Assembly: GCA_047495785.1 (NCBI GenBank)
Contig: JBLDXI010000003.1
Location: 2,480,001 to 2,544,000 of the forward strand
Source of the DNA: Lepidodermella squamata
Taxonomy: Eukaryota; Animalia; Gastrotricha
Reading direction: 5' to 3'
DNA length: 64,000 nucleotides
The position numbers and the translations under genes were made by a program. Positions 1 through 64,000 of this stretch are shown here, piece by piece. The notes under the pieces are model-generated. The model was given only the letters and a program-made list of their open reading frames with translations. It ran no database searches and was not told where the DNA came from. Numbering within the stretch: the stretch's first letter is position 1; every line of letters begins with the position of its first letter.

Positions 1-90
1 GACTTAGCGGTTTTCCGTTATTTGCTATAATCATCTTCGTGGATTAATTTCTTAATTTAATTTACTTTTCTGATTTAATTTATGAACTAA

Positions 91-130
91 TCCCTGAAAA
101 TGGTTATAGCAAGTAACCGAAACGTCGGAA
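91..130 (+). ncRNA. Degenerate minimal hammerhead ribozyme motif (Penelope-like pLTR remnant)
   Basis: tcc-CTGAAAA-t-ggtta(loop)taacc-GAAAC-GTC-gga: stem I tcc/gga, stem II ggtta/taacc, palindromic ACGT stem III. Core G8 is replaced by A. Confidence 0.5.
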
Positions 131-425
131 CAAACGCGTTCATTTTTGCTAACAAGACCTGCTTCAGTTAGAATTATTATAGTTTCTCCAAAATCATAGA
201 TCGCGGATTCCAGCTAACTGATTATATTTTCAGTTAATCTAAGAATTCATCTTGAAGTACTGGAATTTTCTGGCGAAATTATGGAATGTCAAGGTTCTGA
301 AAAGATTTCGAAAAGTATACCACGTAAAATATGCATTTTTCCGGATTTTAATTCAATCTCAATATCATATAATATTATAATCATTGAAAACGAGACAATA
401 TAAGTCCTTTGAAAGCATTCTGAGT

Positions 426-1096
426 TTAGTTGGAGGTGCTGACCGACTTGCTGTACGAGTACGAGCCCTTGCTGGCCTTGCGACCGCCGAAGTTGTGGCC
501 CCACTTGTTTCCAAAGTTGTGACCGTACTTGTTGCCGAAATTATGGCCGTACTTGTTTCCGAACTTGTGACCCCATTTGTTGCCGAAATTGTGGCCGTAG
601 TTGTTGCCAAAGTTGTGGCCCCACTTGCCGACCTTCTTGCCGTGGTTCTTGCCATAACGGCGAGCACCGAATCGGTTGTTGCGCTTGCCATGACGAGCAC
701 CCGAGGACGAGGCGGACCTCGAGTAGGAGCCGCCGAAACGTTTGTTCTTGCCGAAACGGTTGCCCGAGAAGGAGGCGGACTTGGAGTACGAAACAGAGAC
801 TGACTTGGAGTAGGATCCGCGGCGCTTGTTCATCTTGCGGTTGTTCTTGCCGTGGCGCTTCTTCGGGGCGTAGACACCCTTCTTGGCGAAAGCCGCATTG
901 TTCTCGTACGATCGGCTAACCGAGAGGCTGGTCTTTTTCGAGTAACGGCGGTTCAGCTCGTTTGACTCGAATTTGTAGACCGTAGCATTGGCATGAGCTG
1001 GAAAATTGTGTAATTAATTTCATTGAACCAGATCTTAATTCTAGCCTTACCAATGCCCAACAGGACGACAGCGGCGATAGCGAGGGAGAAGCGCAT
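426..1096 (-). CDS. Secreted basic Ser/Gly/Lys/Arg-rich block protein, copy 1 (205 aa); exons 1096-1051, 997-426
   Basis: Signal-peptide exon MRFSLAIAAVVLLGI, 53-nt GT-AG phase-1 intron, in-frame exon 2 (AHANATVYKFESNELNRRYSKKTSLSVSRSYE...SYSYSKSVSTSN). Near-identical paralogs occur in the window. Confidence 0.93.
488..630 (-). repeat. 24-bp coding tandem repeat, ~6 units of [WY]GHNFGNK
   Basis: Translates as KWGHNFGNNYGHNFGNKWGHKFGNKYGHNFGNKYGHNFGNKWGHNFG. Confidence 0.9.
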
Positions 1097-1139
1097 TTTC
1101 AAATCGAATTTGTAGATGAATAAATATCAGAAGGAAATA

Positions 1140-1345
1140 TCAGCTGATGATTTCATGTATTTTGAGGGTCTGGTTTATATACCATGTTTGCAGTAATTAG
1201 CGCTTCATTAAACTTCGTGGCCAATAAGCTTCATTTGGTGTTCTAATTTTCGAACGATTGTTTATCTATACTGCTAATGAGAACACTGACCCGGAGGATT
1301 TACAGTATAAAATCTGCCGAATTCTCCCGATCAACATCATCAACA
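1140..1345. promoter_or_regulatory. Divergent core promoters of copies 1 and 2
   Basis: TATATAAA on the - strand near 1174-1181 and TATAAAA on the + strand near 1305-1311, each followed about 25 nt later by ATCATCA. The same layout occurs upstream of other family members. Confidence 0.65.
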
Positions 1346-1393
1346 GCCATTCCTTCGAATTTCAAAATAAATTGTTCTAGAAAATCTATCAAT

Positions 1394-1947
1394 ATGCGCT
1401 TCTCCCTCGCTGTCGCTGCCGTTGTTCTGTTGGGCATTGGTAAGGCGATGTCTAAGCTCTCATTCAATTTAATCATTTCACAATTTTCCTAACTAGACTA
1501 GAGATCTAAGCTCGGATTTCACTATCATTTCACAATTTTTCAGCTTATGCCAATGCTACGGTTTACAAATTCGAGTCTAACGAGTTGAACCGCCGTTACT
1601 CGAAAAAGACCAGCCTCTCGGTCAGCCGATCCTACGAGAACAATGTGGCCTTCGCCAAGAAAGGTGTTTACGCCCCGAAAAAATTCGGCCGCAAGATGAA
1701 CAAGCGCCGCGGATCCTTCTCCAAGTCGGTCTCCAAGTCGGTTTCCTACTCCAAGTCTGGCTCTTTCTCGGGTGCTCGCTATGGCAAGAACAACAAGCGA
1801 TTCGGTGGCCGCCGTTATGGAAACAAGCGTCACGGTCGCGGCCGGAAGGGCGGCAAGTTCGGAAACAAGTTCGGCTACAACTTCAACCGAAAGGGCAACA
1901 ACAAGGGCTCGTACTCGTACAGCAAGTCCGTCAGCGCCTCCAACTAA
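1394..1947 (+). CDS. Secreted basic Ser/Gly/Lys/Arg-rich block protein, copy 2 (149 aa); exons 1394-1439, 1544-1947
   Basis: 46-nt signal exon MRFSLAVAAVVLLGI, GT at 1440, CAG at 1541-1543, in-frame exon 2, AATAAA downstream. Confidence 0.93.
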
Positions 1948-2171
1948 ACTAAAAAATGAGCTTCCAAAGGACTCAAAATAATCTTTTGCAATGAAATTGG
2001 TTTTGAATAAAGGAATATTCGAAATGATTATGGATACTTGTTTGTCTGGCCGAATTATTTATCTCCGGTATAAAAAATATTTGACAACATTTCTTGGGGT
2101 TTTAGGGGTCCCTGATCACGATTTTGAAACCCGTTTGTCTCTATCCATCACCGTTAAGGCTGTGCAAAAAG

Positions 2172-2465
2172 TGGTCGAAATCGCCCTATCGGCCCAGCTG
2201 ATTTCAGCACATTTTTCAAATACCCTAGTTTCAGCATCAGGTGCTCTCAATATTGAATTTTCATGTTCTAAGCCTCTCCCGTAACAGTCCCTGAAAATCC
2301 TCCTTTATTATTTTGAGGGTAAAAATAAGTTAAAACGAGTTTTCAAAAATCAGCATTTTGATCAGTATTCAGCCAAGTCAGCTTTTTCACACGCGACAGT
2401 TTTGAAGCTCTAGAATCACGCACTCCGCCTGTATAGCGTCTGGGCCGATAGGGCGATTTCGACCA
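2172..2465. repeat. 26-bp perfect inverted repeat pair, MITE-like
   Basis: TGGTCGAAATCGCCCTATCGGCCCAG at 2172-2197 and its reverse complement at 2440-2465. No clear TSD. Confidence 0.6.
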
Positions 2466-3285
2466 GTTAACTAAAATCAAGGCAGCGCCCTTAGTTTTTG
2501 TCGAAGACTGATGAAAATTTACACACAAGTCAATGAGATTATGCCGAACAACAACAACAATGATCATTTTATTATAAAATTATTATAAGCATTTTAATAT
2601 AAAAACGATGGTCTGCAGGTAGCGCATAGGCCCCTGTTGCCCGAAGACACAGAAAAGTATCTAGTTTTTGTTTACAACTGACCACTGTTATATAACTGTT
2701 TATAAATACCACTGACAGTTAGATGAATTTATAGATCTACGAAATTCCATATTAGAATCCATGAAATAGATGAATTGATGATGAATGACAGTAGTATTTT
2801 TTGTTTAACCGGATAGTGAAATTTGATTACCTTAATTTTAAATTGAAAAAAAATCAAAATTTCACTCCTCGGTTATAAAATTTTAAATGACTATAATTTC
2901 AAAACGGTGTGAGATAGCGTTTCAGATTCTTGTAGCCAACATCGAAAAGTAATATTGCTCAAAAGGGCGATCAAAAATCCATCAAATTGCAATTTTGGTG
3001 CGTTGTCAAAGTCGAATTTCCGAAATCGTCCTTATGGCCATGAAAGGATTAAAGCCCAGAATGTTACTGAAAAAACGGTTACGGAGAAATTCCAGTGATT
3101 TTGATGACACTTTAGTGCAGTTTGGTGACAGTCGCAAAATCCAGGTCCTAGTTCATCACCAAGCCTAATACGAGACACTGGTCATTTATCCGTTTTCACC
3201 GAATTCATACGATTACCCAGCACGGATATATGCCTTTTACACACCCTGCGGTTGTAGTCACCCTGCAGGATTTTTAAAGTATAGG

Positions 3286-6200
3286 GTGGTCGATAAAGCT
3301 GCCAAATCAAAAATTTTCAAATTCGAGGCTTTGGCTGAATTTGCTGAAGTCTTTAAGCCAGATTTGATTTTGATTTCCGAAACAAAAATTCCAGCTGATG
3401 CCACGCCGAAGATAGTAGAAGACTGTTTTCCTGACTATGAATGTCTTTGGATTGGGCGGGAGGATTCTGGTGGCGGAGGGGTAGCTATCTTCGTCAACAA
3501 AAGGTTGAAAGTGAAAAACCATTGGTCTTTTCGTTCAAAGCTGGAGAATTTACACGCACAGGTGGAATCTCCGAGCGGCATGGTCTCCACAGTATCAGTG
3601 ATTTATCGCTCCCCGACGGTTAAGCCTAAAATACCTGTAGAAGAGCTTGACAACGTGATGGTCGAACTCGTAGCTAAGACTAGCGAAATCGAGCATAGAA
3701 TTCTGGGCGGCGACCTAAATTGGGATCTCTTGAAACCGCAGATTGCAGAGGATCTGGAGCAAACTTTTGATTCTTTCAAAATGACTCATAGTTTTCCTCC
3801 AGCATTCACTCGGGTAGACACTCGCACTAAGAAAGGCACGATGATCGATCACTTCTGGTCAACTGCTACAGCTCAAGAAATCATCATCTCAGGTACAATA
3901 ATTGGTTTAAGCGACCATCATGGGATAGTTTTATCGATTAGAGACCTAGGCAAAAAACCGAAAACAACACCGAAGCCAGATATAATATCATTTCGTAATC
4001 TGCGTGAAATTAAGGCTGATCAATTTCAATATGAGCTTCAAAAGGCCCTAGGAGATTCCGGACTTCAACGAGACGAGGATCAACAAGGATACTGCGACAG
4101 GATCCAAGGTGCTTTCATTACTGTGCTCAACAAACTAGCTCCATTAAGAACAAAAAAGATCTCGAAAAATAAGCGAAAAAAGTTGCACTCAACATTTATT
4201 TCCCAAGAAAAGCAACGGTCAGACCGCAGGAAAGTCAGGAAATCTCGTCGCGCCAAGTGGAGACAAAAGGTGAAATTAGCTGGAAAAGACCCACGAAAAT
4301 TATGGAAGATTGTAAATGAATTTCGGCCCAAAAAGAAAACGGGGGAAAATGATTTTTCTGGACTTGAAAAAATCAGGCTATTACCTTAGCCAATGCCTTC
4401 AACAGTCTTTTCGCCAATGTTGGAAAAAACATTGCCATTGCAATGCTACAACGCCTAAATTTTCACCGTGCATTCCAGACCACGGAAAAGTTCAATTTTC
4501 GCGCAATCACGACAAGGGAACTGCTGGATGCATTGGCTAAGGTAAAGAATAAACCCACAACTGGTATAGATGAAATACCTGAGTCAGTTTTGAAAATGAG
4601 TACCAGCGTTGTTGCTCCGCATTTACTTGCTTTATTCAATGAAATAATTCGATCGAAAACAATTCCCGAGCAATGGAAAACGGCAATTGTGCATCCTTTG
4701 CACAAAGGAGGATCTAAAGATGACGTGTCGAATTTCAGGCCAATTTCAATTCTATCGCCAATATCTAGGACGTTTGAGAGGTGCATCTCGTTCCAAATTA
4801 AATCGCATTTAAATAAGCCGGAAACAAGGTTCTTGTCGCCTACACAGTTTGGGTTCCGCAAATTCCATTCAACAGACAGCTGCCTTGCAAAACTCACCGA
4901 AGACTGGCACATTTCGCACGAAAAAAGGGAAACAGTCGCAGCAGTAGCTATTGACTTGAGCAAGGCCTTTGACTCGCTACATCATGAAGGCATCTATAGG
5001 TCCTTGGCTAGTGCAGGATTTGAACTGGAAGCTATTCAGTTGATCGAAAACTATCTCAGTGATCGTTACCAGTATGTAGAAATTAACCAAAGTCGCTCAA
5101 GTAAAGCTAAGGTGGAATTCGGCGTACCACAGGGCAGTGTCCTAGGGCCATTGCTATTTACCATCTACGTAAATGAAATGGCTTCGATTCCAATATATTC
5201 GAAAATAGCTCAATTCGCAGATGACACCACTATTTACTTGTCAGATAAAGACGTTGAACGCCTTCAGGATCGCCTTCAATCCGACATCAACCGGTTGAGT
5301 GACTGGTTAGCAGCAAATAGCTTACTAGTCAATGGAAAAAAGTCGCAGATGATAATCATAGCCACTGATCCCGATGCACCTCCCCCAGAAATCTCCATCA
5401 AAATCGAAAATACGAGAGTTGAAATCACCACATCGCTCAAAGTCCTGGGCTATATTATTGACAACAAACTATTGCACACTGAACAGCTCAAACATGTGGG
5501 TAACAAAACCAGGGGTGGTCTCTTTGCTCTAAAATTTGCGGCTAAATTCCTTGATCGAAAAACCCTCAAATTGATGGCTAATGGTGTCATCTTCTGTCAC
5601 CTAATGTACTGTGACAGCGTCCTAGCCCAAGCGGCAAAAACTAACTTAGAGCGCCTTCAACGACGACAGGACAAAGCCGTTCGCATAATTTGTCATGCGA
5701 ATGAAAACGATGACATCGAATCCCTGAGGAAAAAGCTAAAATGGCTAGACCTTGATGGTAAAAGGAAAGTTCATCTGGCAACCATGATATGGCGCTGCAT
5801 CAATGGCGAAGCACCGGCCGCCTTAGCCGAGTTCTTCAAACTGCAAGAGAAAACCGCTGGGGTCACAAGGAGGCAAGTCAACATAAATGCATCGAACAAC
5901 CTGCTGGTTGTCCCTCGCGTGAAGACCGATACTTCGATGCGATGCCTTCGATACCGTGGCGCCACGTTCTGGAATGGCTTGCCGAACGAAATTCGCTTAG
6001 CTACCAGCGCGGATCAATGCCGGAACCTAACTTATCATTATTTACTGTCTGAACCTACTGCAAACACTGAGGAAGGTTGTGACGTCATCGAGGCAAGCGG
6101 TGAAATTGTAAATACCGTTACTGATGATTAATTTCTAATTCCTTGTTGAGTCTAAATACGATATTTTTATACTGGTATGCATGTCATTGTCTTTTTCCTA

Positions 6201-6339
6201 ATTTCCTAACTTTCTTTGTTGATATCTACATAATGACCTCTTCACGTCGAATCTAATTGTACTAATCATGCTTCTTTTTCAGCTGAGCTGTCCTACATCC
6301 CTTGGATATTAATGCTCATAAATAAATAAATAAATAAAT
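3286..6339 (+). mobile_element. Non-LTR retrotransposon (CR1/L2-group-like), 5'-truncated, APE endonuclease + RT, one frameshift near 4367-4372
   Basis: APE motifs (ISETK, GGGVAIFV, GDLN, IDH, SDH), RT motifs (FRPISIL, QFGFR, DLSKAFD, GVPQGSVLGPLLF, FADD) and a (TAAA)n tail at ~6318-6339. Confidence 0.92.
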
Positions 6340-6497
6340 GCCATTGGGCTTTAATGGCTTAACCTTTAAGTTTGACGCAAATTGATATCGAAATGAAGTA
6401 CAAGACCCGATGATAACTTTAGCCCAAATTAATGTTGCATTACGTGAAACGCGATTTTCGTTTTTTAATTTCCTTATTGACATGAAGCAACAACAAT

Positions 6498-7719
6498 GGG
6501 TGCGTTTCTTTATCACAAGCCATTTTTTATTTTAAAATTAAAATTAAACACTGACATTTCTTTATCATTTTAAATTTTAAAATTAAAATAAATATCATTT
6601 CTTTATTCGATTTTTTCCATTTTATTTTATAAAATAAAACGTCATTTCTTTATCACATTTTTTTCATGATTTTGGAAAAGAAAATGTGAATGAAACGACA
6701 CGTGCTGTTTATAAACTACGCTCTGATAAAGAAATGAAAAAAATGAATGTTTTGAGCGTAGTTTGAACGTATGAACGTGATTGCCCTAAGCCCATAGGAG
6801 CATGAGAGCGTCCGGAGGGAAGGGCCGATCTCAAATTTGTCCCATCGAAACATTATAAGTTTTAGGAAAGTTCAGTAGAACGTAGTTCAACGACTTCACC
6901 TCAGCATTGCCGATTGAGCTGGCGACACTTCAGCAACTGCCACTTCCGCAAAAGATTTGTAATGATATATTTGGGCAGTAGAAGTTTTCCACATTCGTCG
7001 AATTAAAGGTTCTAAGATATTTGCGCGAACTGAGCTGAGCGAAGCGACAACTTAGCCACTCGACAAATCAGCTAAATTTATGTTAATTATTTTTATTATT
7101 ATTCAAATACAATGGACCTTCAAAAAGCTATAGAGGTGGAGCTGGGCATGCTCGCTCCGCTCGTATAGCCAAGATTCAACACTTAAATTAATAATTAATT
7201 TATAGTCAGCTCAAATGTCGTTAGCGTGAATGTCGTGGTTGACATGTCGCACTACGCACTGAGCAGATATCGTTAGCTTAAAAAACCTCAACTGAAATGA
7301 CGTGGGCTCTATAGTTGTATTGCTGAATAACACAACTGCTATTGTGGCAGTTGCTGAAGTGTCACTGCTCAAACATTGCCATAGAGAAGTGACGTTGTCG
7401 AACCAAGTTCCGCTGATCTCTTCTACGAGCGCAATTCTATATAAGACGATATAAAAATGGACGTTTTTCCGCAGAAAAGCCTCAGAATACAAGTGTAAAA
7501 TAGGACCAAAACGGCTCTACCCCCTGTTTTTCCTTGAGCTAAAAAAATGGATTTTTTCGATGAAACGCGTGCTTTATTTGCGCCATTTTATAAAATAAAA
7601 TGACGAAAAGAAACGTGAAAACACAAAAAATTTATAAACGATGAATATCAATGAAACGACCATTTTATTTTCATTTTATTTTAAAAAATAAAATAAAATT
7701 GAGATAAAGAAACGCACCC
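6498..7719. mobile_element. Non-autonomous DNA transposon, PIF/Harbinger-like
   Basis: TIR GGGTGCGTTTCTTTATC at both ends, 3-bp TSD AAT (6495-6497, 7720-7722), subterminal CATTTCTTTATC repeats, no credible ORF. Confidence 0.7.
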
Positions 7720-8086
7720 AATGTTCCTGGCATCATAGACCCATCGTGGCACATGGCACTTTTTAGCGACTTTCTGTCAACTGTGAATCAATACAGCATC
7801 GTAGAATCCTCTGTTGACAGATCTTGTAAAAGCGAAAAAGAGAAAGTTTTTCGCTTTCCTAAGCGATACAACACATCTGGCGCGCGTTGGCTATATTAAA
7901 AAGCCTTACCTACAACGCGATACTTCTCTACTACCAACACAGCATTACTACCTTGCCGCTCCGTGCTGTGGACGAAAATCAATTTTATAGCCTGTCTCTG
8001 CCGTCCTGCAATAAAAAGAGGATTCACACTTATTGATGCGGCTTTGCATTTTTCACTCGCTAACGATCGGCCCCACATGACGAAGC

Positions 8087-10411
8087 ATGGTTGAAATATT
8101 TAGCCCTGCTTCCAACGCTGGGTTTAAAATTTTCTTCGCAATCGGCGCCATTTTCACGTGTTTCATTCTCTACATCGTAATAACAGCTATTCACAGCTCG
8201 GGAATTGGCGCTCAAAATTACGGCAATTTTTTCCTCGACGCATTGAAACCGAAAACTTACCATTCACGCTTGATTGACCGCATATATCCTCCTACAACTA
8301 AACCGCCAGTAAAATCTCGCCACGTATTCCACGAAAAACTTGATTTATTCATCGAAGAAAAGCTATGCAACATCGATTGGATAATGACTGGTGGATCGAC
8401 TTGCAGCTTCGAACGCCGACATCTACCTCCTTTCGCAGTCACTCTACCGGAAAAAGCGAGACATACATTCGAGACAATGCGAAATAGTGTGATACTAGTT
8501 GTCGTTTTTAATTGGGACACAAATTATTTTGTCTCACCCTTGGTGCACGCACTCTACGCTAAGAATTTCGCCGCAGTTCGGTATTGCGGTCTTCGGCCGA
8601 ATGCGACGCATTTCCGGCAGCAAATTGAGCTGTATTTCCCACGCGATATTGCCGCTGAATTCGAGCCGCTCTACCTCAACTTTTTAGCCGCTGATCAGAA
8701 GGAAATTCGAGTGGGTGGCGGCGAGACGATGTACTACTGCGCTAACCTAGCGATGGAATCGATTTCTAAAACTATCGATGTCAACGGTGTATTCCTGATA
8801 CATGACGATGCGTTGCTGAGCCACTGGCTGGCTGGTTTCAGGCCTGATTTGTTGAATCTGGAGAAGAGTTATTTCTACGGTATCGGCGAGCCGTTTGATT
8901 TAACTATAATGAAGCTGTGCCGTCCGGCGAAACCTGAGATGAACGAGACTGAATCACCGTGTGATGGCTTACCTATCACCTGGTGGCCGGCGACCCTGTA
9001 TCACGATGTCTCTGTTAAATTTTACAAGGTTCGTTTTTACCTTATCTATACCGGATTTTCTCGGTTCGTATAGGCCAGTAAATCTTGAATTGAAGCTTTG
9101 AGAATTATGGAGAAGATATAATTTTAGGAATAGCGTGGCGCATACTTGAGTAACGCAACAAAGAAATTCCTCAGAAAAGGAGAATGACTCTAGAATGAGT
9201 GACAAAAACAGATATTATGGCCAAACAACACAGTCAAGAGAAAATTAAAAAATTCTACAAAAAATTGCCAGTTAACTTTCTTAACTAAGGACTCTGATGA
9301 GTCTCTTGGCCGAGACGAAACGTATACATCAGACTAGCCATAATGATTCTACAAAAAAGTATGTCACTTAAATATGGTAATAAAAAAATCCGGAAATATT
9401 GGTCCAACCGGGTACATTACTAATAATTACCATCGGAGCTTACCGGGTTTATCGGGTGGATTACGAATTTTCTCCGTTGAATTTTTATTCTGGTGCATTT
9501 AATTTAAAAATGATTTTTCACATAACAATTTAATTAAAACTTTTCAATGGCAGCGCAATGTTTGGGACACTGTGGATAAACAAATTTCCGCTTTGAGAAA
9601 TTTTAATTCACAAATTTGAATTAGTTACCGCTCACAGTTAATTGGGATATAGTGAATTCATTACCAAATTTTTGAATCCTGTTCCAAATTAGTTTTAACG
9701 GCACTTAAAAATCCAATCAGTTCCAAGTCCCCAATTTTAAGACCTAACCCTAACCCTAACAAATTACATAACCGAATAAAATGGCCAAGTACTGAAAAAA
9801 TGGAACTGGTACCGCAGTAAGATTTTCAACAGTTAATTTGGTGCGACTGGAAAAGAGCTGTGCTAACTTATGTACCAAGCTCTACATTTGATAGAAGTCA
9901 CATTCGAATATTTAATTTTATACGAATTTTTCTTCAGGAATGGACAGAATTAGCCGAAAATTCTACTTCTGATTCTTCGTTTAAATTTTGCCTTGATCGC
10001 CTCGCTGATCGAACTCACGGCTACAACCGGATAGTCGGCGGGTTAGCAGACGGTTTCTACCTCACTAAGCCACATTTCAACCTGATTTCATCGATTCTCA
10101 AGCTGGCTCATAACCACAGCGTATTTCAGGAGCTGATAGTTCCTACGACTTTCGCTTGCATACCACCTAATGAGACAGGCCTGTTTAACGTCGACAAAAA
10201 TCAAGCGGCGAGAGGAACTCGTGATCCGCCCTGGAACATATTCGACTCAAACGAACTGCTGATGCATCCGTTTAAATTCAGCGGATTTCTGAAAGCGATG
10301 ACCGGTGATAAAAAAGCCTTGGGTGATAACACGCGCGAGTTGTGTCTCTACTGTATGCTGGCTCAATACAGCAAATTGCTGGCACTGCTAACTAGAAAAA
10401 AATCAGATTAG
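8087..10411 (+). CDS. STELLO/DUF288-like type II membrane protein (putative glycosyltransferase-like), copy 1; exons 8087-9028, 9938-10411
   Basis: N-terminal TM anchor; motifs VILVVVFNW, LY..NF...RYCG, GVFLIHDDALL, HPFKFS; phase-0 splice FYK|EWT; tandem paralog with the same structure. Family assignment is by motif recall. Confidence 0.7.
9130..9573. mobile_element. Degenerate Tc1/mariner-like MITE in intron, homologous to 55722-56113
   Basis: Shared blocks AGTAACGCAA, TTGGTCCAACCGGGTA and TACCATCGG in inverted orientation relative to the 55.7-56.1 kb copy; ends resemble a GTGTCCCA TIR. Confidence 0.55.
9265..9345 (+). mobile_element. 81-bp insert with hammerhead ribozyme core, flanked by a 13-bp direct repeat
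   Basis: CTGATGA-GTCTC-ttggcc-GAGAC-GAAAC at 9294-9321; ATTCTACAAAAAA at 9252-9264 and 9346-9358. Confidence 0.65.
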
Positions 10412-11131
10412 AATTATTTCTTCAAATAAAATTCAAATTGGCAACAATTAATAATGAAAGATGAGACTCATCAAAATTTGAAATCAAGCAAGTGATCTCT
10501 TATATGTAAAATTACGAACTTCGGCACGCGACCAAGGGCTTGGTACTAAACATGAAGCATACCTAGCCACAAGAATAGCCCTAATTATAGCCCAAAGAGA
10601 CTACTATTAGAATTAGAGTCCCAAGCCAAAGGGAGCTGGTAACAAATGCTGGTGGTGAAAAAGTGGCTATAAGGTTTGAAAATTCAAACTTGTCCACTTG
10701 ACCTGGATGATTCATGCAGAAACTAGGTCATTAGCAAATCCGACCGGCGTCGACGTTATCGCGACAGCGGAGAACGTGATTATGGAGGCTGGGACCCCAG
10801 AAGCATGAGAATACGCCGCACTGCCTGTCTGAAATTACAATGCACCCCGAGAACATTTTAACCTAGAACGCAATACTGGCTCATATGGTGTCTGTGCAAT
10901 CACGCTCTCCTTTTTTTACATAGTACGATATAACATACTCATATCTTGAAAAGAGGAAAATTATCGCTTTTCTAAGTGACACCTTCGCATGTCGGCTCTA
11001 TTTATAAAAGTCCATGTAGCCGCTCACGGACGTACCGCTCACGTGCTGGGGTCAAAGTCTCCGTCTCGCCCTGCAATAAAAAACAGATTCAAATTTCTTA
11101 GTGTGGCTTAGCATTTTCCACTCACTGACGC

Positions 11132-13189
11132 ATGACGAAGACTGTTGGCATATTTAGCCCTGCTTCCAACGCTGGCTTTAAAATTGTCTTCGCTATCGGC
11201 GCCATTTTCACAACTTCCTTTCTTTACATCGCAATATCAGCTTTTCACAGCTCAGGAATTGGCGCTCAAAACTACGGCAATTTTTTCCTCGAGCCAAACC
11301 ATTCACGCTTGATTGGCCGCATATACCCTCCTAAAACCAAGCCGCTAGTAAAATCTCGGCACGTATTCAACGATAAACTTGATTTATTCATCGAAGAAAA
11401 TCTATGCGATATCGATTGGATTTTGAGCAGCGGATCCACTTGCCGCTTCGAACGCCGCCACTTACCGCCTTTCGCGGTTGCTTTACCTGAAAGAGCGAGA
11501 ACAAGATTCGAGACTATGCGAAACGGTGTCGTATTAGTCATCGTTTTTAATTGGGAAAACAATTATTTTGTGTCGCCTTTATTACACGCACTCTACGCAA
11601 GAAACTTTGCCGCAGTTCGGTATTGCGGTCTTCGGCCGAATGCAACATATTTCCGGCAGCAAATTGAGCTGTATTTCCCACGCGATATTGCTGCTGAATT
11701 CGAGACGCTCTACCTCAATTATCTAGCAGCAGACCAACAGGAAATTCGAGAGAACGTCGGCGAGGCTATTTACTACTGCGCTAACCTTGCGATGGAATCA
11801 GTTTCAAATGCTATCGATGTAACCGGTGTTTTCTTGATACATGACGATGCGTTGCTGAGCCACTGGCTGGCTGGTTTCCGCCCTGATTTGTTGGATCTGG
11901 AGAAAAGTTATTTTTACGCAGGCGGTGAGCCGTTTGATCTAACCACAATGAAGTATTGCCGCCCGGCGAAACCTGAGATGAATGAAACGGAATCACCTTG
12001 TGATGGCTTACCTGTCGACTGGTGGCCGGCGAACATGTACCAAGACGTCGCTGTTAAATTTTACAAGGTTCGTTTTTACCAAGTTTGATTAATCTGGAAT
12101 GCACGCTGATTTCAACATGGGTCCTATGACTATGGGACTTGGATTTGTAGATTCTAAAATCCAAGGTCATAGGACTTACACCTGAGAAGCAGTTAAGCCG
12201 CTAATTTTCGGGTCCACCTGAACAAATGAACCTTATATGGGAGAATGCAGCAAAATGCCATGTTATTATTGCTAAAACCTTATTTTTTGCCACCACAAGA
12301 ATCGTATTTTTGCCTCGATCAGATGAATTTTGTATGTGTTTGTTAAGAATTGTCGAGTCCATACTGACATTAGTTCCAAGTCAATTGCCGCGACCGAAAA
12401 TTATTAACTTTTCGCTAAGCGGTTAAGATATAGCGATAATCTAGAGTTAGTATTGCTTGGTATACTAAACCAATTTAAACGAGCATTTTGATCAACCTTG
12501 AAAAAAAATTCTTTCCGGCTAATAATCAGCAGCGTCCAAATACAGAGAATTCGCGATGCCCGCGATCGCCAGCGAATTTTCAAAATTAAATTCTTTTCTA
12601 GTAACAGCGCTGAGCTGATGCGTTGCAAATGGCCGTGTTTCGAGAGTTTAAAGCATAGGTTTCGTTTTTCTCATTATTTTATCATCGAAGTTTTCATGAG
12701 GAATGTTTTTATAAGGAATGGACAGATTTGGCTGAAAATTCGACAACTGATTCTTCGTTCAAAGTATGCCTTGATCGCCTTGCTGATCGAACTCTCGGCT
12801 ACAACCGAATAGTTGGCGCGTTGGCTGATGGATTTTACCTCACTCGGCAGCATTTTAACATGATTTCGCCGATTCTCAAGCTGGCTCATAATTACAGCGT
12901 ATTTCAGGAGTTGACAGTCCCAACGTCTTTCGCCTGTATACCACCCGACGAGACCGGCCATTTTAACGTTGATAAAAATCAAGCGGCGAGGGCAAATCGA
13001 GACCCGGCTTGGGACATATTTGACTCAAACGAGTTGCTTATGCATCCGTTCAAATTCAGTGGGTTTCTTAAGGCGATGACCGGTGATAAGGAAGCCCATG
13101 GTGAAAACACGAGCGAGCTGTGTCTCTACTGCATGCTAGCTCAATACAGCAAATTGCTGGCACTGCAAACTAGAAGACAATCTGATTAG
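11132..13189 (+). CDS. STELLO/DUF288-like type II membrane protein, copy 2; exons 11132-12067, 12716-13189
   Basis: High similarity to copy 1 and the same splice junction FYK|EWT. Confidence 0.7.
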
Positions 13190-13338
13190 AATTATTTTTT
13201 TTCAAATAAAATGAAATAATAAAATTTTGTGCAATTCATTTCTATGTGGGGAAATGTGATTTGAGGAAAATTACACGACATTTTCAAAATAATGCGACCT
13301 TTTAGCGGGACTTCTGTTTTGGACATCAATTATAAGTC

Positions 13339-13391
13339 ATACTTGCAATACTTGCAATACTTGCAATACTTGCAATACTTGCAATACTTGC
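13339..13391. repeat. Minisatellite (ATACTTGCA)n, ~6 units
   Basis: Direct 9-bp tandem repeat visible in the sequence. Confidence 0.95.
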
Positions 13392-13953
13392 GTTAACTCT
13401 TTTTTAATTAATAACAATTAATTGTACGCAAAACTTTGCCGCAGGAGTCTGCGCGCGAAACATGCCTAGTTTTTCCAGTTTTGAATCTCGCGCGGTCGTG
13501 TGACCCGGGATATTTGTACGCGTCGGCATGTCTCGCATCAAATAGTATCAACTTCTCAAAATGTTCATTCATTACCTGGGAACCCTACCACGTCCGAATG
13601 TTTCCTATTAAAGACCAAAGCGATTTATCATTTATGAAAATTATTTTCAGCGCATTCGCATCTTGAGCAGATTTTACCCGCTTCCCGGCCATACTCCTTA
13701 AAAAGCCGATGAAAGTCGGTCTTTACAAGCAGCGATGAGATGACAGCTCAATTCAATGATTTTCTTGGTAGTAGTTCAATACAACTCGCACGGGCGGCTT
13801 GGTGCAAAAAATTTTAGCTGTTAATTAGCTTGAACACGCGACCGATCGCACGTCTTCGCAACATGTAGATAAAAACCTAGCTTTAAAAGGTGGCTTTCAA
13901 ATGGGAAATTCCAGATAGCGTCGTTTCTTCCGATCATCTTCCGGAGACTAAAA

Positions 13954-14642
13954 ATGCGCCTGACTCTTATCGCAGCCGCTGTCGCTCTTTTCTGCATCGG
14001 TAAATTAATGACTTTTACAAGAATGAAATCACTGTTTTTCTGTGCATAGTTGCCACTTCAGCTGATGAGGCTTCAGCCTCGGATAACAAGAATGAAGCCT
14101 ATGCTTCTGCCGGCGGTGACGAGAAGGCTCAACGTGGTAATAAATTGATCGGTCGCAATCACGGCCGTGGATTCGGTTACATCGGGCAACAACGTGGTGG
14201 TGACAACTTTGCCTCGGCTTCAGTCAACAAGAAATCCGCCTCAGCTGGCAACAGCAACAAAGGCCGCAAGAAGTTCGGTCACCGTCGCCTCCGCCGTCGG
14301 GGACAAAACTTCGCCTCAGCTGCTTCCGGCAACGCGCGCGGCTACGGCAAGTTCTTCGGCCGTCGGCACGGTGGTCGTCGCTTTGCCTCTGATAACACGC
14401 GATCTGTCTCTGCTGCCGTCGGCAACTACCGCGATCGTCGTGGCTACGGATTCGGTGATCGTCGTCGAGCCGGTGACTTCGCCTCGGCTGCTGCCGGCAA
14501 CTTCCGAGGCCGCCGTGGTCACTTCGGCGGCCGTCATGGCCATCGTCTTACCGGCGACTTCGTCAACAAGGACGCCGCCTCCGCCTCGGCTGGCAATAAC
14601 AAGCGCGGTGGACTTGCGTGGCGATGGGACTATGGGCGTTAG
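13954..14642 (+). CDS. Secreted basic Gly/Arg/Ala/Ser block protein (212 aa); exons 13954-13999, 14050-14642
   Basis: 46-nt signal exon MRLTLIAAAVALFCI, 50-nt phase-1 intron, exon 2 in frame with ORF 14145-14642; repeated FASAxxGN blocks alternating with GRR/GH-rich blocks. Confidence 0.88.
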
Positions 14643-14770
14643 TATAACTGTCATCATTTTTTCGCCTGAAATTATTTATTTCCCGTGTGACAGTGAATAG
14701 TTACCGTGTCACAATTCGTGAATCAAATATTCACTATTACCCACTTTTTAGAATCAGTAATTATTTAAAA

Positions 14771-15399
14771 CGTGTTTTTCTTGCTGTTCTCCTGCTTGTC
14801 GCTATTGGTAATTTCCTTGGTGCCGATAAGGGTTGCAACAACAAGGACTCGTTCTCTGGCTCAGTTGCTCAACACGACTCCTACGCTCTGCTGAGCAAGA
14901 ATTCGGTGCCTTCGACTTCGCCTCGGCCGATGCTTCTCACAACAAGAAGACCAGCGACAAGCGCAAGCTGATCAAGACCCGATCGGCCAGCCATGAACGC
15001 GCCTCGGCCAGCTACGCCTCGGCAGGGAAGCGCGACTCCGCCTACGACCGCAAGAAGTCCAAGGCTGGCAGCAAGCGCCACGGCCGCAAAATCCGCGAAA
15101 GCGACTCGGCTGCCTTCGCCAAGCACGACAACGCCTACGCCGACTCTGGCGCCGCCGCCGCTGCCCAGAAACACAGCCGCAACAAGAAGCACGGCCGGGC
15201 TGACCACAAGCGCAAGGCTGGTTTCCAGAAGGACCAGGCCCGCGATAAGGCCGGCGAGGTGATCGAGTTCAAGAAGAAGACCTTTACCGACAAGAGCCAC
15301 AACAAGGAGATCAAATCAGTGTTGCCAATGGAACTCCTCTTTACGGTACCCCATACTGAGAAGGGTCTAATTATTTTTGGGTACGAAATAATAATATAA
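14771..15399 (+). pseudogene. Pseudogene of a secreted Lys/Arg/His/Ala/Ser-rich protein
   Basis: Signal-like RVFLAVLLLVAIG followed by GT but lacking ATG (aaaa-cgt), no normal-length intron, 1-nt frameshift near 14887 (YA|SAEQE), low-complexity body ASA/KKHGR. Confidence 0.65.
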
Positions 15400-15624
15400 T
15401 ATTCATCATTCTTCATTTATAAATTTGTGATTTCATTTAATTTCTGTTTTTGAAACCACAATAATCTTAATGCCGCCCAACAACGTAGGAGCCCCTCAAA
15501 TGCGATTTCCAGCTGCGAAATAAAATCAAAATAATTGGCACACACAATTATTGCAATATAGACCACGCAATTAGGAGACCGAGAGCCATGGTATAAAAGC
15601 CGCGAGAATTTAGTTCAAAATCAT

Positions 15625-18600
15625 CATAGAGAATAGAGTTACCAGAGATGAAACTCCTATTGGAAACTTGAAGTTTTAATTCTTTTGCCGATTTTCGTAA
15701 ATTTTCATTATGGCGGATCTTTTTCAAACTCGCGCATACATGTTTACATGTAAAACAAGGGTGTTTTTCCACGCGCTATACCCAAAATAGCTCATCATGG
15801 AATTCCGATTTTTTTATTCTAATCGATGGGGATTGGTTTCAACTATAAACAGTCCAAAGGATATCGTACGGAAATGAACGGTTTTGACGCCATAGCGATT
15901 TCCCCGAAGGTCACTTTTTTGGGTGTTCAAAAATGGGTGTTTTTGCCTTGACCCCACGGCCACATCCTTGACCGGATTATAAGTTTCTTGGGTTTAAATG
16001 ATAGAAATAACCCATATTATAAAAGTTCAGAAGAAACTGAAACTGTAGATGGTGTCGTTTAAAAACTATTCAGGTTTTTCTGCGACGTTTTTTTCGCGAT
16101 GCAGTATATATTTTCAACGCAGAATTATTATTATTCAATCTAAATAATACGTGGCACTATGATCCGCTCGGTTCAAATTCCAATTAATCTCCCATTACCC
16201 TCCCAATGAAACTGAAGAGTCGCATTTAAACAGAAAACTGTATAATATTTATTCAATAAATGAAGTAAAAAAATAGCTGATGTCGTCACTATTCGCCTCG
16301 GAACTGGCTTGCTTTGCGAGCTGCAGTTGACGTTTGCTGCGACGGATAGGTTTGCTTCACAAACCAGCGAATGAAGATTCTCGCAACAGATTGCGCTAAT
16401 TCGTTTAACAACTCAGGATTATGATCTCCACAGAAATGGGTGTCGACCAGGTTATCACTGCAAGACTGCAGAATCAAAAGAGTGGCGATTTGAGCGGGTT
16501 TTTGGCGGTGGATGAACTTGTGTCGTTGCAACTTTAGTTCGCGATAGGCTGCCAGCACAAATTTGTATAGCCGACTCGAGGGAAATTGGAGGTGCATTGA
16601 TGATGCCCCGTAATTTTTGGCGACGATAACCTCCTTTGGAATGTCACTGCCGTCGCCAATCAAGGATGCCACACATTTAAGGCATTTAATTAACGAGCTG
16701 ATCGTGATGGCGCGGAAAGCAACAAAACCAGCAAGATAAGCGATGATTGCATTACCCACATTTTCGACGAATGGCGACGTAGCGATAGCTGACTGATCCG
16801 GTGCTTGCGTTCTTTCCGCAACTTCTTCAACCATCCTATCCAGCTCATCTTGCGACAAGTCCTCCTTTGATGATCCCTTCGACTTCTTATGCTCTTCTGC
16901 CAGTTCAAAAACAGACAACACGTTTTTGCGAGCCGCGGATTTCACGCTTCTTCCTCTGAGCTTCGTGACCTTCTGGACGAAATTGGATTTCAAACCAGCC
17001 AATACCTGGTTCATAGTGGGGTTTCGACCGCCTCCGCCAGAATATCGAAGAAAGCAGAATAGAAGCTCCAGCATATCCTGGAGAAAATAATAGGTGCAAA
17101 TGAAATCGAATTCTCTTTTCGCCAACAGATTTTCGACGATTCCGATTATCGATTTCGTCGCAACGATGTAGCCGAGAAAGCCCGCTTTCATGCTGCAGCT
17201 GACCGCAAGTTCTGTTTTGGTGATCATCGCGTTATGTTTCTTGCTGAATTTAGTCCTCGTTATCGTCATCGTTTCCAGCATTTTCACGGTTTTCAAGAGG
17301 GTTGACCGCCATTCACACAGATTTTCTCTGGTGACTGCTTTCCGAAATGGTGCACCATCCCCTTGAACAGATCGTGAATTGAGGCAATCGTTCGAATCAT
17401 TCATTGTCTGAAGAAAGTACTGCGTTCCTTTGGAATCTTTCAGCTTCGCATTTCCAAGTGCCGCAAGAGCTTTCATTCCGTTGACAAGCCGAGTTCCAAA
17501 TACCTGCTGCGCCAGGCTCACGTCCATCGGAGCCTTGTCTGGGGCAACAAGATGTCGACGGTTGACAGGGCATCCAAGATGAAGACCGACAGCTTCCTGC
17601 ACTTCCACCACTTCTTCTACATGAGAGGCGTACGCGCGCATTTTTGATCCATCATCAGCCTCGAATTCGAGGTAATCGGCTCGAAGGAACCAGTTCCGAA
17701 TGAGTTTTATGTCGTGGCTAGGATCGGGAATCCAGTAGAGAGGCGTTGTTAGAACTAGATCGTCGATTCTGTCCACGAACATTCTTCCATCAGGAGTGGT
17801 TCCCAGACCGAGGTATTTCGCAAGCTTCGTATTCGCTCGAAAAGAATCCGTAATGAAGGCGTGTATTTCAATACCTACTTCCATGGAGCAGATAATAATT
17901 TCCTTCAAGAAAGCAAGTTGAATCAGGTGATCAGGGGCAACCAAGTATAGACTCGCCGCCGGTAGGCAAAGTGTCGCGTCGAGCGAAGCAACTTGGAAAA
18001 CAACGACTTCCTCGGCTGCTTTGGTCAGCTGCGGTATGACTGAAGGGTGGTCTTTGAACTTATCACCAACAGTACAAATTCCCTCCAATTGGTCAGCGGA
18101 TGGCAGGTAATTTCCACAAACCTTTGTCGACATTCCGTCGATTTGGCACACGCAATGCCTCGAACGAGCTATCATCTGGGCGTATTTTTTCAATGCGATA
18201 AACGTTATCGATATCATTCCCGGTTTCACAGGGACATCAAGAAGCCAATTGTAGACTGTTTTCCTGCATGGAACAGCGTCGCCAAATAGTTCTCGAAGAA
18301 TGTTTAAAGCTCCTTGACTAGTTAAAGCCATGCCCACAAAAAATTCCTTCGACTCCAGGCGATAACGATGCCCCTGTGGTCCAGCGCACATCGCATTCTT
18401 CGCCGCATTCAAAATAATTGGTTTTGCTTTGGATGGCAGTGAGTCGAGTGGACAATCGGGAACAGCGTAAGATGGACTTGATAGCAGCCTAGTCACGTCC
18501 TGCCTCGCTAATTTCAACTTCTGCTTCACTTGATCAATGGTGTCACTTGGGCGGCCGCGTTTTTTCGGAATCAGAGGTGTGGCTGAAACTACTTGCTCGA

Positions 18601-19901
18601 CGATTGAAGGGGGTGGTGGCAGGATTGGCGAGACATTTTCTTCACGTTGACATGCTTGAATAGGCTGGATGGTCGCAAGCGGCAAATGCTCAGAAGTGTT
18701 AGCTGGCGCTTTCCGTAACATGTTGGCAGTCGTTATAGATTCCAAAACCAAGGTTTCATCCAGTTCAAGCTCGACGTCGAATGCCTGCTGAAGGAGCTCA
18801 GAATGTGAGGTACCGCCCGATTTCTTCAACTTATCACGGAACCAAAATGCTTTTCTGTGAACCACCATCAGGTTTTCATTGCTATGGCGAACGGGAAAAG
18901 GGTCGCAAAATTTATCGAGGAGAGCGGGTAAATCTGGCTTTGACGTTTGGCGATACTCGCGAAGGTTGTAACCTGTCAGGCAAAACTTTCGTATCATCCT
19001 GCATGGGCTAAAAAAAATTTCAGACGTGAAATCTGTAACAGAAACTTGTTTTCTTACCAAGAAATGATTAATAAATCCGGAATCCGAATATAAAATCGGT
19101 TAATGAATTTTTTTGCGATGTTTCACTCCTTTGTGGAATATTATGCTGGATGTTTTGAAAAAATACGATGATTCAGCAAAGCTCAAGATTCTTATCAGCC
19201 TCCTGGATTAATACGCATTAGGGTTATCATAGGAAATATTAATTCAGCAACGAAAAACAAACTGCTGGAATTTTAGAATATTGGGAATATTATCTAAGGT
19301 CATCTTCGAATCTATTGTCGGCTTGATCGTATAACTTTGATCGATATTTAAATTAAACATAGGAAAATACTAGACGATTTTGTTTGTCAAATATATAATA
19401 ATTCTGCGTTGAAAATATATACTGCATCGCGAAAAAAACGTCGCAGAAAAACCTGAATAGTTTTTAAACGACACCATCTACAGTTTCAGTTTCTTCTGAA
19501 CTTTTATAATATGGGTTATTTCTATCATTTAAACCCAAGAAACTTATAATCCGGTCAAGGATGTGGCCGTGGGGTCAAGGCAAAAACACCCATTTTTGAA
19601 CACCCAAAAAAGTGACCTTCGGGGAAATCGCTATGGCGTCAAAACCGTTCATTTCCGTACGATATCCTTTGGACTGTTTATAGTTGAAACCAATCCCCAT
19701 CGATTAGAATAAAAAAATCGGAATTCCATGATGAGCTATTTTGGGTATAGCGCGTGGAAAAACACCCTTGTTTTACATGTAAACATGTATGCGCGAGTTT
19801 GAAAAAGATCCGCCATAATGAAAATTTACGAAAATCGGCAAAAGAATTAAAACTTCAAGTTTCCAATAGGAGTTTCATCTCTGGTAACTCTATTCTCTAT
19901 G
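15625..19901 (-). mobile_element. P-superfamily DNA transposon with 507-bp TIRs (Galileo-like architecture), 4277 bp
   Basis: TIRs 15625-16131 and 19395-19901 begin CATAGAG and appear identical by eye; 8-bp TSD AAAATCAT at 15617-15624 and 19902-19909. Confidence 0.95.
16289..19060 (-). CDS. P-element/THAP9-family transposase (true 5' end uncertain, possible upstream exon)
   Basis: Motifs CVCQIDGM, FITD, DPSHDIKLIRN, QDMLELLF..LR..GG...NP, YLAGFV; AT-hook-like KKRGRP; uninterrupted 923-codon ORF. Confidence 0.9.
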   Translation of the reverse strand: MVRKQVSVTDFTSEIFFSPCRMIRKFCLTGYNLREYRQTSKPDLPALLDKFCDPFPVRHSNENLMVVHRKAFWFRDKLKKSGGTSHSELLQQAFDVELELDETLVLESITTANMLRKAPANTSEHLPLATIQPIQACQREENVSPILPPPPSIVEQVVSATPLIPKKRGRPSDTIDQVKQKLKLARQDVTRLLSSPSYAVPDCPLDSLPSKAKPIILNAAKNAMCAGPQGHRYRLESKEFFVGMALTSQGALNILRELFGDAVPCRKTVYNWLLDVPVKPGMISITFIALKKYAQMIARSRHCVCQIDGMSTKVCGNYLPSADQLEGICTVGDKFKDHPSVIPQLTKAAEEVVVFQVASLDATLCLPAASLYLVAPDHLIQLAFLKEIIICSMEVGIEIHAFITDSFRANTKLAKYLGLGTTPDGRMFVDRIDDLVLTTPLYWIPDPSHDIKLIRNWFLRADYLEFEADDGSKMRAYASHVEEVVEVQEAVGLHLGCPVNRRHLVAPDKAPMDVSLAQQVFGTRLVNGMKALAALGNAKLKDSKGTQYFLQTMNDSNDCLNSRSVQGDGAPFRKAVTRENLCEWRSTLLKTVKMLETMTITRTKFSKKHNAMITKTELAVSCSMKAGFLGYIVATKSIIGIVENLLAKREFDFICTYYFLQDMLELLFCFLRYSGGGGRNPTMNQVLAGLKSNFVQKVTKLRGRSVKSAARKNVLSVFELAEEHKKSKGSSKEDLSQDELDRMVEEVAERTQAPDQSAIATSPFVENVGNAIIAYLAGFVAFRAITISSLIKCLKCVASLIGDGSDIPKEVIVAKNYGASSMHLQFPSSRLYKFVLAAYRELKLQRHKFIHRQKPAQIATLLILQSCSDNLVDTHFCGDHNPELLNELAQSVARIFIRWFVKQTYPSQQTSTAARKASQFRGE

Positions 19902-19972
19902 AAAATCATCATCAGTTTATATTATCTCTTCAATTTGCTTCGTCTTATTCTCCACTACAACCTACTACAACA

Positions 19973-20460
19973 ATGCGTGCTTTTCTCGCTGTTGCTGTTG
20001 TCGTCCTGCTCGGCCTCGGTGAGATCTTTCGCCATATAACCATGACCCTCATAAGGATCTTTTTTCAGCTTACTCCGAGGCCAAGGTCTGGAATGTCGAG
20101 TCGAAGGAGATGCACCGCAACTACCACAAGAGCGTCACCGCCTCAGTGAGCCGCTCCTTCGAGAACAAGAAGGCTTTCCGCAAGGGACGTGCCTTCCCGA
20201 TGAAGAAGCGCCACGGCAAGAAGTTCGGCCGCAAAATGAACAAGCGCCGCGGATCCTACTCCAAGTCGGTCTCTGTTTCCTACTCCAAGTCTGGCTCTTT
20301 CTCCGGCAACCGTTTCGGCAAGAACAAGCGTTTCGGTGGCCGCAAGTTCGGCAAGCACGGCAAGAACTTCGGCTACGGCCGCAAGGGCGGCAAGTTCGGC
20401 GGTCGCAAGGCCAACAAGGGCTCTTTCTCCTTCAGCAAGTCCGTCAGCGTCTCCAACTAA
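19973..20460 (+). CDS. Secreted basic Ser/Gly/Lys/Arg-rich block protein, copy 3 (145 aa); exons 19973-20018, 20069-20460
   Basis: 46-nt signal exon MRAFLAVAVVVLLGL, 50-nt intron; shares MNKRRGSYSKSVSVSYSKS and C-terminal SFSFSKSVSVSN. Confidence 0.92.
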
Positions 20461-20573
20461 ATTATAATCCCAAGAACTTTCCACCGTTGATGAATCGAAA
20501 AATATTTATGATCGAAAATAAAAAAATCTGATATAGAAAATGTGGCTTGCATGTTATTTTTTATTCCTTTATA

Positions 20574-22547
20574 TTAATTTTTCCGGCTCTCAAGTTTGAT
20601 CGGAACGCCTTCGGCCGGAGCCAGGACCAGTTCTAGAGCCACAGGAATCCCATCAGCCGGATACCCACCATCAGGTTCAACCAGCCGGAATTTCCGAATC
20701 ATATTCACCAGCGTCAATTTCATTTCAAACATTGCCAATCGCATACCTTGCGAAAAAAATCCAAAAAATCTCACAAATTTAGCTAAAATAATTAGGATAT
20801 TACCGACGCAAGTTCTTGGACCAGAGCCGAAGGGCATGTAGCTCAAATCCGGGCGATCCTTCGTCGGATAATCTGGCGAAAATCGCTCTGGGTGGAAAAT
20901 GTTCGGATCAACCGGGCCCCAATACTCAGGATCTCGGAAAATCGAATAGAAATCAATCAAAATCGTCCCGAATTTCTTCGCAAAATGAATACCACCAATA
21001 TTACTGTCCTCAACAGCATGACGAGTATTAAAAGCCGCAACTGGGCAAATCCTTAGTGACTCATTTATGACCCACTCCAAGTACTGATGATTCATCAATT
21101 TATCGTAGTCAATCTCAGCTGATTCGTCCGGGAAAACTTCGATAATTTCTCGGTACAGTTTTTCCTGTTCCTTCGGATTTGCGGCTAGTAAATAGGCGAT
21201 GAAGCTTAAGGCGCTCGAAGTTGTTTCAGTTCCAGCTACTAACATGACCATACTTTGGGACAACACTTCATCCTCAGTAAATGGGACAGTCGCCATGTCA
21301 ACATTAGGGTTAAGTTCCGAGTCATCGATCAACGCTTGAAGTAGGTCATTGCGCCGTATTGATGAATCACCCGACCTCAGGTCACACACTTGTTTACACA
21401 TTGTGCGCAATTTGAACCACGGCACCATCGCCCCTGTCGTAAAAAATTTAGCCAGGGTCGATACTAGCCATTTCATCGGCCGTCTCAGTTCGGTGCAATA
21501 CATAGCGAATCGGATGAAGGCGGGTTTTTCCTGGAATAAATGCAACATTCCCATGGTGTTGTCTAACACCTGTTTACCGGACGGGTTGGAATCAGGGTCT
21601 TTAATTAGGCCGTTCAAGTCGAGGCCGAATGCCATCCCAGCTACGACGGAGATCGTCAATCGGACGAATAGCGGTTGGATATCGAATTCTCGCCCATTTT
21701 CGGCGTGTTTTGACAGCGTTTCAACGAGTTCGGCCTGGGTTTGTAGAACAAGGGGTTGGTATTGTTTCAATTTTGAAACCGTGAAAGCTGGGCTGATTTT
21801 GCTTCGAAGTCGCCGCCAGTGCTCGCCCCATGCGAAAAACACGTCGATGCCAAATACGGAATTTTTTACACCGACATCCGTTTCAGGGTCAGGCTAAAAA
21901 ACAGATAAATTAATTGCTGAAGTCTCAATATTTAAAATTAAATTAATTGGGAATTAATTTTAATATCTAATCTTTTTATTTTTTTGCTAATTTATTGTAT
22001 TATTTTGATTTATGTATATGATTAGAAAATGGGAACCGGCCAATTTTATTCGAAATTCTTGAAATTTTAAATTATTTAAATTCCAATTGAAATTTTTAAA
22101 TAATTTTAAAACAAATCTCTTTGTGAATTTTTAATTTTTCGAGTTATTCTTTATGTCTCTCTTGGTAATTACGAGCTGGCATGAAGATTTATGTCCCTAA
22201 AATGCAATCAGTACCTGAAAAGGTCCAATATTATGACCTTGGAATGACCAGTACTGCTTGATCGTAACCTGTTCAGCTAATTCTGGGGCTGCTACAACCA
22301 ATACCGGCCGGCCACCCTCGTAATAGCCCCACATTTTGCCGTACTTTTTCGTCCACTCAACCATGCGTAACGCCCGGCGGTTCTCCGGGCCAAACATCTC
22401 ATGCGTATTACCGCAGAACCAGTGCGGTTCCGGGCCCGGAATACCGAGCCGAGCGAAAAATCGGTGCCGGTAGAATTTTCGGTAAAAGTAGAACGCAACC
22501 AGTGATGTTGGGGCCAGGGCTAACAGCCACACGGCCACTGATACCAT
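20574..22547 (-). CDS. Cytochrome P450, clan 3-like; exons 22547-22215, 21893-20804, 20746-20574
   Basis: N-terminal anchor + PGP, WRRLR, AGTETT, ESLR, PERF, and heme motif FGSGPRTCVG|MRLA after removing a 57-nt intron. Confidence 0.95.
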
Positions 22548-22927
22548 TTTTCTGTAAATTACTTATTATACCTTCAAAAAAGCCTGCATGCTGATAAAAA
22601 ACCCACAAGAACTCAAAAAACGTTATCAAAAATGTAATGAATAGTATTATATGCACGAGCGCTTTAAACGTGAAAAAAACCAATTAACGTGCTGAATTTT
22701 TAAAGTTGAGCTGTTTATGTGTAATTGAAACACGCATATACAGAAATAGCCTAAATATTATGAATTTCGGCTATTTAAAAAAAATCAAATCAATTTTCTT
22801 GGTGTGTCTCAATTTCTCAAATTTTGAAAAAAGTCGAAACACTGAGGTACACCAAACATTTTATTCAAAAATTGATGATCGGCGAAAGAATAAAATTAAT
22901 AATAAAACAGGCGGAATTCAAATTTGT

Positions 22928-25900
22928 TTAATGGCGCCAATCAACGTTATCGATGTCAATTCGATTCGGATCGAGCGTTGTAGATACAGCCGAATCGATC
23001 ATTTCACCACTGTTTCGCTTCGATTTCAACGCTGCTTTGAGGAAATCAGCAATCGCCCGGCGTTCAGGCTTCAAAGACGCGAGAGAAATCGCGCTAAAGC
23101 CATCACTGTTGACCAGCAGCAAATCCGCACCGCGTTCAATTAGCAATTTAACAACTTCGAAGCGGTCACGGATGACTGCGCGAATTAGGGCTGTGTCACC
23201 CTGTTGCGGCAGGCCACTTTGCGCATCAATTGCGACGCCATTGTCGAGAAAAAACCGAACCGAGTTAACATTACCAGCCTCAGCCGCGATCATGAGCAGC
23301 GTTTTACCGAAAAATGTGCAGTTAACATCGGCGCCGTTTTTCAGCAGTAACTCCAGAATTCCAACACTTCGATTCGCCACAACAGCCCGGATTAAAGCCG
23401 GAGTTGCTTCGAAATTCTTTTCGCCCTTGATAAGAGTTTCAAGAACCGACCTAGCTGATTTCGGTTCAGGGTTCTTGTTACCCGAAGCTAGAGCTAATAC
23501 ATTTTCGCCGTACAAGTTAACCGGGTCGAGTTTCGCCCCCTTTTCCAGCAGCAATTTCACGATCTCGAAATGTCCCTCGATAACAGCTCGCATCAACCCG
23601 GTTTCTCGGGACAAAATATCGAATGCGTTGATATCAGCGCCGTTTTTCAGAAGAATTCGGACAGATTCGACGCAGCCTTTCGAAGCCGCGATCACCAGAG
23701 CGTGGCGGCCGAATTTCGTCCTCCAATTAGGATTCGCGCCATTCTCCAGCAATTTGTCAACAATTTTCGAGCTATTCCTGTCTAATGCGTTGAAAAATGC
23801 CGATGTTGAGACTGAGGCGCCTTTTTCTAGCAACTTTTCAACAATTTCTTCGCGGCCGTTGATCGCAGCGATTTCCAACGCTGTAGTGCCGAGTTTGCTC
23901 TTCGCATTAATTTCATCTTTATTCGGCAATTTTTCGAGGATGGCTGATATTATTTTCACCGGTGTGGATGAATCATTTACGGCGTGCATAAGAACAGTGA
24001 CGCCTTTGTTGTCGGTCGAGGTGCAGCTAGCGCCCTGGGTGATTAGAAAATCTACGACCACAGGGCAGGGTGCGTGAATTGCCGTTATCAGCGGCGTGAA
24101 ACCATGACAATTCTTCGCGTCGATGCTTGCACTGTTCTGGAGTAGAAATTTGAAGAGCTCCATGTTGCAAGTGCGAGCGGCCGTATGCAAAGGCGTATTC
24201 AAGCAGATATCGCCTTGAATAGAAATTAAGAAATTAAAAAAATAAATTATTTAAAAAAGTGAATAATTTTTGAAAATTTCTTTGCACATTTTTTTATCAA
24301 TTACTGAAATATTGCCACACAAAAAAATCAACTAATTGGGCGCTGATGCGAATCGATTTTTTTCATATTCAATTGCGCATTAGTTCGGGGTATAAAATCA
24401 GATTGAAATCGCTCACTTACCATCACCCTAAATTTTGAATTTTAAATATTTTGAATAAAACAATTTTCGCTCAAAAAATGCGCTTCTCCCTCGCTATCGC
24501 TGCCGTTGTTCTGTTGGGCATTGGTAAGGCTAGATTTATGAACTGGTTCAAAGAAATTAATTACACAATTTTCCAGCTTATGCCAATGCCACGGTCTACA
24601 AATTCGAGTCTAAAGAGCTGAACCGCCGTTACTCGAAGAAGACCAGCCTCTCAGTCAGCCGGTCCTACGAGAACAATGCGGCCTTCGCCAAGAAGGCAGT
24701 CTACGCCCCGAAAAAATTCGGCCGCAAGATGAACAAGCGCCGCGGATCCTACTCCAAGTCGGTGTCCAAGTCTGTTTCCTACTCGAGGTCTGCTTCGTAC
24801 TCGGGCAACCGTTGGGGCAAGAACAACAAGCGATTCGGAGGCCGCCGATACGGAAACAAGCGTCACGGTCGCGGCCGGAAGGGCGGCAAATTCGGCAACA
24901 AGTTCGGCTACAACTTCAACCGAAAGGGCAACAAAAAGGTCTCGTACTCGTACAGCAAGTCTGTCAGCGCCTCCAACTAAACTCAAATTTGAGCTTTCAA
25001 AGGACTCAAAATAATCTTTTGCATTGAAATTGGTTTTGAATAAATGAATGTTCGAAATGAAAATATTATTATGTTTGAATTTCACACAAAACTGGAATTC
25101 ATTTATTCAAGTGAATAATTTCTGTGCTATTTAAAATGTTTTACCAAATTGTCTTACCTTGATTAACATCGACTCCGGCATCCAGAAGCAGGTCAACAAC
25201 TTCGATAGAAGGCTCTCCCAAGTTACAGGCAGCCAACAGAACTCCGTAACCTTCTGAATTAACAGCATTCACATCAACCGAGCGATCCAACAGTAATCGA
25301 ACCATTCGAGCGTGACCATTAACAGCTGCTAAAACCAACGCATTGTTTCCCATCGCATCGGTCAAATTCACATTGGCACCGTTGTCTAGCAAATACCCGG
25401 CTATTTCAACATGGTTATTTTCAGCAGCGTGATGCAACGCGGTTTTCCCCTCAAAATCAGCCTGCCCCGAATCGGCCCGACTTTCGACTAGAGACCGCAC
25501 AATATCGATATTGCACGCGAGAACAGCTTCTTTCAGCGCAGATGAGCCGTGAAAATTCGGTAAATTTACGTCGATTTTCGTATTTTCTAGTAGCAAATAA
25601 CTAGCAATTTCGGTCCGGTTGTTGAGGACAGCTTTCAATAGCGCAGTTGAGCCGAAATCGTCTTTCGCGAGATTCACGTCGATTTTCAGGTCTTCAACTA
25701 GAAATTGGACGATTTTACTTTGACCTCGTTCGGTAGCCAGTTGAAGGGCGTAACTCGCGAGGCTTGGAAATTCTGCCTCATGGACTTGGCTGAAAATTTC
25801 CTTGATAGTGCGAGTAGCTAGATCAGAGTTCCACAACATGATTGTTTGCATTATTTGAGGGGTAATCTATGTGAAAACGAAAATCATAAAAAAAATCCAG

Positions 25901-26235
25901 CTTAAAATGATTTTTTCTCACCCTGCGGCATCGGGCGTTGAATTTCCAAGTGCCGTCATTTTGGCAAATGATCATCGGCTTCGGGTATCGATAGCTCATG
26001 TAAAAGCCTTTATTACACGAGGCTTTCCTAACAGCGCCGATTTCTGACGTTCCATCAGCTATAACACCATCAGTCAAAATCAATTCATTGCCAGAGCAGC
26101 CTTCTAAATTTCAGTAAAAAATTATGAATCCTGAATTACTATGAATCCTGTACTGCCAAATTCTTCACCTTTTGTCGAAATGGCCGCGTGAGCAAAACAA
26201 AGAATTATGGTGGCTATTGAACAGTGATTCAGCAT
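22928..26235 (-). CDS. Signal peptide + Sushi/CCP-like domain + ~17 ankyrin repeats (~750 aa); exons 26235-26169, 26103-25922, 25866-25158, 24213-22928
   Basis: All three GT-AG junctions preserve frame; the last reconstitutes the ankyrin DVNQG|DICLNTPLH. Sushi pattern C..C(NKGF)..C(QNDGTW)..C. Confidence 0.8.
24478..24980 (+). CDS. Secreted basic Ser/Gly/Lys/Arg-rich block protein, copy 4 (149 aa); exons 24478-24523, 24577-24980; nested in an intron of the ankyrin gene
   Basis: 46-nt signal exon, 53-nt intron, TATAAAA at ~24391, AATAAA at ~25039. Confidence 0.93.
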
Positions 26236-26934
26236 CTCAGTGTTGAAGAATTAACAAAAATGAACATTTATAGGCGTGAGACTTCAAGTTGAAAATTCAG
26301 CTGCGAGTTAAGTCTCGTGTTCAGCTGGCGTAACGAGTCTCAGATGAAACATGTGACGCATGGCTCCGCAAGTCTGAGACCCACGCGAAAGCGTCATTTC
26401 AGCACCTGTTTTCTCGCCTTTTTTAATTTTTCTTCACAATCAAAATTAGAGTTGACATTAATTTTATTAATTTTTCAATTATTGCTATGCAAAATCCAGG
26501 TACAATGTAAGCTCTGTAAACAACATCCTAGAACATTTGAGGATCAGTGTTAATTTATAAATCAGTGAATGAAACTGCTGATATCGCCATAGAATTCAAA
26601 TTTACACGAGATTCGAAAGGAAGCTAAAATTGCCGTCTACCTAGGATCTAAATATATAATGAGCAATCCTGTAATATCGTTAGCGACGCGCCAAAACAAT
26701 CACTTTGATGACTCATTCGATTGTACTTTGACGAGCCAAACGTAAAGAAGGAGTACGTTCGGCTTATTTGAGCATTGATCGTACTTATCGTACATAGCAA
26801 GGTGGTTATTTTGGCGCGTCGCTAACGATGTGTAATTATTACTGTCTGAACTAAACTTTTGAAGTTTGCCTTGTGAGAGATTAGACATAATATTAGACTG
26901 GCATGAGTTTATTTCGATTTATTCATTGTCGCAA

Positions 26935-28222
26935 TTATTTTGAGCGCCTATTTTCCACCGAATGGCTAAGCTCACTACCTCGCCAAACCGCAAGCAGCCA
27001 TCCAACTCGTTTCGATTCGTCTTGGACCTTTGGCAAAGAGAAGACAGGACGTTCAGCTGCATCATATTCTAGATTCAACTCAAAGATGCGCAACCAACGT
27101 GCATACGCTCTCTTATTTTCGTGATCGAATGCTGCATAGGTTGGACCAGTGGTCGCTGCGACTGCATAATAGCGAATCCTGTTTTCTCTCATGCACCAGG
27201 CCTGAGTTTTTACCGCGAAAGGAATATTAATTCTGAACAGTGCATTTTTTGGTAAATGTATAGCCATCCATTCAATAGGTAAGCCGTGGTGATTTTGCTG
27301 CAAGTTGAGACACGCACCGTAGATCACTGAAACACGTCCACCAGTACTTATTGGCAGTTGGCTATCATCAATCTTGATTATAGCGGATTTTCCAATGTCG
27401 ATCTTCTCATACAGCAACCGATTGTCAACGTAGTCCTTGAATACATTCTCAAGAGGCTTTAGAAAGTTTGGATGAGGCTTGTCGTACGGTGCTTCCAAGC
27501 AAATACTCAGAGAATAGGGTTCATTTTCGAAGCAAAAACGCGTGACAGATAGATCGTTGACCATGTTAAAGTAGCTTATTGCGCGAGCATCTTCCATTTC
27601 ACCTGAATTAAAGAGAGCCGATCGCAAACATCCTTGTAACGCGATGTTGTTTTCGAATCTTCGGAGAGAGCCATCTATAAACTCACTTCGCCGCAGTTCT
27701 TGAGGAATGCTAATACGATGGCTCCGTACGTCCGGTAGCGGCATTGAAGTTGAGCTAAGTTGGCTGATATCCACCAGTATGTTGTTATGTTTGCCTCTAT
27801 ATTTTGTCATCTCTCTGACAAATACCACAACCTCCTCGTTACTATGAAATTTGATAGCCATGGTCATGCGATCCATGCCAGGGGACTTATAATCAGCCCA
27901 GGCTTCCAATAGCAGAATCGATGAACCACTAACGAGCCTCATGCCAGAGTTGTCGCACAGCATGAACAGTAGTTTTATGGGTTTGACACCAATGAATCGA
28001 AAGTAGTTGCCAGCACTGTTTTTCAACACCATGTAATCAGCTTTTTCGGCATCGTGAATCAGAGGCTTTCGTAAGTTTGGGGGTAATAAAGTGCCTGGGA
28101 TCGCCGGTTCGAATGAAACCCAACGGATTGTTGATGTAACAACAGCCTGTAGTCAATGAAAAATGACGATGAAAGCCGAATTTCGCCAATCAACTTACCT
28201 CAGTTATAAAATCCCTGTTCAT
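26935..28222 (-). CDS. Uncharacterised protein (~411 aa); exons 28222-28199, 28146-26935
   Basis: MNRDFITE|GTAAG micro-exon splices in frame to the long ORF; C-terminal half is homologous to the interrupted gene at 32827-37275. Confidence 0.75.
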
Positions 28223-28398
28223 TGTTAGTTATTGATGACATGTTGATAATGTGACGTTTTTTCGAAAAATAATTTTGAGGAAGATTTTTCATTATTCTTG
28301 ACCAAATAAACAAATGAATTAGTTGTATTTTTCGTCCTCCTTGGGCATGAAAATGTGATTTTAATATTAAGAGTAGAAAATGCCTTACCCATGAGGGT

Positions 28399-28740
28399 TT
28401 AGGGGACGGTTGACGACAGGCGATCGGCTACAGGGGCCGACAGATCGGTCGCGAACAACCTGCTTTTGCCCAAAAATTCATAATTCTCGATGCTATTACA
28501 CACTAATTGCCATTCATCCATATCCCTGGCAGTTATTTGCGCTAATTCTAGATCCACAATTTTGTGAATTTCAGTGCGTCGCATCGACAAGGTTGACTTA
28601 TGAGGTCTCCCGCGTCTAACAGGCTCATTTGGGTTTTTAACATCTTCCACTTGAATTTCGAACAAACCAATTTTAAGAAGACTCTTTTTCAAGCTATCGG
28701 TCCAGCGGGTTGGCGGTTTACCGCGAGGCAAGCACCAACT
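28399..28740 (-). mobile_element. Degraded RTE-like retrotransposon C-terminal fragment
   Basis: RGKPPTRWTDSLKKSL resembles the RGRP..RW.D motif at the C-terminus of RTE ORFs; no RT core recognised. Confidence 0.4.
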
Positions 28741-29539
28741 CGGGTCGACCGCTCTCCAATATTTTTCCTCAGGGGATTTTATATTTTCATGTTCTCCAAA
28801 ATAAATCTGTCCTTATGCGATAGTCGAGGTCACACTTCCATTGTGACGCAAAACTTGCGTCTCAAGAAAAATAAGAAATTGGAAAACCGGCTCTCATTTT
28901 CCGCCCGCTGTCCTGATTTCTTAGCGAAATCATCCTTTAGTCTTTAGTTACCAAAATTGAACCTGTAAGACCAATTTCAGCTGGCTATGCTATTGTGGGA
29001 TTCAATCTTAAGGCACAAAGGTTGCTTCACCTGTTTCTAAGAACTGTAAACCTTGCTCATGTCGTATAAAACTGAAGGAATTCCTTGATATCGCAGGCTT
29101 TTATCTTTCCGGGTCATTTCTTCTATCCTGATTTGAAAGCGCGAAATATCCCATGGCGCCACGAATAATGAATATAGGACACACTCCAGCATCGTTTATG
29201 AGGCAGATCAATATCAATGAATGGCGATGATGGTATGAAAATGTGCTACAATAAGTGGCCAGGGAATTCCAAGCCCCTTCAAGAACACTCCTAAGTTAAA
29301 TTATATCGTTTTTATAAAAATGGCGCTTCCGCTTCCCATTTTTTCATATTCACGGTTGTGTACTATCTATTTTATATTACTTCACACTCGATTTAACTAT
29401 TTGAACGTATATCGCTGAGTCAAATTTACGAATAAAACTAAATTTGACTTGAAATAACATGGAGCGGTCCAAAGTCAGTCGACTCTACGGCCCAGTTAAC
29501 GCATGGGTCGCCACAATTCCGAGTCCAAGTCCTCGTAAA

Positions 29540-30013
29540 ATGGCAATATTGGCATTTGTAGGAATCGTCACATATGCAGTGGTTCTAGCGTCCTCACCAG
29601 GTATAAAACAGCGCGAATGCGCAATATTTCGAGCCCACATGTTGTCTTTACAGAGGAGGTTATTGCATTCGACTGCTTCACCGGGGTGTCAAACGATTCA
29701 AGCCCAACGAATTTCTCGAAATGCAATACCGTAAACCTTTGCAAGGTAAGCGCGAACACAGTTCAGCTTGGAGTCATTTTATGTATTTTGGCTATAGAAA
29801 ATAGTTGTGATAACGAAAGCTGGCAGGTTAACGACGAAAGCTTGCGTACCGAGCTGCTACGACGGGAGGACGTGTGACAATAGCCAAACTTGCAATGAAT
29901 ATTACTGTTGCAAAGGTGAACTTTGTAATTCCTCCAATCAACTTCAAATGAACGCTTCGACGATACCGAATTTAATCTTATTAATAGCCGCCCTAATATT
30001 CTCGTTAACTTGA
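29540..30013 (+). CDS. Ly6/uPAR (three-finger) protein, probably GPI-anchored; exons 29540-29600, 29654-29745, 29798-30013
   Basis: Signal peptide, 10 Cys, terminal CCKGELCN, hydrophobic C-terminal tail. Confidence 0.88.
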
Positions 30014-30593
30014 CAGTGGCATGGCATGATGATGCGAGTGAAGAGTTTATTCAGTTTGAGACAGTAAACAATTTTGTTTATTTTTAGTAGCAATTCATAC
30101 GAGAACCAGAGAAAGCCGCAAGGAATTCAGTTCGAATATCATTTTTTTCGATGAATCTCATTTCTATGAATTCCCTATGAAATTTATACAGGCTTCGTGA
30201 TCAAAATTTGTTCTCGCGTACCATCGCGCACGACCAATGGCGGCCGCGAATAATTTGTTTGCATTCCATTTTACGTGATTTGCTCATTGATTAGATAAGC
30301 AAAAGGCTTTTCTGTAGCCAAAATTATCAATTGGGGAGTTTCTGGAGGTCAATGACCTTGAATGTACAAAATGGCCTAGCATAAAAAATGAATGTTAGAT
30401 CAGCCCACCTCTGTTGCAACGTTAGTGATATCAACGTGTTCTTAGCATGTGCGCCACAAGAGAACTCGACGCAAAATTCCGTTCTCAGGATTTCATTTTA
30501 CTGTATTTACCCTTTGATAAGGGTTTTTCTCACGGCTAAGTACAAAAAAGGAAACAACATATGTCGGTTTCCAGAAGTTACCATTCTTCGAAA

Positions 30594-32442
30594 ATGAAGA
30601 AAATGATTCTGGGTCTAGTTGTTGTTGCGTGCTCGATAGATTTTATCTACGGATCCTGTGCCATTCCGAAGCGAGAAAATGGCATCGTATTTCTTACAGA
30701 CTCTTCTGCGGTCGACGTTGCCCCGGTTGGGACTGGATTAGGCCTGCAATGCAAGGACGGCTTCTCTGCTTCCGAATTTTGCGGTGTTTTAGTACAGACA
30801 TGCATGGCTGACGGATCTTGGTATCCGCCTGGGCTTGCTACCTGCGAAAAGAGCTGTGGTAATCCTGGCAAGGTGGAAAACGGCGACATTTCGGTGACAA
30901 CTACAACAATCGGCAGTGAGCTGGTTGTCACTTGCAAGCCTGGCTACGTTGTCAACGGTTCATCTACGATCCATTGTGGGAAGGACTTGAAATGGACTTC
31001 CGCCGGGAGTTGCGTTCCAGTTTGCTCAGGTCCTTTACCGACCATCGACAATGGCTTTTTTCCCCATAGCGATTGCCCGCCATTTGTCGGCAGCCATCAA
31101 TTGATTGTATGCAAGGACGGCTATGAACTTGTCGGATCAAACGTTGTTTTTTGCCAAGCCGATGGTACATGGCAAGTTACGAAGGCTTATTGCAGGCCGA
31201 AGGAAGGCGGATCGGATTCGGGCTCGAAGCCGGTTGAAAGCCTACAAAAAGATGGGGTAAGCTATTCTCAGAAATCTTAACTAACGCTCAATGTCAGCTA
31301 TTCTCTTTAGTATTGGAATCGACCATCAAACGGAAATTCGGAGTTCCAAACGATATACTCTAGCAGCGACGTTGCGGTGAAGGGTGTTTATGTGGCCACC
31401 CTTCGGAAGCCGAAAACTCGTCTACAGCCTCGCAGCTCAGCCCACAAAACTCACGTCATTTCTCGGGACGAGATTAAGAGCAAAATTCTCCTCTACGTAA
31501 ATACTGAATTAATGGCATTCAGGCTTCCAGAACCGCCGAAAAAGTCTACCAGAAGCATTTACGGGGACTGGCTCATCGACATGATGGAGCGAACCCCCAT
31601 GTGGAAACTCAAAATCATACCTCCAGACCTTGACCCTAAATCTGCGATAGTAGGCTGTAGCTATGACGATGCAAGCGGCAGGCTTTTTGTGTCGTATGCT
31701 ACGGAAACCATTTATTATGCGGACTTGGAACCTTTGCTATCAGGACAGGGCGCTGATAATGTGACTCTTGAGGTTTTTGTCAAATCGGCGAGTCGTAAGT
31801 GCATCGACCTCCACGCAGATCCTGAGTTGAACTATCTGTGGTGTTCGAATTCAGGAGACGCGATTGCGTTCTCTCTGATTGACGGATCGTCCTTTCCGGA
31901 TACCCTTCAATACAGGATCAATAACCCGGCCGGAGTCAGTGTCAGCGCAGTCAATTCATTGACAACTAACAATCATTACGGAGAGTCAGGAGATGATAAA
32001 ATCGCGCTGCTTGCTGACCAGGGCAACCTCCACTTATTTAGACAGGGTTTAACTGGTCGCTATGAGTTCGTACGGTCGTCAGAACATTGCAACAGCGCAT
32101 TCGCACCTAAAATTGATCAGTTCGGTAATACAATTGTCGGATGTCGCGTGGCAAATGACGCCGGCCTGCTTGATGTAGGGTGTTGATGAAGATTATGTTT
32201 CGTTAATATAATGTTTACATCCTTAGATTTTCCCGGTTTCGAACTCGACACAAGAAACATGGAAGAAAAGCTACGAGGTATATTTGCCGACACTTTTTGT
32301 CCGGGCTATTGAAGTGTTCACAATCAACGACGTCGACTACTGCTCGACAGCTATTTTCCTCGGCACCATAGACTTCAAGGGTCGCCCTTACAGTTATTTG
32401 GTCGCTAAATCATTCGACTGTGACAATATGCCCTCAAAGTAG
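30594..32442 (+). CDS. Secreted protein with 3 Sushi/CCP domains and a beta-rich (propeller-like) C-terminal region; exons 30594-31256, 31311-32174, 32227-32442
   Basis: Signal peptide MKKMILGLVVV, three C..NG..C..G[FY]..C...G.W..C modules; phase-0 introns join the ORFs in frame. Confidence 0.82.
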
Positions 32443-33501
32443 AGACTGCCTGCTGTATCTGGCCCATGCCTTTGTGAGGCTCAGGGCGATCAATCTACGA
32501 TTCGCCTTTAAACTGACAGAGTTACTGCAGGGAGAAATTTGTCACGCATAAAGTAAACATTATATAATGGCATTGGAAAAAAGTTGCTTTAGTTTTCGTT
32601 GGGAAACTCGGAAACTAATAATTTGACGGAAAACTGCTGTCCTTCCTAACAGTTTGATTTTCTGTTCCAGCCTCTATTTGCTCCATCCGTTAATTGTCTA
32701 TAATAAGTTTAACTTTGCCGAAAGAATCTAAACAACTGAAAAATGGGAGGTTGCCAATTTTTCCATACCGGATATCACAGATTTTATTGAACCTTTCATT
32801 TTCAGAATTTTCAGATTTTTTCACTCTTACGATGATTTTGCATTGTGTCGCGTTTCAAGTGGCTGAAAATGTCTGAAGGCAAAAGCCCAGAAGACTCCGT
32901 AACCGTTCTGAACATTCTCATTTACGGTCATTTCATTTGTTGCATCATCCATCGTGAGCTTGAAGAAGCGCAGCCATATGCCTTGAACTTTCGCCGGTCG
33001 ATCAGTATCCAAATCAATCTCAATTTCCGTCTTTTCCGCCGCTGTTGTCGCCATAACCAAGGGGCTTACGCTCCTCGATGACAGAAACCAGCCCTGTGTA
33101 TTGAATTTGCTTACACTATGTTTCTTTTTGCGGAAAGCCGACAGTGGCACATGAGCGATCACCCATTCGATTGGCTGGAGGCGGCGTAGAATCGCACAGA
33201 ATATTGTCGCAACCTCGCCACCTGTACTCCAGCGTTTAACACTTTAAGTGCCCAAATTACACCAAAAAGAACCCTGACTTTCGAAACTAAGTTCCGGTAG
33301 AACTTGACGAAACGTAGTACCGTTATATTTATTCGTAACTTTTTATCGTTCACTTCTTTCGAAACTTATAACCTTGAGTGCCGGAATAAAGTACCGAAAT
33401 GCGAACACTTTTATTGCCTCAATAACCAAGATAAGTTTAAATAAAAGCTGAATGAGCATCCTGCTGAACAAAATCACTGATAGAATAGCGAATAGCCCAA
33501 T

Positions 33502-34996
33502 TCATAACCGGGTTAAGCCAGCGATGATCTTTTTTCGCACATCTCGAATCGATACATCCATAAATCGATCCATTTTTCGTAACAGGCACCAAGTGTTGAC
33601 AACGGCGTTATTTAGGAGTAATTCCACGGCTACCTTGAGTTCCCACCTTCTCGATTTTCGTAGCGCTGAATGATAGGACAACATTTGATCTTCCTTGTCA
33701 ACGCCAACCTTGCACAAGTTGTAGTCGATGACTGCTTTAGGGAGTAATTTGGGGAAGCGATTTCGCTTGGAGTGTGACACGGCTTTGCGATTTTTGTGGA
33801 ACGTTGTCAAGAACATGACTTCGCGTCGATCGAAAAAGCGAAAGATCAGAGTTCCATCGTCATCGGTGGCAGCCAGGAAGCCCCCTTTTTGGAGGTTTCG
33901 TTGAACAACTTCGGGCGGATTGCCATCCCTATTTTTCTTCAAGGTTCCCACCAAATGTGTTCGTCTTTCTCGCAGTTCACGAGCGAGGTAGTATGAGGTG
34001 AAGTAGTTGTCGGTAAAAAGAATGTGACCTATTCAGGAAAAAAAGGTGGCTACTTGAGGTTCTCTGACGGCCTAATCAATTTTAGTTGCGAACTTTAAAT
34101 CAACTCGGAAGTGCGATGATCTCGCATAAATAAAAAAATACTAGTGGTTCCGCAGTAAAAAAGTATTGAATCAAACATGTTCTATAAATTTGCTTATTTC
34201 TATGGAAAATCTAGAATAATCCATCAGTAAAGTACCTCGGTCCAAGTTATCACGCATGAGTCGCAAGGAAAGGTTCGCAGTGGCATGTTCCTCAGGCCTT
34301 TTGCCGGTGAAAACTTCGAACCGGTAACAATATCCAGTAGCATCACAAAGGCGATAAATTTTTATCCCATATTTGTGCCTCTTCGACTTGTTGAATTGTT
34401 TGAATGCTAATTTTCCTCGGAAGTTCATCACCGATTCGTCGATGACAAGGCAGCGCAGCGGTGATCGTAACAGGGAAAATCGCTTATTCAGCCGACGAAC
34501 CAGAGCTTGAAGGGGTGCCAGCCGGTGACGTTCAAGGCGTCTCTGCGTAATATTCGGAGGGTTAAAACAAATAGCCCTGGAAAGCAGCTGGAAACGATTT
34601 CGGGACATAAACCTTGGACCAGGACGTCGGCGGGACCAATAGTCCACGATAGTAGAGCCATGTTCGAACCCCATCTCCATAATAATGCCGAAATAGCCCG
34701 CAATTTCACGCGCATTGGTTCTACGCCATCGAGCTCTTCCTAATTGAATTAATAATGCAATTTGGAGGCGAGTTTTATCGGAAAACCTAACGGGTGGAAG
34801 GATTTGAGAAGATGAAGCGGTTCTGGGAAGCGAATTCATTAGTCCACGTGGCGATGTCAGCAAACAGTTTTTTAGCTTGTATCATTTTGAGATAGAGTTC
34901 GAATGCGTCGGCACAAAGAGGACGCTGCTCACGCGGTTGGAAGTGAAATCTTTCAGGCTTGAATGACTGATAAGCTAATCGCCAAACTGGGGCCAT
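33502..34996 (-). CDS. piggyBac transposase with two introns (~34790-34740, 34215-34029)
   Basis: LVIDES, KRHKYGIK, G|HILFTDNYFTS, VGTLKKNR, YN..KVGVDKEDQ; DDD triad present. Start codon tentative. Confidence 0.85.
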
Positions 34997-35245
34997 AGTT
35001 TGGCAAGAAGATCCAGCTAGCAACAGCCTTGGGATTAGATCCAGCTATCAAAATCAAATCGAGCACTCATTCATTGAAATGGCTATTATCCTAGTAATTA
35101 TGGCACATCAAGCACCAGAGTTTGGTTCGAGTCAAACCTCAATTAAATTAGAATGGCATTTCGATGCGTAGTATTGAGTTTTGATTTAGAGCAGAGAAAT
35201 CGATTCTCAACCATCAAAGTTTTTCAAATAAAATTGTCTACAATC

Positions 35246-36450
35246 ATGCGCAAGGATGCGTCCGCTCCAAAAGGTGACAAGAGCATGCCTCAAGAGCGTT
35301 TCTACCCCGAACCTGACCTGTTCAGCGAGGTCGGCTATGCTAACTGGACTAGTCACGTTCGAACGTACTATCCGGCGGCTAAATTTAAGAACACGAAAGA
35401 CATTCCTGACAGCTATTTTCGGAACAACGCTAGTGCTTTGCAGAAGAAAGGCAACATCATTGTCTACGGTTTTCTGGATAAGACTATTTTCTGCGCCTCG
35501 AAATTCTTCAAGCATCCGGAGAAACCTAACTCCATTCGCGATGATGGGCGGAGTAATGAAGATTTTCAACGATGTATCAAGGCCAAGGCCGATGATGCGA
35601 GCGATCATAGCGACGAAGGCTCAGTTGAAGTGAGTTACTTATCAAAATATCTTGTGTATATTTTATTATAAATGGTTTTCGAATGATAGTCTGCCGATGC
35701 TGGGGATATCTATGGCGGACCTATCGCAGAAGGCCACGGTGACCAATCGGATACGGACGATCAAGAGGAAAGTGGTGAGGAAGGATCAAATCTGATGAAA
35801 GTGAAGAAGAGCACGAGCAAGCTGCTGAGCCGGGAAAAGCTCGTCGATCGGCAAAACCTCATCCAACTCCACGTCTAAGTTTTCTGGATTCCAACCCATT
35901 CGACTCTGATGATGTCGATGGTGGTGATGAGCCAATAGTTCAGCCGATGGCTAGAGAAGTTGCGCCTGATGCGCCTCCGGACCATATCCTCCTTAGCGTC
36001 GAAGGAGCAGAGAAAACCAAGCTGGCGCTGGCCGTGCGGGTAACAGAAAAAATAGCTGGCGAAAGAGCCGCGCGGTTTCAAATCATCACAATTCTCAGCA
36101 AAGAAGTGGAAGGTCGCTGGAGCGTGGGACAAAAGGTTTGGTACCCTCTTGCTCACACGATGCAGCTCTCACCCGGTCCTGGCGGTGCTTCTACGTCAAC
36201 ACCGGCTCGACAGGATTTACCACCTCAGATAATCAGCATTTCCAGGGAGTCGGAGGAAGAAGTCGGTCCTCCGCCGAAGAAACGAAAGGCCGAGGCTCAG
36301 CAACCAAAAGCCAATATCCGACTCGGGGTGATTTTTGGCCAAGAGTATGAAATTTCTTGGGAGGTTGATGAGTCACTTTTCTTGACAAGTCGTTCTGGAC
36401 CATCGGAAATCGGCCGCAAATTTGCGCACAACTTCACGCTGCTCATCTGA
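35246..36450 (+). CDS. Unknown cargo gene inside piggyBac; intron ~35630-35689; probable frameshift near 35785
   Basis: ORF 35246-35629 splices to an acidic linker that continues in another frame into ORF 35947-36450, which has an NLS-like PPPKKRK. Confidence 0.55.
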
Positions 36451-37631
36451 TGCACCTAAAAAATCGCCTAAGCGAGAGCCTCGCGAGTGACAGTCGACAT
36501 TGGATGTCAAAACTGATATTATGACTTGAATGACTTGAATGGCCTTGTTCTGTCTCATTATGTGCTGTAAGTAAGTGCTGTTATGCCGTTATGTCATAAA
36601 GTATTATGTCATAATGTGAAAAATGTATCACACTGTTCTGCTTTATGCTTATTTTGCCGAAATTGAGCTTCAGAATAAATATCTTATTTAAAGTTCAGGT
36701 GAGAAGTATCGGTAGTTCCGGTTCATGGTTTCGAAATGGTTTGCCGAAAAAAAATTCCTACAAAATCTGCAGTGAAAAAATTCCGTCAAGTTCTACTGGA
36801 ACTTAGTTTCGGAAGTCAAGGTTGTTTTTGGTGTAATTTGGGCAGTTAAAGTGTTAAGTCTCTCTTGTAGATCGATCAGTTTTCGCTGCTCGTGGACGTT
36901 GAAGTTGATTTTCCAAGTGGGGTAATCATTTTTCCAATATTGCCATATATCGCTTGGTGGGAACAACCGTGAATTAGGCTTATTAAACGGAGACTCCAGA
37001 CAACTTGTGAGTGGGTTATCAACGTCATTGCGCTGCACGCAGAATCGGTAAACTGATCGATTGTTAAGTAGATTGAAAAATAATATGTCTTCAAGCTCGT
37101 AGTGCTCATCGATGTACTCGTGATGCTGAAGGGACCTGCACTTCTTATGGGCTAAGCCTTTACGAAGGCAATAGCCAAACTTTTCGTGTAAGCGCGGTTC
37201 AAAAAATAATGCTGGTTTTTGAGGCATGTTCATCATCTGATATTCGCTACCCATCCATACTGAATGCAGGTTCACTCCGATATCGATGAATAGGCGGTTC
37301 GGATTGCGGACGCAGTCTAGAGTGGGCTCACCGATGTACCTTGTGAATGCTGCTTGGTATGCGACTTTCGAACGATATCAGTTCTGAGTTTTGCATGGTG
37401 GCTGAATGAGAGGATATTTTGAGGAAATTGAAAAGACGCAATTGATTTTTCTGCTTGAAACATCTTTCAAGGTGGAAGTTTTTAAACTCGCCAATTTTAC
37501 ACACTTTTTACTCCGAAAGGTTCAACGGTTTTATGCACGAAGGTGCTAGAAAGCATTAAAGAATTCTTCTACAAATTTCTTCGATAAAACTACAAACGAG
37601 TTTTCTCTTGCTCTATTGGTCTCATATGAAC

Positions 37632-39935
37632 TCAGCGACCAACTGGGTTTAGTATAATGCCGAAGGTGGACGAGGAGGATAGCAACGCAGCTACTGCCAG
37701 CACGATGTTCACTGAGCAAGTAGCCGAGTCAGAAACAATCAGCAGGATCAGTGAAGTGGACACCAATACGGCTAATTGGTTGATTGTGGCCAGTTTCAAA
37801 GCTCTGAATTCAAACTTGGCGCCATTAATTGGTTTGAAGCTTCTTATACTGTTAGCCATAAAAATAGAGACCAGTAAGATCAAACATTCCAGAGACAGCA
37901 ATACCCCTGCCCAGACACTAAGTTGAGGCAACGCGCAGCTCACTCGGCTAATGTCGACATAACTGTCCAGGGAATCGTCAAAATACGGTTGGGAGGTCAG
38001 GACTTCCAAATTAGGACTCACACCCGCCAACCAACATGTGAGAAGAATAGCATTGATGGCGGGGATTGCATAAGACAGTACCAGCCTCAAATCACGACCG
38101 AAGATGGAATGATTCATCGCTTCAGTAACCTTTGAACTGACTGCCCTGATTTTTGGGTCGACTCGACCCTTGTATGCTCTAAGTGCTGTGTTAGCTGGCG
38201 ATGATCTTCTGTTCTGAATCTGAGACTTCATCCTAATGAAGAATTGCCAGGACTGATGCAGCAAAACTGAATTGATTATTGCTAAACCCTCACTGATGAA
38301 CATCGGTCTGATAAGGCATTCAATTTTAGCAAAGGACTTGTCCCCAACCATGATCAAAACACTAGAAATATTCAGCAGCAAGCAGCCAAACAACATCAAT
38401 ATCTTGGAGTGGAATTGCAGGTGAGTACTTGGTATCTTCCGATGGAAGTTGAACGCCAAGAAACAAAATTGGCTGAAAGAGAGAATTACGGCGATTACGC
38501 TTATTACGATATCTGATACTTCGCTACACCTTTCAACAAGATGAATCACTTGTGACAAATCTTTTGGGGGAAGGCCTTCCTTTGTCAACCAACTAGCCGG
38601 CTCTCTCCTTATGAAGAAGTAATCGTTGATGTCATACGATACCAGGTGAGACGTTGCAGGATCTTTACGAGTCAGTCTAGCAAGGAGTTTTATTTGACCT
38701 TTCGCAAGTTGCGCCATCCACATATCATCGCCAGCTACGTTTCCCAGTTCAGTGAAGGAAACTCGACCTATCCTGAGCCCATTGAACTCAGTCTTTGAGG
38801 AAACGGTCCGAACCACCTCCGCGATATTTTTCGGGTCATTCCCAAAGTCAGCCAGAGATTTGTTTGATGCTTTAAGAATCCTGTCTGCTTTATCCAAATT
38901 GACAACAGCAGCTGTGATCGCGTCGTGGCAAAGATGGCGGGCTGAGTAATCAGGGGCCTTGGAAAAAGCTGACATGTGATCCTCGAACGCATTAAGGCTA
39001 TATCCAAGACTAGACGGCGGCAACGAGGAGTTTGTCGGATTTCCGAATACGCCAGCAAAGAAGAAAACATCGAGCTGCTCATAAAGCATTTGTTTGGTAC
39101 ATCCATCAGGCATCACTAAGGCTGGACTTTCAACCGAGAAAACGCACCATAAGAGATTGACAAAAACGTAGTACGGTGGTCTCATTCCAGCCATATGAGA
39201 GTAGCAAAGAAAACGTACACAAGGTGGCACAGAGACTAAAACCAATAAAATTATCCTCGCGCCACTTTCTCGCAGGGAAATGGCCGTTTCAAGATTGATG
39301 TCGAAAACGTTAGCGTATTGCAACACTGATATTCCATTCGATGTCGCGAGCGCCTGCATGTGCTGCGCTATTAAATACTCATTGGCGTTGTTCGCGTTTG
39401 TAAGAATGGCGATTTGCTTCCAATTTCCCATGAATTTCAGAAAAGCGAGCCCCGCAACGACATTCGTTTCAGATGCAAGTTGGATTGTGTATAACGAGGA
39501 ATAGAGCTTCCTCTGCCTCACCAACAGTGCCCCGCTGCATTGAAATGAATACTCGGTGAAGTGGAGATGCTTAGCTGCCAAAGCCACTGTGTTACAGGCA
39601 ACAGTTGGCCCATAGATTATTGGTGACAATACTACGTTTTTATCTTCACTCCGATTTCGGTAGTACCTCATCAGACCGTAGTTGGCCAAAGTTGCCGCTG
39701 GTCCTTCATTTTCGAGATGTGGCTCGATAATGTAGCCTGGCAGCGTGTCAGTTCTGGTGTTGATTCGATCAATGACGAAGCGAATCGCCGCATCGCAAGC
39801 TGGCATAGTGGGCTTGTCGTTACCGTCAAATGGCAGAAATACTAACATTGACAATCGACTGGTCTGGTTGACAAGTAACTGTTGCTTTGAAAAAGGAAAG
39901 ACCGCGAGGCTCAGAAATATTGAAACGATTATCAT
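37632..39935 (-). CDS. Intronless class C GPCR, GABA-B receptor-like (Venus flytrap + 7TM)
   Basis: Signal peptide, INTRTDTLPGY, W..IAIL and ARIILL Venus-flytrap motifs, seven hydrophobic segments, no Cys-rich linker. Confidence 0.87.
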   Translation of the reverse strand: MIIVSIFLSLAVFPFSKQQLLVNQTSRLSMLVFLPFDGNDKPTMPACDAAIRFVIDRINTRTDTLPGYIIEPHLENEGPAATLANYGLMRYYRNRSEDKNVVLSPIIYGPTVACNTVALAAKHLHFTEYSFQCSGALLVRQRKLYSSLYTIQLASETNVVAGLAFLKFMGNWKQIAILTNANNANEYLIAQHMQALATSNGISVLQYANVFDINLETAISLRESGARIILLVLVSVPPCVRFLCYSHMAGMRPPYYVFVNLLWCVFSVESPALVMPDGCTKQMLYEQLDVFFFAGVFGNPTNSSLPPSSLGYSLNAFEDHMSAFSKAPDYSARHLCHDAITAAVVNLDKADRILKASNKSLADFGNDPKNIAEVVRTVSSKTEFNGLRIGRVSFTELGNVAGDDMWMAQLAKGQIKLLARLTRKDPATSHLVSYDINDYFFIRREPASWLTKEGLPPKDLSQVIHLVERCSEVSDIVISVIAVILSFSQFCFLAFNFHRKIPSTHLQFHSKILMLFGCLLLNISSVLIMVGDKSFAKIECLIRPMFISEGLAIINSVLLHQSWQFFIRMKSQIQNRRSSPANTALRAYKGRVDPKIRAVSSKVTEAMNHSIFGRDLRLVLSYAIPAINAILLTCWLAGVSPNLEVLTSQPYFDDSLDSYVDISRVSCALPQLSVWAGVLLSLECLILLVSIFMANSIRSFKPINGAKFEFRALKLATINQLAVLVSTSLILLIVSDSATCSVNIVLAVAALLSSSSTFGIILNPVGR

Positions 39936-42328
39936 GATTACGGTGACACGATCATCTGCAATTTGAAAAATGATGGTTCAATGATTGTGAGCTCAGCGTT
40001 GGTCCCATTGATATCCTAACCTGCGGATGATATTACAGTAGGGCGAAGCAGTTTCTCAATATTACATGAAAACGTGGCGTGTACCGAATAATTTTACCGC
40101 GATACTGTTCGCGAAAAGTCAGACGAAGTTATAATAGAGCCTTAAGAACCCCTATCAAGAGTCATAATACGTTTATACTTTATTATAGCTAAATCATACA
40201 GAGCGGAACCGAAATTCAACACGCTCTGGCGATCAGCGCTCACTTATGAAGTGTCTCACAGTCCGGAAGCGACATAGTCACCAAATGCATGTTGCATGCG
40301 ACACCCGACGTGATTATATGTAGGCGATTTCCATACAGCATGCTCAATTATAACTCTATATTTTAAATTTCAATACATTCATTCCTTGGGGAACTGCAAA
40401 AGACGAACATCGAAATAAAATATGCAGGAGATTGGCATGAATCGCGGCGTTGTGTTGCGGTAAATATCCCAGGGCTTCTCTTGTTTTTTAGCCTTGGTGC
40501 TCCACACAGAAAAATCTTGCACCTCAGTTGCCTATCTTTGACCAATTTCGACCAATGTTACGACGCGAAAGAAAAGCAAGACGCAGTCAATATCTCGACA
40601 ATATTTCCGACGTATATTTTCTCGGTAAACCACAACAAAATGAGAGATGCATGAAATCGGTCAGCTTTTATCGGCAATCGGCACTACCATGCTGTATTGA
40701 GGTGTTAATCACGCGTGAGGTTAAACACGTGACGTCGTCGTCGGCGCGTCAAAATCCCTAGCTCTTTTATCGCTAGCGCGAAAAACATCGCAGGAGTTGG
40801 ACTGGGTGATTTTTACGACGACTTCGGTGCAGCGCGTTTCAGCTGCTACGGCTTGTCTGATCTACGTTTCTACGAGCATACCGAGCATACAGCCTACCAA
40901 TGAAGCCATCAACTAGATGCCGCGGGTTGGGCCACAGAACGACTCGCCTATAATAGACACGAATAGCGTAAATGTTTGCATCTTAGACAAGTCAGTTGCG
41001 TGTGTCTGATCGCTGGAATGCCAGTTTTCAGTGCATCAAATTCATTACGTCATCATCTGTCCCTATTCTAGGCGAGTCCTTCCGCGATTTGTTTTCGAGA
41101 AACTAATTTGAAGATGACATGAGATAATATGCTTAGATGCGATGTGTTGAAAGCACATTATGTCAGTTTTTGCTGAATTGAGAGCCTTGGGAGCTTTGAA
41201 ATCTATTACTTATGAAAAGACGGCTATTTTCTTGGTTTTCTTCCGCAGTAAAATCCTTGATAATAATTCCGGAACTCGCTATTTTCGCTCATGCATTTTC
41301 GTTTCATGATATTCCCGGCAACTGTTGCTTTTCAGGACCGGCACAGCTCTAATCTGCTGATGGCGTTCGCAATCGAGAGAATTTTTACGCCTCTGACCCC
41401 TCTGACGCACATGACCTCCACGCTAAGGTTCTATTTCGTGCGCGATCGCTGTGTGAATTGAGATAAAACAGGCCAGTGAACTGTTTTTAGAATGGAGAAT
41501 ATCAATCAATCAAAGTGGCCATTTGTAACGTATGTGATCCAAATCACAGATCCATATCGATGAGTCAATGACAGCGGACATCAACAGACTACAGAATAAG
41601 GGTGCGCCTTAGTCACATGCACATAGTGACACCAAAATTGCGACTAAAGATAAAATATAACAAAAGAAACCCGTATTTCTCGCAGTAAAACCGGCTGATT
41701 TTTTCGCCTAATGTCCCTCTTCACCAAATCATCCTCGCAGGCCGAAATTCAGCCAGAAAAACGTGTTAGATTTTATCTTGAGACGCAATTTTGGCGTCAG
41801 TCGTCAGTCAATCGCGATTTCAGGACTCATTTCGGACAAAATGTTCAATGCGGTACCCATGCCCAATATTAGCATGCGCTTGATATTATCCCCAGTGCCC
41901 ATGTCGACAGAACGGACGAGTTATTCGTTCGACAAATAAATTCCAGACCATGTGATCAACGAGCGCGTGGTCTGGTGAAGGCGTGTTGAGCCTTCATGTT
42001 ATTCACATCGTAGCTAGGGAATAACATATGCAGGAAATTGGCAGGGGTTGTGGCGCTGCGCTGCGGTAAGCATCCCGTGGCTTCTCTCGTTTCATAGCTG
42101 CTTACAGAAAAATGCAGAGGCGAATAAAACTGATTAATTGAATCTTGCACTTCACTTGCCCATCTGCGACCGACGTTTCGATGCAGGGGGAAATTAAGAC
42201 GCAACCAATATCTGAAAAATTTGACCATTTAGACAGTGACATTAGCAGTTCAGTTTGGCTAATAAGGAATGAGATATCATCGCTATTGTTCGCGTTACAT
42301 TGATATGGCTATGGGCAAGAGGAATGAA

Positions 42329-45300
42329 ATGAAATTTCTACCACTGTTGCTATTTTGCCTCACCGTTGTTCAGCAAGCCGTGTGTGGCAGGATGTTCTAC
42401 AGATTAAATGGGCAGAAACCAATAACGGTGATACAAGGCGATGCAATCGCAAATTATCAACTATCGTCGTGAGTTCGAATTGTGAGATTTACGTTCATAG
42501 AATAAGGTGACCGTATAGTGACCGTATGTTCTTCAAAACCATAAAAAATGCAGGAATTATTATTTAGCTGCTAGGAATACAAGGTAAATAACGCCGAACT
42601 TTGGTCTGCCCGGATGCTCGGCAGATGATGACTGAAGGTAAAAAACGAGCCGGTTGATCAGCGAGAATAACGAATTACTACTTTTTCTTGATGCGCAATT
42701 TGGCATGAAAAAGATTTTATTTTGCAACCTTTGCCTCTCGGCACTCGCGGCGCGTTAACTCATGCCCGCACTACGCTTTCATAAAAATATAAAAGCCATA
42801 ACAATTAGTACTGCCATTAATTATTAGAATTAATGAATTTTTGAACCAGAGACATATAGACTAATCATCCTTTCTCTTTGCTCTAAAGATCTACCATGGA
42901 GACGGAGAACCATTGTGCCGCCCTCTGTGGCCGAACAACCGGATGCAATGCGGCGTATTTTCGGAAGGCTGACAAGACTTGCACTTTGTACTCAGTTTCC
43001 ATCACTGCAGTGCAGCTCGACACAATTGCAGCGGCAAGCGGGGACGTAACATTCCATCTCGCTTCTAACTCAGGGTCATCCGAAGGTCGTGACAGCGCAA
43101 TATCGCGAGCGAAGAAATCTATCAAGTACATGTTGGATGCCATAGCGAAGCGTGAGCTTTTATAGGGTATTTAAGGATCATTTAATCCCATCTATTACTT
43201 CACTCAGCGTGTCAGAACCCCCAGCCACTTGGAATGCGCTCGAAAAATTGCAGTGGCCAGCTGTCGGACGATTATGCCTTAGCTATTCGGAACGACCAGA
43301 TAAGCGGCGGGACTAATCCACAAGTTTTTGCAAACGTAAAACCCGTTTTTGGTAGAATTTGTCTAGGCACGGATGAATATCAGACGACTCCCCAATTTTA
43401 CTACGCTGGTGGCGCACCCAACCCAACAACTTCGTTTATACAGGTATATCTAACATCTGCTGCAGGTTTCTTGGAAATTTTAGTGATATATGCAAGATAT
43501 CGCTCGATTCTTTCACTTGGCTGCACTACTTCGAAATAAAGCCATTCGGATATACTTACACCAGTTCTATAGGCTACAGCTTGGACGGGACTACTTGGCA
43601 AGACTACCTATCAGATGACGGAACCGTAGCAATATTCAAACACAACACATCTGTCCTTTCTCTAACCTCCTTTCGATTTGATTTATGGTCCCCTGTTATT
43701 GTTCACCACGTACGGCTCTATCCTCGAACTTGGTACGCTACAAACAACTTCGCCTTTCAAGTCGAAATGTACGGCTGTCAGGCGGTTTGCCGAGGTGAGA
43801 TGCCGATCGATGCTAGTAAGCATTCATATGCATGTATTTTAGAGCCGCTCGGCATCGAAGCGATGGAACTGAGTTCGAGTCAGTTCTCCCAGTCATCCGC
43901 TAGCACATCGAATGGCACAGCCAAATTTTCTAACCTGAACAACCCGTGGCATGGATGGATTGCGGGGAGTAACAGCCCGAACGAGTGGATTCAAGTCGAT
44001 ATGCTGAAAAACTACATTGTCCGCATTGATTCCATCTAACTTTAAACTAACTGAACTTATGATACTAGATTACTGGGGTATCGACTATGCTTTCAAGGCC
44101 GTCTGTAGCGGGAAATCAAGGTTCTAGCATTTTCCGCTTGAGCTATTGTATTGATCCTGATTGCGGTGACCTTGGTTGGCGGGACGTTCGCAAGATTGGG
44201 ACTTCCGACAGTTTAACTTCATTTCAGGCTAGTATTTAGCGTTAATTCGTAGGGGTTGGTTCGTAATTAAGTTCATTTAAGGTTTTCACGAACGGCAATT
44301 CAGGTGACACTTACACTACAACTTTTTTCGACAAACCTATTGTGGCGCGAATGGTTCGACTAAATGTACTGCAGCAAGCATCACTGCCTGGGATCAGGTG
44401 GGAACTTCTCGGTTGTCGAGGTCTACATTGCCTCAGAATTTATCCATCTAAAATAACGAACTTAAAATTGCAGAAGTTCCTTTGATCATGTACAAATCAC
44501 CAGATCTTGCCTTATCCAAGCCTCTTAGCTCGTTCACAAGCTCAGGATTCAACCGGATGGATGCCTCAAACGGGAAGCTAACCGATCAGCCAAATTATGA
44601 CACTCAAGGACGAATCAGGTCCTGTGTTCGTCTAGACCCCGATGCGAATAACCCATCATACGCTACCATTGATTTGGGTGCACGTCTGTCTGTCACAGAT
44701 ATTGTCGTAACTCCGCCTAGGTTGTATTCAGCCTTAGAACCGATAGGCCTCTGGCTACTAGATGCTATGACGGGGGCGAATGATCTCAGCGGTCAGGGCA
44801 CGGATGGAATTTTTTCGCCAACCATTCAGCTTGCCACCGGTCCTTTTGGCAAACCGAAGACAGCTTTTCGTTTCACGAAAGCATCTGATACAATGGCTGT
44901 ATTGATGCCTAAAACAACTGTTGTTGCAGCTACCAGTTTCCCTAACAATGATTTTTCTGTTTTCCTCTGGATTTACATTCCCAAAACTTCTTGGCCAGGC
45001 CTTGCTACAACATTGGTTCAGTTTAACTACCCGGGCACGTCAGGGTAAGCTCTCTTAGCATGCATTGGCTTGCTCAATCCTAATATTTCATTAGTTGGCA
45101 AGGTATTAGCGCTTATCCATACGCGAACGCCTCAACCTTCATGCTGAAAGGGTTTGGCATGACAACTGGAGGTATAGCTATGGTGCCTTTAGAGGTTGAT
45201 CGCTGGTATTTCGTCGGCTTTGTTTTTGACAGGGCAAGATGTAAGGTGTTGCCTTCCGATATTACATTGCACAAATACTCAATTTCTGCAGCTAGCTACT

Positions 45301-48300
45301 ACATTACTGCGAATAATGTTGTTGTGGGAGCTGGGGATATAGCAACACATTACACTGGAGGGATATTGACCAATTCATCTGTTACAATGGGTCCGTTTGT
45401 TGCTAGCAGCCCCAGAGTGATGGATAGGTACTTGGCCTGTGTCCAGATGTACAATCGGGTTCTATCGAGAAAAGAGATGGATGACGCCATGCTTTGTCCG
45501 TGGCAAAGTAAGTTCATGGTAATGTTACTACCACTTAAATTACCTTCAATCCCAAATAGTGCCAACTCCTCTTGTATTTTGGCCACTGGACGGAAAATAT
45601 GGCTTAAACGACTACATGGGATCAACAGCCATGGGATTGTCCAAAGGTAGCGGAGCCTCGAATGGCGCCTTTCTAACAGGAGCCGCAAATGCTAGGTACT
45701 CTCTCGGAGCTTTTGTTTTTAATGGTGCGAACAGCTCATTCTTGTCCCACCCAAATTCGAATGGAGAGCTCTTATCCCCGTTCGCTATCACGATTAGCTT
45801 CTACGTGATGTGCCAGTCTCAAACCACAACCCAGTCAGTTCTTGGCTACCTTCACCCGACAGCCTCCCCTCCAACATATGCTCTAGGTGTAACGTGTCAA
45901 GATGGCCTCTTCAATTTTACAGTGAGTTGCCGCAATATGCCTTACACCGGCGTTTTCCGAGCTAATCTGACGTCTAAATTGATGACAATGCAAAGATTGA
46001 GACATATAACTCTGACTTACAATTACGCTACTGGCCAGTTTGCGGTCTATCACGAGGCTAATCTAGCCGTTTTAAGGCAGCTGCCACGAGGTTGTGAACT
46101 TGAGACATCAGGGCAGTTTAGAGTCGGATCCTTGCCTTCCCCTTCGACGCTCACTCTCAACGATAGAGTTGCATGTGTGATCATCTTTAACCAAGCGCTG
46201 ACGAGTAGAGAAATCCAACAGGTCTCTCGATGTCCCATTTTCGGACAGCGGGCTGTGTTGACGTGGTCACTTGATTATGTCTATCGTTGGACTCAGTTTT
46301 TCACCGATGAGCCTCCAACATCAAGCGGGGATCAGGCGACACCATCTGGTTCTCTCACATGGACAGATTCGCCTATTCCTCCTCAGGCCACGCACAACTT
46401 CAGCGCTACTGCAACAGCTTACTCAACGACAGCTATAACTCTGGCCAGTCAAATGCTGAGGACTGGAGCGTTTACTGTAATGGAATGGATCTCGCTAACT
46501 GTAACTCCCACAGCTACAGCATTTGTCTTTGCAACAAAAGCTGCTGCTGGCGTCTCACATATTACCCTGAGCATAAATTCATCCAGAATTCTGTGAGTTA
46601 TTCATGATTGTTTATGGTTCTGGTCATGACGTTCCCGTAAACATAGGGTAGGACAGTTTCAATGCCCTGCCGGAAGCACTTATCAGGTAACGTGGAACGA
46701 CACAATAGCATTGAGCACATGGAACCACTATGCTCTCTCCTACGATAATTCGTCGGCTATACTGAATCTTTTTGTAAACGGAAGGCTAGTTGCAAGTCAA
46801 ACAGGTGCGACTTGTGCTGACTTGAGCTCAACCATTGGTTATCGAATCGGTGGTACTGATTACTCCGGTGGGACCTTGTCAGGTATGGCTGTCAGCTGCC
46901 TCTACGTCTTTAACTTTACCATGGATACGAATGCTCTTCAACACGTAATGAATGGCTGTCCGTCGAAAATCGAGGGTAAACTTTGCATTTTTGCGATTTT
47001 ATCGGGAACTTGTTTCTCTTCAATGAATAATTCCATTTCCCTTTCTAATTGCCTCACCCGATACAGTTTCCCCAAGTGCTTGTGAGTACCATCTTATGCA
47101 AATGGACGATTGGATGATGGTGTCTCTTCATGGTCCATCGGGTTGTGCGCATTTGGCGACAGTTGACCACCCTTCTTGTGAGCCTTCTACATTTTGAATT
47201 GCCGTTGTGAAGAGAATTTCTTTAGGCTTTTGGCGTGCTCCTAGCGATGTGGGCGCGGTTATGGGAGTCAGCCTTAACCATGACTTCGAAATAAGGGCTG
47301 TTTTAACTGCTGGCAGTCCAATAGCCGATGAATGGGTCACAGGTTTCTTTCTAAAAATCTTCTCCTCCCCGAATCTAGCGTCGACCATCGCCGATGATTC
47401 TGCTAGAATAAAGGACGTCAACGGGAATGATTTGGTATCTGATTGTACGCTGTTGAAATCGTAAAACCAATTTGCAAATTTGCAGGTATTTGTGGGAAAC
47501 TCCGATCGAAACTCTATTATTGAGAATCGCCTACCGTATCCTGCAAGAGGCCGTTTCATAATGTTCGAAGTAGCTTCCTTCTCTGGCTGGCCATCACTTA
47601 GATTTGGATTGAAAGGATGCAAAGGCTAGTGTGAACCCGAATTTTTTTCATTATGTACTGATTGGATTTCTTATTTCTTAGTCCGAACTTGCAATCGAAG
47701 ACTGATTCTACACAGCAAAGCAGAAATCATATCCGTTAGCCATTCGGACTCGGATTGCTCGAATTTCCAAAACAGCCTAATCGAAGCGGGTCTAATTTGG
47801 TCTTACTCACTGACCAGCCCTTTTGAATCAAGTCAGGAAATATTCTGGCAAATATCTTTCGGCTACCTTGCTCGCGTAACTCGGCTGCAAATGCGGGGTA
47901 GCAACAATGTGTGCAGCAAGCCTGGTTGGATTCAAAAATTCAGACTTGGCTACAGTTTCAATAACAATCAGTGGCTGATGCACAAAGGCGAGGACGGTTT
48001 TGTCCAAGAGTTCACCGCGAACTCAGATAAGACGACTATTGTTGAGATACCTCTTCGAATCAACCCACTAATCGGCCGTTTCATGCGCATCTATCCCACC
48101 GCATTCGCGAATGGAAATATCGCGATGCAAACAAGAATATTCGGCTGCCAAATTGAAGACACTGACGTCCCGTTCCCTGCAATTGAGGTCACGCTAGGGA
48201 ACAATACCGTGACCAAAGCTACATCTGCTTTTACCAATCCAAAGATCGCTCGAACGCTGTATCAGGGCGAGATAAGTGATCGAGAGCCTATCAGATTGAC

Positions 48301-49624
48301 TGCTGATCCTTATGCGAAGTCTGGCCGATATCTCACTGTCCTTTCAGCCTACAAAAACGTTGGATTTGACATTTGCCAGGTCGAGGCATACAACAGCCCA
48401 TGTAAAGATTGTTTACAAGAATCATTTGTTTGACTCTTCTGTTTTTACAGCAATCAACATGGCGTTGAACCGGAGGGTCATTCTTTCGCCAAACTCGCAT
48501 GCTTCAGCCGAAGCATCTAAATACAGAGCGACTGATGGAGGAACAGCTGCTAATGAGACCATGTCAACAGGTAGATTTCTGTTACGTAAGCCTGATTCTT
48601 ATCTAACGCATGTTAATACACAGGCCAGGTTTGCACGATCGGTTTTCGGGATGTTCCGCCTCTAGAGATGCCCACTAGCCACTTTCATGATCAAACCCCA
48701 GCAGGGACCGCCAGATCTACGTCTCCCTCTCCATGCACGGGTTCTGTTGTTCAATGGGAATTAATAACCCGGAGCATTGCTGCAGCTCGTCGCTTGGATA
48801 ACGGAAACACAATCACAACGCCTGGCAACTGCTACATCCAAACTTATCAGAATCTGAGCACTAACCAACTACGTCTCAAGGCAAGCCTCAACTTCCCAAT
48901 CCATATGGCTAGTGACAATATTCGACGTCGATATTTGTAATATTGAAAAACAGCTCAACAAAGGATCCTATAATAGCCTTTTATTTTCAGGGAGTTTGAT
49001 GCTTCTACGGCAATGAATGTTTCTCAGGGTGATGTTCTTGGCTTCTATCATGGAGCAAACAGCATTTTATACTGTGGCATCAGCTACATCGGCGAATTTT
49101 CAGGATGGAATCCTGCAGTTGCAACTTCTGGACCCCGTGCTATTCAGCTACCTATGTCGATTGAAACTGCTGTTAACACCGTGGTTGATCTTAACTCTAA
49201 CGCATCTATTGCAGGATCCTATCGTTTTCAACTTGCTAGAGGATACGTCATCGGTTAGTGCTTATAGTCTCAACTTGAACCTTGACAACTTGTGATTTTG
49301 TTAGATCCAACCTCAGAGGTTTGGATGGCTGTCGATATGGGTCTTGCGACCGTAGTTTCCCGAGTTGTAGTCTACATCGCAGCTGATCGTTACGGTTACA
49401 GCCTGACTAATACCGAGTTGAGAGTTGGAAACACGCTGTCTGACATCGTTACATCAACCCAGTTTTGCGATTCTGTCTCACCGCTAATGGAACTCGACTA
49501 TCGATATGCTAGCCGGCCCTATGAACTCTTCTGCTTGCAACCGGCATATGGGCGTTACGCCATTTTGCGGCGAGCTACCCCAGGATTACTCCCGATCTCC
49601 GAAATACTCGTTTACCCGATTTGA
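42329..49624 (+). CDS. Large secreted mosaic protein: PAN/apple, F5/8 type C (discoidin) x~4, LamG/pentraxin-like x3, F-type lectin x2 (multi-exon)
   Basis: Signal MKFLPLLLFCL; CAALC..C.A.Y..C.LY (PAN); VRLYP..VEMYGC, EWIQVDM, RFMRIYP..RIFGC (discoidin); WNHYALSYD..LFVNG (LamG); N[ML]AL.K, WMAVDMG, GRY, CQVEAY (F-type lectin). Exon boundaries only partly resolved. Confidence 0.8.
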
Positions 49625-49934
49625 TGTGAAAAATCGAATAATCAACTATTGGACACTAAGCGATTTTTCCTTTGTTCGATATGCTTTCGGCAATAGGAAA
49701 CTTATTTTCAGATACTTTCTTTTTTCACTGTCAGAATCATATCTCTCACTTGTAATATATCTCCACTTATAGACCTGAGTACCCCATCTCCGTATCTTAG
49801 ACTTGAAGAATTTATATTATTTCGCGCTCTTTGCGAATAACAGCATGCTTGCCACTTCAAAGATTAATACAATATTCTTTTCGATTGTGAACTGAATAAA
49901 ATTAGAATATTTTCGCAAATTTATTATTTTTTCC

Positions 49935-52157
49935 ATGAACTTCGCAACTTTTATTTTGTTAGCGATTCTCGTCTGCCCCTGCACCAGCCATATAACACCC
50001 ATTGTTATCTCGGCTGATGTCGACGAGATTCGAACTGTAAAACAGGAAGAGGCGCACATTCCAGGGCATGATCCTGTTCACAACTACAACAGCAGGACTA
50101 CATTTCAGGAGCTGCTGTCTGTTCACCAGAAGCAGAAGCAGAAATTGCGGGCTGGCAACCACACTACTCTTCCGCCGCCTGGCCAATCGATCGGGCAACA
50201 ATTGCTGCGACGAATGTATACGACTTACGTGAAAGAAGCTCCTGGAGTCTCGCCAGTTCACGTTCACGTCGACCTGATGTTGCTACAAATAAAAAATACG
50301 GTATTAAGTCTGGAAAATAAATTTTGAGAAACTCTCCAAAGACAAATCTTTAGGTTGAAAAAGTCGGAATTTTCCAGAGCCGAATTGGGTTCCTAATGGT
50401 AAAAATGTTCATTTCCCATTCAATATAACTTAACACTGAACATTCCATTTTTTCAGGAGTGGAAGGATCCTCGCCTCCAATGGTAATTCTAACCTAATCC
50501 GAGGTAGCAAATTTTGAAATTTTATTGATGAAGGGATCCCTTGGAATACGATAATCAATCAGTCCTAATGTTCGATTCACAGCAATTGTGGACGCCGGAT
50601 ATTGCGGTAAACTAATCCATTTTGATTAATCATCAAATCACAAATTCGTAATTTTCAGATGACCAATGCAATAGATCACATTTTTGCTATAACAAAGGAT
50701 TCCAGATTTGTGATAAGGTATTGAATAAATTTCTCGTCTGATCGGTATCAAACATAATTTAAATTTCAGGGTAGCGTATGACGGCACTCTGAAGGTAACT
50801 TTTCCTATTTATTTGAAAGAGAATTAAATTGTCCTTCAGTATGTTCCGACGGGCCCGGCGAAAACGTGGTGTGGTGAGTCAAAAATCGATTTCCTGAAAA
50901 TATTAGATAATTTCTTGAATCGCAGCGTTGAATCTACAACGATTTCCATTCGATGTGCAAAATGTAAGGAAAATTAAAAGTTTGGAATTTTGGAATTTCG
51001 GAGCAAAACGTTTTTTGGCAGTGTTCCATCCAAATCGAAAGTTGGTCCTATCGTAAATCGATCGTTCAATTCGACCACAGAAGCCAAATATTAGTAATTA
51101 TCCGCCCTCATTTTCGTTGTTGATAATCACAATTTTCGTCCCTTTCAGATTGCGCAAAATTTCAGTACTTCGATTTGGAAGCTGTGCAGCTACCAAGCAA
51201 GAGTAGGCTTAGCATTTCGGGTGTAACTTGATTAATTTAAGAAATTTCATTCAAGCAATACGATCACGTGTATCAGTACAGTGGCGAAACATTTACTCGA
51301 ATCAGTTTCGAATTTGTCATTCAACGTCGCGCAACGTTTTACGTGTTCAGTCTCATTTTTCCGGTAGGAGAATCTCAATTTTGTCCTCCAAGCTTCAAAA
51401 TTCTGTTTCTTAGTGCTTCATTCTTTCAGCGATTCAGCTATTGGTATTCTTTATTTCGAGCCAAGATACTACGGCAGATCGAGTTGGTTTCGGAACTACG
51501 AATCTGCTAACTCTCGTGGTTTTTCAGGTAAAATTCCCGGCTTTATTTCTCAATTTTTCATCCATCATCATTCAATTTCTCAGACAATTGTCACTGCGGA
51601 GATGCCAAGGTATGAACAAATTTTTGGAATGAAAGCTGATTTTATGTTGAAATATTAGAACCAGTGACGCGGTCAGCGCTCTGTCCAAGTATATCATCGT
51701 CCTTATCATAACATCCGCCCTCGGCATTGTCGAATCGGTATTTGTCGAAAAAATAATCGACCTTCGAATAGCCGACAGCGAGCCGCCCTACGTGATTTGC
51801 TGGTTCTTAAAATACGTCCCAGCAATTTGTTCGGTGAATACGGACGACGAAACAACAGACGATAGAGTAATAATGTCGCGTGACTCAGACTGCGAGTACG
51901 CGAAGCCGGCTTCGATATTTGGCGATGTTTTTCTGTCGTGGCGCAATTTGGCCTACAAAATAGATTTTATAACACTCACAACGTGTTTATTGCTTGACCT
52001 CGCTGCGCCGATCATACTTTTTTATTACCCTCTTCTAGCGTCGAGTTTGGACTACGATGGCTGCGATAATTACTTGCCGTATTTATCTGATGCGCCGCAT
52101 ATGAAAAACAGACCTGATGGCGAGCGGCAATATGACGATGCGCACAGATATCGATAA
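49935..52157 (+). CDS. Cys-loop ligand-gated ion channel subunit (nAChR/5-HT3-like, non-alpha) with many micro-exons
   Basis: Spliced motifs EWKDPRLQW, LWTPDI, C-ALNLQRFPFDVQN-C, ESWSY, RRATFY..LIFP, M2 ADRVGFGTTNLLTL, M4 LAYKIDF. Confidence 0.88.
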
Positions 52158-52451
52158 ATTGAACCAACTTTTCGCATGGCAAGAAATTGAATAATAATTT
52201 AAGAAAAGCAAAATTATTTATCATATTTTTGGCAATAAAATTAACGAAAAAAAATGAAAATTAAGGTGGAATTTTTTATTTGAATAATCCATAAAAATTT
52301 CTCTCAAGTCTGATTTCATGACTGGAAGTACAAATAAATATTTTTATGAAAAATCACTCCCGTGAGAATAATTGAGTTCAATTGAGAGTCACGCAAAGCT
52401 AAATTGTGCTTGTCCAGTGCTGATTTTAATTTCGCAATCAGTCACTGTAAA

Positions 52452-55400
52452 ATGTCAGGATTTTTCGGTATTCAGGCGCATCGCAAGAAGAAATGGGTCA
52501 TGTCAGGCCTGGGCCAGGGTGGTGTTCACGCATTTTACGCCGCCATTCAAAGAGGCGATCGCATGCTAGTTCAAACTTCTCTTGAAAAGGGCGCACCCGT
52601 CGATTTCAAACAGCGAAATTTAACCGCTCTTGTAAGCAGTCATTTTTCTGGGGAAAATTTTGCAATATTTTTGTATACAGCATCTTGCGGTAATTCGAAA
52701 TGACCCTATGATAATCGAGCTGATCCTTGGAAATGGGGCCGTTGTTGAGTCGAAAGGCGGCGAAGAGCAACTAACAGCTCTTCACATCGCCAGTCAGTCA
52801 GACGACCGAGTTGAAAGCGCCGAGATGCTGCTTAATTCCGGGGCTAATATCAACACTCAATCAGGCGTGCTCGGCGAGACTGCGCTTCACATAACTGCTA
52901 GATGCGGCTCGTTGAAGTTGATGAAGCTTTACTTGAAGGAGGGAGCTGATCCTCGCATAGTAACGCGAACTGGTGACAGCCCACTTCATTACGCTGTAAA
53001 ATTTGAAAATATTTGAAGATTTTTATTGTCTCATGTTAATCAGGTCAAATTTTGCCAACCAGTTGTTGTGAAACGGCTTATAAAGCACATGCGAAAGCAC
53101 TGCGCCTCCTTTAAGGAGGCTGAAGATTTCGTAAATTCGCAGAATAACGAAGGCTTCACGGCTCTTCATTTAGCTGCTGATATGGAGGAAAACGATCTTC
53201 AAGCTCAGGGCGACGATATCGCCATTGTCAAGGCACTTTTGAATGGTGGAGCCAGCAGTTTAGCTACAACTAAATCGGTAAAAAAAATTACGAAAATAAT
53301 TCTTGAAATTCTTGAAATTCAAACAAAATTTAAAGAATTAATAGAATTAAAAAAAAAATGAAATAATTCTTGAAATTTTTTGTCTCCCTTAGAATGATGA
53401 GCTACCTATCCACGTCGCTTCGAAACGAGGGAATATCAGATTTCTTGAAGCACTTCGCGAGTATATGCCCGGCTTATTCACGTCTACGTTGAATAAATCG
53501 TTGAAAAACGGCTGGACCGCTTTGATGTTAGCCGCTTATCACGGCAGGCATACCGTCATTGATTTTTTGCTAAACTACGGCGCTCGAGTTGACGCGTTTG
53601 ACGAAAGCGGCAAAAATGCGCTCCACATTGCGGCTGATATTGGTTCACAGGAATGTTGTCGAACGCTGATTGAACATCGCGCTTTTGTTAATGCGAAATC
53701 AAAAGTTGGCATTACGCCTCTTCATTTGGCGGCTCAGAATGGCTTTGCTGAATTGGCGCTTTTCTTGGTCAAAAACGGAGCTGCCACGGAAGCTATGGCT
53801 TTGGTAAGAAAAATGATTAAAATTAAAAAAATTAAAAACTAAAAATTAAATAAATTGGCTCATAAAAAATACAGGAACGAATAAATTTTATTGACATGAT
53901 TTCTTACTAGATCCAGTTTTTTATTTTAAAAAAGTTTGCAAATTGCAGACCACAACGGGATTCTGCGCTGAATTTGTGAAGCAAGCACTAGATTATTCCA
54001 AGATAATACGATTTTTCGAGTTTCACAATTTCTCTTCCCTTGAATCTCATTATTCTCTTCCATTGAATCATTTCTGTATGCTTAACCTAAAATAGATTAA
54101 GGTTTTTTGCTGAGAGCGGTCACTTCACGAGTTATACTTCAGCCAGAGTTAATATCGATTCCAATTATCGATTTTAAAAATCAGTGATTTTTCCGATATA
54201 TGAGGCTTTAAATCAACACTATAAATTGTTCTACCTACTTGATGAACCCAGAGCTAGAATGGAAAAATCTCTGGATCTTGCAGGGCATGAGTATCGATAA
54301 AGCAAGGAATATCCCGAAATGTCCAAAATTGGAAAAATTCTGTGCCAAGTCGCTAAAATTTAGCTCTAGAACCTGAATATTATTAGTGGTAAAATTTTCT
54401 GACGAATTTTCTTTGCTATTTCAGGATCGAAAAACTCCGCTACATCTCGCCGCAGTGAATGGGCACGGACCGACTGTTAAAGCCCTTTTGGGTCAAAAAG
54501 CAAAAATATTCGTCAAAGATTTGGTGAGATTTTAATAAATTCCTCTAAAATAAATGCGAAAATCCTGATCTTATAGTCCGGTCAAACTCCGCTGCATTTA
54601 GCCGGCAATAATAACCACGATGAAGTGGTGAAAATATTTCTAGCCTTCAACCCCGAGGTCGGTTTCGTTCCGAACCAGCAGGGCAACACGTGCGCCCATA
54701 TCGGCGCCATGAATGGCTCGATCGCCGTCATTCGAACGCTTCTCAAAATCGACAAACAACTTGTTTTGGTCCGTTTCAATGTTTTCGACTTTTTCGCGAA
54801 TTATCAAGAGGTATTTTGCTCAATTTAGGCTGCTAGAAATACGACAACTGGAGCTTTGCCTATCCACTTGGCAGCTAAGGCTGGAAGTAGTGATATAGTT
54901 AAACTTTTAGTAGAGGAGGGAGCTTCGCTGCTCGACGAGGATAACGATGGCTTCTCAGCCATATCTCATGCCGCTCAAAATGGGCATTTGCTTGTTTTGA
55001 AAACAATCACAGCCTCACCGGCTACCTGGATATCGACTAGTCAGAAAATCGGCCTTAATTCTCTTCACATCGCTGCTTATTACGGACATGGTAAGTTTTA
55101 GATTGCCATGAAAATTGTATTCTTTAATAATTTTTTCGCATTTTCTAGCGGAGGTTTTAGCAGAATTATTGACGAGAATTCCGCAAAATCATCGAACTGA
55201 CAAGGCGTCATTTACTGCAATTAAAGACGAGCGATTAGCCGAATTGATTAAGCTTGACGTACTCTAATTAAATCTATTATTTTCTTGAATTTAATAATTT
55301 AATTTTTGGTGCAGAGTGGGTTCAATGCGCTTCACGTGGCTGCTTACGCGAATAGTGAGACGGTTATTCGGTATTTTTTGGGCAACCCTGAAATCGGCAA

Positions 55401-58400
55401 TCTTGAGCGTAGCACAACTCAGGTGAGAAAAATCGAAACTTATTAAGAACCTTTAATTTTTATTTCTTGTTTAAGAAAATGATACCTCTGCACCTTGCGG
55501 CGTACTCGGGAAACACGGTTATTGCCGGGTTGCTTCTGACCCGAGGCATGAATCAGCTAAATATCGGCGATGCAAAGGGCATGAAACCTCTGCATTTGGC
55601 CGCTCTTAATGGCCACAGTGATACAGTGGCTAGTTTCATCGGCCAGGGCGCTGATATCGACTGCCAGGATATGGTAAGAATCGAATAAAAAATCACAAGA
55701 AATTTTGCGGAGATGACAAAAAAGCGTGTCCCAGAAGAAGTTGCGCAACTGTTTTTTTTAATTTGGCAACTTTGGTAACAAAAAATTTAATTAATTTATT
55801 TAATTGAGAATATTGAGAGAGAATGCCATCTTTTATCCGAAGAAATAGAAAATTTACCGGAGAAAACCAGGAAAACCCCGATGGTATCTGGTTCGTTAAT
55901 TTTCGGTATTATACCCGGTTGGACCAAATTTCTCCGGACTTTAATCTCGTTTAATCCCATTGACTAGTGACATACTTGATTACTATTCTCGTGACTTTTT
56001 GAATTTTTCTGAAAGTTTTCTGGCCATGAGATGTGACTTTGTCTCTCATTTTAGAGTTTCTGAACCCCTTCCCGTGTATTTTCTTTGCTTGCGTTACTTA
56101 TGGGACACGCTCTACTGAATTGTTTTCTATTTTATTGAATTTTGAATTTGAAGTCTTTTCGATTTTGAGTCTTGTTATCTGATGGTAAACGGATAATTTG
56201 ATCATTATAATTTATTAATTAATTTTTAATATTAATTTTTGGATTTTTTATAATTTCTGAGAAATTTCTTCAATTCTTTATAATTTTCAAGAAATCATGG
56301 ACACCTTTACATCACGCGGCTTCAGCCGGAAGACTCGATGTTGTTGAATTGCTGCTAAAACTCGGCGCTGCAATATCTGTCCTAACCGATAAAAAAGAGA
56401 CCGCCCTGAGTTTAGCCGCGGCTAATAAACACATCGACGTCTTGCTGTTCCTCCTCGACTGCGATTTCGATTTCGCAACGCATCTCAGCGACCCGGAATT
56501 TGTCTACAACCTATGCGCATGCACGAAAAATACCTTTCGATTGCCGATTGAAAAATTTGTCCTAGTCTCGAAATCACCGCTTGGGACAGCGGCTCATTTA
56601 ACCAGGTCATTTTTCACCCAGGCTGAAGAAAATGTCGAGCATACCAAGGATTTAAGAGCCGCGGGTAGAATACGATTTTTTTAATATTTTTTTACAATTT
56701 TTTTCAATTTTCGAATCCAGCACGCTACACCGAACGAGTTACGACTGAGTTAATGGAAATTACTGCTACCAAGGTGGCTATGTCGAGTTTGTTACATGCA
56801 ACAGATTACAAGGGTCGGCAATTTATCGATGGTATGAATTGTAAAAAGTTGAAATACTTTCAATATTGGCTCACAAAATCGGAAAAATCACTGATTTTAA
56901 AAATCGATAACGGAAATCGATTTCGATTTGGGGAAATTTATTGCTTGCGTGATTGGCCATTTTACTCCATACATTTTTTTAATTTTATAGCTCTTTTGGA
57001 GGACGATTTGAAGAGCGTTATCGGCGTTTCGTCAATTCAGCGTTACATGAACGAAGTTTGGACCGGAAACATGCACTGGTCCTCCCTCGGCATGTTCGCC
57101 TTATTCGCAGCTTTTTTCTTCTGTCCGCCTTTGATGATCGTCATGCTACTACCTTTCCCGCATCGCTACCACAAAATTCCTATGATTCGATTTTTCGGAT
57201 TTTTCGTTTCAAACCTGCAATTTGTCGCCATTCTCTACGGCACTGTTGTTATCCCGATAACGCCTAATTCTCAACGCAAGAGTCTACTGCCGACTTGGAA
57301 CGAAATTTTACTGCTAATCTGGCTGGGCGGAAATTTAACCGCTGAATTGACGAATCCTGTCGGCGGTTTCGGCCTTAGATTGATGAAAAATTTGAACCTG
57401 GCATTCTCAGCCCTCGCCTCTGTTATTCAAATCATCGCTTATTTTTGCGGGTATTATTTTAAAATCAAAATAAAATTATATAATTTTTTTCAATTTTTTT
57501 TTAGGGGACATACGTGGTGGGGCAGTAGGCTTATGTATATCCGAAACCAAGTTCTATCGCTCCCCGTCTTCATTTCCGTTCAAATGGTAGGGAATTTAAT
57601 TTTAAAATATTTCTTCAAATTTTTTGCTTCAGATTCTCGAATATTTGACGTTCAATTTTCACTTCGGCCCTATGGTTTATTCGCTGAAGTACATGATTGC
57701 TGAGACTAGCATGCTTATCGTCATTATGATGGTCTTTTTCACTGGATTTTGGCTTCAATTCACGACTGTTTACTCGGAAATCTGCCCCGATCTCGAGCCG
57801 CCTAAAACTAAAGATTGCATTTGCAACATTCAAGTCCCACCTGGGTGTGGGACACCCTACATGCCTGCAGGGGTTTGTCGCTTAATTTTTCTATATTTTT
57901 CTGATAATTTCTTTCTAGAGTCTTGGCTGTCGATCTAACTCGGATTTTGTTGGGACTTTAACGACCCACTTCCAGTTACTAATGGCCGCCCTTTTGCATA
58001 ACACCGACTACGGCGCAGTCACCGTAGTTCGAAACACCCCGATTTGGTCGATAGCTATCACTCGGCTTCATTTCGCCATTTTCCATATTTTTCTCGTACT
58101 CGTTCTGCTAACTGTCGTAGTAGCCGTTGCGGCCGAGGCTTTCGATCGATTGAACCAGCGGTCGGAATTAGAGTGGATGTACGGTCGGTGTAAGCTTATT
58201 CGAGACATGGTTAAATCAGCCTCGACCCCGCCGCCTCTCAATTTGATTGTCAAGGGTGTCGCTTATTTGTTAGCGTCGCGCCGGTTTGGTCGCTTGATGT
58301 GTACAAAGTAAGGTTTTCGATATCAATTTTCGCAAATTTTTTAATTTAATTTTTCAATTTTAATTTTCAATTTTTTCAATTTTTTGAAAATTTCCAGATA

Positions 58401-58993
58401 TGCTACCACGCTTGCTTTATTGCAAGAACGAGCTACGGCAGGAGAAGATGAAGAAAGCACCCTGGCTCAAATCGAGCTGGTCTACGGCAGCCGTCAAAGA
58501 CGCCAAGAAAGGATGGATTTTACGAAGCGATTCAGGAATTATTTGAAAAATACAGCTCGAGGCTTGTTTTCTTTTAAAGCCATAGCAAAAGAGAATATTG
58601 TCGATAATTCGAAAACGGGGGCTGCTCCGATTAAACAACATAAACATGAGACTTTGGAAACTGTCACGGACTGGTCTGCTGTTGTACAGGCCTATAAGGA
58701 TATTAAGGCCGAGGAGATGGACGCTGATTCAGAAATCATTCCTGAGCTAGGTTATTCTAAAAACGATATGGAAGAGTGGCAAATGGTAAGAAAAACCTAT
58801 TTAATTCCTACAAATTTTGTTATATTTGTCTTTTAGGGTCTATGGGATGAAATGGAAGAGGTAAATATTTTTTTAATTTTTTTTTCAGAATAATTTATGC
58901 TATTTTAATCCAAAGATCGAGGACGAAGATGAGCGACGCGAACGGCGCGAATGGATTATTGAAGAAATTCTCAATATTGTTCAGAGTGACTAG
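52452..58993 (+). CDS. TRPN/NOMPC-like ankyrin-repeat TRP channel (multi-exon, ~21 ankyrin repeats)
   Basis: NOMPC-type repeats (GARVDAFDESGKNALH, AFVNAKSKVG, GNTCAHIGAMNGS), QRYMNEVW, FHFGP, TRP-box region EWMYGRCKLIRDM..PPPLNL. Confidence 0.87.
55722..56113. mobile_element. Tc1/mariner-like MITE in TRPN intron
   Basis: AGCGTGTCCCA at ~55723 and TGGGACACGCT at ~56101; interior homologous to 9130-9573. Confidence 0.6.
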
Positions 58994-59667
58994 TCCTTGA
59001 AGATAGTAATGAGCGTGACACTCCTAATATGAGCCGTGACCTTACTATTATTGTAATAACAAGCGTGCGCGCTATTTTCTCGCTTTTCTTGTGCGGTTTC
59101 GAATATTTGCCGAGCCTGCGTTCGTGTTAAATGGAGCGTGATGAGTTGCATATATTGTAGCGGCTTCTCACTCTACTACGCTTGTTATAATTCGGGTGGT
59201 GAGCGTATCATTTTATTGCCAATTTTCAGTTTACGAGTTAATTTTTCACAATTTTTAATAAAATACAAGATGAATAATTACGTGTGATTTTTTATGCGAA
59301 TTTATTTAGTCATCATCATGAAGGTGAGTACTTCGCACATCATCATCTTTCGTGTCACGAGCTATAAGGTTCTTCAATAAACGAGAAAAAAACATGAGGA
59401 TGAATTATTCATGAATTTTATTGACAAAAATTGTGTACCTATGCCAAATAGACGTCGCGTACGCTCACTCTCATACTACACACATTGGCATTTGTCGAAA
59501 TTTATATAGAGAGGGTAGTAAATAAACATGTGAGTGCCTCTTTTATCACAGCTAAAAAGACGATCCCTACTTTTTAGAAAATCCTCCGAGAAATTCTTGA
59601 AGACCCTCAAATTTTCCCAAATTTTAGTTATTTTTTACTAAGTAGGAGAAATTTCATAAATTCAAAA

Positions 59668-60046
59668 ATGAAGGTGAGTTTAATATTTTGAAAATTCAGC
59701 GAATTACATTTCTAAATTTCAAATCTAGGCCTTCATCAGCAGCTTAGGAATCCTATTACTCTCAGGAGTTATCGAGATGATTGGAGCCGCGGATTCCTCC
59801 TGCTCGATGCCGTCCGATCCAGGACTTTGCAAAGGCTTCATACCAAGTTACTACTACGACTCTCAGGCTAAAATGTGTAAAAATTTTATTTACGGCGGCT
59901 GCGGAGGCAATGCGAATCGATTCACCTCGGAAGACGACTGCAAGAAAGCATGTTCAGCTGCGATCTCTACCTACCAAACTGGTGCTTATTCCTTACTTCT
60001 CGGCCTAGCCATTTTCGGATTCGCGCTTAACCATTTTCGGAACTAA
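59668..60046 (+). CDS. Single Kunitz/BPTI-domain protein with hydrophobic C-terminus; exons 59668-59673, 59729-60046
   Basis: Six-Cys pattern C..GLCKG..YYY..C..FIYGGCGGNANRF..C...C; P1 Lys; signal peptide MK|AFISSLGILLL. Confidence 0.93.
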
Positions 60047-60232
60047 TTCATTTGGAAAATCTCTAATTTCGAGCTTCCTGTAAATCTCATATTATTTTCT
60101 ACTGATTTTTCGAACTTGAGTAAAAATTAGATGCTGTACCTATTTCTGTAATTTTCTAATACAACTCGAGAACTTCTGATGGCCGATTTTTATTCGAATC
60201 AAATATTAAATATATTTTAAGGGTTGAGTTTT

Positions 60233-60628
60233 TCATAACGGAGCTTGCTCGCGGCCAGTTTCGATGCTGATGCTGAAAGACCGGCTGCGGCGGTAGTTTT
60301 TGCGAGAAGCCTTGTGGTTGAATTTGCGTCCCTTGTTGTAGCGGCGCTTGTTGTGATAGCCGCCGCGACGGCCGCGGTATCCACGGGATCCGTAATTGGC
60401 TGATTCTGAGGCGCTTCCTGCCTCGGACTCGCTGCCTCGAATGTGAACGCGGGCGTAGGGCTCGTAGCTGTAAGAAAGGCTTCGAGTTCCGGCTGCAACC
60501 CCTCGATTGCCCAGACCAGCCTCAGTCAGAGCTTCAAATAAATTTTTAAAAATTTAAAAATTTAAATTTAAATTGAACTAACCAACGCCGATCAATACTA
60601 CAATGGCCAAAACCAGGATACCGCGCAT
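60233..60628 (-). CDS. Secreted basic Ser/Gly/Arg/Tyr-rich protein (114 aa), divergent family member; exons 60628-60583, 60531-60233
   Basis: 46-nt exon MRGILVLAIVVLIGV, phase-1 intron, exon 2 ALTEAG...RSLSYSYE...GYRGRRGGYHNKRRY...SRSFSISIETGREQAPL*; upstream TATATAA and ATCATCA. Confidence 0.85.
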
Positions 60629-61163
60629 TTTCGAAAGCGAAATAATTATATTGAAGTAATTAAAGACGGAAGTAGTGATGATTTATCTCGAATTCGATGC
60701 AGCCCCATTATATAGGATCCATCTCCAATTAAAATGAATGTTACAGCTAATAATTCGATTGCGCAGACTCCAATTATCGGAGCTTTCGAAAATTGGCCGT
60801 ACTGTGCGTTGCCCTAGAAAAATTCCGATCCCGGGTGCTTAACCACCGACCCGCAACTGACCGGAGTTTCAAACCCATTCAAAAGCGACCTTTGGATTGT
60901 AAATGAATAACTTCAGCTAAAAATATGCGTGGATTTAGAATGAAAAAATAACGGCATGGGGTGAAAAATTAGTCCGCCCGGTATGCTTGATATAACGGGT
61001 ACTAATTAAAAAAACCATGATAAACCTGTCCACGTGATGCCGTGATAGTCTCACCGGCCAAAGTTTGGCGTTCCGGCGCAATGTAGGAATTTCAAAACAT
61101 CACCGCCGTCATTTCACAGCTTTTCACTGCGAATTAAAGTTACAATTTTTGGCGTCACAATAA

Positions 61164-62799
61164 ATGGCAATTTCAGACAACTCCTGGTGGTGCTGGTTCG
61201 TACTAGCCGGTACTTTCTACATCAGCTTCACAGTTGATGGCTACAACTTCGCATTCGGTATCCTGAAAGGCGACATCGAATCCGAACACAACAGTACAAC
61301 ATCGAAAGAGTCCGTTTCAATTATTGGGGGTCTAGTACCGGCACTTTATTGCCTTCTAGGTTTGAATTCAAGGCTAATCAACGGTTTCCTATTAGTGATT
61401 TCCTTTTTATTCCAGCTCCTGTGGCTTTTGCTTTGGTGGCTGTTTTCTCAGTACGAACCCTTACGATATGCGGAGCTCTACTGTCATCTTTCGGCTTCAT
61501 TCTGGCCTTCGCGAATACGTACATCGGCTGGGGATTCACTTTGGACGTGATTGCCCTGGGTGTGATTCAAGGCATAGCTTCAGCCCTTCTCTACGGACCC
61601 TCAATCAACCTGATCCCGTCGTACTTCCACCTCGACCGAAAAGCCTTGGCAACCGGAATCACAACTTGCGGATCCCCGGCTGGGGCGATCGCTTACGGCC
61701 GAATTATGCACTACCTCCTGGAACAGTTTGGCTGGCGAGGTTCTATGATTGTCTTCTCAGTCATGTCTGGACTGATCGTGGTAGCTGGTCTAACTTTTGT
61801 CCCGAAAAAACCCGATGCCCTGCTGCGGAAACCGCGAAAGATGCAGCGACATATTTCAATCATGTCCCAAGCTGAATTGAGCGAAGCTGCCCTGACAAAT
61901 GCTGACAAGAAACCGTCAACCGACGACATGATTAGTGACGGCAATCAAACCCCACCTGGTTCGAAACCCCTTCTCACCCCGTGCCCGAGCCAGATCGAGC
62001 AACCTGTTGCGCCAGAAGAGGATTTGTCAGTCTGCGAGCGACTCCGCAAAGAGTTCAAAAACATCTTCAACCTCGAACTTTTCACCGACTACGTCTTCAT
62101 CACCCTCTTAATCGCGATGGCCTTTTCTATCTTGGGATACTACGTTCCGACCCTTTTGGTAACTGCCCAGGCTGAAGATACGGAGAAGTACGGCGTGACG
62201 AAGGAAGTTAAGGAGCATTTGATCCTACTTTGGGGTATCGCGAACCTTGTCGGGCGTCTTTTCGTCGGTGGCGTAGCTGATCTTAGCCGTTACACGCGTT
62301 TCTGCTCATCTCTTTCCCTGTTCTGCATTGGTCTGATTGTTTCAGCTATTTGCCTACTCGTCTTCCCGCACGTCATGCACTACGGCAATCCGGCGTTCAT
62401 AACCTTCGTCGTTATCTACGGCTTCTTCTCCGCTCCTTTCATCACCCTGAGATCGACAGTCGTTCAGGATTTGTACTACGACCGTAAGCAACAGATTGCC
62501 AGTTCATTTGGCTGGACGCTTTGGGCTGAGGGCCTTGTCATAGTTGGCGAGTTCTACATAGCAAGTAAGTTCCGTGTGCCAAGTAAACTTTGGAGTTTTG
62601 GCTTAATTATTAAACTCTCGTTTAATTAGCATTTTTCAACTCGATTTCACCGCTGTGGGCCTATTTATTCGCCGCTGCGAGCTTCATTCTATCCGCCTGT
62701 TTCCTGGTCGTGTCGATCCGCCACTTTTTCAAAATGTATGATAGGAAGATCGCTGATATGATCCGCGAGCAACAACTACACCCGCACTGCATGCCGTGA
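61164..62799 (+). CDS. MFS monocarboxylate transporter (SLC16-like); exons 61164-61359, 61416-62564, 62630-62799
   Basis: DNSWWCW N-terminal motif, YF..RKALATGI..CGS, FGWRGS, GRLFVG..AD, ~12 TM segments. Confidence 0.9.
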
Positions 62800-63258
62800 A
62801 TAAATCTCCGCCGCTTTTTATACATATCTACGCTGTGCGATGCATCATGTCGGCTTCTGACTGTGTACTTCGTACTTTCACAAAAAACCCTTTTGGATAT
62901 GATCCGTTAAGCTGTATAACTCCGCTGTTCGCCAGCAGAATAAAACTCGATATAAACTGTGTCACGTAGAAAATAATCACGCAATCACCACGCACTTGGA
63001 AACGTGAAGAAAGCTAATTACAGAACCACGGCAAAGATGTACAAATCTTGAAAAATGCTGACATTTAAAATGGTGTCATGTCTATTTGAACACAGGATTG
63101 TGTATCGCCCAATGGCTATGCGTACACATCGAGTGTGCGTGATTGGCTACTTGAACACTGCGCGCGTTTAAATTTTACTATGTGTCACGCACAATTGTGT
63201 ACGCATAGCCATTGGGCGATACACTTTTCCCGTGTTCACATAGTCACATCCATTTAAA

Positions 63259-64000
63259 ATGATCTTATTTCTAATCTTCCTTTTAGGCACCATCGAGGCC
63301 ATGGCTAGAAAACCAAAAGATATCGCCATGTTGGTTATGATACCTTTCACCGGCGAAGCACCAAAGGCTGGTGTCGCCTGCAAATTGGCGACACAAATCG
63401 TCTTGGATGAGGTAAACTCACGCCAGGACATTTTACCTGATTATCACGTTATGGCAGATTATCGTGACGAGGGCCCCGGTTCCTTTCTGGCGTCTCGAAT
63501 AACGCTTGACTTCAAGAACAATGCCTCGATACTGCAGTCACCTATCGTCGTCGGTCCCTACTTCTCCCCGGGCTGCAAGGCTCTTGCAGGGTTTGTCCAT
63601 CAACTTGATCTTGTCCTAATGGCAGCTGGATGCGGTTCATCAGTTTTCACCGCGAATAGGAAGATATACCCCAATTTGTACCGCCTACGATCGAGCGCGG
63701 ATTTGATAGTTTATCCTCAGCTGCGATTCATCCGTGAGGTTGGTAAATGGAATCGGATAGCCATTTTATCTTACGTGGGAAATCAACTGGACTACACAAT
63801 AGCCAGTCTTCTTCAGAAGGAAGCGGCAGGCAAAAATGTTTCGACCACTTTTTTCGATATCGTCACCGACTTCGATGATTTAGCAATGAATTCTCTGAAG
63901 CAAAGTGATTCGAGAGTGATTGTTTTACAGGTCGCTGAGCCTCCACTCGTGCTGCGATTTTTGTGCCAGTCATTCAAGTTCGGATTGACGGGTCCAAAAT
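63259..64000 (+). CDS. Second GABA-B-like class C GPCR (Venus flytrap part), runs off the window end
   Basis: Open frame MILFLIFLLGTIEA...VNSRQDILPDY..DEGP..SPIVVGP..YPNLYRL..WNRIAIL..SRVIVL, colinear with 37632-39935. Confidence 0.82.
   Translation, partial: MILFLIFLLGTIEAMARKPKDIAMLVMIPFTGEAPKAGVACKLATQIVLDEVNSRQDILPDYHVMADYRDEGPGSFLASRITLDFKNNASILQSPIVVGPYFSPGCKALAGFVHQLDLVLMAAGCGSSVFTANRKIYPNLYRLRSSADLIVYPQLRFIREVGKWNRIAILSYVGNQLDYTIASLLQKEAAGKNVSTTFFDIVTDFDDLAMNSLKQSDSRVIVLQVAEPPLVLRFLCQSFKFGLTGPK

What the first reader, a model, noticed from the sequence alone, without database searches (positions are those of the whole stretch)
426..24980. Family of secreted, Cys-free, hyper-basic (Ser-X)nE / Gly-Lys-Arg block proteins: candidate undescribed glue, silk or extracellular structural system
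Seen: four close paralogs (426-1096, 1394-1947, 19973-20460, 24478-24980) plus divergent relatives (13954-14642, 60233-60628, pseudogene at 14771). The six intact genes have an identical 46-nt signal exon and phase-1 intron. Mature copies 1-4 have no Cys, almost no acidic residues (copy 1: three Glu, no Asp), strict Ser-X alternation (SLSVSRSYE, SYSKSVSVSYSKSASFS, SYSYSKSVSASN) and Gly/Lys/Arg/Asn/aromatic spacers. Known: caddisfly H-fibroin uses phosphorylated (SX)nE blocks alternating with Gly/Arg-rich blocks for Ca-dependent underwater silk, and S-x-E is the FAM20C secretory kinase motif. Inference: these are small phospho-Ser/cationic block copolymers forming an adhesive, tube, egg-coat or cuticular material, likely by convergence. 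Processed antimicrobial peptides are an alternative given the many dibasic sites. I recognise no named family.
Basis: partly seen in the sequence, partly recalled or inferred. Interest (0 to 1): 0.88.

Follow-up and report, generated by a model that had tools for sequence, protein, structure and literature searches.

The report
Orphan secreted serine-stripe polycationic proteins
A tiny freshwater animal (probably the gastrotrich Lepidodermella squamata) has four related, selectively conserved genes for small, secreted, very positively charged proteins with alternating-serine stripes and no detectable relatives; they most likely help build its cuticle or eggshell, but neither expression nor function could be shown here.

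Summary
Four paralogs (copies 1-4) encode 145-205 aa precursors with a 46-nt signal exon, a phase-1 GT-AG intron and a Cys-free, Asp-free mature chain (net +32 to +40, three invariant Glu). Alternating-Ser stripes far exceed chance. dN/dS is 0.11-0.27 among copies 1, 2 and 4, codon bias is strong, and TATA boxes sit at a fixed distance.

Corrections: exon 1 is identical in length, not sequence. Only one stripe per protein ends in Glu. Dibasic sites are not enriched. Homology of the 'divergent relatives' is unproven beyond gene layout. Copy 3 is cut off from its TATA box by a young P-type transposon.

No homolog was found in any database searched. The only sequencing run available was DNA, so splicing and expression are untested. 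The host is probably L. squamata (circumstantial).

Best reading: subunits of a self-assembling covering (cuticle or eggshell), with Ser-faced strands, aromatic/cationic spacers and possibly phosphate neutralisation. They resemble caddisfly H-fibroin in motif logic but are not members. This scan already noted similar families at several other loci of this genome.

The parts
426..1096 (-). Copy 1: exon 1 1096-1051, intron 1050-998, exon 2 997-426; 205 aa, four Ser stripes plus a G-x-x-aromatic tetrapeptide array
   Evidence: tandem repeat at 486-627
1097..1393 (.). 297-bp shared upstream region of the head-to-head pair, one TATA box per direction (85 and 88 nt before each ATG) and TCATCA initiator-like motifs about 30 nt downstream of them
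   Evidence: bridged without differences by one contig of run X1 (record 4)
1394..1947 (+). Copy 2: exon 1 1394-1439, intron 1440-1543, exon 2 1544-1947; 149 aa, three stripes; AATAAA 59 nt after the stop
13954..14642 (+). Gene 5: same two-exon layout, 212 aa, Gly/Arg/Ala-rich with short Ala-Ser blocks, 11 Asp; a separate sequence type, homology to copies 1-4 unproven
14771..15399 (+). Gene 7 remnant: no start codon, signal-like piece and body in different frames, Lys/Ala/His/Asp-rich; left as it is
15592..15624 (+). Original TATA box and initiator region of copy 3, now stranded left of the transposon
15625..19901 (-). Young P-type DNA transposon (about 512-bp terminal inverted repeats, 99.8% alike; 8-bp target duplication AAAATCAT; unbroken 923-aa transposase frame) inserted at the presumed start site of copy 3
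19973..20460 (+). Copy 3: exon 1 19973-20018, intron 20019-20068, exon 2 20069-20460; 145 aa, most divergent, Phe replaces many Tyr
24478..24980 (+). Copy 4: exon 1 24478-24523, intron 24524-24576, exon 2 24577-24980; 149 aa, 92% identical to copy 2; TATA 87 nt upstream
60233..60628 (-). Gene 6: same layout, 114 aa, two complete (SX)nE motifs, 7 Glu, TATA 86 nt upstream; homology to copies 1-4 unproven

Best explanation
These are mass-produced subunits of a hard extracellular covering of a gastrotrich, either body cuticle and scales or the eggshell (about even odds). Shown: intact two-exon gene models, a signal-peptide-like N-terminus, TATA/initiator promoters, strong codon bias, purifying selection, invariant stripe serines, interchangeable aromatics, no Cys. 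Inferred: (1) high expression in a secretory cell; (2) Golgi phosphorylation primed at the conserved S-x-E sites and possibly spreading to the Glu-free stripes, which would neutralise the chain; (3) storage as a dense phase held by phosphate-Lys/Arg and cation-aromatic contacts; (4) after release the stripes stack as beta-strands with one all-Ser face and one Tyr/Phe/Val/Lys face, while the Gly-aromatic spacers stay flexible, giving a disulfide-free solid.
For: Ser-majority columns are invariant in 19 of 21 cases against 34 of 65 other columns, Fisher p=0.002. Stripe Ser use mixed TCN and AGC codons, so the pattern is protein-level and not a DNA microsatellite. The one indel in the central stripe is exactly one Ser-X dyad and keeps the register. 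The motifs S-[YF]-S-[KR]-S and [KRN]-[FYW]-G are enriched in all four copies, p<0.001. dN/dS is 0.11-0.27 among copies 1, 2 and 4. GC3 is 0.77-0.88 against 0.49-0.59 in six neighbouring genes. TATA lies at -85 to -88 in four genes, background 1%. Net basic charge per Ser is 1.4-1.7 in genes 1-5. A divergent pair on a short shared promoter recalls silkmoth chorion genes (PMC13409908). Single X1 contigs at depth 214-817 against 39-56 for unique DNA hint at further copies (the tool warns depth is no copy number). Chaetonotids have an ornamented cuticle and only two adhesive tubes (PMC4563153).
Against: No RNA run was available, and run X1 retains introns and intergenic DNA, so splicing and expression are untested here. 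AlphaFold gave no confident fold and no beta-strands (mean pLDDT 47 and 55). There is no localisation, phosphorylation or material data. A strict FAM20C rule leaves the proteins at +22 to +30. Host identity is circumstantial. Nothing tested separates cuticle from eggshell or glue.
Confidence: 0.55

Rival explanations
1. Components of the glue of the caudal adhesive tubes, or an egg-attachment cement: polycationic cohesive proteins that work like the Lys/Arg regions of flatworm ap1 or like tubeworm cement proteins.
For: Extreme positive charge and cation-aromatic motifs. Flatworm cohesion depends on Lys/Arg-rich regions (PMC6410801). Tubeworm cement uses 216-234 aa secreted proteins, phosphoserine and coacervation (PMC12621633). 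Gastrotrichs are reported as sister to flatworms.
Against: Flatworm adhesives are 5,407 and 14,794 aa multidomain, Cys-containing proteins; none of those domains occurs here. An unchecked scan note (s1-368357) offers a giant polycationic protein as a better ap1 analogue. Two small adhesive tubes are a modest output for so many genes (inference).
Confidence: 0.17
2. Cationic Gly/aromatic antimicrobial or surface-defence proteins, acting whole or as fragments on bacterial membranes.
For: Small, secreted, Cys-free, net +32 to +40, with Gly-aromatic repeats like Gly-rich invertebrate antimicrobial peptides (own knowledge); clustered and TATA-driven.
Against: Dibasic sites are not above chance and there is no furin-type site in copies 1-4. 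Selection is purifying rather than diversifying. The most conserved feature is the Ser stripe, which antimicrobial action does not need.
Confidence: 0.13
3. Phosphate- and nitrogen-rich storage or granule-matrix proteins (phosvitin-like yolk components, or a reproductive-gland secretion) with no load-bearing role.
For: The Ser/Lys/Arg balance would give a neutral, densely packable chain if fully phosphorylated. FAM20C phosphorylates Glu-free serine stretches of phosvitin (PMC7948968).
Against: Phosvitin has contiguous Ser runs inside vitellogenin, not strict alternation. Register-keeping indels and conserved aromatic positions suggest ordered assembly.
Confidence: 0.1
4. Not functional genes, or copies created by whole-genome-amplification chimeras.
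For: No RNA evidence here. The probable source assembly was made from amplified DNA (PMC11660948).
Against: Copies differ by dS 0.28-0.53 and by in-frame indels, with dN/dS well below 1, and have canonical introns, TATA boxes and (copies 2-4) AATAAA signals.
Confidence: 0.03

Closest known systems
Caddisfly H-fibroin (Trichoptera; PMC10387566)
   Same: Alternating Ser-X blocks with hydrophobic, aromatic or Arg X residues, separated by Gly-rich basic spacers; one conserved (SX)4E per protein.
   Different: 14-21 kDa against 200-500 kDa; no conserved fibroin termini, no C-terminal Cys; most stripes lack the Glu; no sequence homology.
Sabellariid tubeworm cement proteins Pc/Sa-1, 2, 3 (PMC12621633)
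   Same: Small secreted low-complexity proteins; basic Gly/aromatic chemistry; a possible phosphoserine and coacervate route.
   Different: There the basic and the phosphoserine-rich chains are separate proteins; here both block types sit in one chain. Tyr is freely replaced by Phe here. No homology.
Flatworm adhesive protein ap1 (PMC6410801)
   Same: Secreted, extremely Lys/Arg-rich; related phylum.
   Different: ap1 is 5,407 aa with lectin, vWD and EGF domains and a Cys-rich core; these proteins are 145-205 aa, domain-less and Cys-free.
Silkmoth chorion multigene family (PMC13409908)
   Same: Clustered short structural-type genes, a divergent pair on a short shared promoter.
   Different: The pair here joins two members of one family rather than A and B types; no chorion Pfam match; polycationic and Cys-free.
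Trematode vitelline eggshell proteins (PMC11727788)
   Same: Small Gly/Lys/Tyr-containing secreted proteins of a related phylum.
   Different: No TES domain; only 2 of 17 aromatic columns are invariant Tyr and 9 mix Tyr with Phe or Trp, which argues against DOPA tanning as the main cross-link.

Membership tests
Caddisfly H-fibroin | 200-500 kDa chain with a long repetitive core | tested here: not met
   Mature mass 14-21 kDa; definition
Caddisfly H-fibroin | Conserved N- and C-terminal domains with a C-terminal Cys | tested here: not met
   No Cys in mature chains; no Pfam or sequence hit
Caddisfly H-fibroin | Repeated (SX)nE motifs, n=3-5 | tested here: inconclusive
   One per protein in copies 1-4, two in gene 6; the other stripes lack Glu
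Caddisfly H-fibroin | Gly-rich spacers between Ser blocks | tested here: met
   Gly 11-15% of the chain, sited mostly between the stripes
Caddisfly H-fibroin | Phosphorylated serines bridged by Ca2+ | not testable with these tools
   Only charge arithmetic was possible
Flatworm ap1 cohesive protein | Giant protein with C-type lectin, vWD/C8/TIL and EGF domains | tested here: not met
   145-205 aa, no Pfam domain; definition
Flatworm ap1 cohesive protein | Lys/Arg-rich, extremely basic regions | tested here: met
   Lys+Arg 24-29%, pI 11.1-11.9
Flatworm ap1 cohesive protein | Expression in adhesive gland cells | not testable with these tools
   No RNA run
Trematode vitelline eggshell proteins | TES domain | tested here: not met
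   No Pfam hit at E up to 1; definition
Trematode vitelline eggshell proteins | Conserved Tyr as DOPA precursor | tested here: not met
   2 of 17 aromatic columns are invariant Tyr; 9 mix Tyr with Phe or Trp
Silkmoth chorion A/B proteins | Sequence match to chorion families | tested here: not met
   No Pfam hit
Silkmoth chorion A/B proteins | Divergent gene pair on a short bidirectional promoter | tested here: met
   Copies 1 and 2, 297 bp apart with two TATA boxes; layout only
Processed Gly-rich antimicrobial precursors | Repeats flanked by enriched dibasic or furin cleavage sites | tested here: not met
   12-13 dibasic sites against 9-11 +/- 2.3 expected; no R-x-K/R-R in copies 1-4
Processed Gly-rich antimicrobial precursors | Antimicrobial activity | not testable with these tools
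   Needs an assay

The most novel reading that the evidence does not exclude
Gastrotrichs build their cuticle or eggshell from an independently evolved, megabase-scale gene complex of miniature one-chain polyampholytes. In these, a secretory kinase converts alternating-serine stripes into phospho-strands whose charge is matched by built-in Lys/Arg spacers, so the material sets in soft fresh water with little need for metal ions, disulfides or DOPA.
Probability: 0.2. Interest if true: 0.8.

Novelty: new variant of a known kind. Interest (0 to 1): 0.52.

Why it matters
My searches of the paper library found no structural, eggshell or adhesive protein described for any gastrotrich. This family gives probes that make the question 'what is the gastrotrich covering made of' directly testable. 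It would also be an independent arrival at the alternating-serine plus basic Gly-spacer design known from caddisfly silk, in a 15-kDa Cys-free chain that is easy to express recombinantly.

Tried and rejected
Homolog searches, all blank or compositional only: Pfam (one sub-threshold prion-octapeptide hit on the copy 1 repeat); 5.8-billion protein set with copy 2 exon 2 and with alignment A1; 1.84-billion representatives with copy 1 exon 2, 35 hits that all centre on the tetrapeptide array, and the 20 inspected are unrelated and lack the stripe motif; ESM Atlas; PDB sequences; JGI metagenomes by protein pattern and by a DNA pattern that finds all four copies locally. These blanks are limited by query-length windows, low complexity and poor sampling of the lineage.

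AlphaFold models were low-confidence, so no fold search was run; the long helix predicted over the Gly-rich array is judged an artefact. Exact look-up of eight neighbouring ORFs found nothing. The bacterial promoter scan is not applicable and was ignored.

Rejected or weakened: amplification-palindrome artefact for the head-to-head pair; DNA-repeat origin of the stripes; DOPA tanning as the main cross-link; a multi-peptide precursor.

Joined models were only translated locally and never sent to a search or fold. Signal peptides were judged by eye, as no predictor is available.
Full report
Observation. Reading the sequence and modelling genes confirms four close paralogs and two further intact genes at the stated coordinates. 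Each has a 46-nt first exon encoding Met-Arg plus 13 mostly hydrophobic residues, a phase-1 GT-AG intron of 50-104 nt, and one second exon. A small-residue cleavage-like site follows the splice (by eye). A blind scan for hydrophobic first exons in the window returned these six and one unrelated hit. Exon 1 is equal in length but only 24-45 of 46 nt identical. Mature copies 1-4 have no Cys, no Asp and three Glu, a net charge of +32 to +40, and 15-19 S-x-S dyads where shuffles give about 3.

Family limits. Copies 1-4 are clear homologs (68-92% identity to copy 2; z 25-51). Genes 5, 6 and the remnant at 14771 share layout and basic composition, but their second exons align to copies 1-4 only marginally, mostly near the reversed-sequence control, and no better than codon shuffles at DNA level. 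They are best treated as other sequence types of a wider class. Gene 6 has two complete (SX)nE motifs. Gene 5 has no (SX)n run and 11 Asp. The remnant lacks a start codon and has pieces in different frames; it was read as it stands.

The genes are functional by every sequence test. dN/dS is 0.11-0.27 among copies 1, 2 and 4 and 0.45-0.69 against copy 3. GC3 is 0.77-0.88 against 0.49-0.59 for six neighbours, with near-exclusive use of AAG, AAC, TTC and TAC, which suggests heavy translation (inference). Four genes have a TATA box 85-88 nt before the ATG (background 1%), most followed about 30 nt later by a TCATCA initiator-like motif. Copies 1 and 2 are head-to-head over 297 bp with one TATA box each way. 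Copy 3 is a special case: a P-type transposon (15625-19901; inverted repeats 99.8% alike; 8-bp target duplication; 923-aa frame with three TNP-like Pfam domains) lies between its TATA box at 15592 and its ATG, inserted at the initiator. Copy 3 may therefore be silent. Before the insertion, genes 5, 7 and copy 3 were direct neighbours.

Expression was not testable. The run search returned one run and no RNA holder. That run keeps both introns and the intergenic DNA, so it is genomic, and it may be the source of the assembly. It bridges the two first exons without differences. Single contigs over the coding regions reach depth 214-817 against 39-56 on unique flanks, a hint of further near-identical copies; the tool warns that depth is not copy number.

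Host. Two scan notes suggested a gastrotrich (s1-410332, s1-421969). My partial check: window GC is 42.9% and the published Lepidodermella squamata assembly has 43% GC, 122 Mb, 157 contigs and 83x coverage (PMC11660948). The scan index lists 1,992 windows on 147 pieces at a 62-kb step, about 123 Mb, and unique contig depth near 40-55 is about half of 83x. This is circumstantial; no marker gene was compared.

What selection keeps. Ser-majority columns are invariant in 19 of 21 cases against 34 of 65 for other columns (p=0.002). The stripe Ser use mixed codons. The only indel in the central stripe adds one Ser-Lys dyad and keeps the register. The alternate face carries Tyr, Phe, Val, Lys, Arg and Ala. 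Spacers are enriched in [KRN]-[FYW]-G. Aromatic columns swap Tyr, Phe and Trp freely: 9 of 17 are mixed and only 2 are invariant Tyr, so ring stacking or cation-aromatic contact matters more than tyrosine chemistry. All three Glu are invariant and two lie in S-x-E. A strict FAM20C ladder marks only 4-5 Ser and leaves +22 to +30, whereas phosphorylating every Ser at about -1.5 gives -2 to +4 in all four copies. Net basic charge per Ser is 1.4-1.7 in genes 1-5. This may be coincidence, but FAM20C is reported to phosphorylate Glu-free serine stretches (PMC7948968; PMC12621633). Dibasic sites are not enriched.

Relatives. None were found. The 35 hits centre on the copy 1 tetrapeptide array, and the 20 inspected are unrelated proteins. 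Structure prediction was uninformative. A neighbouring transporter does find 44-56% identical relatives in two ENA metagenomes, so related animals are sparsely present in the databases, yet no homolog of the family surfaced there.

Mechanism. I put 0.55 on subunits of a hard covering, cuticle or eggshell, assembled through Ser-faced strands and cation-aromatic spacers, probably with phosphate neutralisation. Rivals are glue (0.17), antimicrobial (0.13), storage or granule matrix (0.10) and artefact (0.03). Gene integrity, selection and motif logic are shown. Secretion, expression, phosphorylation, assembly and tissue are inferred.

Comparison. The proteins work like miniature caddisfly H-fibroin modules but fail membership on size, termini and Cys, and only partly meet the (SX)nE criterion (PMC10387566). 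They also fail membership of flatworm ap1, trematode vitelline proteins and chorion families, although the divergent-pair layout resembles chorion genes.

Earlier notes. The scan has recorded similar polycationic or serine-stripe genes many times in this genome: an overlapping six-gene cluster running into this window's start (s1-407780), clusters 0.37-0.98 Mb further along the same piece (s1-407477, s1-407585, s1-430931, s1-421489, s1-379572, s1-379661) and others elsewhere (s1-374138, s1-410332). Some report spliced, abundant transcripts for their own genes. I did not verify these and use them only as leads for a large gene complex.

Verdict. This is a real, undescribed orphan family, a new variant of secreted block-copolymer structural proteins, with function untested. 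Interest 0.52.

Noticed in passing
window 15625-19901: Apparently intact, very young P-type DNA transposon with long (about 512 bp) terminal inverted repeats, inserted exactly at the initiator of copy 3.
   Followed up: yes
window 8002-13212: Tandem pair of STELLO-like glycosyltransferase genes (about 83% alike) lying between copy 2 and gene 5; any link to the secreted proteins is untested.
   Followed up: partly
window 3286-6131: LINE-type retroelement with endonuclease and reverse transcriptase frames.
   Followed up: partly
window 20574-22547 and 22928-25851: A cytochrome P450 gene ends about 110 nt after copy 3 on the opposite strand, and two ankyrin-repeat frames flank copy 4 on the opposite strand.
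   Followed up: partly
window 1440-1543: The copy 2 intron is doubled by an internal duplication (104 nt against 50-53 nt in the others); run X1 also shows a shorter variant from another allele or paralog.
   Followed up: partly
window 37632-39935: Long 767-aa frame for a class C GPCR-like receptor with an ANF_receptor ligand-binding region.
   Followed up: partly
window 52660-58836: Multi-exon ankyrin-rich gene that looks like a TRPN (NompC)-type channel by eye; the one piece scanned had no Pfam hit.
   Followed up: no
window 33502-34863: Degraded piggyBac-like transposase pieces, judged by eye from the ORF list.
   Followed up: no
window 43581-49624: Large multi-exon gene with discoidin-like, laminin-G/pentraxin-like and fucolectin-like stretches, judged by eye.
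   Followed up: no
L001-L004 (ENA ERZ23486764, ERZ27332993): Metagenome contigs with 45-56% identical homologs of the transporter at window 61349-62629, probably from a related small animal; a possible source for cross-species comparison.
   Followed up: partly
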